From Ylistrum balloti (lineage: Eukaryota), in contig NW_026782027.1 in the NCBI RefSeq assembly GCF_031769215.1, positions 1 to 64,000 of the forward strand: DNA of 64,000 nucleotides, in the 5' to 3' direction. Positions 1-64,000 of this stretch are shown here, piece after piece. The notes below the pieces were generated by a model. That model worked only from the letters and a program-made list of their open reading frames with translations, had not been told where the DNA came from and ran no database searches. A program made the translations under genes and the position numbers. How positions within the stretch are numbered: the stretch's first letter is position 1; every line of letters begins with the position of its first letter.

Positions 1-990
1 AATGTTATACATATGTCATTTAAGTGCAATTCAAATGACCAAAATGTAACACAAGTGGGTTATTTACAGAACATATAGGGTGCGACCTATTCTACTGATA
101 ATTCTCAAGGATATTATCTTGTCAGGTTGTCAGTCAATGAGCAGCATAGATTTAGGACATACCAGATAAAAGAAATGAATGCATTAGAATTAAAGTAAAA
201 CATTTTCAAAACGATTCGGCCTGAATGTATCGGAATACAATGTACATGCTACTAAAATATATAAATTACACTATGATGACATTTTTAATTATGCGTTGTA
301 TACAAGGTAAGCGTTTATAAAATAAGTATGTAATACGAAAGCAACAATTGGATCAATCTACGTGATTTTAAGTACATATGAGAAACTTAAACATATCAAC
401 ACAAAGGGTTGGCATCAATCATCTTCACCCGGATGTTCCATCAATCATGATCAAATAGTTTACATTATACTGCAGAAACGAACACATAATATCCCATTTC
501 AGGCCCCTGCCTGCAAGGAACAACACGAGGATAGGAATTACATGGATACAATGGGTCAAATTGAAATAGATTGCTCATATCTTATAGATAAACTTTTGCT
601 TGGGCCAAACACACTTAAATGAAGCAGATGTCATGTTAGGTAATTACAAAAAGAAATGATGATTTATATGGAATAGGCGAACAGTGTAAATATATACTAT
701 TTCCTCTCTCGTAATTAAAAAAAAAAAAAACTGTTGAAAAGAAATCGTGTACCAAAAATTGTTCCCTAACATTTATTCATGTTTATATAATTCCAACCTC
801 CTATGTCTGTAAAGTCCGCCATTTTGTATCAAATGTTGCTGCATGAACTAGATCACTTGTGCGTTTGAAAGAGTACGCATGCAAAATATGCTCAGCCATA
901 TTAGAGCCACTAAAATTATCACAAATAACTATACAAATATTTATATAAGTGATATCTAACAGGTATGCTCAGATCCGACAGTGCGTGAAT

Positions 991-1385
991 TAGACCGGGA
1001 GCTAGAAGGGTCCACCGTGTACTCCTCCTCCCCATCCCAAACTTCCGAACCAATCTTTTTCTAAAGCCGATGATGCCCTGATTACGAAAATAAATGTTAA
1101 CATTACGTAAGTAGGGACGAACATCCGGTTATGATGCCATCAAGTTTGCCGCCATAGTGAAATTTACCCAAAGTGTTAAAAAACCATATACTTGTTATTT
1201 GCCGAGCAAATTTAATAAAAGAGGTATCAAAATGACCGCAATAGAATAACAAACAGATCTGTTTACAAAACAAAATACTATAAATAGCTTAATTTCAACA
1301 AAAATGAATTTATGTCGATTTTGCTGTCAAAATCACAATTTTTCTCAAAATAATTGTCGTACTTTTTATCAAATCTTTTCCAGAA
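991..1385 (+). mobile_element. Long terminal inverted repeat (starts TAG) of an Academ-like DNA transposon
   Basis: Begins TAGACCGGGAG at a sharp break in homology with the intergenic block. ~390 bp similar to the reverse complement of 20815-21195. Adjoins the XPG-like coding remnant. Confidence 0.55.
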
Positions 1386-1564
1386 AGCAAATAAACTTAA
1401 TTATGATTCAGAAATGTTTTATTCATACTATTGAGCTGAATGACGACACGCTGTTTTGTTCATATACCAATTCTGTGTGTCTAAATATCTCACAAACACA
1501 GAGTTCATGTCATTCGAGGGTACATATTGTCGATCCAGATCACTGTCTGTGCTTTCACTGCACT

Positions 1565-2330
1565 TTGTAAGCTACACTGATCTAACACATCTGTCAGCTG
1601 GTATATAGTTTCTGAATCCACATCGTTGTCAGACTCTAGTGGTAGGCCAGCGATGTTGATGAGTTCCTGTGGCAGAATATTTCCATTGTACCACAGTGGC
1701 TCCAGCTTTCAATCCTTGACCTTCCATCCATGGTCACCCGTCACATCTGGGATATCTGTTTCGGTAATGTGGGCCCTCTTCCAGATTCCAACCTGATAGT
1801 TGACACGTCTTACGTGCTGCTCCAAACTTCTTCTGCATGGTGGAAGTGATCCCAGGTCCACATTCTTTGAAGGGTGGGGGTTTGGTCTTCTTTGGCACAC
1901 AACTCCTGTATGCAGATGTATCGCAGCTCATTAACCTTGTACACTCTAGCACGACCTTATATGGCAAACGTGAATTCCTCCATTTCATCAACGAGGTCTT
2001 CGATTATGTCCCAAGTTTCCCCCAACCTGCAGAGTACAGCAGCAAACTTTGGAGTTTTCTGAAGAGTTTTCAGTAGCTTGATCTTTCCTATTCCTTTGAA
2101 TGCGCTGGTAGTGTCTCATGTGGCGTATGCATGGAGACACATGGGTGCTGTGCAGTGGTTCTGTGTATAGCCCTCTGCGAGTTCGGTGATGCTTATCAGT
2201 TGATCGCATTTCCAGTGTCAAATAGAATCACTACATTTGACAATGTGAGGGCGTAGTGCTGAAGGATGTAGAAAACACCACTGTCTGGACTTTTGATCCG
2301 AATGTACTTGTATCCCATGTCCTTTTCACA
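1565..2330 (-). mobile_element. Decayed XPG/PIN-like transposon coding remnant (AcademX-like)
   Basis: Minus-strand frames give LHAY..DTTSAFKGIGK (H3TH-like) and LPPCRRSLEQHVRRVNYQVGIWKRAH...HGW, motifs typical of XPG-domain Academ proteins. Frameshifted and stop-ridden. Confidence 0.55.
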
Positions 2331-3288
2331 CATGCATTACAGAACTAATCTGAAATCAGTTTCCTCTTGGGATGAACTGTGTTCTTTAAAATATTACAAG
2401 ATGCAACTTATAAATCATCTCTTGATTTTTTCTGCATAATTTAGTTTAATCAAATTTATTTTTTCATTATAAACCACCATCAATTTCGTTATATAAAATG
2501 TGCTTTTTGGCTTGAAAACCTCTATAAATACATTCGTGTTTAATAAATTATCTTGACAGGATTGACAATGGCGATAGCGCGAATTTCAGCTTGCCTATGA
2601 ACAATTTATTACTACGATATTGTTTGTTCAGGTGTGATATTCAGGTGCTAGATATATATAATGAATTGTTTTATTAAAAGTTTCGGGAAACCTATTGGCC
2701 GAGAACAGATTTGTAAACGCGGATACAATACTTAGACAATCATAAACAAGCAAAAATAACAACACGAATTATCGAAAAAGTTCTAAATCTTCCATCTTTC
2801 AAGTCATACGGCCATGACAATTTAATTAGACGTATGTGTAATACCACTGAATAAGTGGAATAATAATAAAGAATCTCGTTCTTTGTGACCTTATATGACT
2901 GCCCCGTAGTGAAGAAAGTATTGTCTGCTTTACACGGAAAATTATTTGCCTATTTTTATCTATTTTACACTAACATTAGGTATACGGATTATATGATAAA
3001 TATAATCTTACACATCGATGAAATCCCTTAAATAACCTGAGATGTCACTGAAGGCTCGTTACGTTTTAAATAAGTTAACCCTTTGATTGAATTCCATATT
3101 ACATCAGCACTCATGTAATATAGTCCTTTTCGAAGGTACATGAAAGTATTACGGTCATTAATCATATTTCATTATCTTCTTTTCTATATGTGCATAGCCT
3201 ATACTGAAACGTAATAGATTTTCGCTCTCTTAACAGTTCTACTTCTATTTAATGTCATTCTTTTGCCATTATTTTGAAACGTTCACAG

Positions 3289-3407
3289 TTCAATAGTCTT
3301 CAATCAATGATTCATCATAAAGGTCGCCCTTTTTCTCGTGGTTATCCTACCTCTAGCAATGTCAGCTCCCCAGCAAAAGGTTGTAGACGCAGATATGAAC
3401 AGTATTT
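3289..3407 (+). pseudogene. P1: truncated pseudogene, exon 2 only, start codon ATA
   Basis: ATA AAG GTC GCC... gives (I)KVALFLVVILPLAMSAPQQKVVDADMNSI followed by a GTAAGT donor. Intron-2 homology stops at ~3972, where it is fused to M-downstream sequence. No exon 3, exon 4 or promoter nearby. Confidence 0.8.
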
Positions 3408-4820
3408 GTAAGTTCATGATTAATAATTTGTATAATTTTTTTTCTTGTCTCCCCAGGTCTTGTTTTTATTTTTATTTTATTTTTTTTTGCGTTAGCCTTT
3501 TTTGTTCTCTTAATGTAGAAACTATGTCATATGTATCATTGTATTTTCAATTTGAAATCGTTATAATGAGATATACTTCATGACACTAGTACTTCAAAAT
3601 GACCTGTCACATTCGTTCGAAAAGATATACCGTCCAAGAGTATTGATTAAGTATTGTTTCAAGAAACTGAAAATAAATAGAGGTCACATCGTTATAAAGG
3701 AATTGGATTTAAATGTATTACTTTTAAATTCATCAGCGCAATCCTATAGCTAAAATACTGTTATTGTGTTTCTCAGGAAGCCAGAAAAAGGACTGTTGTG
3801 TACTCCAGTGCACTCATCTTGCTAATATACTTTATATATATATAGTATCAATGCTTCAATATTTTTATTTCTACATATACTGATAAACTATGTAATCATT
3901 CAGTTGAGCGTTGTGTATGCTATAGTTATGTTCTTGAAAAAAAAACACTACCCTATTTATTGGTTTGAATGAATTACCCGATACCTAGTGCAACTACAGG
4001 TATGTGATTAAATTTAAACATTACGTGCAGTGTACGACAACCTGAGTTTCATGCATAACAAACTCTGACTGCAATAACCGCAATAGCTAGAATCAATAGG
4101 ATACCGATACCTGAGTTAGGTAAGATAATAAAAAATGGGTTTGCTCCATTGTGAAGTTCACTAATAAATTGTCCGGCTGATAGAAACGCTATATCCGCCT
4201 TGAGATTGGGCATATATTGTAATGTTCCTTGCAGTTGAGCAAATTTCTTATATTTAAACACCATAGGCATTTTTTTTAATTCCAAAGATTTATCGAATCG
4301 ATGAAGACATCGCGTCATCGATGATATTTTTACTTACTCTCTTGCTTATTGTATTCTTTTATCGAGCACAGAATATTTTGAAACGTTTACTTGTTTAAAG
4401 AAATAAACATATTAATCAATTTTTTTCTTGAAAATTGAAATTTTCTCTACCAATATGAACTAGCTGCTAATCAGAAACTAATGTTTACATTATTTTGCAG
4501 CTATATCATATCAAATCTTCAAAGTAGTTACACAAATTTAAATATGTAAAGATATCAAGAATTTCAGCAACGCTCCTGGTAAACTGGCTTGAATAAACGT
4601 GTAAAGAAGTATTGATATTATTTCACTTGAGGATAACCATTCCAAAAAGACACATCCACACCCACATGCGCACCTAAATAACAAATCCAAAACACACACA
4701 CAAAATCTACAACTTTTTTTGTAGTTGAACACATGAAATTATACCGTAATTTAGGATTTCGTTTTTTTTATTAGGATGACAAATTGTTCATATTCGTCTA
4801 AGGTTTATAGCACCTTTCTT

Positions 4821-6512
4821 TTAAGCAGAGGAACCTGGTGTAGGTGTCGGAATATGGAAAAAGTGGACGAGTTCTTGTAGCCTGTGAACGAAATAACGGA
4901 CATATTATTAGGCATAATTTAGCCCTAAACTGACAACATCAACATATGCGGTTGTTTAATGGGTTGATACATTTATCTAAACTTTCAATGACTTTCTATT
5001 GTATTACCTAGGAAAATGAAATATGCCTAGTCAAAAATAGTAGCTGCTATTGACTCCCTAGCGACCAGGCTTGATACTTGGATTAAGATGACCACAAACA
5101 ACTTTAAAAGGAGAAGAAAGCGAAAAAAAACCCAATTTAAACTGATAGATTAACCGTTTTACCATTTTAGCCATCGATATTCCGACCAATGCATTAATAT
5201 AGCAAATCAATTCCATTAAAACAGAAGAAACTTTGGCTGAGATCAAGGAATCTTTACCAAATGAAACAGATCAGCTAAAGCCTTAGACAAACGTATAAGA
5301 GTTTCTCCAATTAAAAATCAATGATAAAACATCTGCTGGTTGGACATTATAAGGACAGTGTCTATACTACGATCAAATCATAACACAGTGTAATGACACT
5401 GTAGTATTGTTATATTTTCGAGGATATCATTTCGCTGTTTCTTAAGGACGGAACAAATATTTGAACTATAATAACCTCCTTGGCATGTATATTTCTAGCC
5501 AAAATTTGACAAAAGGAAAATTAACAATATTTTGAAATTTTGATCTCAAATGTCCGTTCGAAGAAAGCAAATACATTTTGGGATTGTAAAATCTAACTGA
5601 ATACTTACGAATGACAGGCAAGAGGACAAGCATTGTGAGAAATGGTGTTAACAGATCCAGTAGAGAATTGTGTGTCAACAAGCGTGTTACATTCCTTCTC
5701 ACATTCTGCCTCCCTCTCGTTGGAACCGAGCTGTTGTACTAAATCTGTGACCAGCAGTTTGAGCTCGTTAGCGTGGAAAATGTTAACTGAAACATATGAG
5801 GATAAGATTACATTTTGTTTTACAAAATTATAAGGAATAATAACGACATTTCAACAGAATCTTAATTGAAAATCTCGTCCGATAGAAATGGGTTAAGATA
5901 TGAATAAAAAAAAACGATTTCCTCGCAGACATGTGAAAATTAAATAAGAAAAAGACCAGATAGTTTTAAAGAGAAAGCGTCTTCAACTTCATCGACGACA
6001 CATGCTGTTCTAACCTTTGTCAATCAAACAAAGTATTGTTATGTTCCAAAATTAAGCTCTGAAGAATATCATATTATATCAGGAAAAGAGAACCTACTCA
6101 TCAATTTTTCATGATGTTTCATAAGCATACGATACAAAAGAAAAATATCATGGATAAATTGTCGATCGTTGTCGTCAATCATTGGCTTCAGCTGTGTCTT
6201 GCTAATTGAAAGCGCTATACAATGTTGTTAGAACATCACATTCCAGTAAGGAACATACAAGTTTTGAATTTGAAGCAATTGGGATACAATCATCGATTGT
6301 TTTGTTTATAACGTTATCACAACTTTAAATACGCGAGTATAGTATATGGTTAACAGTGTCATTGATGTAAATGCTACTATTTGGTATACATCGAATAAGA
6401 TCTAATTAACTAAGTTAACACTTAACTTACGGATGCTGTTCAGGAATGGGTTAGGTTTAGGTGTCGACATTGCCAAAGGCAGGATCACCACGAGTAACAG
6501 TGCTAATTTCAT
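4821..6512 (-). CDS. M1: spliced gene for a 106-aa secreted twin-CX3C protein of unnamed family. Coding exons 6512-6431, 5786-5609, 4881-4821
   Basis: ATG in exon 2 after an AG acceptor (6525-6526). Canonical GT-AG introns in phase 1 then phase 2 join to an open frame: MKLALLLVVILPLAMSTPKPNPFLNSILNIFHANELKLLVTDLVQQLGSNEREAECEKECNTLVDTQFSTGSVNTISHNACPLACHSLQELVHFFHIPTPTPGSSA*. Hydrophobic signal peptide. AATAAA at 4772-4767, 48 nt past the stop. Same exon structure in the other copies. Confidence 0.88.
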
Positions 6513-7394
6513 GATGATACTCGGCTGAAAAGCAAAATACGAACTGTCGGAAAATAAAAGTGTTGTAAATAATAAAGGAACATGGTAAAATACATCAAGT
6601 TTTCTTGCGGCGTACAAAGGTGTTTGTCGAAAAGAGTAAAAGTGTGAACTAGAATCTTAGTAACATCAAACATATGTTACAATGACTATGGAGTCTGAGT
6701 AGTCAAATAAGTCAACATTTAAAATCAACAAATAAATGGTAGTTGTGTCAATTATACAGATGATAAACTGTATCGGCAAATCTGTCAGTGATTAACCGTT
6801 AGAAATTTTTAAAGATAAAGTATATGAGACACAAAAATACGTGAACAGCTTCAGCAAAGCAAGATGTTTGTTATTTTGTAGTTTAAACACCAGTTAAAAG
6901 ACTACAAATAAGATCTGACGCTGCACCAACTATAACGTTTATATACGTAAGATGAAAATCATGCACTCTGCGGAACGCAGTAAACACAACAAATTGGTAT
7001 GTTTAAAAAACAAACGAATTTCTATCGTACGGAACAAAACCATTATTTAAAATGTCTATTTCTTTTAGCAATAAAGTTCTAAAGCAGTATTTTTTTTACA
7101 AAAATAAGAAGCTGAAGATACCCTAAAACCAACGAAATACAAAATCTAGTAAAACAGAACGAAATTTGACTTAACTCAAATTATTTAAAACCAATAGGAA
7201 TGAAACTAACAGGAAACACAGAAGATAAATGTCGACAGGAAATGCTATTTTCTAAAGAAATTAATTGTAATTTTGAACATTTTGAAAATAATGTTAATGA
7301 TAATGAAATACTTTGTCAAAGAAATTCATTTTGACCAGATATATCGGTAAGAAAGAGCATTATATTCCATATAATCAATGCATAAGGAACTTAC

Positions 7395-7451
7395 CAAAGT
7401 GGTCGGTAGTTGAGGACAGGGACGATCGATGGGCGGTAAGCTGTTTATATA
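7395..7451 (-). promoter_or_regulatory. M1 TATA box (7451-7444) and short non-coding exon 1 ending at GT donor 7394
   Basis: Minus strand reads TATATAAA-cagcttaccgcccatcgatcgtccctgtcctcaactaccgaccactttg|gtaagt. The motif is conserved in all five M copies. Confidence 0.75.
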
Positions 7452-7829
7452 GAAATAAATATGTGTCTTTTCTGCTGTCTTAGATTGCTAAATAAATCCA
7501 TGTGAAATGTCATCTGTACAGAATGTCATACGATTACGCAATCTGTTTTAATTTTTAATTTTCTTATCATGATCAGGCTTTTTTTGTTAGGTGTCTACAA
7601 CATTTTCGAAAGAAATCAGACTGAGCGAATAGAAAATACTGAAAAATGTGAGATAAAAATATGATTAAAACAGCATTGAATCGACTACCTAATCAATTAG
7701 AGGAACATGGTTAATAATTAAAATAGTTTTTTTGAAAATATTATTGAAATACTTGTTTATCGACAGTTTATGGATTTGTGGAAGGGTGGGGGTGTGGGGT
7801 ATGTGGGGGAGGGGACTGTCGGAAGGATA

Positions 7830-8990
7830 GGCCAAGCCACTCTCGCACTATCGAATCTGAGCATACCTGTTAAATATCACTTATATCAATATTTTGATAT
7901 CTTGCTTTTTCATTTGTGTTAATCTTAGAGGTTCTGATTATGGCTGAGCATATTTTGCATGCGTATATTAACTATGATCTAAATTATCTATGACAGTTAA
8001 ATGAGAAATGCAGTTTTGTGAATAAAACAAAAATAGCCCATACATTTTCTGGAATAACGTCCAAATTTGTTTGCACTATCGACTCTTTCAAACACATAAG
8101 TGATCTAGTGAATGCAGTAGTATTTTAAACAAAATGACGAACTTTACAGACATAGGATGTTTGAATAATATAAACACAAATAAATGTTAGGAAACATTTT
8201 TTGGTGCACGATTTATATTTTCAACAGTTTTATATATTAAAAAATTACGTGAGAGCAAGTAATATATATTTACACAGTTCGCCTATTATATATAAATCAT
8301 CATTTCTTTTTGCAATTACCTTGTTTGACTCTAGCGAAAGTGTATCAATAAGATATTATCAATCTATTTCAATTTGACCCGTTGTATCCATGCAATTAAT
8401 ATAATCTTGTTGCTCCTTGCAGGCAGGGGCCTGAAATGGGATATTATGTGTTCGTTTCTGCAGTATAATGTAAACTATTTGATCATGATTAATGGAACAT
8501 CCGGGTGAAGATGACCGATGCCGACCCTTTGTGTTGATATGTTAAAGTTTCTCATGTGTACTTAAAATCACGTAGATTGATCCAATTGTTAAATTCCTAT
8601 TACATGCTTATTTGATAAACGCTTACCTTGTATACAACACATAATTAAAAATGTTATCAAGGTGTAATTTATATATTTTAGTAGCATGTACATTGTATTC
8701 CGATACATTCAGGCCGAATCGTATTGAAAATGTTTTACTTTAATTCTAATGCATTCATTTCTTTTATCTGGTATGTCCTAAAACTATGCTGCTCATTGAC
8801 TGACAATCTGACCAGATAATATCCTTGAGAATTATCAGTAGAATAGGTCGCAATCTAGAGGTTCTGTAAAAAAAACATTCTGGTCATTTCAATTTCACTT
8901 AAATGACATACGTATAACATTACATAATCGGGACTGAATTCCGTGTTTCTAATTATTCGAATAGAACGTAATTTTATCAGAATCGACATC
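7830..8990 (-). repeat. Intergenic block between M and P promoters. Copies at 1-990 (+), 23300-24256 (+), 31486-32620 (-), and diverged at 56745-57530 and 58370-58815 (-)
   Basis: Direct alignment by eye, e.g. the CTCTCGCACT...GATCTGAGCATACCTGTT motif at ~7850, ~31510, ~56770 and inverted at ~960. Confidence 0.75.
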
Positions 8991-9149
8991 TTCATTTGAT
9001 AGTAGGAATGGCGAGTTTGATGTAAAACAATGTCTGTCATATTTCAAAGTATAATCCAAACATCAACTAGTTTGACTGCTGTGTATTATTGACTAAACAA
9101 TGTGGATTTTGTATCCAAATGCAGAACCATATGAGCTAATCAATCCGTA

Positions 9150-9310
9150 TAATAAGGTCGCACTCAACAGCAGGTCGGAGTTCGGTGTTTCCAGATTAAC
9201 TATATGGCGGTTAATTTTACGCCTCAACGACGATGACAAATGGAGATCCGGAGTAATTTTGAGAAATCTAGATCGGACGGCAAATAATATCACTGATAGC
9301 GGAAAACGTC
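9150..9310 (+). mobile_element. Tc1 N-terminal HTH fragment
   Basis: FGVSRLTIWRLILRLN...RSG. The copy at 23050-23240 (minus) reads TIWRL..LNATG..D..SRSG....DRFI, matching the Tc1 paired-like region. Confidence 0.5.
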
Positions 9311-9529
9311 AAATCCACCCAAAAAATATGTGCGAAATAGACTGCGAGAGTCAACATTTCTATAGTTATTATTTTACATGATTCGTTGATGATGAGTTCG
9401 TTGTTTCGATTTCACGATTAGTTCATTATACCTAAATACATTTTGATGATTTTTGTTGACCTTCCACAGACGGCATACATAGTGTTAAAACAGGGCTACT
9501 CTACGCCGATTCCTTATCCAAATCAGTAG

Positions 9530-10345
9530 CATGTGTGTCCACCCCTACCTACAGCCGCTGCTCTTACTCTCCCATCAATGTGTTTATTGACGTTTGAGGG
9601 ATACCATTCCACTCCTGAATAAGGGGCTGAGTGAGTTGAGCGATGTTATAAGAGACGTTGACGTACTTACGAACGCTCCTGTCCAGCTCGTCCCACAAAT
9701 GCTCGACTGGGGACAAATCTGGACGTGTATGGTAGACAATTAAGAACAGGGACGTTGTTTTGAGCCAGAAAGTCACGACAAACCCTAGTGAAATATGGCA
9801 TAGCTTTGTCCTGCTGCAACGTAAGATGTATAAGAGGAAAGACGTGTGGTCTCAGGACTTGATCCCGATATGTTACTGCTCTAAGTTTGTCATGTATAAA
9901 CACGTGAGATGTTTTCAAGCTTTGAGATATTCCCCTGCTAATACCATAACATACTATCCCCGAATATGTCGCTTTCCGTCACGCAAGCTTCAGAATATCG
10001 CTCGCAACGACGTCGATAGGCACGTTGTCGTCTATCTGACTTGTAAAGCGAACCTCGTCAGAGTGAACAGCATGCGTCTCAAATGGGCCAAAGGAGACCG
10101 AATAGGTGGATGTGCAAGCGGCCACTGCATTCAACGTTAGCGTCGCCTCTGTGGAAGTGGCACCCCAACGTGAGGACGTCGTGGCATTGCCATACTGGCC
10201 AGCAATGAGTGCCATCTCCATGGCCCACGGAAATCGGGAACGTATGTTTAGGGACGTATGCATCTATCTTGACGTCGCGTAGTAACGCTCCTGGTACAGT
10301 AACACAATCTCCTTTTGGCTCTGAGACGTCCAACTGGGGTATTGG
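9530..10345 (-). mobile_element. Degenerate Tc1-type (DD34E) transposase remnant
   Basis: Motifs ..DEVRF, YRDQVLRPHV, QQDKA (QDNA-like), PDLSPVEHLWDEL, QEWNGIPQ across shifted frames. Confidence 0.85.
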
Positions 10346-11248
10346 TGCTTCATATACACCAAATTGGTGGGCTACTTTACGTTCTTAACCCCCCTGCTTT
10401 ACCAGAGCTATGTTTCAAACCTCTATCGACTTCACTCATTCGTGGCATTTCGCTCTACGATCTATTAAAAAGAAATGGTGTGTAGCTGATATGTATTGTT
10501 CATGATACACGCTTTCTTGCAAAATCTGCTTAAAGCAGCTTCGAGAGTGGTCACGGTTGGCTGAATTGTAACAATTTCACAATGCACGGGGGTAGCTCTG
10601 TGTCAAATTTAATTAAATTTCTTCCATGCCACAGTTATATTACAAAAACCGAACTTGCGTTTCTTTTTTCTGCTAGTATATACATATATATGTACTGTCT
10701 AACCTGAATGCTGTATGTGATAAGTAAGTTCGAATGATAAAGAAAGGATTTAGACATAGAGCTAATGTTGGAAGAACACTTGAAATGTAGCTCATGACGT
10801 GAAGTATGGGCCTGTAAATGCGAGCTGTAATTCAGAAGGTGGTGTTATAAATTAACTACTCGTAATTGTTCTTCTTGTATTTCAGTCTACTTTGTTTGTC
10901 TTTGTTTGTGCCCTTGCTGTCCCTACTATTTTTGTTTATTTTTTTCTCACCGGTCCGATTAACAACCATAATGGACCCTATTATTGTGTATAAAACAACG
11001 AAGTTGATCACAAAAAACTACTCGTAGTTGTTCGTCTTGTATTTCCATCTACTTGATAAGAATTAAAAAGCCATAATGCTAGTTCATAAATAAGTGGTGT
11101 AAGTAGGTAAACAGTATACTTGTGGCAGTAAACAGAGTATTATTCCATGATCATACAGCTTGTGGTTTCACGACACTAGTTTTATTGGACACCATTTTTG
11201 TATTTTATCGTCCCTTTGACATATGCCGTTTCATTTTGACGATTCCTC

Positions 11249-11305
11249 TATAAAATGGATTTCTGTTCCCCATTCATCCACACTGCTTTACAGGCCACTT
11301 GACTG
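11249..11305 (+). promoter_or_regulatory. P2 TATA box (11249-11255) and non-coding exon 1
   Basis: TATAAAA...gactg|gtaagt, near-identical to the P4 cassette. Confidence 0.68.
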
Positions 11306-12852
11306 GTAAGTTCTGCATGTATGTTAGAACATTTAATCTGAAGTTAGTGTACCTTAGTACTTCAGTTTGTACTTTGTTCCACATTATTTTTTCTCAAAGT
11401 TATCTCCTTGTATGGAATCTTTTTGGGTTATGCTTCTTTCGTTTTCAAGAGTAAAGTATTTCCTTGGTACAACATGATAATAAACACATTGCTTTGCTTG
11501 CTTATTTTGTTTATAGCTACGATCTTACAGCTGATAATAATTATGTGAAAGTTTTACAGTTGTCATCGTGATCTCATTGATAAATATCCTATTTCTTTAT
11601 GCGATATGCAGCTGGATGTGTTTGATGCTTGTTAATTTTTTTTGTTGGTTCCATTGTTGTATTTCTTGCTGTCATTTGCGAAAATTGACATTACTTACTT
11701 GGATTCATCAAGGTTTATATAGTGGAGTCGTCAATGAAACAAAAAACGTTTACGGAGCACATGGTGTTATTGTCCGTGAAATGTTTTCAGAAGTCTCCGT
11801 GTTAATCTTCATATACTTCATATTCTTTAGGTATTTTCTTGGATTTTCTATTCAGCAAGAACATGTTCATGTTCGAACAAAAAACTTTAAACGTTATGGA
11901 TATAATTAATGTACCTTTGTATTTAATTTTGTAATATTCAACACCACATATGTGTGCACCTTGTGTTCTTTTTTATGCGAATTGCATGTTTTAGTACCTC
12001 GTCCGTTCCACTGTATAACTTTAATAATATCATGTTTATCTGGAAACTTGTTCACTTATATTTTGTCTACCAATCTGAGAAGGAATCAGTGGACTATTTA
12101 CCGTAAAATGAGTTTATCAAGCGCGATTAATAAACCGTCATCTCCAGTCTTTTTTCTACATGATTGACAGAAATTAAATTAGATTATAACTAATAATTTG
12201 AATTATTTTCGCATTAATGAGAATTTTCAATCATAACTATCCTCCATGTTGCAATATACATGTACCTTTCTGCTCGAAAATTCTCCCTTAATATCTTTGT
12301 ATTTAATAAATATGACAGACTTGACAATGATGAATTTCTGCTTGCCCATGAAGAGATTATCTTAGTTGATCATTGTTTTAGGTGACATGTGATAATTGGG
12401 TGCTTGGTTTTATTAAGAGGTTCGGGAAACCTATTGGCCAAGAACTGTTTTTGTAAACGTGGATGCAATAATTATACAATCCTTTACAAGTAGAAATAAC
12501 AACATGAATAAAGTAACATCGAACAGGTCGGGAATCTTTCATATTTCTTTGTGACCTCATGTGATTGTCCAGTAGTGAAGAAAGTATTTTCCGCTTCGAA
12601 ATAAGTCTGCCTAAAAGGGAAAGTTAATTTTTTTACCTTACATCATTTCCGGAAGGTACATAAATGTTTTAGGGCTATTAATCACATTTGATTATCTGCT
12701 CTTGTATTACAATATGTGCATAGTCTATACTGGAATGCAATACTTTTTCGCTGTGTTAACAGTTATACTTTTAAAGTCCTTCTTTTGCCACAATTTTGAA
12801 ACGCTTTTACTTTTTTTCTCACAGCTCAATTGTCTTCAATCAACGATTCATC

Positions 12853-14278
12853 ATGAAGTTGGCTATTTTTCTCGTGGTTATCCTATCTCTGGCAATGTCA
12901 GCTCCCCAGAAAAAGTCATTAAACCCATTTCTGAACAGTTTTTGTAAGCTCATAATTATATACTTTATATAAATGCTTTATTTTTCTTGCCTCCCCAGTT
13001 CTTAGTTGACTCTTTTTGTGTTAGCCTTCATGATTTGTCCTCTTAATGGAGAAACTATACCATATGTATTATTGTATTTTCAACTTTAAATCACAATAAT
13101 GAAATAAACTTCATAACACTTGCTCTATCGAGAAGAGATTCCGTCCAAAAGTATTGATTAACAATTGTTACAAGAAACTAAAAAAAAAAAAAAAGAAAAA
13201 CAAAGAGGACAAATCGTTATAAAGGAATTGGATTTAAATGTATTACTATTAAATGAATCAGTGCACTCCTCTTGCTAAAATTATGTTTTTGGGTTTCTCA
13301 GGAAGCCGGGAAACGGACTGGAGTGTGTAATATTTCACTCCTCTTGCTATTACACTATATGGTATCAATGCTTCAATATTTAAACTTCTACATATTCTGA
13401 TAAAATATGATATCTTTGAGTAGAGCGTTGTGTGTGCCATAGCTTTTGTTCTTGAGAGAAACACTACCGTTATTGGTTTGAATGACATACAACTGGCCTT
13501 AAGTTAAAACAAAGTCATTTCTTTCTGAAGGACATGCATATATATGTGCAATAATCACCATACATTTTGTCCTCTCTTCTAGTGAACATTTTCCAAGTCA
13601 ACGAGCTCAAACTCCTGGTCACAGATTTAGTAAAACAGCTCAGTTCCGACGAGAGGGAGGCAGAATGTGAGACGGAATGTAACACGCTTGTTGACACACA
13701 ATTATCTACTGGATCTATCAACACCATTTCTCACACCGCTTGTCCTGTTGCCTATCATTCTTAAGTCTTCAGTAAGATGTTACAATCTCAAAACGTAAAT
13801 TTGCTTTCTTCTAAGGAACACCAAGGATACCAAAAGTTATCTATTGTCCCCTTGTAAACTTGATATCAATGACCTAAATGTAACAAACTTAAAGACACAG
13901 TTCACCGCTGGAGTAGTGGATACCCTTTCTGATCTTATATTGTAACTTTATATCAATATATGATTATTTATTGATAATTCTGTAAATTTTGGTGATTGTC
14001 AATTGTACATTAAACAACATTAAACTGTATTTGTCTCATAAAGGATGTAACTGTCATTTTGCTCTTGAGCGTTTTCAAACAAAACAATTGATGAATAACT
14101 TATGATCGAGACTTATTATGAAACAGAAGGCAACTTTTAAAGAAGTTAGGAACTCCAAGTCATTCAAATCATTAATATCTCTTATCTTATGACATTCTTT
14201 TTACCGTTTTACAGGTTACAGGAGTTAGTCCACCATTTTAAAATTTCTGTACCTTCGACAAGTTCACCAGTTCTCTAA
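12853..14278 (+). pseudogene. P2: probably defective P-type copy. Exons 12853-12943, 13583-13760, 14215-14278
   Basis: Exons give MKLAIFLVVILSLAMSAPQKKSLNPFLNSFLNIFQVNELKLLVTDLVKQLSSDEREAECETECNTLVDTQLSTGSINTISHTACPVAYHS and LQELVHHFKISVPSTSSPVL*. The fourth Cys is TAT (Tyr, 13753-13755). The exon-3 donor is TTAAGT instead of GTAAGT (13761), so read-through stops immediately at TCT TAA. Confidence 0.75.
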
Positions 14279-14659
14279 AGGAACTTTGTTTGCAAACCTG
14301 AACCGTAACGGAATGATTAAGTAAATAAACAGATAATGTTAACGGAGTTTCCATTTTGTCATTTATATTTGTGCGTTGTACAACATTAAGTGATATAACA
14401 AAATATTGATCAACAAACAATGATTGCATTCATTGTTCATTGTTCATTTCATTGTGAAAACCATTGGAATTGTAACTTTATGTTAGTTGCCAAATGCACA
14501 TATAGTCATTTAAAGTATAACTTTGTGCCAACAAAACTTATGATTCAGCCATCCGTGAAATATGTACTTTATGCGAATGTAATAAATACTGAGAGGAATA
14601 CGAAACACATTTTCAACATTTAGATTTAATAATGTAATAGTCACAACAAGACCGCCTTA

Positions 14660-14975
14660 GACCAAACTCAGGGTACCCCAATGTACACAAAACACAAAGC
14701 GGAAATAACAGTAGTTGCCAAGCCGATCCCTGATATCGTATGATTTCAAAGAGGAATGTTAATCCATTCTTTGGTAAGTGCGTTGGTCTATTTGCGGAGG
14801 TTATATAAGGTGTCGGCTGAATTCCCAAGTCTTCTCTCTAATCCATCCCACAGATGGTTGATTGGAGACAGGTCCGGACTACATGAGGCCTATCAACAGG
14901 TCGATATTCTGGGTTGCAGAAAACTCGAATGGTGCTTAATAAAGACCGGTACAACATGCGGATCTCATTTTGCTG
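14660..14975 (-). mobile_element. Tc1 C-terminal fragment
   Basis: Minus strand translates PDLSPINHLWDGLERRLG...KEWINIP. Confidence 0.7.
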
Positions 14976-15189
14976 TATTGTTTTAAAACAATAATCTAAT
15001 GGGCCTAATCAACCCTTGTATCCGACAGCAAATGCAGGCAGAACTGGTATGAAGTTACTGCAAATACGCAGAAAGAAGAAAACACTTGAAGACCCCAGAA
15101 ATAATAAAACAAAGATACAAATAAAAAGCCCATTCAACATGAACCAAGAATCAGACAAGGAAGAGCCAAGAGCATTAAATTGTTTCGTC

Positions 15190-17400
15190 CTTCAATGACT
15201 CTTCTCTTTGTGTGCCTCGTTTTCCCTACAAGGTTCTGTCATCATCATGGGGTATTTTAACGCTCGCCTCTGTGGTCATCGCATACCAAACTTTCAAAAT
15301 TATCGAGGTCTCCGTCTACAACGATGTTTAGAACGATATCAGTTGAGTGCTCTGACTACTTCCTCCGTTTGCTCTTTACCATTATATGCCTATGTACACT
15401 CTGATGACGGCATTTCATCTCTTATTGATCATGTGATAATCGATTCATCCAAAATTGACCTCATATCAAACTGTTATATCGATGACCAACCTTACTTGGA
15501 CGTCTCCAATCACAGACCAATCTTCTGTGATATTCTTTTTCCAACCGCATCGTCCGTAAAATCTCCCCAGCTTGAACGCAATATTTTCAAGTGGCCTTCC
15601 GATGGCACTTTTTCAGGTACTGAAGTCTATCGCGATAACCTTCATCAGTTTATAACGCAGTCCAACCTCATTAGTTACACAATATTTCATACATCAACAT
15701 TTAGACGGACTTTTTGACTAAAGGTATTCAGGACATATCCCTATCGTCTCTCCAAAAGAGAAAGTTTAAGAAATTCTTGAAACCCTATTGGAAAGGAGAG
15801 CTGAAAGAGTTACATCGCGATATGTGGCAGTCGAGATGTATTTGGGACGAAGGTCGTCCTCGTGATCCTAACGCTCACTCCGTTTGCTTATACAAGGACG
15901 CGAAACATAAGTTCCGGCATAAACAACGCCAGTTATCAGAGAACCATATTATTATATGGACTTCCACATCAAAGTAGCGGCGGATATATATGTCTTTGTA
16001 CATTATTTAATGCTTTCAGAAGGTTTGATTATGTACCTGTGTCACTAAAACATGGCTTGATTTGCACGTTATATATAGGTCATAATAAGCCAAGAATAAC
16101 CCAAATAGCTACAGAGCGATTTCTCTCCTACCCGTTATTCTAAAAGTGTATGAAAAAACTACTCTTGATAAGATTAGAATCTATAAACCTTTTTCATGTA
16201 AATTCATTACAGCATGTTTTCAAAAACAAGCTAGTATCTCTATGACTTCATATATGGTGCAAGAAACAATCGCGTACGCTTCTGAACATGATAGAAAATT
16301 GTTCACTTGTTATTAGACGCGTCTAAAGCCTTTGATTGTGTCTGGCTCGACGGTCTGTTTTTTAAACTATCACGTTTGGCTTTTGACAGATAAATTGTTA
16401 GTATGATTATGTCATTACACAAGGATATGTATAGTGTTGTTATGTATCAAAATCTTGTGTCTAAAGTGTTCGAGATAAGCCAGGGAACACGTCAGGACAG
16501 TATTGTCTACCCTTGGCTCTACTCTATTTATATCAACAATTTCCTGACTGATCTAACTAGTTCTGTATACTCGCTAGCTATATCTGATGTAAATGTCAAG
16601 TGACCTTCGCAAGCAGATGATATCTGTCTTCTTTCACTTACCAAACACAAATAAGATATGCTTATAGCTACAAGTATAGCTGTAAATGGAGATTTAAATA
16701 TAATGCCTCCAAATCAGTAGTTATTTGTCCTCAACGAAAGTAGTAATGTTCGCTCACAATCGTATCGTACTTGGTATCTAGGTGACAATGTTGTTCATGA
16801 AAGCACAAATGTTAAACACGTAAGTATTAATTTGAATAAATTTAAATCAGGTTGGCCTGACTGGAGTCCATATATATTTGTCTGTTGTACTACCTAGAGG
16901 TATGTTTGGTTGTGATGTCTGGAACTCTCTCGCCTAGATTCAGTCAATTTATGTGCAAAGTAAATGCAAAATTTCCCACTTCGTACTAGGTCTGATGTAG
17001 CATTGGGAATGTTAGATTTGTCTTCTATACATCTTTATGTAGAGCAATATAAGCTTCGTTTTTTTTCTAGGCTTTGCGTAATATCAAAACAACTTGTACT
17101 TCAAAGCAACACTTTTTGTTGCGTTTACACCAAAGACATCTTTGGAGTAAATAACGCTAAGAAAGGTTTCATCAACATTTGGGATGCTCTACACAAATAC
17201 AACTTCCGAGATCTCCTACTTGATTTTCTAAATTCTTGGAAATTTTCATCCAAGATACTTGTTTACTGGTTTTGTGGGCAAATATCCAGTGAATGTGTAG
17301 GTATCATATGACCAGGCGGACAGAGATGTCAAGACAGCGGCTCTGTGGGGTGCTCCCAGTGAGGACATGTATTAATCATTTTATGACGATCCATATTTGT
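15190..17400 (+). mobile_element. Degenerate non-LTR retrotransposon (APE + RT fragments; clade uncertain)
   Basis: Fragmentary motifs IIMGYFNA (GDFN-like), SLIDHV, SNHRPI, KAFDCVW, QGTRQ.S, ADDICL, spread over shifted frames with many stops. Confidence 0.75.
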
Positions 17401-17865
17401 TTATATGTTTTATTAAAAATTGTCTCATGTTTTCTGAAAAGGCCTACAATATGACTTTTCAGTAAAGGCCATCTCATATCTAATGTTTGATGTGTTCTAC
17501 TAGAAATTTCCATTATTGATGGATTTGTAATTAACATTCAATGTTCAATATCTATATACATATATTCTAGCACCTTTTTCTTCAATTTTCACCTACATTT
17601 AGCATAATCATCATTGTAATTACAATTACAATTTTTTGGAGGAAATAAAGAAATGATGACGATGATGGTAGAACATCTTTGTATTCTGAATAGTGCAACT
17701 ACATGTATGTGCGTGAATAAACACCTAAATAACAAACCCAAAACACAAAATACAAAACTATGTTTCGTGTAGTTGAACACATAAGATGATACTGTAACTT
17801 AGGATTTAGTTTTTATTAGGATGACAAATGTTTTATATTCGTCTCAGGTTTCTAGGACCCCAATT

Positions 17866-19573
17866 TTAAGCAGAAGAAGCTGGTTGAGATGTCGGAATAT
17901 GGAAAAAGTGAATGAGTTCCTGTAGCCTGTGAACGAAATAACGGACATATTATTAAGCATAATTTAGCCCTAAACTGACAACATAAACATATGCGGTTGT
18001 TCAATGGGTTGATACATTTATCTAAACTTTCAATGTCTTTCTATTGTATTACCTAGGAAAATGCAATATGCCTAGTCAATGTTAGCTGCTATTGACTCCC
18101 TAGCGACCAGGCTTGATGCTTGTATTAAGATGACCAAAATTTCTTTAAAAGGAAAAGAGAGCTTAAGACATTGCTAATTGTATAACAACACAGATACTGA
18201 TAGATAAACTATTTTATTGTTTTAGCTATCGTTAAACATCGCAATCAATTCTGTTGAAACTGAAGAGACTGAGACTGGATCCAATGACTCTTTAACCAAT
18301 GAAACAGATCAGCTAAAGCCTTAGACAAACGTATAGGAGTTTCTCCAATTAAAAATCAATTATAAAACATCTGCTGGTTGGACATTATAAGGACAGAGTT
18401 TATACTGCGATAAGATCATAACACATCAGTGTAATGACGCTGCAGTATTGTTATATTTTCGAGGGTATCATTTTGCTGTTTCTTAAGGACGGAAGACGTA
18501 TTTGAACTTATAATTGATGAAGAAAACACAAATCCCTATCATAACCTCCTTGACATGTATATTTCTACAAGCTTCATTAACATAGCCAAAATTCGACAAA
18601 ATGGAAAATTAACAATATTTTGAAATAGAGATCTCTAATGTCCCTTAGAAGAAAGCAAATACATTTTGGGATTGTAAAATCTACCCGAATACTTACGAAT
18701 GACAGGCAAGAGGACAAGCAGTGTGAGAAATGGTGTTAACAGATCCAGTAGAGAATTGTGTGTCAACAAGCGTGTTACATTCCTTCTCACATTCTGCCTC
18801 CCTCTCGTTGGAACCGAGCTGTTGTACTAAATCTGTGACCAGGAGTTTGAGCTCGTCAGCGTGGAAAATGTTAACTGAAACATATGAGGATAAGATTACA
18901 TTTTGTTTAATAAAATTATAAGGAATTCCAACGATATTTCAACAGAATCTTAATTGAAAATAGGGTAATATGTGAATAAACAAACCATTTACTCGGAGAC
19001 AAGTGAAAATAAAATGAGAAAAAGACCAGGTATTTTTGAAGAGAAAGCGTCTTTTACTTCATCGAAGACATCTGCTGTTCTAACCTTTGTCAACCAAACA
19101 ATACTTTGTTACGTTCCAAAATTAGTATATCAGCAAAAGAGAACCTACTCATCAATTTGTCATGGTGTTTCATAAGCATACGATACAAAAGAAAAATATC
19201 ATGGATAAATTGTCGATCATTGTCGTCAATCATTGGCTTCAGCTGTGTCTTGATCATTGAAAGCGCATATAATGTTGTTAGAACATCTCATTCCAGTAAG
19301 GAACTTACATGTTTTGAATTTGAAGCAATTAGGATACAATCATCCATTGTTTTGTTTATAGTGTTATCAAAACTCTATTTACGCGAGTATAATGTATTGT
19401 TAACAGTGTCATTGATGTAAATGCTACTATTTGGTGTACATCGAATAAGGTCTAATTAACTATGTAAAACTCTACTTACGGATGCTGTTCAGGAATGGGT
19501 TATCAGATAAAGCTCTTTGGGGTGCCGACATTGCCAAAGGCAAGACAACCACGAGCAAAAGTGCTAATTTCAT
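17866..19573 (-). CDS. M2: 110-aa secreted twin-CX3C protein. Coding exons 19573-19480, 18874-18697, 17926-17866
   Basis: Splices to MKLALLLVVVLPLAMSAPQRALSDNPFLNSILNIFHADELKLLVTDLVQQLGSNEREAECEKECNTLVDTQFSTGSVNTISHTACPLACHSLQELIHFFHIPTSQPASSA*. All splice sites GT-AG. AATAAA at 17817-17812. Confidence 0.88.
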
Positions 19574-20446
19574 GATGATACTCGGCTAAATAGCACAAAT
19601 GCGAACTGTCGGAAAAAGAAAAGTGTTGTAAATAAAACAGGAGCATAGTAAAAATACATCAATTTTTCTTGCGGCGTATAATGGTGTTTGTCAAAGCGAG
19701 TAAAAGTGTGATTTAGAATCTTAGCAAGAAACATCAAACATATGTTACAATGCCCATCGAGTCTGAGTAGTCAAATAAATAAACATTGAAAATCAATAAA
19801 AAATGGTAGCTTAGTTGCATCAGTTATACAGATGATAAACTGTATCGGCAAACATGTCAGTGATTAACCATTAGAATTTTTACAAATAAAGTTATTGAGA
19901 TACAAAAAAAGCGTGAACAACTTCAGCAAAGCAAGATGTTTGTTATTGTGTAGTTTAAACACCAGTTTAAAAACTGCAAATAACATTTGAAGCTGCACCA
20001 ACCATAACGATTATATACCTAAGAGTAAATCATGCACTCTGCGGAATGCAGCAATCACAACAAATTGGTATATTTAACAAACAAGCGAATTTCTATTGTA
20101 CGGAACAAAACTATTATTCAAAAAGTGTATTTCTTTTATTTCAGCTTTTATTTTTGATTTACGCTGAATAGATCCTAAAACCAACGAAATCCTAAAAATC
20201 TAGCAAAGTAAAACAGAACGAAATTTGATTTAACGATCAAATTATTTAAAACCAATGAAACTAAAAGGAAACACAGAAGATAAATGTCGACAGTAAATGG
20301 TATTAAAAGAAATTAATTGTAATTTTGAACATTCTGAAAATAATGTTAATGATAATGAAATACTTTGTCAAAGAAATTCATTATGATGAGATATATCGGT
20401 AAGAAATAGCATTACATTCCATATAATAAATGCATAAGGAACTTAC

Positions 20447-20503
20447 CAAAGTGGTCGGTAGTTGAGGACTGGGACGATCGATGGGCGGTAAGCTGTTTAT
20501 ATA
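20447..20503 (-). promoter_or_regulatory. M2 TATA box (20503-20496) and non-coding exon 1
   Basis: Same TATATAAA...ctttg|gtaagt cassette as M1. Confidence 0.75.
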
Positions 20504-20814
20504 GAAATAAATACGTGTCTTTTCTGCTGTCTTAGATTGCTAAATAAATCCATGTGAAATGTCATCTGTACAGAATGTCATACGATTGCACAAACAGTTT
20601 AAATTCGTTTTTCTTATCATGATCAGGCGTTTTCTATGTCAGGTGTCTACAACATTCTCGGAAGAAATCAGACTGATCTCATAGAAAAATACTAAAAAAT
20701 ATGAGATTATGAAATAGTCGCTTAACATTTTGACGCATACCTGACATATGTTATATGTTACATTATCAAGATAAGATTAAAAAACAAAAAACAAAAAACA
20801 AAAAAAAAAAAAAA

Positions 20815-21195
20815 ACGTCCAAACCCAATATATTTCTGGAAGAAAATTATGACAATTATTTTGTGAAAATGTTAAATTTTGACATCAACAAATTCATTTT
20901 TGTTGAAAATTAATCTTTTCATAGTAGTTTGTTTTGTTAACAGATATGTTTGTTATTCTATTGCGGTCGTTTTGATACCTCATTTGTTAAATTTGATCGA
21001 AAAATAAGAATTTTTTTATTTTTTTTTCACATTTTGGGTTAATTTTACTATGGCGGCAATCTTGATGACGTCATAACTGAAAGTTCGTCCCAACTTACAC
21101 AATGTTAACAATTATTATCGACTTCAGAAAAATGTTGGTTCGGAAGTTTAGTGGGTGGGGGAGGTGTACGGCGGACCCTTCTAACTCCCGGCCTA
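20815..21195 (-). mobile_element. Second Academ-like TIR, outer end at 21195
   Basis: Reverse complement begins TAGGCCGGGAGTTAGAAGGGTCC and aligns with 991-1385. Confidence 0.55.
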
Positions 21196-21264
21196 GATAT
21201 AAAATACGAAAGAAAGTGTTCACGAATATTTCATATTATAAACTATATCAGCAGAGGTATTTGT

Positions 21265-22340
21265 ATACGAAAGAAGCATAACCCAAAACGGATTCAATAC
21301 ATATAACGTTGAGAAAAAATAATGTGGAACAAATACAAACTGAAGTACTATAGTAAACTAACTTCAAATTAAAAGTTCTTATATACACGCAGTACTTACC
21401 AGTCATGTGGCCTGTAAAGCAGTGTGGTGCATGGGGAACAGAAACCTATTTTAAAGAGGAATCGTCAAAATGAAACGGCTTATGCCCAAGGGACGATAAA
21501 ATACAAAAATGGTGTGCAATGAAAGTATTGTCTTGGAACCACAAGCTGTATGATCAAGGAATAATACTCTGTTTACTGCCACAAGTATACTGTTTACCTA
21601 CTTACACAACTTATTTATGAACTAGCATTATGGCTTTTTAATTTTTATCAAGTAGATGGAAATACAAGACGAACAACTACGAGTAGTTTTTTGTGATCAA
21701 CTTCGTTGTTTTATACACAACAATAGGGTCCATTATGGTTGTTAGGCGGAGTGGTGAGGAAAAAATAAACAAAAATAGTAGGGACAATAAGGGTACAAAC
21801 AAAGACAAAGTGGACTGAAATACAAGAAGAACAATTACGAGTAGTTAATTTATAACACCACCTTCTGAATTACAGCTGGTATTTACAGGCAGATACTTCA
21901 CGTCATGAGCTACATTTCAAGTGTTCTTCCAACATTAGCACTATGTCTAAATCCTTTCTTTATCATTCGACGCTATTTATCACATATAGCATTCAGGTTA
22001 GACACTACATATATCTGTATATACTAGGAAAAATAAGAAACGCAAGTTCGGTTTTTGTAATATAACTTTGCCATGAAAGAAATTTAATTTAATTTGACAC
22101 AGAGCTACCTCCGTGCATTGTAAAAATGTTACAATTGAGCCCACCGTGACCACTCTCGAAGCAGCTTTAAGCAGATTTTTTTCAAGAAAGCGTGTATCAT
22201 GGGTGCTACTGCACCATATTTGCTGGTAAATAATTACAAATGGAATTGAACAATACATATCAGCTACACAGCATTTCTTTTAAAAGATTGTACAGCGAAA
22301 TCCCGCGAATAAGTGAAGTCGATAAGGGATGAGACATTGC
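21265..22340 (-). pseudogene. Inverted, orphaned P-type promoter, exon 1 (donor at 21399-21398) and start of intron 1
   Basis: Reverse complement of ~10400-11440 and ~33950-34990. TATAAAA is mutated to TTTAAAA (21455-21449). No coding exon follows on this strand. Confidence 0.75.
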
Positions 22341-22344
22341 TCTG

Positions 22345-23240
22345 GTAAAGCCAGGGGTTTAAGACCTATTCGGTCTCCTTTGCCCCATTGGAGACGCACG
22401 TTGTTCACTGACGATGTTCGCTTTACAGGTTAGATAGACGACAACGTGCCAATCGACGTCGTTTCGAGCGATATTCTGACGCTTGCTTGACGGAAAGCGA
22501 CATATTCGGGGAGAGTATGTTATGGTATTAGCAGGAGAATATCTTAAAGTGTGAAAACATTTCACTGTTTATCCATGGCAAACCTACAGCAGTAACATAT
22601 CGGGATCAAGTCCTGAGACCACACGTCTTTCCTCTTATGCATCTACGTAACCTTATGTTGCAGCAGGACAAAGCGAGGTCACATCTCTCTAGGGATTGTC
22701 GTGACTTTCTGGCTCAAAACAACGTCCCGGTTCTTTCTTGATTGTCTACCATACACTTCCAGATTAGTCCCCAGTCGAGCATTTGTGGGACGAGCTGGAC
22801 AAGAGCGTTAGTAAGTACGTCAACGTCTCTTATAACATCGCTCAACTCACTCAGGCCCTTATTCAAACGTCAATAAACTCATTGATGGGCGAGTAAGAGC
22901 AGCGGCTGTAGGTAGGTATGGACACACATGCTACTGATTTGGATAAGGAATCGGCGTAGAGTTGCCCGTAGAGTAACACTATGTATGCCGTCTATGGAAG
23001 GACAACAAAAATCATCAAAATGTATTTAGGTATAATGAACAAATCGTGAAATCGAAACAACGCTATCAATGATGTTGTCTGCCGTCTTGTCACGCATAAT
23101 GAACCGATCTAGACCTTCCAACGTTACTCCGGATCTTGATTTACCATCATCTAATCCTGTGGCGTTGAGGCATAACATTAACCGCCATATAGTTAATTTT
23201 TGAACATCGAACTCCGACCTTATTATCCAGATTCATTAGC
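22345..23240. mobile_element. Inverted copy of the Tc1 remnants (catalytic part on +, HTH fragment on -)
   Basis: Reverse complement of ~9150-10130 with internal deletions. Confidence 0.75.
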
Positions 23241-24329
23241 TCGTATGGTTCTGCATTTGGATACAAAATCCACATTGTTTAGTCAATGATACACAGCAGT
23301 CAAACTAGTTGATGTTTGGCTTATACCAGGAAATATGACAGACATTTTTAACATCAAAATGGCCATTTCTACTATCTAATGAAGATGTCGATTCTGATAA
23401 AATTAAGTTCTGTTCGAATAATTAGAAACACGGAATACAGTTCCGATTATGTAATGTTATACGTATGTCATTAAAGTGCAATTGAATTGACCAGAATGTT
23501 TTTTTTACAGAAACTCTAGAGTGCGACCTATTCTACTGATAATTCTCAAGGATATTATCTGTTCAGGTTGTCAGTCATTGAGCAGCATAGTTTTAGGACA
23601 TACCAGATAAAAATAAAGAATGCATTATAATGAAAGTAAAACATTTTCAATACGATTCGGCCTGAAGGTATCGGAATATTATGTACATGCTACTAAAATA
23701 TGTAAATTACAACTTGATTTCATTTTAAATTATGTGTTGTATACAAGGTAAGCGTTTATGAAATCAGAATGTAATAAGAATTTAACATTTGGATCAATCT
23801 ACGCTAATTTAAGTACATATCAGAAACTTAAACATATCAACACAAAGGGTCGGCATCGGTCATCTTCACCCGGATGTTCCATCAATCATGATCAAATAGT
23901 TTACATTATACTGCAGAAACGAACACATAATATCCCATTTCAGGCCACTGCCTGCAAGGAGCAACACGAGGATATGAATTACATGGATACAATGGGTCAA
24001 ATTGAAACAGATTGGTCATATCTTATAGATAAACTTTTGCTGGGTCCAAACACACTTAAATGAAGCATATGTCAAGCTAGGTGATTGCAAAAAGAAATTA
24101 TTATTTATATAGAATAGGCGAACTGTGTAAATATATACTATTTTCTCTCTCGTAATATTTTTACATAAAACTGTTGAAAACATAAATCGTGTACCAACAA
24201 TTGTTCCCTAACATTTATTTATGTTTATATAATTCCAACCTCCGATGTCTGTAAAGCTGAAGCTGAAGTATTTAGCTGAATGACCACACACTATTTTGTT
24301 CATATACCATTTCTTTGTTTCTAAATATC

Positions 24330-25140
24330 TAACAAACACAGAGTTCATGTCATTCGAGGGTACATATTGTCGATCCAGATCACTGTCTGTGCTTTCACTG
24401 TGCTTTGTACGCTAAACTGATCTAACACATCTGTCAGCTGGTACACACAGTCCAAGTCATCTGAATTCATATCGTCGACAGACTCTAGTGGTTGGCCAGC
24501 GATGTTGATGAGCTCCTGTGGCAGAACATCTCCTTTGTACCACAGTGGCTCCAGCTTTCCATCTTCGACTTCCCATCCATGGTCAACCTTCACATCTGGA
24601 ATATCCGGTTCGGCGATGTGGGCCCTCTTCCAGATTCCAACCTGATAATTGACACGTCTTACGTGCTGCTCCAAACTTCTATAAGGGGGAAGTGATCCCA
24701 GGTCGACATTCTTTGATGGGTGGGGTCTGATCTTCTTTGGCACACACCTCCTGTGTGTGGATGTCTCGCAGCTCATTAATCTTGTACACTCTAGCACGAC
24801 CATGTATGGCAAACGTAAATTCGTCCAGTTCGCCAACCTTCAGCAGCAAACTTTGGACTTTTCTGGAGAGTTTTCAGTGGCTTGATCTTTCCTATTCCTT
24901 TGAATGTGCTGGTAGTGTCACATCTGGCGTATGCATGGAGACACATGAGTGCTGTACAGTGGTTCTGTGTATAGCCCTCTGCCAGTTCGGTGATGTTGAT
25001 CAGTTGATCACATTTCCAGTGTCAAATAGAATCACTACATTTGACAATGTGAGGGCGTAGTGCTGAAAGATGACGAAAACATCACTGTTTGACTTTTGAT
25101 CCGAATTTACTCGTATCCCATGTCCTTTTCACACATGCGT
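24330..25140 (-). mobile_element. Duplicate of the AcademX-like coding remnant
   Basis: ORF 24345-24836 contains LPPYRSLEQHVRRVNYQVGIWKRAHIAEPDIP...HGWEVEDGKLEPLW. Paralogous to 1565-2330. Confidence 0.55.
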
Positions 25141-26166
25141 TTCAAAACTAATCCTAAATCAGTTTCCTCTTGGAATGAGCTTATAATTTCACATTTAGAG
25201 AAGGAACCGATGAACTATGTTCTGTAAAATTATATTACGAGATGCAACTTATAAATCATTTCTAGATTTATTCTGCATAATTTACATTTATCAAATTGAT
25301 CTTTTCATTATAAACCATCACCCATTTCGTTATATAAAATGTGCTTTTATTAGCTTGAAAATCTCTCTAAATACGTTCGTGTTTAATAAATTAACTTGAC
25401 AGACTTGACAATGGTGATAGCGAGAATTTCAGCTTGCCTATGAAGATTTTTTCTCTACGATATTGTTTGTTCAGGTGTGATAATTAGGTGCTCGATATAT
25501 ATAATGAATTGTTTTATTAAAAGGTTCGGGAAATCCTTTGGCCGAGAACAGTTTTGTAAACGTGGATACAATAATTATACAACCCTAAATAAGCGTAAAT
25601 AACAATACGAATGGGGTATTATCGAAAAAGTTCGAAATCTTTCATGTTCTAAGTCATAAGGCCATGCCAATTTCATGAGACGTATGTGTAATACAACTGA
25701 ATAAGTGAAATAATAATAAAGGATTTCGTTCTTTGTGACCTTATATAATTGCCCAGTAGTGAAGAAAGTACTGTCTGCCCTACAGGGAAAATTAGTTTCC
25801 TAATCGTTTTTACACTAACATTAGAAACACGGGTTTTATGATAAACATAATATTACACATCGTTGACATCCCTTAAATAACCTGAGATGTCACTCGCCTG
25901 AAGGCTCGTTACGTTTTAAATAATTTAACTCTTTGATGAAATTCCTTATTACATCAGAACTCATGTAATATAGTCCTTTTTGAAGGAACATGAAAGTATT
26001 ACGGTCATTAATCATATTTAATTATCTTCTTTTCTATATGTGCATAGTGTATACTGAAACGCAATAGATTTTCGCTCTCTTAACAGTTCTACTTCTATTT
26101 AATGTCATTCTTTTGCCATTATTTTGAAACGTTCTCAGTTCAATAGTCTTCAATCAATGATTCAGC

Positions 26167-27593
26167 ATAAAGTTCGCCCTTTTTCTCGTGGTTATCCTAC
26201 CTCTAGCAATGTCAGCTCCCCAGCAAAAGGTTGTAGACGCAGATATGAACAGTATTTGTAAGTTCATGATTAATAATTTGTATATATGTTTTTTTTCTTG
26301 TCTCCCCAGGTCTTGTTTTTATTTTTGTTTTGTTTTTTTTATTTTGCGTTAGCCTTTGTGATTTGTTCTCTTAATGTAGAAACTATGTCATATGTATTAT
26401 TGTATTTTCAATTTGTGAAATCGTTATAATGAAATATACTTCATGACACTTGTACTTCAAAATGACCTTTAACATTCGTTCGAAAAGATATACCGTCCAA
26501 GAGTATTGATTAAGTTTTGTTTCGAGAAACTGAAAATAAATAGAGGACACATCGTTATAAAAAAATTGGATTTAAGTGTATTACTTTTAAATGCATCAGC
26601 GCAATCCTATCGCTAAACTACTGTTTTTGTGTCTCTCAGGAAGCCAGGAAAAGGACTGTTGTGTACTCTTGCTAATATACTATATATATATAGTATAAAT
26701 CCTTCAATATTTATATTTCTACATATACTGATAAACTATGTTATCATTCAGTAGAGCGTTGTGTATGCTATAGTTATGTTCTTGAAAAAAACTACTACGC
26801 TACTTATTGGTTTGAATGACATTCGACGGGCCTTATATCAAAATTAAAACATTTCTTTCTGTACTACATGTATGGCATGTAACACGCTTGTTGACACACA
26901 ATTCTCAACTGGAGCTCTAAACACCATTTCTCACACCGCTTGTCCTCTTTGTTGTCATTTGTAAGTATTCATTTAGATTTTACAATCCCCAAATGTAAAT
27001 TTGCTTTCTTCTAAGGAACATTAAAGTTACCAAAAGTTATCTATTGTCTTATAGCAAACTTGATATCAATGGACTAAACGTAACAAACTTAAAGACACAG
27101 TTCTCCACTGGAGTATTGAATATCCTTTCAAACCGCTTGCCTCCTGTGTTGCCATTCGATCGCATCGACTTTTTTATAACTTTAAGAAAATATATAAATT
27201 TCAGATATGCAACATTTGATAGGAGAACATTCTAATATATGAAAACATAAGGAAAATTTGGCATTGTTTGTTGATCTTTTATTGTAAATGTATATCAATA
27301 TTTGACGTTTTACGGATAATTCTGTAAATTTTGTGATAAAAAGTTATATATTTTACGCTATCTGTCTCGTACAGGGTGTAAATGTCATTTTACCCTTGAG
27401 CGTTTACAAACATAAAACATTGATATTGTTCTAATAATTGAGACATAACGAAACAGAAGAGAACATATGACGAATCTAGGAACTCCAAGTCAGGAAAAAA
27501 ATATAATTTCGACTGACAATATCTCTTTTGATATTAATTATTAATACTTTTCAAATTACTGTACCTTCGAAAACAAACTTACCAGTTGTGTAA
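26167..27593 (+). pseudogene. P3: pseudogene. Exon 2 at 26167-26257 with ATA start, 3' half of exon 3 (~26877-26960), 3' part of exon 4 (~27549-27593)
   Basis: Same ATA and QQKVVDADMNSI exon as P1. The exon-3 acceptor and first ~95 coding nt are deleted (resumes at TGT AAC ACG). Exon-4 remnant FQITVPSKTNLPVV* has no acceptor. Confidence 0.8.
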
Positions 27594-27764
27594 AATAACC
27601 GTTTTCGTAAACATGAACCGTAATGCTAGAGAAGTCAAGATATTATCATAACCGGATCTTGAATTCATTACATTATGAAAAACATGGAATTGTAACTTGG
27701 TGTTAGTAGCCAAATGATGGTCTGCCTTATAATGAACGGTACAACATTAAGATCTCATCTTGAT

Positions 27765-28165
27765 AGCTTACAGCCGGTAAATTAACCATTATTGATCACT
27801 AACGGTGTCTTTATGCAACGGAAAATTCCTTCCCAAAACATTACCGATCCACTTTTAAATCTGTAGTGATCTGCAACGCCGATACACACACTGACGACCA
27901 TCTGATCTAAATAACGCAAATCGAGAAATATCCACGAAGAGAATGGACCTCCATCGTCTCTTAGTTGCCTCCTTAGAATCAAAAATGAACCCTAAACATC
28001 ACTGAAGAGTCCTTGAAGGGCGAATGCGCCATTTGATGCAGTTTAATTTATTGTTGCAATCTACTGCATCTAATTCGTGGTCACCTGTGTGTCTTTTGTG
28101 CGACCTATAGAAACGAAGATACTAGCATAGTAAGTACGAGTATTCCTCACCCATTGTCATGCGCA
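27765..28165 (-). mobile_element. Tc1 catalytic-domain fragment
   Basis: GSVMFWEGI...KTPLVI.NGNL motif (GGSVMVWGGI-like). Confidence 0.6.
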
Positions 28166-28304
28166 GCAATATTAAATCCAAAACACACACAAAAAAACTT
28201 TTTTTTGTAGTTGAACACATGAAATAATACCGTAATTTAGGATTTCGTTTTTTATTAGGATGGCAAAATGTTCATATTCTTCTAAGGTTTATAGCACCTT
28301 TCTT

Positions 28305-30019
28305 TTAAGCAGAGGAACCTGGTGCAGGTGTCGGGATATGGAAAAAGTGGACGAGTTCTTGTAGCCTGTGAACGAAATATATTATTAGCATAATTAGCCT
28401 AAACTGACAACATAAACATATGCGGTTGTTTAATGGGTCGATACATTTATCTAAACTTCCAATGTCTTTCTATTGTATTAACTAGGAAAATGAAATATGC
28501 CTAGTCAAAAATGTTAGCTGCTATTGACTCCATAGCGACCAGGCTTGATGCTTGGATTAAGATGACCACAAACAATTTTAAAAGGAAAAGAAAGCGAAAA
28601 AAAAATTAATTCTGATAGATTAACTGTTTTACTATTTGAGCCATCGATATTCCGACCAATTCATGAATATAGCAAATCAATTCCATTAATACAGAAGAAA
28701 CTGTGGCTGGGTTCAAGGACTCTTTACCTAATGAAACAGATCAGCTAAAGCCTTAGACAAACGTTTAAGAGTTTCTCCAAATAGAACATCTGCTGGTTGG
28801 CCATTATAAGGACAGATTCTACACTGCGATCAGATCATTACACATCAGTGTAATGACACTGTAGTATTGTTCTATTTTCGAGGATATCATTTCGCTGTTT
28901 CTTAAGGACGGAAGAAGTATTTGAACTTATAATTGATGAAGATAACACAAATCCCTATCATAACCTCCTTGACATGTATATTTCTACAAGCTTCATTAAC
29001 ATAGCCAAAATTTGACAAAAAGGAAAATAACCAATTTTTTGAAATAGTGATCTCTAATGTTCCCTAGAAGAAAGCAAATACATTTTGGGATATTAAATCT
29101 ACCCGAATACTTACGAATGACAGGCAAGAGGACAAGCAGTGTGAGAAATGGTGTTAACAGATCCAGTAGAGAATTGTGTGTCAACAAGAGTGTTACATTC
29201 CTTCTCACATTCTGACTCCCTCTCGTTGGAACCGAGCTGATGTACTAAATCTGTGACCAGGAGTTTGAGCTCGTTAACGTGGAAAATGTTAACTGAAACA
29301 TATGAGGATACGACTACATTTTGTTTTACATTATAAGGAATACTAACGCATTTCAACAGAATCTTAATTTAAAATCAAGTTCGATAAAAAGAGGGCAAGA
29401 TATGAATTTAAAAAACCCGATTTACTCGCAGACAAGTGAAAATAAAATGAGAAAAAGTCCAGGTATTTTTTAAGAGAAAGCGTCTCCTACTTCATCGACG
29501 ACATCTGCTATTCTAACCTTTGTCAATCAAACAAAGTATTGTTATGTTCCAAAATTAAGCTCAGAAGAATATCATATTATATCAGCAAAAGAAACCCTAC
29601 ACATCAATTTGTCATGATGTTTCATAAGCATACGATACGAAAGAAAATATAACGGATACATTGCCGATAATTGTCGTCAATCATTGGCTTCAGCTGTGTC
29701 TTGCTCATTGAAAGCGCTATACAATGTTGTTAGCACATCTCATTCCAGCAAGGAACATAGTTTTATGAAGCAATTATAACATTGCTTGTTTTGTTTTTAA
29801 CGTTATCACAACTTTATTTACGCGAGTGTAATGTATTGTTAACAGTGTCATTGATGCAAATGCTTCTATTTGGTGTACATCGAATAAGGACTAATTAACT
29901 TTGTTAACACTTCACTTACGGATGCTGTTCAGGAGTGGGTTATTAGATCTACGTGTAGTTGTTGTAGTTGTCGAGATGGCCAAAGGCAGGACAACCACGA
30001 GTAAAAGGGCTAATTTCAT
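28305..30019 (-). CDS. M3: 112-aa secreted twin-CX3C protein with Thr6-RR spacer. Coding exons 30019-29920, 29292-29115, 28365-28305
   Basis: Splices to MKLALLLVVVLPLAISTTTTTTRRSNNPLLNSILNIFHVNELKLLVTDLVHQLGSNERESECEKECNTLVDTQFSTGSVNTISHTACPLACHSLQELVHFFHIPTPAPGSSA*. GT-AG sites intact. AATAAA at 28256-28251. Confidence 0.88.
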
Positions 30020-30914
30020 GATGATACTCGGCTAAATAGCTAAAATGCGAACTGTCGGAAAATAAAAGTGTTGTAAATAAAAAAGGAATATGGTAAAATT
30101 CATCAAGTTTTCTAGCGGCGTATAATGGTGTTTGTCGAAACGAAAATAAGTGTGAACTAGAATCTTAGTAAGTAACATCAAACATATGTTACAATGACCA
30201 TGGAGTCTGAGTAGTCAAATAAGTAAACATTCAAAATCAACAAATAAATGGTAGTTGTATCAATTATACAGATGATAAACTGTATTGGCAAATCTGTCAG
30301 TGATAAACCGTTAGAATGTTTTACAAATAAAGTTAATGAGACACAAAAAAAGTGCTTGAACAGCTTCAGCGAAGCAAGATTTTTGTTATTGTGTAGATTA
30401 AACACCAGTTAAAAAACCACAAATAACATTTGTAGCTGCACCAACTATAACGTTTATATGCATAAGAGTAAAATCATGCACTCTGCGGAACGCAGTAAAC
30501 ACAACAAATTGGTATGTTTAACACACAAACGAATTTCTATCGTACGGAACAAAACCATTATTTAAAAAGTGTATTTCTTTTAGCTATAAAATTGTAAAGA
30601 ATTATTTTTTTCACAAAAAAGAAGCTGAAGAGACCCTAAAACCAACGAAATACAAAATCTAACAAAGTAAAATAGAACGAAATTTGATTTAACGATAAAA
30701 TTAATTAGAAGTAATAGGAATGAAACTAAAGGGAAACACAGAAGATAGATTATGACAGGAAATGCTATTTTCTAAAGACGTTAATTGTAATTTTGAACAT
30801 TTTGAAAATAATGTTGATAATAATGACGGAGTTTGTCAAAGAAATTAATTTTGACGAGATATATCGGTAAGAAATAGCATTACATTCCATATAGTCAATG
30901 CATAAGGAACTTAC

Positions 30915-30971
30915 CAAAGTGGTCGTAAGTTGAGGACTGGGACGATCGATGGGCGGTAAGCTGTTTATATA
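30915..30971 (-). promoter_or_regulatory. M3 TATA box (30971-30964) and non-coding exon 1
   Basis: Conserved TATATAAA...ctttg|gtaagt cassette. Confidence 0.75.
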
Positions 30972-32729
30972 GAGATAAATACGTGTTTTTTGCTGCTGTC
31001 TTAAATTTCAAAATAAATCCATGTGAAATGTCATCTGTATAAGATGTCATACGATTACGTAATCTGTTATAATTTTTATTTTTCTTATCATGATCAGGCT
31101 TTTTCTGTTAGGTGTCTACAACATTCCCGAAAGATCGAATAGAGAATACTGAAAAATATGAGATAATGAAATAGTCGATTTACATTATTACGCATACCTG
31201 ACATATGTTATATGTTACATTTCCAAGATATGATTAAAACAACATTGAATCGATTACCTAATCAATCAAAGGAATATAGCAGTGATTTGGTATCAGTTTG
31301 ATTAAGATATAATTAAAATAATTTTTGAAAATATTATTGAAAAACTTCTTTTTGTAGATTGCTAGTACCGTAAAGGGTGTAATAAACATTGCCTAAACAT
31401 GTACCTAAAGTGTCTTTCAGAATTATCGACTGTTTATGGATTTCTTATGGAAGGGTGTGTGTATGTTGGGGTGGGGGAGGGGGCTGTCGGAAGGATAGGC
31501 CACGCCACTCTCGAACTATTGGATCTGAGCATACCTTGTTAAATATCACTTATATCAATATTTAGATAACTTAAGCATATTTTGCATGCGTATCTTAACT
31601 ATTATTTAAACTATCTATGACAGTTTAATGAGAAATGCAGTTTTGCGCATAAAACAAAAATAGCCCATAAATTTTCTGGAATAACGTCCAAATTTGTTTG
31701 CAATATCGACTCTTTCAAACACACAAGTGATCTAGTGCATGCAGTAGTATTTTAAACAATTACAAACACAAATAAATGTTAGGAAACAATTTTTGGTGCA
31801 TGATTTATGTTTTCAACAGTTTTATATAAAATAATTACGAGAGAGCAAATAATATATATTTACACAGTTTACCTATTCTATAGAAATCACAATTTCTGTT
31901 TTGCAATTACCTTGTTTGACCCTAGCGAAAGTTTATCAATAAGATATTATCAATCTATTTCAATTTGACCCGTTGTATCCATGCAATTAATATAATCTTG
32001 TTGCTCCTTGCAGGCAGGGGCCTGAAATGGGATATTATGTGTTCGTTTCTGCAGTATAATGTAAACTATTTGATCATGATTGATGGAACATCCGGGTGAA
32101 GATGACTAATGGCGACCCTTTGTGTTGATATGTTAAAGTTTCTCATATATACTTAAAATCACGTAAATTGATCCAAATGTTAAATTCCTATAACATTCTG
32201 ATTTCATAAACGCTTACCTTGTATACAACACATAATTAAAAATGTCATCATGGTGTAATTTATATATTTTAGTATCATGTACATAATGTTCCGATACCTT
32301 CAGGCCGAATCGTATTTAAAATATTTTACTTTCATTATAATGCATTCTTTTCTTTTATCTGGTATGTCCTAAAACTATGCTGCCCATTGACTGACAACCT
32401 GAACAGATATCCTTGAGAATTATCAGTAGAACAGGTCGCACTCTAAAGGTTCTGTAAAACAACCCACTTATATTACATGTTGGTCATTTCAATTGCACTT
32501 GAATGACATATGTATAACATTACATAATCGGAACTGTATTCCGTGCTTCTAATTTTATCAGGGTCGACATCTTCATTTGATAGTAGGAGTGGCCAGTTTT
32601 ATGTCAAAAATGTCTGTCATATTTCATAGTATAATCCAAACATCAACTTGTTTGACTGCTGTGTTTTATTGAATACACAATGTGGATTTTGTATCCAAAT
32701 GCAGAACTATATGAGCTAATGAATCTGGA

Positions 32730-33905
32730 TAATAAGGTCGCACTCAACAGCAGGGCGGAGTTCGATGATTCCAAATTAACTATATGGCGGGTAATTTTAC
32801 GCCTCAACGCTGATGACAAATGGAGATCCGGAGTAATGTTGAGAAATGTAGATCGGACGGCAAATAATATCATTGATAGCGGAAAACGTCAAATCCACCC
32901 AAGAAACCTGTGAGAAATAGACTGCGAGAGTCAACATTTCTATAGTTATTATTTTACATGATTCGTTGATGATGAGTTCGTTGTTTCGATTTCACGATTA
33001 GTTCATTATACCTAAATACATTTTGATGATTTTTGTTGACCTTCCACAGACGGCATACATAGTGTTAAAACAGGGCTACTCTACGCCGAGTCCTTATCCA
33101 AATCAGTAGCATATGTGTCCACCCCTACCTACAGCCGCTGCTCTTACTCTCCCATCAATGTGTTTATTGACATTTGAGGGATATTATACAACTCCTGAAT
33201 AATTGCCTGGGTGAGTTTAGCGATATTATAAGACACGTTGACGTACTTACGAACCCTCCTGTCCAGCTCGTCCCACAAATGCTCGACTGGGGACAAATCT
33301 GGACACGTATGGTAGCCAATCAATAACCGGGACGTTGTTTTGAGCCAGAAAGTCACGACAAACCCTAGTGAAATATGTCATCGCTTTGCCCTGCTGCAAC
33401 GTACGGTTACGTAGATGTAGAAAAGGAAAGACGTGTGGTCTTAAGACTTGATCCCGATATGTTACTGCTTTGAGATATTCCCCTGCCAATACCATAACAT
33501 ATTATCCCCGAATATGTCGCTTTCCGTCACGCAAGATTCAGAGTATCGCTCGCAACGACGTCGATAGGCACGTTGTCGTCTATCTGACCTATAAAGCGAG
33601 CCTCGTCAGTGAACACATTCGTCTCAAATGGGCCAAAGGAGACCGAATAGGTGGATGTACAAGCGGCCACTGCATTCAACGTTAGCGTCGCCTCTGTGTA
33701 AGTGGCAGACCAACGTGCGGACGTCGTGGCATTGCCATACTGGCCAGCAATGAGTGCCATCTCCGTGGCCCTCGGAAATCGGTTACGGAGGTCGAGAGAC
33801 GTATGCATCTATCTTGACGTAGCGTAGTAACGCTCCTGGTACAGTAACACAATCTCATTTTGGAATGAGACGCCCAATTGGTGTATTGTTGCTTCATATA
33901 CACCA
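32730..33905. mobile_element. Tc1 remnants, duplicate of 9150-10345 (HTH fragment on +, DD34E part on -)
   Basis: FTDEARF, YRDQVLRPHV, PDLSPVEHLWDEL motifs. Confidence 0.85.
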
Positions 33906-34794
33906 AATTGCTGGGCTACATTACCTTCTTAATCCCCCCTCCCTGCTTTACCAGAGCTATGTTTCAAACCTCTATCAACTTCACTCATTCACGGCATTTT
34001 GCTCTACAATTTACTAAAACGAAATGGTGTGTAGCTGATATGCATTGTTCATGATACACGCTTTCTTGAAAAATCTGCTTAAATCAGCTTCGAGAGTGGT
34101 CACGGTTGGCTGAATTGTATCATTTTAACAATGCACGGGGATAGCTCTGTGTCAAATTTAATTAAATTTCTTCCATGCCACAGTTATATTACAAAAACCG
34201 AACTTGCGTTTCTTTTTTGCTGCTAGTATATACATATATATGTACTGTCTAACCTGAATGTTATATGTGATAGGTAATTTCGAATGATAAAGAAAGAATT
34301 CAGACATAGAGCTAATGTTGGAAGATCACTTGAAATGTAGCTCATGACGTGAAGTATCTGCCTGTAAATACGAGCTGTAATTCAGAAGGTAGTGTTATAA
34401 ATTAACTACTCGTAATTGTTCTTCTTGTATTTTAGTTTACTTTGTCTTTGTTTGTACCCTTATTGTCCCTACTATTTTTGTTTATTTTTTTCTCACCACT
34501 CCGCCTAACAACAATAATGGACCCTATTGTTGTGTATAAAACAACGAAGTTGATCACAAAAAACTAGTCGTAGTTGTTCGTCTTGTATTTCCATCTACTT
34601 GATAAAAATTAAGAAGCCATAATGCTAGTTTATAAATAAGTTGTGTAAGTAGGTAAACAGTATACTTGTGGCAGTAAACAGAGTATTATTCCTTGATCAT
34701 ACAGCTTGTGGTTCCACGACACTAGTTTTATTGGACACCATTTTTGCATTTTATCGTCCCTTTGACATATGCCGTTTCATTTTGACGATTCCTC

Positions 34795-34851
34795 TATAAA
34801 ATGGATTTCTGTTCCCCATTCATCCACACTGCTTTACAGGCAACTTGACTG
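34795..34851 (+). promoter_or_regulatory. P4 TATA box (34795-34801) and non-coding exon 1 ending at donor 34852
   Basis: TATAAAA-tggatttctgttccccattcatccacactgctttacaggcaacttgactg|gtaagt. Same 56-nt TATA-to-donor distance as the M copies. Confidence 0.68.
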
Positions 34852-36416
34852 GTAAGTTCTGCATGTATATTAGAACATTTAATCTGAAGTTAGTGTACCT
34901 TAGTACTTCAGTTTGTACTTTGTTCCACATTATTTTTTCTCAAAGTTATCTCCTTGTATGGAATCTTTTTGGGTTATGCTTCTTTCAATTTAAAGAGTAA
35001 ATTGTTTTCTTGGTACAACATGATAATAAACACATTGCTTTGCTTGCTTATTTTGTTTATAGCTACAATCTTACAGCTGATAATAATTATGTGAAAGTTT
35101 TACAGTTGTCATCGTGATCTCATTGATAAATATCCTATTTCTTTATGCGATATGCAGCTGGATGTGTTTGATGCTTGTTATTTTTTTTTGTTTGTTTGTT
35201 CCATTGTTGTATTTCTTGTTGTCATTTGCGAAAATTGGCATTACTTACTTGGATTCATCAAGGGTTATATAGTGGAGTCGTCAATGAAACAAAAAACGTT
35301 TACGAAGCACATGATGTTATTGTCCGTGAAATGTTTTCAGAAGTCTCCGTGTTAATCTTCATATTCTTCATATTCTTTTGGTATTTTCTTGGATTTTCTA
35401 TTCAGCAAGAACATATTCATGTTCGAACAAAAAACTTTAAACGTTATGGATATAATTAATGTATCTTTGTATTTAATTTTGTAATATTCAACACCACATA
35501 TGTGTGTACCTTGTGTTCTTTTTTATGCGAATTGCATGTTTTAGTACCTCGTCCGTTTCACTGTATAACTTGAATAATATCATGTTAAACTGGAAACTTG
35601 TTATCTTATATTTTGTCTACCAATTTGAGAAGGAATCAGTGGACTATTTACCGTAAAATGAGTTTATCAAACGCGACTAATAAATCGTCATCTCCAGTCT
35701 TTTTTCTACATGATTGAAAGAAATTAAATTAGATTATAACTAATCATTTGAATGATTTTCGCAATAATGAGATATTTCAAATATAACTATCCCCCATGTT
35801 GCAATATACATGTACCTTTCTGCTCGAAAAGCTTCCCTTAATATCTTTGTATTTAATAAATATGACAGATTTGACGATGATGAATTTCTGCTTGCCGATG
35901 AAGAGTTTATCTCAGTACATGATTGTTTTAGGAGACATGTGATAATTGGGTACTAGACATATACGACGAATTGGTTTTATTAAGAGGTTCGGGAAACCTA
36001 TTGGCCAAGAACTGTTTTTGTAAACGTGGATGCAATAATTATACAATCCTTTACAAGTAGAAATAACAAGATGAACCAAGTAACATCGAAAAGTCGTGAA
36101 TTTTTCATATTTCTTTGTGACCTCATGTGATTGTCCAGTAGTGAGGAAAGTATTTTCCGCATCGAAATAAGTCTGCCTAATAGGGAAAGTTAATGTTTTA
36201 CCTAATATCATTTCCGGAAGGTACATAAATGTTTTAGGGCTATTAATCACATTTGAGTATCTGCCCTTGTATTACAATATGTGCATAGTCAATACTGGAA
36301 TGCAATAAATTTTCGCTTTGTTAACAGTTATACTTTTAAAGTCCTTCTTTTGCCACAATTTTGAAACGCTTTTACTTTTTTCTCATAGCTCAATAATCTC
36401 CAATCAACGATTCATC

Positions 36417-39400
36417 ATGAAGTTGGCTCTTTTTCTCGCGGTTTTCCTTCCTCTGGCAATGTCATCTCCACAGAAAAAGGCATTAAACCCATTTCTGAAC
36501 AGTACTTGTAAGTTCATGATTATATACTTTATATTAATGGGTTTTTTTTCTTGTCTCTCCAGTTCTTTCTTGACTCTTTTTGCGTTAGCCTTTATGATTT
36601 GTCCTCTTAATGGAGAAACTATACCATATGTATTATTGTATTTCCAATTTTCAATCACAATAATGAAATAAACTTCATAACACTTGCTCTATCGAGAAGA
36701 AATTCGGTCGAAAAGTATTGATTAACAATTGTTACAAGAAACTAAAAAATAAATAGAGGACAAATCGTTATAAAGGAATTGGATTTAAATGTATTACTTT
36801 TAAATGCATCAGCGCAATCCTATCGCTAAAATACTGTTTTTGTGTTTCTCAGGAAGCCGGGAAACGGACTGGAGTGTGCAATATTTCACTCCTCTTGCTA
36901 TTACACTATATGGTATCAATGCTTCAATATTTAAATTTCTAGATATTCTGATAAACTATGATATCATTGAGGGGAGCGTTGTGTGTGCCATAGCTTTTGT
37001 TCTTGAGAGAAACACTACCGTTGTTGGTTTGGATGACATACAACTGGCCTTATGTTAAAACAAAGTCATTTCTTTCTGAAGGACATGCATATATATGTGC
37101 AATAATCACCATACATTTTGTCCTATCTTCTAGTGAACATTTTCAAAGTCAACGAGCTAAAACTCCTGGTCACAGATTTAGTAAAACAGCTCGGTTCTGA
37201 CGAGAGGGAGGCAGAATGTGAGACGGAATGTAACACGCTTTTTAACACACAATTCTCTACTGGATCTATCGACTCCATTTCTCACAGCGCTTGTCCTGTT
37301 GCATGTCATTCGTTAGTATTCAGTAAGATTTTACAATCTCAAAACGTAAATTTGCTTTCTTCTAAGGAACATCAAGGATACCAAAAGTTATCTGGTTTTC
37401 CCTTTGTAAACTTGATATCAATGACCTAATTGTAACACACTTAAAGACAGTTCACCGCTGGAGTAGTGGATACCCTTTCTGATCTTATATTGTATATTGG
37501 AATTGATTTGTGTATTTATACAGGTTATATGTTCAATGTTGTTTTTATGTAATATGTGTATACCTGCATTATCACCAAATATTCAGTTTACATGCCAATA
37601 TGGGCACAGAAAAAAATTATTTGGACTAAGTTTCTTCAGGGAATTATTCCAAGAGGCTAATCAATTAAGCTGTTAGTAACTAAGGTATGGATGATTTACA
37701 AATAATGTCTCTAAATGTCAGGGGACTCCATTCAGATAAAAAAAGAGAATAGACTTATTTTATTGGATTAAAAAGAAAAATGATACTGTTGTATTCCTAC
37801 AGGAAACACATAGCTGTGTAGAAATTGAAACTAAATGGGAAGATGAGTGGGGAGGAAAAGGAATACTTAGTCACTGTAGTACATCAAGTGCAGGGGTTGC
37901 GATATTTTTTGGAAACAAAGTTGAAACTAATATACATAGTAGAGAGTTAGATTCAAACGGTAGATACATTATATTAGATGTTACAATTAACGGAGCTAGA
38001 ATCACTTTAGTAAACTTATATGGACCTAATAATGATGTTCCTGATTTCTTTGAAAAAATCTTTAGAAAAGTCAGGTTAATCTCAAACACAAAAATTGTAA
38101 TAGGAGGGGATTGGAATGTAACACAAGACAAAAAACAGGATACTGACAATATTATTCAAGATAATCATAGATTTTCTAGAGAATGTATCATAAGAAATAT
38201 GGAAGATTTAGACTTCATTGATATTTGGAGAGTTCTCAATGATGAAAAACGAAAATTCACATGGCGCAGAAAAAAACCCAATCAAACAAAGTCGTTTAGA
38301 CTATTTTATTATCTCACAAGATGTTTTTAGTACAGTTACAGATGCCAAAATATCACCAGGCTATCAGACGGATCATTCATGTAAATCTATGACTTGTATG
38401 AAAGAAGAAAGTAACAGGGGTAGAGGGTATTGGAAATTTAACACTGCTTTATTAAAAGATAAAACTTGGGTTAATCTGGTAAATCAATGTATAAAAGACA
38501 CTTTTAATGAATATAGGATTTCTGGGGACTCAGAAACATTAGAAAATGTTGAACTACGAATAAATGATCAAATGATGTTTGAAATAATTAAAATGAAAAT
38601 TAGAAGCCTAACAATTGAATACTCTATTAAAGCAGCAAAAGAAAGAAAAAGAAGGGAAAACATTATTACAGAAAATATAAAGAAATTAGAAAAGTTAATG
38701 ATTAGTCAGCCTTCCAATGAAGTATATGAACAATTAGAGGAAGAAAATAAACTATTATCAGAGGAAAGAGAAAAGAAAATTGAAGGAATTATGCTTAGGT
38801 CAAAGGTTACATGGTACGAAAAGGGTGAAAAATGCTCAGATTTCTTTTGTGGTCTTGAAAAGCAAAATTTTGTTAATAAAACGATTAATGAGCTCATCAA
38901 CGAAAAGGGTGAACATTTAGCAAACATAACAGAAATATTAGAGGAAGAAAGACAATTTTATAAAACACTTTATACAACACAAAAATATTGTGATAATGAG
39001 TCTCCACTATTTAACCATGGAAAAATGATAAGTCAGATAGAAAAAGAAAGTTGTGAAGGTCTTATTACAGTTAATGAATGTAGTAAAGTTCTTCAAGATA
39101 TGAGTAATAGAAAAAGTCCTGGATCAGATGGGTTTCCAGCAGAATTTTATAAGTTTTTCTGGAAGGATATGAAATACTTTATATGTAAATCAATAAACTA
39201 TGCTTATAATAATGGATCACTATCAGACTTTCAATGTCAAGGAATAATAACTTGTATCCCGAAAGAATCAAAAGATAGAAGATTAATAAAAGATTGGAGA
39301 CCTCTGACTCTATTAAATACTGATTATAAGATAGCTTCTGCATTAATAGCAAACAGAATAAAGAAAGTACTACCATTAATTATCAGTGATACACAGAAAG

Positions 39401-42076
39401 GCTTTATGAAAGACAGATTTATTGGTGAAAATACAAGGTTAGTCTGTGATATAATGCATGATTTAGAGGAAAAAAATATGTCTGGTTTATTACTATTGGT
39501 AGACTTTGAAAAAACCTTTGATTCTTTGGAATGGAAATTTACACAAAAATCTTTGCAATCTTTTAACTTTTGTCAGTCTTTGCTCAAATGGATACATTTA
39601 TGATACTATAATGCAAAAAGTAGAATAATTAACAATGGATATTTTTCTTCATTCTTTGAGATACAGCGTGGTTGTAGACAAGGGTACCCGATATCGCCAT
39701 ACTTATTTTTAATTGGGATAGAAATTTTGGCCATACAGCTAAAAAAAAAAAAAAATCAAAACATTAACGGAGTGAAAATAAATGTTAAAGAATATATGTT
39801 AGGTCAATATGCTGATGATGCCTTTCTATTTCTAGATGGCTCTCCTAGGTCATTATCAAGTGCAATAACTGATTTCAATATTTTCTATGAAGTTTCTGGA
39901 CTCAAATTAAACATTGAAAAATGTCGATTAATATGGGTTGGTAATAAAAAGTATTCTGATGAGATTATATGTCCAGAATACCAGTTCAACTGGTCATCCC
40001 AAGATTTCAAGTTACTTGGAATACGGTTTTCCTTGGACCTTTCACATATGATTGAGTTTAATTATAAAGAAAAACTTTCCAAAATACGTAAACTTCTGGG
40101 AATGTGGGCCAGAAAAAATCTTACACTTTTAGGGAAAGTTACTGTTATTAAAACATTAGCCCTTCCTCTACTCATACATCTATTCTATTATCTCCCAAAT
40201 CCTAGCAAACAGATGATTAGTGAAATAAATTCAGTGTTTTTCAGATTCATTTGGGGACATAAGCCAGAACAAATTAAGAGAAATACAATGATTTTAGACT
40301 ATGAAGAAGGAGGATTAAAGATGGTACATATTGAAAGTTTTATGAAATATTTAAAAATTAAATGGATTAAAAGGTTATATGAAGGGACAGGAGATTGGCA
40401 ATCTTTAGCCAAATCCAACTTCAGTAAATATGGAATGGACAGAATGTGGAACATGGATAAGGAAAAAATAGAAGAAATATCAGATAATATAAAGAATCCC
40501 TTTTGGAGAGATGTTGTTTTAGCATGGAATGAGTATAAAGATGATAACATTGACCCAAATGCATTTGTTAATGGTGACCTTTTAAATTATATTCCTCTAA
40601 ATTTATTCAAGCAATTTAAATCATATGAGACAAACGGGGTCAAAACAGTAAAGGATTTATTGGATGAAAATTTACAATTTTTATCATTCAATGTAATGAA
40701 AGATAAATGTAGGAACATTAATTTTTTGCAGTATTTTTCACTGACTAATAAAATAACAAGGAATAAATTAAATTGATTAAGACAAGAACTGGTCACCTTG
40801 GAAAACATAAACTATTTACAGCAATTAATAGAAAAAAAGAGATTTTAAATGTGTCTATAAATCACTAGTAGTGGAAAACAAACATTATCCTGTGGAGAAA
40901 GAAGAGAAATGGAATAGAAAATTAAATAAAAACTTAAGTGAATATGTTGATTGGAAATGTATTTATTTAAACAGTTTCAAAATGACAATGGATACAAATT
41001 TACAAAATCTCCAGTTTAGAATAATTCATAGAATTTTAACAACAAATAGTTTTCTTCACAAAATAAATGTGGTAGACAGTGATTTGTGTACCTTCTGTGA
41101 AAATGAACCAGAAACTCTAGAACCTTTGTTTTTTTACTGTATTAAAGTAAACAACATATGGAACGAATTGAAGGACTGGATGAATAGTTTTAGTAATAAC
41201 GGATTAATAATTAATCAATTAAATATTGAAGATGTTTTACTCTTCTGCAAACAAGGTCCAGCTATTATCAATTACTTGATATTGATTATAAAGAATCATA
41301 TTTATTACTGTCGTTTTAGAAAAATACTACCATCTTTTAGTGTTGTTAAAAACTGTATTAAGAAAATAAACCTAATTGAAAAAAATGTGGCAGACACTAA
41401 TAAGGGACTGCTTAAATTTAATCAAAAATGGAATCCCCTGAACAATTTATGTAATTAGTTTTTCTCATATAAGCTGGAAATTTCCCCAGATGAACCATAA
41501 TATCAAGTCCTTCAATTGCACATGTTGGTAAAACAGAAATGTCATACATAATTTTTGGTAGGATTTTTAGGTAAAATGAAATGTTAACATATATGATATT
41601 GTCTAAAGTACATAATCAGGTAATTGTTAGGTGTGTGTGTAAACTTGTTTGTTAATGTCTGATGTATTTGTATGTATCGAGAAATTATTGTGTGTATATG
41701 TAAACGTGTATGCTGCAGAGTGTATTGTTTATTTGTGTATATGAACTAATTAGAAATTTATATGAACTAATTAAGTAGTATATTATAAAAAAAATGTCCT
41801 TTTTTATTGTTTGAGTAGATGTATTTGTTCATATTTGTGGTTGTGTGAGTTTTGGATGAAAGAGAGACGAATGTATGTGATGAGTAATGTAGTTTATATA
41901 AAAGGAATTATATAAGGAATGGAATGGAGATATAAAAGGAATGGAATGGAGATAGTAGTAAAGTTTATGGTTTGTTTATATTGTCAGTGTGAATGGCAAG
42001 TGTGACGAGTGAGAGCCCTCCTGTGTGGGGACATGTGTTGTAATGTTAATGTTTATTTTGTCAATTAAATTTGTAA

Positions 42077-42116
<40 letters not shown>

Positions 42117-42500
42117 AATTTTATATCAATATTTGACTATTTAGTGATAATTCTGTAAATTTTGGTGATTGTCAATTGTACATTAAACAACATTAAACTG
42201 TTTTTGTCTCATAAAAGATGTAACTGTCATTTTGCTCTTGAGCGTTTTCAAACGAAACAATTGATGAATAACTTATGATCGTGATTTATTATGAAAATGA
42301 AGGTAACTTTTAAAGAAGTTAGGAACTCCAAGTTATTCAAGTCATTAATACAAAGTAACTAAACAGGAAGAATTTATACTTTTTGACTTACAATACCTCT
42401 TATCTTATGACATTTTTTTTTACCGTTTTACAGCTTACAGGAGTTAGTCCACTATTTTAAAATTCCTGTACCTTCGACAACAAGTTCACCAGTTCTCTAA
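36417..42500 (+). CDS. P4: 111-aa secreted twin-CX3C protein (P subfamily). Coding exons 36417-36507, 37134-37311, 42434-42500. Intron 3 carries a LINE
   Basis: Splices to MKLALFLAVFLPLAMSSPQKKALNPFLNSTLNIFKVNELKLLVTDLVKQLGSDEREAECETECNTLFNTQFSTGSIDSISHSACPVACHSLQELVHYFKIPVPSTTSSPVL*. Donors are GTAAGT and GTTAGT. AATAAA at 42546-42551. Confidence 0.8.
37495..42108 (+). mobile_element. 5'-truncated Tx1/L1-clade non-LTR retrotransposon. ORF2 ~37687-41458 with APE endonuclease, RT and zf-RVT-type region; few frameshifts and stops
   Basis: Endonuclease motifs SLNVRG, LQETH, GGDWN, SRLDYF. RT motifs KSPGSDG, WRPLTLLNTDYK, VDFEKTFD, RQG, QYADD. C-terminal CTFC...FFYC. (TA)n tail. 9-bp target duplication TATATTGTA at 37486-37494 and 42109-42117. 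Empty site in the paralogue at 13936-13944. Confidence 0.92.
42081..42112. repeat. (TA)n microsatellite forming the LINE 3' tail
   Basis: About 16 TA units directly visible. Confidence 0.95.
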
Positions 42501-42949
42501 AGGAACTTTCTTTGCAAACCTGAACCGTAACGTAATGATTAAGTAAATAAACATAATATGATGTTAACGAAGTTTCCATTTTGTCATTTATATTTGTGCG
42601 TTGTACGACATTAAATGATATAACAAAAATATTGATAAACAAAGAATGATTGTATCATATATGTCCGAATATATTTGAGTTTTTAAAAACATTTCTCAGT
42701 AATGCTAGAGTAGTAAAGAAATTATCATAACAGGATCATGAATTCATTTCATTGTGAAAACCATTGGAATTGTAACTTTATGTATGTTGCCAAATGCACA
42801 TATAGTAATTAAAGTATAACTCTGTACTCGCAAAATTTATGATTCAGCCATCCATGAAATATGTATTTTATGCGAATGTAATAAACACCGAGAGGAATAC
42901 GAAACGCATCTTCAACATTTAGATTTAATAAAGTAAGAGTCACAATAAG

Positions 42950-43270
42950 ACCGACATGAACTTAGGGTACCCCAATATACACAAAACATTAAGCGGAAAT
43001 AACGGTAGTTGTCAGGCCGATCCCTGATATCGTGTGTCCATGGAGGAATGTTAATTCATTTTTTGGTAAGTTCGATGGCCAATTTGCGAAGGTTACATAA
43101 GGTGTCTGTTGGATTCCCAAGTATTCTCTCTAATCCACCCCATAGATGGTTGATTGGAGACAGGTCCGGACCACATGAGGCCTATCAAAAGGTCGATATT
43201 CTGGGTTGCAGAAAACTCGAATGGTGCTTAATAATGACCGGTACAACATGAGGATCTCATTTTGCTATAC
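42950..43270 (-). mobile_element. Tc1 C-terminal fragment, duplicate of 14660-14975
   Basis: Same PDLSPINHL motif region in the paralogous position. Confidence 0.65.
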
Positions 43271-43479
43271 TGTTTTAAAACAATAATCTAATGGACCTAA
43301 TCAACACTTGTATCTGACAGCAAATGCAGGCAGAACTGGTATGAAGTTACTGCAAATTCGCAGAAAGAAAAAAATACCAGAAGACCCAAGAAACAGTAAA
43401 ACAAAGATACAAATAAAAAGCACATTCAACATGAACCAAGAATCAGACAGAGTAAAGAGCATTTAATTGTATCACACAG

Positions 43480-46380
43480 TTGTTTCGTCCTTCAGTGACT
43501 CTTCTCTTTGTGTGCCTCGTTTTCCCTACAAGGTTCTGTCATCATCATGGAATATTTTAACGCTCAACTCTGTGGTCCTCACAAACTTTCAAAATTATCG
43601 AGTTCTTCGTCTACAACGATGTTTAGACCGATATCAGTTGAGCGCTCTGACTACTTCCTACATTTGCTCTGGACCATTATATGCCTATGTACACTCTGAT
43701 AATGGCATTTCATCTCTTATTGATCATGTGATAATAGATTCATCCAAAATTGACCTCATATCAAACTCTTTGTGTGCCTCGTTTTCCCTACAAGGTTCTG
43801 TCATCATCATGGGATATTTTAACGCTTGCCTCTGTGGTCCTCGCAAACTTTCAAAAGTATCGAGGTCTCCGTCTACAACGATGTTTAGACCGATATCAGT
43901 TGAGTGCTCTGACTACTTCCTCCATTTGCTCTGGACCATTATATACCTATGTACACTCTGATGACGGCATTTCATCTCTTATTGATCATGTGATAATCGA
44001 TTCATCCAAAATTGACCTCATATCAAACTGTTTTATCGATGACCAACCTTACTTGGACGTCTCCGATCACAGACCAATCTTCTGTGATATTCTTTTTCCA
44101 ACCGCATCGTCCATAAAATCTCTCCAGCTTGAACGCAATATTTTCAAGTGGCCTTCCGATGGCACTTTTTCAGGTACTGAAGTCTATCGCGATAACCTTC
44201 ATCAGCTTATAACGCAGTCCAACCTCATTAGTTACACAATGTTTCATACATCGACAGTTAGACGGACTTATTGACTAAAGGTATTCAGGACATATCCCTA
44301 TCGTCTCTCCAAAAGAGGAAGTTTAAGAAATTCTTGAAACCCTATTGGAAAGGAAAGCTGAAAGAGTTACATCGCGATATGTGGCGGTCGAAATGTATTT
44401 GGGACGAAGGTCGTCCTCGTGATCCTAACTCTCACTCCTTTTGCTTATACAAGGACGCGAAACGTAAGTTCCGGCATAAACAACGCCAGTTATCAGAGAA
44501 CCATATTATTATATGGACTTCCACATCAAAGTAGCGGCGGATATATATGTCTTTGTATATTATTTAATGCTTTCAGAAGGTTTGATTATGTACCTGTGTC
44601 ACTAAAACATGGCTTGATTTGCACGTTATATATAGGTCATAATAAGCCAAGAATAACCCAAATAGCTACAGAGCGATTTCTCTCCTACCCGTTATTCTAA
44701 AAGTGTATGAAAAAACTACTCTTGATAAGATTAGAGTCTATAAACCTTTTTCATGTAAATTCATTACAGCATGGTTTCAAAAACAAGCTAGTATCTCTAT
44801 GACTTCATATATTGTGCAAGAAACAATCGCGTACGCTTCTGAACATGATAGAAAATTGTTCACTTGTTTTTAGACGCGTCTAAACCCTTTGATTGTGTCT
44901 GGCTCGACGGTCTGTTTTTTAAACTATCACATTTGGCTTTTGACAGATAAATTATTAGTATGATTATGTCTTTACACAAGGATATGTATAGTGTTGTTAT
45001 GCATCAAAATCTTGTGTCTAAAGTGTTCGAGATAATCCAGGGGACACGTCAGGACAGTATTATCTACCCTTGGCTCTACTGTGTTGATATCAACGATTTC
45101 CTGACTGATCTTACTAGTTCTGTATTCTAGCTAGCTATATCAGATGTAAATGTCAAGAGACCTTCGCAAGCAGATGATATCTGTCTTCTTTCACTTACCA
45201 AACACAATTAAGATATGCTGATAGATATTTGCTAAAATTATAGTTGTAATTGGAGATTTTAATATAATGCCTCCAAATCAGCAGTTGTTTGTCCTCAACG
45301 AAAGTAGTAATGTTCGCTCACAATCGTATCGTACTTGGTATCTAGGTGACAATGTTGTTCATGAAAGCACAAATGTTAAACACGTAAGTATTAATTTGAA
45401 TAAATTTAAACCAGGTCGGCCTGATGTCGGCGATGTTATCCACAAACTGCGAGGTCAGTGTTTCGCTCTACTGAATTGTTATTTATTTGGTCCCAGTATC
45501 AATCCTTGACTGGAGTCCATATGTATTTGTCTGTTGTACTACCTTGAGGTATGTTTGGTTGTGATCTCTGGCACTCTCTCTCCAAATCTGATTGGCGTCG
45601 CCTAGAATCAGCCAATTTATGTGCAAAATAAATACAAAATTGCCTACTTCGTACTAGGTCTGATGTAGCATTGGGAATGATAGGTTTGCCTTCTATACAT
45701 CTTTATGTAGAGCAATGTAAGCTTCGTTTTTTTCGAGGCTTTGCGTAATATAAAAACAACTTGTACTTCAAAGCAACTCTTTTTGTTGCGTTTACACCAA
45801 AAATATCTTGGGAGTAAATAACGCTAAGAAAGGTTTCATCAACATTTGGGATGCTTTACACAAATATAACTTCCGAGATCTCTCACTTGATTTTCTAAAT
45901 TCTGGGATATTTCCATCCAAGCTTAGCAGGAAATATCTTGTAAAGAATGTCCTTCTCTGTAAAGAATCTGATGACTGGCGTTTACGTTCGTTAGAATTTT
46001 ATAGATTCAAAATTCTTTATCCTGATATGGTTCCTGATGTAATTTGGTTATTTTCTAAACGCCATTCAAATTTTTGCAGGACATGTAAAACTGTGGCGAA
46101 AATGTGGATTCTCCTCTCCTACGTGTGAACTTTGATGTGCTAGATGGAAAGGCACTTTTGAAGACGCAGTCGCCCATTGTTTACTTGCCTGCAAAGAGCC
46201 CATATTAAAGTTTCTGCGAGATACTAGTTTACTAGTTTTGTGGTCAAATATCCAGTTAATGTGTAGGTATCATTTGACCAGGCGGACAGAGCTGTCAAGA
46301 CAGCGGCTCCGTGGGGTGCTCCCAGCGGGGGCATTTATCAATCATTATATGATGATTCATATTTGTTCACATTTTTTTTT
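43480..46380 (+). mobile_element. Duplicate of the degenerate LINE, with an internal 262-bp tandem duplication and extra retained segments
   Basis: Highly similar to 15190-17400. Tandem copies at 43504-43765 and 43766-44027. Confidence 0.75.
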
Positions 46381-46826
46381 TAAAATTGTCTCATGTTTTC
46401 TGAAAAGGCCTACAATATGACTTTTCAGTAAAGGCCATCTCATATCTAATGTTTGATGTGTTCTGCTAGAAATTTCCATTATTGATGGATTTGTAATTCA
46501 CATTCATTGTTCAGTATTTATATACATATATTCTTGCACTTTTTCCTTTAACTTTCACCTACATTTATCATAATTATCATTGTAATTACTCTTAAATTTT
46601 TTGGAGGAAATAAAGAAATGATGTTGATGATGATGGTAGAACATCTTTGTATTCTGAATAGTGCAACTACATGTACTTGAGTGAATCAACACCTAAATAA
46701 CAAACACAAAATACAAAACTATGTTTTGTGTAGTTGAACTCATAAGATAATACTGTAACTTCGGATTTCGTTTTTATTAGGATGACAAATGTTTTATATT
46801 CGTCTCAGGTTTCTAGGACCCCAATT

Positions 46827-48601
46827 TTAAGCAGAAGAAGCTGGTTGAGATGTCGGGATATGGAAAAAGTGGACGAGTTCTTGTAGCCTGTGAACGAAAT
46901 AACGGACATATTATTAGACATAATTTAGCCCTAAACTGACAACATAAACATATGCGGTTGTCTAATGGGTTGATACGTTTATCTAAACTTTCAATGTCTT
47001 TCTATTGTATTACCTAGGAAAATGCAATATGCCTAGTCAACGTTAGCTGTTATTGACTCCATAGCGACCAGGCTTGATGCTTGGTTAAGATGACCGAAAA
47101 TTTCTTTAAAAGGAAAAGAGAGCTTAAGAAATGGAGAAAGAGATTGCTAATTGTGTAACAACACAGATACTGATAGATTAACTGTTTTATTGTTTTATCG
47201 TTATTCCGACCAATGCATGAACATCGCAAATCAATTCTGGTGACACAGAAAAGACTGAGACTGAGTCCAATGACCCTTTAACCAATGAAACAGATCAGCT
47301 AAAGCCTTAGACAAACGTATCAGTAATTATCTAATTACAAATCAATTATAAAACATCTGCTGGTTGAACATTATAAGGACAGAGTCTATACTGCGATTAG
47401 ATCATAACACATCAGTGTAATGACATTGTAGTATTGTTATATTTTCGAGGATATCATTTCGCTGTTTTTTTTAAGGACGGAAAAAATGTTTGAACTTATA
47501 TTTGATGAAGATAACACAAATCCCTATCATAACCTCCTTGATATGTATATTTCTACAAGCTTCATTAACATAGCCAAAATTTGACAAAAAGGAAAATTAA
47601 CAATATTTTGAAATAGTGATCTCTAATGTCCGTTCGAAGAAAGCAAATATATTTTGGGATTGTAAAATCTACCCGAATACTTACGAATGACAGGCAAGAG
47701 GACAAGCATTGTGAGAAATGGTGTTAACAGATCCAGTGGAGAATTGTGTGTCAACAAGCGTGTTACATTCCCTCTCACATTCTAACTCCCTCTCGTTGGA
47801 ACCGAGCTGTTGTACTAAATCTGTGACCAGCAGTTTGAGCTCGTCAGCGTGGAAAATGTTAACTGAAACATATGGGGATAAGATTACATTTTGTTTAATA
47901 AAATTATAAGGAATTCCAACGACATTTCAACAGAATCTTAATTAAAAATCAAGTTCGATAAAAATAGGGTAAGATATGATTAAAAACGATTTACTCGGAG
48001 ACAAGTGAAAATAAAATGAGAAAAAGACCAGGTATTTTGGAAGAGAAAGCGTCTTCTACTTCATCGACGACACTTGCTGTTCTAACCGTTGTCAATCAAA
48101 CAATACTTTTTACGTTCCAAAATTAAGCTCAGAAGAATACCATAGTATATCAGCAAAAGAGAACCTTCTCATCAATTTGTCATGGTGTTTCATAAGAATA
48201 CGATACAGAAGAAAAATATCACGGATAATTTGTCGATCATTGTCGTCAATTATTGGCTTCAGCTGTGTCTGGATCATTGAAGGCTCTATACAGTGTTATT
48301 AGCACAAAAAACTCATTCCAGCAAGGAACATACAAGTTTTGAATTTGAAGCAATTAGGATACAATCATTGTTTGTTTTGTTTATAACGTTATCACAACTT
48401 TATTTACGCGAGTGTGATGTATTGTTAACAGTGTCATTGATGTAAATGTTACTATTTGGTGTACACATCGAATAAGGTCTAATTAACTATGTTAACACTT
48501 TACTTACGGATGCTGTTCAAGAATGGGTTATCAGATAAAGCTCTTTGGGGTGCCGACATTGCCAAAGGCAGAACAACCACGAGTAAAAGTGCTAATTTCA
48601 T
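46827..48601 (-). CDS. M4: 110-aa secreted twin-CX3C protein. Coding exons 48601-48508, 47862-47685, 46887-46827
   Basis: Splices to MKLALLLVVVLPLAMSAPQRALSDNPFLNSILNIFHADELKLLVTDLVQQLGSNERELECERECNTLVDTQFSTGSVNTISHNACPLACHSLQELVHFFHIPTSQPASSA*. AATAAA at 46778-46773. Confidence 0.88.
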
Positions 48602-49556
48602 GATGATACTCGGCTAAATAGCACAAATGCGAACTGTCGGAAAAAGAAAAGTGTTGTAAATAAAAAAGGAATATTGTAAAATACCCCAATTTTTCTTGCA
48701 GCGTATAATGGTGTTTGTCGAAACGAATAAAAGTGTGAACGAGAATCTTAGTAAAAAACATCAAACATATGTTACAATGACCATTGAATCAGTGTAGTCC
48801 AATCTGTAAACATTGAAAATCAACAAACAAATGGAAGTTAAGTTGTACCAATTATACAGATGATAAACTTCATCGGCAAATATGTCAATGATAAACCATT
48901 TCAACACAAAAAAATAAAATAACTGCGATGAAGATAAAATGCGTGAACAGCTTCAACAATGCAAGATATTTGTTATTGTGCAGTATTAAAACCAGTAACT
49001 GCAAATAACATTTGAAGCCGCACAAACTACATCTTCTATATATATAAGAGTAAACCATGCACTCTGCGGAATTCAGTTATCACAACGAATTGATATGTCA
49101 TACAAACCAACGAATTTCTATTGTATGGAACAAAATCATTATTTAAAACGTGTATTTCTTTAAGGTATTTTTGGAATCAAAATTCTAGTAGAATTAAAAT
49201 GTTATCAATCGATGTTTCAAAACAAGAAATTGAAAAAAAAGCTTAATAGGCGCTAAAACAAAACAAAAAAGGAAAAAAAAGAAAAAAAGAACAAAAAATC
49301 TTACAAAATAAAACGGAACGAAATTTGATTAAACAATGAAAGTATGCAAAAAGCAAAAGGAATGAAACCAAAAAGGAAACACAGGAGATAAATGTCGTCA
49401 GGAAATGCTATTTTCCAAAATAATAAACTGTAATTTTGAACATTTTATAATAATTTTATTAATAATGATAGATCGTGTCAGAGAAATTCATTTTGAGAAG
49501 ATATATCGGTAAGAAATAGCATTATATTCCATATAATAAATGCATTAGGAACTTAC

Positions 49557-49613
49557 CAAAGTGGTCGGTAGTTGAGGACTTGGACGATCGATGGGCGGTA
49601 CGCTATTTATATA
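49557..49613 (-). promoter_or_regulatory. M4 TATA box (49613-49606) and non-coding exon 1
   Basis: Conserved TATATAAA...ctttg|gtaagt cassette. Confidence 0.72.
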
Positions 49614-50892
49614 GAGATAAATGCGTGTCTTTACTGGCTTAATGGCAAAACACACCCATGTGAAAAGACATCTGTACACAAAGTCGTACGATTACGTGAT
49701 CTATTTTACTTTCCGTTCTTATCATGATCAGACCCATTTGATATAAATATATGAGATAATGAAATAGTCGATTTACATTACGCATACCTGATATACGTTT
49801 TGTGATATATTATTAAGATCAGAATTGAACAACATTGAACCGATTGCCAAATTAATTAAAGGAAAACAGAGAGTACTTGGTATCAGTAGTATGATATCGT
49901 TACAGTTGTTTCACTCTTCAAGGAATCGTCAGTGATGCTAAATTACTATTTTTTCAAAACCTAGAATAATAAAGACTGATCGAAGAGATGTCATAATCTA
50001 GAACGTCTTTGTACTCTAAATAGTGCAACTACAGGTATGCGATTGAATTTAAACATAACGTGCAGTGTAAGACAACCCGAGTTTCATGCATAGGAAACTC
50101 TGACTGCAGTAACCGCAATAGTTAGAATCAATAGCATACCAATACCTGACAAAGGTATGATTATCTAAAGATTATAAAAAATGGGTTTGCCCCATTGTGA
50201 AGTTCACAAATAAATTGTCCGGCTGATAGAAACGCTATATCCGCCTTGAGAATGGGCATATATTGTAATGTTTCTAGCAGTTGAGTAAATTTCTTACACT
50301 TAAACACTATAGGCAGTATTCTATCTTTTACATTCCAAAGATTTATCGTATCAATGCAGACATCGCGTCATCGATGATTTTTTTTTCACTTATTTTCTTG
50401 CTTATTGTATTCTTCAACGAAGAAAGGCTACCTGCTATAGAGCACCGAGTATTTTGAAACGTTTACTTGTTTGAACAAATAAACATTTTAAACAAACTTT
50501 TCTTGAAAATTGAAATTTTCTCTACCAATATGAACTAGCTGCCAATTAGAGACTCATTTTTACATTCTTTGCAGCTATGTTACATCAAATCTTCAAAGCA
50601 GTTACACAATTTTAAATATGTAAAGATATCAAGACTTTCAGCAACGCTCCTCGTAAACTGGCTTGAATAAACATGTAAAGAAGTATTGAGATTATTTCAC
50701 TTGAGGATAACCATTCCAAAGAGAGACACCCTCACCCACATGCACACCTAACTAACAAATCCAAAAAAACACACAAAAAACTACAAGTTTTCTTGTAGTT
50801 GAACATATGAAATAATACAGTAATTTAAGATTTGGTTTTTTATTAGGATGGCGAAATGTTCATATTCTTCTAAGGTTTATAGCACCTTTCTT

Positions 50893-52592
50893 TTAAGCAG
50901 CAGAAGCTGGTGTAGGTGTCGGGATATGGAAAAAGTGGATGAGTTCCTGTAGCCTGTGAACGAAATAATGGACATATTATTAGGTATGATTTAGCCTAAA
51001 ACTGACAACATAAACATATGCGGTTGTTCACTGGGTTGACACATTGATCTAATCTTTCAATGTCTTTCTAATGTATTACTCAGGAAAATGCAATATAACT
51101 AGTCAACGTTAGCTGCTTTTGACTCCATAGCGACCAGGCTTGATGCTTGGATTAAGATGACCACAAACAATTTTAAAAGGAAAAGAAAGAGAAAAAAATA
51201 TATACTGATAGATTAACTGTTTTACTGTTTTAGCCATCGATCTTCCGACCAATGCATGAATATAGCAAATTAATTTCATTAAAACAGAAGAAACTATGGC
51301 TGGGTTCAATGACTCTTTTCCTAATGAAACAGATCAGCTAAAGCCTTAGACAAACGTATAAGAGTTTATGTAATTAAAAATCAATGATAAAACATCTGCT
51401 GGTTGGACATTATAAGGACAGAGTCTATACTGCGATCAGATCATTACACATCAGTGTAATGACACTGTAGTTATATTTTCGAGGATGTCATTTCCCTGTT
51501 TCTTAAGGACGGAAGAAGTATTTGAACTTATAATTGATGAAGAAAACACAAATCCCTATCATAACCTCCTTGACATGTATATTTCTACAAGCTTCATTAA
51601 CATAGCCAAAATTTGACAAAAAGGAAAATTAACAATATTTTGAAATAGTGATCTCTAATGTCCCTTAGAAGAAAGCAAATACATTTTGTGATTGTAAAAT
51701 CTACCCGAATACTTACGAATGACAGGCAAGAGGACAAGCAGTGTGAGAAATGGTGTTAAGAGATCCTGTAGAGAATTGTGTGTCCACAAGCTTGTTACAT
51801 TCCGCCTCACATTCTGTCTCCCTCTCGTTGGAACCGAGCTGGTCTACTAAATCTGTGACCAGGATTTTAAGCTCGTCAGCGTGGAAAACGTTAACTGAAA
51901 CATATGAGGATACGATTACATTTTGTTTAACAAAATTATAAGGAATACTAACGACATTTCAACAGAATCTTAATTTAAAATCAAGTTCGATAAAAAGAGG
52001 GCAAGATATGAATAAAAAAACCGATTTACTCGGAGACAAGTGAAAATAAAATGAGAAAAAGACCAGGTATTTTGGTTCTAACCTTTGTCAATCAAACAAT
52101 ACTTTGTTATGTTCCAAAATTAAGCTCAGAAGAATATCATATTATATCAGCAAAAGAGAACCTACTCATCAATTTTCATGGTGTTTCATAAGCATACGAT
52201 ACGAAAGAAAATATCACGGATAAGTTGTCGATCGTTGTCGTCAGTCTTTGGCTTCAGCTGTGTCTTGCTAATTGAAAGCGCTATACAGTGTTTTTAGAAC
52301 ATCACATTCCAGCAAGGAACATACAAGTTTTGAATTTGAAGCAATTAGGATACAATCATTGTTTGTTTTGTTTATAACGTTATCACAACTTTATTTACGC
52401 GAGTGTAATGTATTGTTAACAGTGTCATTGATGTAAATGCTACTATTTGGTGTACACATCGAATAAGGTCTAATTAACTATGTTAACACTTTACTTACGG
52501 ATGCTGTTCAAGAATGGGTTATCAGATAAAGCTCTTTGGGGTGCCGACATTGCCAAAGGCAGAACAACCACGAGTAAAAGTGCTAATTTCAT
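50893..52592 (-). CDS. M5: 110-aa secreted twin-CX3C protein. Coding exons 52592-52499, 51894-51717, 50953-50893
   Basis: Splices to MKLALLLVVVLPLAMSAPQRALSDNPFLNSILNVFHADELKILVTDLVDQLGSNERETECEAECNKLVDTQFSTGSLNTISHTACPLACHSLQELIHFFHIPTPTPASAA*. The exon-2 acceptor is AAG rather than TAG but keeps AG. AATAAA at 50844-50839. Confidence 0.86.
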
Positions 52593-53448
52593 GATGATAC
52601 TCGGCTTAATAGCACAAATGCGAACTGACGGAAAAAGAAAAGTGTTGTAAATAAAAAAAGGAATATGGTAAAATGCATCAAGTTTTCTTGCAGCGTATAA
52701 TGGTGTTTGTCGAAACGAATAAAAGTGTGAACTAGAATCTTAGTAAGAACATCAAACATATGTTACTATGACCATTGAATCAGTGTAGTCCAATCTGTAA
52801 ACATTTAAAATCAACAAACAAATGGTCGTAAAGTTATATCAATTATACAGATGATAAACTATATCGGCAAATGTGTCAATATGAAATTTATGAAAAAGAG
52901 TTAATGAGAATAGCAATGCGTAAACAGCTTCAGCAAAGCAAGATGATTATTATTGTGTAATGTTAAAACCAATAAAAAAAACTGCAAATAACATTTGAAG
53001 CTGCACAGACTATTTCTTCTATATACCTAAGAGTAAATCATGCACTCTGCGGAATGCAGCAATCACAACAAATTGGTATGAATTTCTATTGTACGGAACA
53101 AAATCATTATTTAAAAAGTGTACTTCTTTTATCAAACAATTTTTCGAAAAGAAGAATCTTTATTGACATTAAACAAAAAAAAAAAAAAAAAAACGAATTC
53201 TAAAACGGAACGAAATTTGATATAACGATCAAATTATTTGAAACCAATGGGAATGAAACCAATAGAGAAACACAAAAAATAAATGTCGACAGGAAATGCT
53301 ATTGTCTAAAGAAATTAATTTTAATTTTGAACATTTTGAAAATAATGTTAATAATAATGATAGACAATGTCAGAGAAATTCATTTTGACAAGATATATCG
53401 GTATGAAATAGCATTATATTCCATATAATCAATGCATAAGGAACTTAC

Positions 53449-53505
53449 CAAAGTGGTCGGTAGTTGAGGACTGTGACGATCGATGGGCGGTAAGCTGTTT
53501 ATATA
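53449..53505 (-). promoter_or_regulatory. M5 TATA box (53505-53498) and non-coding exon 1
   Basis: Conserved TATATAAA...ctttg|gtaagt cassette. Confidence 0.72.
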
Positions 53506-56500
53506 GAGATAAATGCGTGTCTTTGCTATCTTAATTGCAAAACACATCCATGTGAAATGACATCTGTTCACGTTACATGATCTATTTTGCTTTTTATTTT
53601 TCTTATCATGAGCAGACACGTTTTCTCTGTTGGGTGTCTACAATATTCTCGAAAGGACTAATCGAAAAGAAAAGTTCTGAAAAATATGAGAATATGAAAT
53701 ATTCGCTTTACATTACGCATACCGATATGTATATATATTTGGTTACATTAAGAAGGTAACATTAAAACAACAATGAATCGATTGCCTAATCAGTTAAAAG
53801 AGTACCGCGATGCAGTTATGTGGTATCAGTTTAAGATATAGTTAAATCATTTTTGAAAATGTTATTGAAATACTTGATTTTTGTAGATTGCTATTCCCGC
53901 ATAGGGTGTATTAAAATTATATCTAAACTCGTTGCTATAGTGATATTTTCAATGAAATGAAGTTCAAGGATTTCATGTTTTGCGATAAGATTACAGTTAT
54001 TAAATATGTCAAGAACAGTAAAGCTGCATCTTGTAGTGCTCAGTTTTCATACTTGAAGATACTGAAAATGAAATGTTTAAATAGTGATTTAAAAGTTTCA
54101 TTGGATTATGACCTACAACAATCAAGAAAATACCAACATATTACCATAATCCTAAAACATGGGCAAAATATGAACAAAAGAAAAAAATAACTTGGAGACT
54201 CCATTTAAAGTACGATGAGAATAAGACCAGGTAGTCAGGAAGAGTAAACGTCATGTCATAATTGTGTATCAGATACATAATTCAGTAATCTTTGACTGAT
54301 TGGTTGTAGGATTAATTTTGTGAATATGTAACATCTGGTAGACTGGGTGTAATTTTGAATGCACACAGATATTTCGTAACTGTATTTACAGTGGGACAGC
54401 ACTGATATCTACTTATCCCGGTTAACAAGTATTAGGCAAATTAATGGCAGTCTAACAAACTGAAGTCCAGGATAGAGCCCCATGGACAGAGACCTAGAGA
54501 GAGCCCTATGGACAGACCGGTTACACCATGATGAACAGTATGAGGAGTGGGTATTTTAGAGTATACCTTAGAAGTACAGTTTTTATATAGGGACAGTTCT
54601 GATACGAGACTCATCGCGAAGTACCAGTATGAGTATATGAACTCTGTATGTTGATGAGATGTTTCTTTTGTACATGTAACATTATCATTATTCAACATGT
54701 AATAAACATGGCTATTACCAACAAGTACGTGTGTTTAATCCTACTGTGTTACACTTTTGAGTTATACAGAACATACGATCCTTGGATCAACAATACATGC
54801 CGGTTGTTTTATCATCTTTTAAGAAATTTAATATTGTTTTTACTATTGCTCCCCGGATTAAAGCTACATTTGATATGAGTTTTAATCCACGGTTGCATGT
54901 GAATTTCTTGAATTTTCTAAGTCCTGAAATATAAGTTACCTTTCAAGGTTAGTTGACCTACTTTGATTTGGGTGTTAGCAATTTTTACAGAGAGAAACTG
55001 TATTGTTTTCAAACTACGTCTACCTCTTTGCTTCCATCACTAACAATAAGCTTTTCATGATATAAATGTTTTGTTTAAGTTAGGTAATTCATATAAAAAT
55101 AAAATAAAATAAAATATGGAAAAAAAATTTCGTGATTAAAGCAAAGAAACATGTGAGAATATTACATTTATGGGAAAATAAAGGTTTTAATAATATACAT
55201 GCATTCATTTATTACAATAATTATATAATTTACAAAAATCCGAAAAAAAAGTAAAAAAAAATCAATTAATATATAAAAATGATTCTTAGATAATTCATTC
55301 AAATTTGAAAGTACAGGTTTAACTAATATACTTGTATCACAATAGTTATATGATCATTTGAAAATATAAAAATACACACTTGTCATATACCATACTAATT
55401 ATAACTCACACAAATTTGAAAATGTTTAACAAAACAATGAATAATTCTTAGTATAAAATCCCCATTCAATCAGCAAAGAAGCTATGTACAGACAGAAATA
55501 TGATAATTCTGCAAAATGTCCTGCTGTTTTATACATTATCCTTTTAACAGCTTGGGAACTTTAGCGATAAATTTACTTAATTCTGAAAACTGTTCCAAAT
55601 ATCAGTTATCATTTTGCAATTATTAGCAAGTTCAAGTTAAGGATTGTATACATATCTTCATAAAAACCATGACATTATTGAACGAGTGTTATTCAAAAAT
55701 ACATTGCCATCCAATGTTGACATATACAACATATAAGGAGATGTATATCTAAATTCACCAATGGAATTAGATATTTATTTTTGACAAAAATTAGTTCTAC
55801 GATACATGCTATAAAATTATCAAAAAGATATTATGCTCGATGAGATTATCTGCTGTGTACGCACACTAATATAATACCATTATTACACTATATCTAAACA
55901 GTTGGTGTTATTTTTTTGCAATCGGACATCTTAACATACATGTATTTACAAAAAGTATATTGACGCCCTACTTATGTTTTCTAATTCACTGTTTAACTCA
56001 GATATTTATTTGCAAGTAACCTTCATTATAATTTTGGCATACTTTCATTTATATTGTTTGGATTACATTCTTTGTAAGTTTACCTAGAATGTCTTTGTGA
56101 CGTCGTTTGGCTTATTTAGAATAGTCAATGCTCGGTGAGTTTTAATCTGGTTGTAGTTGTTATTGTTTGTATGCTTGCAACTGTTTATGAGTTGATGTAT
56201 GAACTAATGATTCGTGTCCTGATGAAAGTAACAGGATGACTTTTTTTTTAAATAAATGCAAATGGCATTCTTTGTGTGGCGATTTTCATTAAATAATGTC
56301 ATATTTGTTATCCATCATTATTTTAATGTTACGGTGGGCATATATATATATATTTATATGGTCAAACGTTTCGAAAACTATCGATTATAAGCAGTAAGTG
56401 ATCATCTGATTAATTATCAATAGTTAATTTACCTGTACAATTAACCTGTACACCATTTGTGCAAACTTTCATCACAAGTGAGCAACCTCTCTTTGCGAAG

Positions 56501-59500
56501 TCAGCTTTTCCTTCTAATGAAGAGAAGGCGTGTCAGTATTGAAAACTATTTTAATATTAATCGTTTATATTAGCTATGTACCAAGTTTATTTTTATTGTT
56601 TTTTGAGAGCAACATTACGATGCTTTCATGTTTCACTTTTTTTTTCAGTTGTTATGATTTTAGTAAATGCAATTCATGTATCTTATATGACATTCGATAT
56701 ATTTAGGGTTTTATCACGATTCCGATTATTGGGGTTGGTCGACTTGTCGGTAGGATAGGCCAAACCACTCTCGCACTTCTCCCACTATCGGATCTGAGCA
56801 TACCTGTTCAATCTCAATGTTTAATTATTTAGATATCTTGCTTTTTAAATTTTGGTATTGATTTAAAGCTATAGCTGAGCTTATTGTACAGACGTATTTT
56901 ATCATGTAAACAATAATCTAAACTATCTGTGACAATTAAATGAGACGTTCCATTATCATTATTATTGCAGGCTAGCCATTAATGATTATTCACATATTAA
57001 TGTATTTAAAATGCAGTTTTGTCATAGAAATGTTGATGTTTTAAAGTAGTGTACCATTGGCCAGGGGGTTAAAAGTTTCATAGCTGAGCTTCGAACCCCA
57101 GACAAAACCGGGGCCGTTTTCAAAACTATAATGTATCATCAATTATTGACTTTTTGCTCATCAGTACGTAAGCAACCAACCTATAGATAGTCCGAGTTGT
57201 TTAGAAGCTTTCCAATACTGACTGCTCTGGCGCACGACGATGCATTTAAACAAAACACAGAACGTAACAGATATAGGAGGTTGGAATGAAGTAAGCACAT
57301 ATAAATCTCTGTGTTAGGGAACAATTTTCGCTACACAATTTATGTTTTCAGCAGTTTGATATCACCAAATTATGAGAGAGCAGTAAAAATGAAGACATAT
57401 ATGTATCTTATATGTGTATATAAAATATTAATGCGTAAACCGTTCACCATGTGTAGGGTATTTCACAGTTTGCCTATTCTAAATAAATAATGCCTTCTTT
57501 TGATAATTACCTAAATTTGTCATTGATGTACGTCCGATGGAAATCGTTATACAACATATTTTTAATTCTATAACCTGAAAACACCTCGGAGCAACAGCAT
57601 ATATTGCCGATACACTATCTTACATCGATGAGATCATCGCAACTCCTCCATCTTTCAACCGCAAGCCAGGAAGCAGACAACGGTTGAACGTGATTTCAGG
57701 AAAATTCAAAAATGGTGATTTATAATGAAAAGAAATTTAGTTGACGGTACACAAATCGTTTTTATGAATTAGACAAAATGGAGTAAACAATCGAAATATT
57801 AGTTAAGAGAGTTTATCTTTTGAGCATGTTCGTGTAGAAACTGTGCAATACTGACTCTTTTAAACGTTGAAATGTTACAGAAAACCGCACTAGCATAGCG
57901 ACAGGGACAGCAACCGACACATGAATATTATACATTAAATAACGTATTGTCGGCAAGTAAACTTTGTACATGATAAAGTTATAGGCAGAGTTAGTGTTCA
58001 GGTAATCCACTCATGTATGAGGGACACAAAGTGATACCAATAATGTAACCTCTACATATAAGAATGTCGTATAGGTTTAACTTTTCTATAACCACCACAG
58101 AGTATGTAATAAAGAACGTTATATTTCGCTAGTTATATTAATCTGGAGCTCGCCAACTCTCAATCATGCCATGAAATAAGAACATGACATGCAATGTTTA
58201 ATTTGTCAAGAAAATATCACACAGTAAAAAATTGTAAAATAAAGTAAAATAATAAATTCTATATAAATAATATATTCTAAGGGCATGATATGTGTTTCAT
58301 ATAAGCGTGTTTGACCTCAGCAAAAGTTTTATCAATAAAAATATGACCTTGGGAAATTTCAATAGAAGTTCGCTAAAGATACACCCACTCGTGTTACATT
58401 TTGGTCATTTGAACTGCACTTAAATGACATATGTATAACATTACTTAATCGGGACTGAATTCCGTGTTTCTAGTTATTCGAACAGAATGTAATTTTATTA
58501 GGATCGATCGACATCTTCTTTTGATAGTAAAAATGGTGAGTTTTGTGTCAAAAATATCTTAGTATAATCCAAACATCAACTAGTTTGACTGCTGTGTATT
58601 TTTTGATAAACAATGTAGATTTTGTATCCAAATGCAGAACTATATGAGCTAATGAATCTGGATAATAAGGTCGCACTCAACAGCAGGGCGGAGTTCGATG
58701 ATTCCAAATTAACTATATGGCGGGTAATTTTACGCCTCAACGCTGATGACAAATGGAGATCCGGAGTAATGTTGAGAAATGTACATCGGACGGCAAATAA
58801 TATCATTGATAGCGGAATAAATAATATTCATCTACGGACAGGCATTGTCGTTATGGACTCCACGCAGTTTTAGAGACACGGGAAGGGCACACATGACATT
58901 CAGAACTGACCTGACAATTGCCATTATTTCAACTTCCTGTACCCTAATTTATTGTGGCCGGATGAAGTCCTCATATGTTAAAAAGGTCCAATAATCGAAG
59001 TTAATCATATATACTATTTAAACAAACCGTAAAGTTGAAGTTGGGTTTCTTTTTTCTCTTCGTGTAAAAATGGTATTTTAATTTGAGTGAAATATTGTTA
59101 CGCGCATGCTTGTTGTCAATTTTTAATTTTGTCAATTTTATTAATCCGTCAAATGACGTCATAACGAACTATATAATGAGGGATGTGTGTGATTTCTCGT
59201 TTTGCATACCTGTATTATCGGCTAAATAATTGTACTTAAAATGAAATATTTTTATTATTCGGCATTACATATCTTATCGAGCATTCCATTTAGACAGTGC
59301 ATGTTTGTACATTAAATTAAATCAATAGATTCTTAATTCAATCTCAAATTCTATGAAACGAGGATGAACAAGGATACCATCAACTGAACAGCCCAGTATG
59401 GTATCACTTCGAATGTTATATTGCACAAGCAAATATAATATTCTCCACTGAAAATATTGTAAGGACCATAAAACTTCCCTTAATAGTCATCAATCTTAAT

Positions 59501-62299
59501 GTCTCGAATCTGTAAGTTTTAAACATATCTGTATTCTGTCGACATTTTGCACACAAATTGGCGATAATTCCCTGATTATCAGATTACCCTCGACTTAAAA
59601 ACAGAAAGGTGAGAGATACAGGAATTTTTAATATCTAGAAGCTGGATTTTTTTTTCAACAGAGAAATCAAAATCATTAATCTTGTCATATAGTTTTCCGT
59701 AAAGATTTCACTGGTTCCATTGTAAGAAATTATCGAGATATGTATGACTGACTTAGTCAACAACCCTCTTCTTATTTAGACACAAGACATCATTAATATT
59801 CAAAATGTAAAAGGACTTACCATATACTATATGTTTTATTCGTTATGCTATGTTATTAACGAATTCAGCTTAATATGAAAACAAAAGCAAATTAGTCAAG
59901 AAATTGCCTATAGTTTGTAGGAGGTTCTCCGACGAAAATCAGCCAGAACATTCGGTTATTGAGAATCTGGTACAGTTTATACAGATGTTACGAACACAAA
60001 ATGTTGAATCTCATGGATTGAACCGAGACATATCAAAACTGGTCGAAAGAACAAACAAGAATAAGTGCAACCAAGACAGAATGTTCTAGCGATCCTTGTG
60101 GTGATATATGTATATATTATATAAAACTGAGGGACACCGCGCTATCGATAAAGTTCTATTTGTAAATAAAACTAGTATAACTATGATTATAACTATTATA
60201 CACTGCGTTTATAGGAAACCATTAACGCAAATCAAAATGATACTACGTAATAATAACATATACAAGCAACACGGTTATTTTTTAATGTAAAAAAAAGAGT
60301 ACGAGACATAGCACTGATAACATTAAGTCTCATTAGATACCCATCAAATATGTTTCTGAGTAGAATTATTTATGTTTTGTAATGAATATTAAAACATGAG
60401 TTAATCATATTTTATTAAGAAAAACAGACAAACGTATCTGAGCTGAGAAACGTTCATATTTATGTATGCATCATATAATAAAACTAGATAAGAAATAATC
60501 AAGAAAAAGTACGCAAACATTTTCTGAGTTGTCTCCCTTTTGTCGTTTGTGGGTCAAGCATGTTAACGTTTCGCAAACATGCATTTTTTTAATCTGTTAA
60601 GGACAAGTAAATAAATCGTTTCATTGGTGAGATTTTCCCCTTTTTGTATGTCTGGTTGATGATATTGAATAGATGATGGATATTATACAAGTACAAACTG
60701 TAGAAATTGATATCTTTCCTTAAAAGGCTTACGGTGTTTTAAGGAAACAGTATAGTATCATGTTATGTTTATTAGGAGAAGTGCATTACTAATAGCACAA
60801 CATAATCAAAGATGTATATATGTGATGCGTGCTATAATGAAAACAATTTTGATGAGATATAGTAAAAGATTTAATGTATAAACAAATATTAATTTTCTGG
60901 CCATGGGAAAGGCACTTTAACATTAATTATTGTGGACGACATGCGCTATGTTTCCAGCATGCGTTAAGTAAGTTGGTCACGAGCTACAACATATAGACCT
61001 CGCCTCTAAAGGACCTTGGCTGTTCACCAGGCTATCGCAGGAGTTGAATCCTGGGCATGTTAGTCAGTATGGTATGAGTATTTCGGTATCATGCTATCGT
61101 AAAATAAAAAAAAAATAAAAAATGTGAAAAAACAGTATTGTACTAAATTATTATCATTAAGATATCCCAGCATGTTTCAATGACTCAATGACCGTAATTA
61201 GGTATATTTTCAATTCAGACTAAATATTCCATGCATGTGGTTCAAACGTGTTTGTAAAGGGACTTGTTATGAATGTTATACCGATATAATTCAGAACTAC
61301 ACAAACTTAACAGTTACAGTACAAGGGAGTTAACTCTAAGTTTATGTTTGTTGAACTCACAAGGAAGGAGATTAAAAACTTGTTGATAAAACGTTTGTGA
61401 AAAGATTTGAAGACCCGTGTCATCACCTCTCATTGACTAGCCCCTAATCACCACTGGCATTTAAGTCAACTGTAAACGATTTGTCGAAATGTATTTATAC
61501 TAAACAAAATAAGAAAGTTTAGTATGTTTTCTTACTTGTAAGAGGGGGCCGGCCACAAAGATTAACGCTATTTTCCAAATATTGTAACGTGCAAGCGAAA
61601 GTTAGTCGCGTCAGCAGGACTTCCCTGTGAATAATATATCAGTGTTAGATTGGCCATTGAATTCAGAAGGTTTGTCACCAATTACTCGATACTCAAGGGA
61701 TTACTGTCACCGTCGCTCTCTGCACCCTTGAAATATTTCATGGCAAACTCGATGGCACACGCCAAGTAATTTGAATGGTCTAGAACTGGTTTTCGGAAAA
61801 AAAATCTTACCAATCACAGACTGATACGCTCCTTTTGAAGATTACACACGAGCAATACTCAACTTCAAAAACAGTATTACATACCATTATGCGACCTAGA
61901 GATTCGTTTGATTTCCATCAAACTAGTCTTCACGTCTTATCAACATGGTGTCGCATATGGAATCCCTTGAGTATCGGAGATGTAATTACGTATTTTTGTG
62001 ATTTCTAGGACAAGTGTGTAAGAACGTTACATTCGCCGTCAAACTATGGAACAACCTATTTTCTCTATTCAACCAGTGGTTAACGAGTTCCTCTTTGCAA
62101 ATGGTGTTAATACAAGTTGCTAATTGTGTTACCTGTTACAAAGATCCCAGAAGTTCCTTAAAATAAAACCAGCTGAACAGACAATACCAGTAATTTTATC
62201 CCAACTGATTCTTACACGACTAATACAGATTTAAAAATGGACTAACTAATTTATCGTAACATGAAGTAAAGTTAAAGATCCTTTCTGGTCAGGTAAATT

Positions 62300-62323
62300 T
62301 ATGTATGTATGTATGTATGTATG

Positions 62324-62354
<31 letters not shown>
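62300..62354. repeat. Compound (TATG)n(TA)n microsatellite
   Basis: Directly visible. Confidence 0.95.
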
Positions 62355-62964
62355 TACATTAGGTATGAATGTTGAAGGTGGATTATATTGTCGGGGAAAA
62401 ATAATAGGTCAGTGTATATTTTATAACGTTAGCCTGTCTCACCAGTAAATTATGTTTCTGTACTCAATCTTTACCAGTCTATACCATCAGCTTAATATTA
62501 ACAACGAATACGATCATACATCACGTAGTTTTAAATCGCGTATTAAAGACGTATGACACAGAAATATTGGACAGAAATGTATAGATAGATCTCTCACTCG
62601 TGTAAGATCACGAAAAATAGCGCTATCATTTCGGATCAATTCGTAGCAGGTTCCACACAACCATGATTTATAGGGTTATTAATATCGATCTGTGGACTTA
62701 TGAAGGACCTCCATACCTTAATGCATTAGTGAAGGTGTATGTACATTATCATACGGCACTCTATTGGTATCATTGAGGATAGTTCCGAACACCAACGGAT
62801 CGACATTTCTTGTATGTTTGTTAAGTTAAAAGGTTTGCCGAATGTCAATACGTTCACTTTTGTTTTAGAATACATCCGCATTGATGTTGTGTGCAGTATA
62901 ATTGTCACCAATATATTGAAGTATCTACCAATAAACTTCCTGTTCTAATAGTACAGATAAGATA

Positions 62965-63201
62965 AGGTAATCGGATGGCGCAGTGGTAACGCACTCGCCT
63001 TTCGCCTAGTCGTCCGGGTTTCTATTCCCGGAACGGAGATAAAGAGGTATGGGGTCACCTGCCTGAACACGTGGGTTTTCCCCGGGTACTCCAGTTTCCT
63101 CCCACAGTAAGATCCCCCGCACGCTTCCTTCCGGGCCAACAAGAGTGACTGATATCAACTGATAGCTTGTTTCGTAATTATTCTGAAATAAACAAAGTTT
63201 A
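62965..63201 (+). mobile_element. tRNA-derived SINE with V-domain core
   Basis: A box TGGCGCAGTGG (62976-62986), B-box-like GGTTTCTATTCC (63017-63028), V-type core GTGGGTTTTCCCCGGGTACTCCAGTTTCCTCCCAC (63071-63105), AT-rich tail. Confidence 0.8.
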
Positions 63202-63559
63202 TATGATATAAGACATTTTTTGAAAAGTGACTTGTTTCATACGTCTTCCTTGCCGCTTGTTCTAGATTGCTGTGTCCGCGCTAGTGACTGACCCAAACAG
63301 GTCCCCTGACCAGCATATACTGCCCTCTATTGGTCGAGAGGTAGATAAGAGTTATGTATCTGTACTGAGTGTAAGTTGAGCCATTTGGGATTTTGCTATT
63401 GTGTCAAGGTAATTGCTCGTCGGTGCAATGATATTTTAAAGCAGTATGGGGTGCTTTCATTATCAACGGAAACCAATGATTTATAACCATCCTAGATGTT
63501 ATTCGGTTTTATTCCCGTGCCGATTTTTAAATAATGCATAACGGTAGCTATTTGCTAAG

Positions 63560-63720
63560 TTTATCGCTCCGTAAACAACCATTTCGCTACAAGGCCTCTT
63601 TGCAGTTGTTTAATGCATGAACATCACTGAAGGAAATATGTGCAGCTCGTCAGTTGCCGTCCAAAGTAATCAGGATAAAGTGTCTTGTCCAAAGACACAA
63701 CCACGTCAGTACAGACCAGT
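63560..63720 (-). mobile_element. Possible decayed CORE-SINE fragment
   Basis: The reverse complement of 63677-63701 is GTTGTGTCTTTGGACAAGACACTTT, resembling the CORE motif TGTGTCCTTGGGCAAGACACTT. No clear head. Confidence 0.35.
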
Positions 63721-64000
63721 CCCTTTCTCAGCTTCTCGAGAAATACAAATTACCATCGTTAAGGAATGTCAAACCACGCACCTCAGATCTTCACCCGAGG
63801 CAACGGAGGCACAACGTGGAGTTGGCGTGGCACCCTGTAATGATAAATATTGAAGGCATGTGGAAAGGAATAAAATATCAAAGCACAGACACCAGAACGC
63901 TTTTGTCAATCAGAACCCTCCATACTTTACACCAGACACAAATCGATACCTGGCAGATCCGATACTCGATAATGTACGGCAGGAAACCAATTAGCCAGTT

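What the first reader, a model, noticed from the sequence alone, without database searches (positions are those of the whole stretch)
3289..53505. Hidden nine-copy cluster of an unnamed secreted twin-CX3C helical protein family
Seen in sequence: nine copies of a four-exon gene that the ORF track cannot show because each coding exon is under 180 nt. Six splice into complete 106-112 aa ORFs with a 16-aa signal peptide, an amphipathic N-helix (NPFLNSILNIFHANELKLLVTDLVQQL), an invariant C-x3-C-x20-C-x3-C core and an SLQEL(V/I)H(F/Y)F tail. TATA box, non-coding exon 1, splice phases and AATAAA position are all conserved. Established knowledge: paired CX3C motifs usually staple a helical hairpin, as in plant alpha-hairpinins and mitochondrial small Tims, but this protein matches neither and has no saposin, defensin, macin or big-defensin cysteine pattern. 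The M1 mature chain is acidic and His-rich (9 D/E, 4 K/R, 5 H), so it is not a classical cationic antimicrobial peptide. Inference: a lineage-expanded secreted effector or signal family (immune, defensive or toxic, waterborne pheromone-like, or metal-binding/matrix), evolving by birth and death.
Basis: partly seen in the sequence, partly recalled or inferred. Interest (0 to 1): 0.9.

Follow-up and report, generated by a model that had tools for sequence, protein, structure and literature searches.

The report
Scallop cluster of secreted helical-hairpin proteins
The window holds a real tandem cluster of small scallop genes for a secreted, disulfide-stapled helical protein; the family has no name or known function but occurs across bivalves and snails, mostly as a multi-copy precursor cut at Lys-Arg sites.

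Summary
The window (Ylistrum balloti, contig C170) has nine copies of one small gene. Six are intact (M1-M5 on the minus strand, P3 on the plus strand) and encode 106-112 aa. P1 is broken: the fourth Cys is Tyr and a splice donor reads TT. P0 and P2 are start-less fragments. The cluster is not hidden, because RefSeq already lists the spliced proteins as "uncharacterized protein LOC132546599/600/608".

The family is old and wide, found in bivalves from Solemya to Mya and in gastropods from Patella to Babylonia. Its common form is a polyprotein of 4-9 units, each followed by a Thr/Pro-rich linker and a Lys-Arg site. A polyprotein gene of at least six units lies about 18-30 kb left of the window on contig C803, with the same exon design.

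No Pfam family, solved structure, fold match or paper names the family. Units are acidic (median pI 4.7), so a cationic antimicrobial peptide is unlikely. M-type versus P-type copies give dN/dS 0.23-0.36.

I read it as a prohormone-like secreted protein made in bulk, most likely an extracellular ligand. The role is inferred, and no RNA data for this species could be reached.

The parts
4750..6945 (-). M1, intact gene, 106 aa (RefSeq LOC132546600). Coding exons 6512-6431, 5786-5609 and 4881-4821; TATATAA at 6945-6939; AATAAA at 4772-4767.
   Evidence: The spliced product is identical to P0001.
17800..20020 (-). M2, intact gene, 110 aa. Coding exons 19573-19480, 18874-18697 and 17926-17866.
   Evidence: GT-AG at both introns. 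AATAAA 49 nt after the stop.
28240..30470 (-). M3, intact gene, 112 aa. Coding exons 30019-29920, 29292-29115 and 28365-28305. A Thr run followed by Arg-Arg precedes the conserved N-terminus.
46760..49050 (-). M4, intact gene, 110 aa (RefSeq LOC132546599). Coding exons 48601-48508, 47862-47685 and 46887-46827.
   Evidence: Identical to P0002.
50830..53040 (-). M5, intact gene, 110 aa. Coding exons 52592-52499, 51894-51717 and 50953-50893.
36390..42560 (+). P3, intact gene of the second subtype, 111 aa (RefSeq LOC132546608). Coding exons 36417-36507, 37134-37311 and 42434-42500. The last intron is 5.1 kb because it holds a LINE-like insertion.
   Evidence: Identical to P0004. Reverse transcriptase ORFs inside the intron.
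12853..14340 (+). P1, probable pseudogene of the P subtype. Exons 12853-12943, 13583-13760 and 14215-14278. The fourth Cys is replaced by Tyr and the exon-3 donor reads TT.
   Evidence: dN/dS against P3 is 0.94.
3317..3373 (+). P0, remnant of the signal-peptide exon with the start codon changed to ATA. No core exon follows it.
26167..27158 (+). P2, pseudogene. Signal-peptide exon remnant at 26167-26223 with the same ATA start as P0; partial core-exon pieces at 26878-26958 and 27083-27158.
8153..16860 (.). One arm of a segmental duplication, 91-96% identical to 31745-45424. This duplication copied the P/M gene pairs.

Best explanation
The cluster consists of real genes from an unnamed family of secreted proteins that is shared by bivalves and gastropods.

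How the protein is made: each unit is about 75-90 residues and is predicted to be all-helical. Two invariant CX3C pairs sit on the last two helices and probably staple them into a hairpin with two disulfides.

In most species the units are strung together as a polyprotein behind one signal peptide. Each unit ends in a Thr/Pro/Ala/Ser-rich linker followed by Lys-Arg. Furin-type or prohormone-type convertases in the secretory pathway would therefore release many copies of an acidic protein of about 9-10 kDa.

Scallops keep such a polyprotein gene and also have single-unit genes next to it. In the single-unit genes the two halves of a polyprotein 'junction' exon have become a first (signal peptide) coding exon and a last (tail) coding exon. 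Ylistrum has multiplied the single-unit genes by segmental duplication and lost some again.

The most likely role is an extracellular ligand produced in bulk, of the hormone, pheromone or cytokine kind. The processing route is inferred from sequence and the role is a weaker inference.
For: Genes are real:
- Spliced products equal RefSeq models.
- dN/dS is 0.23-0.36 between the two subtypes.

Family breadth:
- 54 cluster representatives at E<=1e-3.
- Every representative that carries a name is a mollusc.

Polyprotein form:
- The number of [KR]R sites tracks the number of units, for example 8 sites for 9 units, 7 for 7 and 6 for 6.
- The residues right after Lys-Arg are conserved (F-[ILV]-L-D, or NPFL in scallops).
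- The complete 479-aa oyster polyprotein ORF lies on contigs of about 1.5 kb in 8 separate sequencing runs, which looks like mRNA.

Link to the neighbouring polyprotein:
- A gene of at least six units on C803 has one core exon per unit and junction exons encoding tail, linker, Lys-Arg and the next N-terminus.
- Mizuhopecten has the same layout, with a single-unit gene about 8 kb downstream.
- Polyprotein units of three scallops form a clade (support 98/99) apart from the single-unit genes.

Fold and conserved residues:
- Four helices, with the Cys pairs on helices 3 and 4.
- Four invariant Cys, with near-invariant Glu and Gln.

Ligand reading:
- Units are acidic; only 1 of 77 has pI above 7.5.
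- The N-terminus after the cleavage site is conserved.
- The language-model search ranks eclosion hormone clusters first for two members that are 36% identical. The scores (0.80) are within noise.
Against: - There is no RNA or protein evidence for this species. The one run found behaves like DNA.
- Cleavage at Lys-Arg and the disulfide pairing are predicted, not shown.
- The structure model is weak (pLDDT 62.8) and matches no known fold above noise.
- The M copies lack a clean dibasic site, so they may be released by signal peptidase alone.
- Clusters of many paralogues with pseudogenes are unusual for hormone genes. They fit defence, mucus, reproductive or carrier proteins better.
- A survey of oyster neuropeptide precursors that I read does not mention the family, though its figures are not held.
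Confidence: 0.55

Rival explanations
1. Carrier or binding protein. The released helical units bind lipids, other small hydrophobic molecules or metal ions in haemolymph, digestive fluid or eggs. This would resemble nematode polyprotein allergens or saposins, which are also cut from multi-unit precursors.
For: - Polyprotein architecture built for high dosage.
- Amphipathic all-helical prediction.
- Weak best shape matches to saposin C (Foldseek E 2.6) and prosaposin (TM 0.48).
- Acidic units with several conserved His near the Cys pairs.
Against: - No SapB or any other Pfam match.
- The Cys pattern and its position (helices 3 and 4, not first and last) differ from saposins.
- The shape matches are at noise level.
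- No binding data exist.
Confidence: 0.2
2. Humoral defence effector, antimicrobial or anti-parasite, amplified and diversified by an arms race.
For: - Tandem expansion with pseudogenes and two diverged subtypes.
- Multi-unit precursors of plant alpha-hairpinins and amoebapores are defence peptides (my own knowledge).
- The hairpin part aligns to vicilin-buried peptide-8 at Z 5.0 and rmsd 2.5 over 46 residues.
Against: - Units are acidic; 76 of 77 have pI below 7.5.
- The core motif is conserved across bivalves and gastropods instead of evolving fast.
- dN/dS is below 1 in all comparisons.
- The Z score lies within the noise range that the tool states.
Confidence: 0.12
3. Bulk structural or matrix component of mucus, egg coat, byssus or shell organic matrix. 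In this reading the Thr/Pro-rich linkers serve as O-glycosylated spacers.
For: - Thr/Pro/Ala/Ser-rich linkers and tails.
- High copy number, with near-identical units in the Argopecten polyprotein.
Against: - A dibasic site conserved in every linker argues for release of separate small units rather than a polymer.
- There are no matches to known matrix families.
Confidence: 0.1
4. The copies are non-functional relics or gene-prediction artefacts.
For: - Three of the nine copies are dead.
- dN/dS within the M type reaches 0.7-0.9 for some pairs, based on few substitutions.
- No RNA evidence for this species.
Against: - Six intact ORFs with canonical splice sites and conserved signals.
- dN/dS is 0.23-0.36 between subtypes.
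- Orthologues in Pecten and Mizuhopecten.
- mRNA-like contigs for the oyster relatives.
Confidence: 0.03

Closest known systems
Plant alpha-hairpinins (for example vicilin-buried peptides and multi-module precursors such as Tk-AMP-X)
   Same: Both have a C-x3-C ... C-x3-C motif on two antiparallel helices, and both are often cut from precursors holding several modules. The hairpin part of the model aligns to VBP-8 at Z 5.0 and rmsd 2.5 over 46 residues.
   Different: The alpha-hairpinins are plant peptides of 30-50 residues, usually basic. This unit is 75-90 residues, has two extra N-terminal helices, is acidic and comes from animals. There is no sequence similarity in the profile search of solved structures, and the Z score is within noise.
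Eclosion hormone (PF04736)
   Same: Both are small secreted helical proteins whose core includes two CX3C pairs (my own knowledge of the hormone's disulfides). In molluscs the eclosion hormone precursor carries two units separated by a dibasic site (PMC8398477). It is the nearest cluster by language-model features for two family members, at score 0.80.
   Different: Eclosion hormone has six Cys. No Pfam hit was found. Profile comparison with the scallop's own eclosion-hormone-like gene gives probability 0.2%. That separate gene lies on contig C283.
Prosaposin and saposin-like proteins; nematode polyprotein allergens
   Same: Both are polyproteins of disulfide-bonded helical units (about 80 aa in saposins) that proteases release in the secretory or lysosomal pathway. 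The weak best shape matches are to saposins.
   Different: Saposins have six Cys that link the first and last helices. No SapB match was found. Shape scores are insignificant (E 2.6, TM 0.48). Nematode polyprotein units are longer (my own knowledge).
Luminal domain of TMEM59/BSMAP (PF12280)
   Same: Ten of 77 units give sub-threshold hits (15-17 bits, best E 0.007) to profile positions of about 9-50, over the twin CX3C stretch.
   Different: All hits are below the 25-bit cut-off and are not significant after 77 queries. TMEM59 is a membrane protein and has its own orthologue on contig C58. The similarity probably reflects only the shared motif.
Mitochondrial small Tim proteins (twin CX3C)
   Same: Both have a twin CX3C helical hairpin.
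   Different: Small Tims have no signal peptide and sit in the mitochondrial intermembrane space. No Pfam match to zf-Tim10_DDP was found.

Membership tests
Alpha-hairpinin | C-x3-C-xn-C-x3-C motif | tested here: met
   The motif is invariant in 77 of 77 aligned units, with spacing of 9-20 residues.
Alpha-hairpinin | Compact helix-loop-helix of 30-50 residues with C1-C4 and C2-C3 disulfides | tested here: inconclusive
   The model puts the pairs on adjacent helices, but pLDDT is 62.8 and the unit has four helices over about 80 residues. The disulfides cannot be tested here.
Alpha-hairpinin | Detectable sequence or significant structural relation to solved members | tested here: not met
   The profile search of solved structures found nothing relevant. 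VBP-8 scores Z 5.0, which is within noise.
Eclosion hormone (PF04736) | Six conserved Cys and a match to the family profile | tested here: not met
   The units have four Cys and give no Pfam hit at E<=10. hhalign probability is 0.2%.
Saposin-like (SapB_1/SapB_2) | Six-Cys pattern and a match to the family profiles | tested here: not met
   No SapB hit was found. Foldseek gives E 2.6 and the atlas gives TM 0.48.
Small Tim / twin CX3C (zf-Tim10_DDP) | Profile match, no signal peptide, mitochondrial location | tested here: not met
   No Pfam hit was found. All members start with a hydrophobic signal sequence.
TMEM59/BSMAP (PF12280) | Score above the 25-bit gathering cut-off over the 197-position domain | tested here: not met
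   The best score is 16.9 bits over about 40 positions.
Convertase-processed polyprotein precursor (a functional class, not a homology family) | Signal peptide plus repeated units, each bounded by a dibasic site | tested here: met
   Met for relatives and for the neighbouring C803 gene: site counts track unit counts. The window's own single-unit genes have at best a Lys-Lys or Arg-Arg site.
Convertase-processed polyprotein precursor (a functional class, not a homology family) | Demonstrated cleavage into free units | not testable with these tools
   This needs peptidomics or N-terminal sequencing.

The most novel reading that the evidence does not exclude
The family is a previously unrecognised protein hormone, pheromone or cytokine-like ligand of conchiferan molluscs. 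It would have a fold of its own: a four-helix unit with a twin-CX3C-stapled hairpin. It would be delivered from a convertase-cut polyprotein and act through a still unknown receptor. Scallops would have turned single units into a rapidly duplicating gene cluster.
Probability: 0.25. Interest if true: 0.8.

Novelty: new variant of a known kind. Interest (0 to 1): 0.55.

Why it matters
The family is conserved, apparently well expressed at least in oysters, and occurs in commercially important bivalves and many gastropods. Yet it has no name, no Pfam model, no structure and no paper that I could find.

The polyprotein form with dibasic sites gives a concrete hypothesis about its processing that can be tested. 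The scallop locus shows how one repeat of a polyprotein can become a free-standing gene and then a gene cluster.

If the product is a signalling ligand, it would add a new member to the short list of molluscan protein hormones. If it is a carrier or defence protein, it would be a new animal example of the twin-CX3C hairpin design.

Tried and rejected
Sequence and family searches that found nothing:
- Pfam on exon translations, whole proteins and all 77 units gave no family above cut-off. The hits on long polyproteins are sums of weak repeats with no single passing stretch.
- Sequence search of solved structures with one unit and with the profile gave nothing.

Fold searches that stayed at noise level:
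- Foldseek against the PDB had no match at E<=1e-3.
- The wide VIA search gave a best Z of 5.5, generic helical hairpins.
- The atlas shape search gave a best TM of 0.48-0.54.
- The first structure model, built from 7 sequences, was poor at pLDDT 52.8.

Eclosion hormone kinship is rejected. The genome has its own eclosion-hormone-like gene and profile comparison gives probability 0.2%.

Expression evidence for Ylistrum could not be obtained. The single run found covers introns evenly and shows no intron-skipping joints, so it is DNA-like and says nothing about transcription.

An exact look-up of P0001 in the contig collection found nothing on record.

Literature searches found nothing relevant: by gene and protein identifiers, by run accessions, by sequence motifs and by descriptive terms. 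The cadmium-binding scallop paper that mentions Ylistrum concerns meprin and is unrelated. The oyster neuropeptide survey does not mention the family in its text.

Earlier notes of this scan held nothing for this place or these words.

I ran no complex prediction, because the report makes no binding claim.


Full report
**What is in the window.** Six-frame motif search, blastn with one copy and tblastn with its three coding exons find nine copies of one small gene between 3317 and 52592. Five lie on the minus strand (M1-M5) and four on the plus strand (P0-P3). Each P copy points towards an M copy, and M5 stands alone.

I placed the exon borders by hand. M1-M5 and P3 splice with canonical GT-AG sites, in phases 1 and 2, into ORFs of 106-112 aa. 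P1 has Tyr in place of the fourth Cys and TT in place of the exon-3 donor. P0 and P2 keep only remnants and share the same ATG-to-ATA start loss.

All seven full-length copies have AATAAA exactly 49 nt after the stop. The M copies share a TATA-like box about 435-445 nt upstream of the ATG and an acceptor 12 nt before it. The P copies have an acceptor 27 nt before the ATG. A non-coding first exon is therefore plausible, but I could not verify it.

**Identity and annotation.** A protein search with the core exon returns the organism, the scallop Ylistrum balloti. It also shows that RefSeq already lists these genes as uncharacterised proteins LOC132546599, LOC132546600 and LOC132546608. My spliced M1, M4 and P3 are letter-for-letter identical to P0001, P0002 and P0004. 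The cluster is invisible only to an ORF track. Pecten maximus has at least five single-unit homologues.

**Evolution within the window.** M and P are two subtypes with dS 0.5-0.8 and dN/dS 0.23-0.36, which indicates purifying selection. Within the M type, dS is 0.07-0.19, close to the intron divergence of 0.06-0.12, and dN/dS is 0.16-0.92, based on few changes. P1 against P3 gives 0.94, as expected if P1 is dead.

A segmental duplication (8153-16860 against 31745-45424, 91-96% identical) copied pairs of genes, including the already dead P0/P2 type. P3's last intron carries a degraded LINE-like element with reverse transcriptase and zf-RVT domains. Birth-and-death evolution is therefore supported.

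**The wider family.** A profile of seven scallop proteins, searched against 1.84 billion cluster representatives, gave 54 hits at E<=1e-3 and 27 at E<=1e-10. Every hit that carries a name is a mollusc:
- Bivalves: Solemya, Argopecten, Mizuhopecten, Pecten, Crassostrea/Magallana, Mytilus, Sinanodonta, Mercenaria and Mya.
- Gastropods: Patella, Haliotis, Littorina, Pomacea, Batillaria, Babylonia and Nucella.

Others come from marine metatranscriptome collections. All are labelled uncharacterised or hypothetical.

Many hits are long proteins built from 2-9 tandem units. The number of [KR]R sites tracks the number of units, and each site sits at the end of a Thr/Pro/Ala/Ser-rich linker, just before a conserved hydrophobic N-terminus. 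Single-unit proteins outside scallops have a signal peptide, a piece of a few residues ending in Lys-Arg, and then the same N-terminus.

The full 479-aa oyster polyprotein ORF lies uninterrupted on contigs of about 1.5 kb from eight different runs. A second oyster polyprotein is seen in many more runs. Scallop homologues have an intron within and between units, so I take these contigs for mRNA.

**The neighbouring polyprotein gene.** In the window's own genome the family occurs only on C170 (the window) and C803. The first 6.4 kb of C803 is an inverted, 98.8% identical copy of window 1-6365. C803 is therefore either the other haplotype or an unmerged overlap, and it continues to the left of the window.

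C803 holds one more intact single-unit gene (P0003) and an inverted duplicate of its core exon. It also holds a polyprotein gene at 36889 down to about 24998, made up of:
- a signal-peptide exon;
- six core exons;
- five junction exons that encode tail, linker, Lys-Arg and the next unit's N-terminus.

The single-unit genes use the same core exon and the same phases. Their first and last coding exons correspond to the two halves of a junction exon.

Mizuhopecten has the same design, with a single-unit gene about 8 kb downstream on the same strand. In a tree of core exons, the polyprotein units of three scallops form a clade (98/99) apart from the single-unit genes, and terminal units pair by position across species. 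Both forms therefore predate the split of these scallops, and Ylistrum has the largest set of single-unit genes seen here.

**Structure.** With 77 non-redundant units as the alignment, AlphaFold2 gives four helices at mean pLDDT 62.8, with the two CX3C pairs on helices 3 and 4. The only invariant residues are the four Cys. A Glu before the first Cys and a Gln after the last are above 90% conserved. The signature is roughly G-[ST]-D-x-[TRS]-E-x-x-C-E-x-x-C ... C-P-x-x-C-x-S-[FL]-Q-x-L. The spacing between the pairs ranges from 9 to 20 residues; the mode is 12, and the window's copies all have 20.

No fold match stands above noise. A hairpin stapled C1-C4 and C2-C3 fits the model and known twin-CX3C proteins, but it is not shown.

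**Comparison with known families.** No family reaches a cut-off in Pfam.
- Ten of 77 units hit the N-terminal twin-CX3C stretch of PF12280 (TMEM59/BSMAP) at 15-17 bits. This is below threshold and not significant after 77 queries, and the scallop has its own TMEM59-like gene.
- A language-model search ranks eclosion hormone clusters first for M1 and for a 36%-identical Sinanodonta member, at scores the tool itself calls noise-level. The genome has a separate eclosion-hormone-like gene with two units joined by Lys-Arg. Profile comparison with it gives probability 0.2%. Kinship is rejected, and only the resemblance in design remains.
- Saposins, small Tims and alpha-hairpinins each fail at least one defining feature (see the membership table).

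**Function.** The following points are shown or read directly from sequence:
- a signal peptide;
- conserved Cys pairs;
- dibasic sites in every linker;
- acidic units, with median pI 4.7 and only 1 of 77 above 7.5;
- purifying selection;
- a wide phylogenetic range.

The processing route is inferred: oxidative folding in the ER, convertase cleavage at Lys-Arg, trimming, and release of many units of about 9-10 kDa.

The biological role is open. I favour an extracellular ligand (about 0.35). The free N-terminus and a polar surface motif are conserved over the bivalve-gastropod split, the units are not cationic, and the precursor design is that of prohormones.

The alternatives, summarised under the rival explanations, are a carrier or binding protein, a defence effector or a structural secretion. 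The large, decaying gene cluster argues somewhat against a classical hormone. Apart from the mRNA-like oyster contigs, I found no expression, proteomic or literature evidence.

**Verdict.** It is a new variant of a known kind of system (multi-unit precursors of disulfide-stapled helical proteins). The fold and function are unresolved.

Noticed in passing
window 37494-42743 (ORFs 38218-39603, 39727-40776 and 40871-41458, plus strand): A degraded LINE-like retroelement sits inside the last intron of P3 and stretches that intron to 5.1 kb. Pfam finds RVT_1 in two pieces and zf-RVT.
   Followed up: partly
G000:C803:1-6383 against window 1-6365: Contig C803 begins with an inverted copy of the window's first 6.4 kb at 98.8% identity. 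The two contigs are therefore haplotypes of one another or an unmerged overlap, and the gene cluster continues on C803.
   Followed up: partly
G000:C803:24998-36889, minus strand (loci L015, L016): A polyprotein gene of the same family with at least six units, a signal-peptide exon and five junction exons carrying Lys-Arg sites. The terminal exon was not located and the full reading frame was not assembled.
   Followed up: partly
G000:C803:10544-10750 (+) and 14300-14506 (-): Two core exons with identical translations lie in inverted orientation about 3.5 kb apart. One of them belongs to the intact gene LOC132561505 (P0003).
   Followed up: no
G000:C283:1002865-1003173 (locus L027:1441-1830): An eclosion-hormone-like gene with two six-Cys units in one open frame, separated by Lys-Arg. 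PMC8398477 reports the same odd two-ligand precursor for the Pacific oyster.
   Followed up: partly
window 5915-6015 (intron of M1): In the one sequencing run laid on the window, summed contig depth jumps to about 2270 against 20-130 elsewhere, and many loose ends fall at 5968-6002. This is probably a short high-copy interspersed repeat.
   Followed up: no
window 15208-15717 (+), 24345-24836 (-), 43467-44274 (+): ORFs of 163-174 aa without any Pfam match. The first and third lie in the two arms of the segmental duplication.
   Followed up: partly
G000:C58:3462864-3465214, minus strand: A TMEM59/BSMAP-like gene whose luminal part also carries CX3C pairs. It is the source of the sub-threshold Pfam similarity seen for ten family members.
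   Followed up: partly
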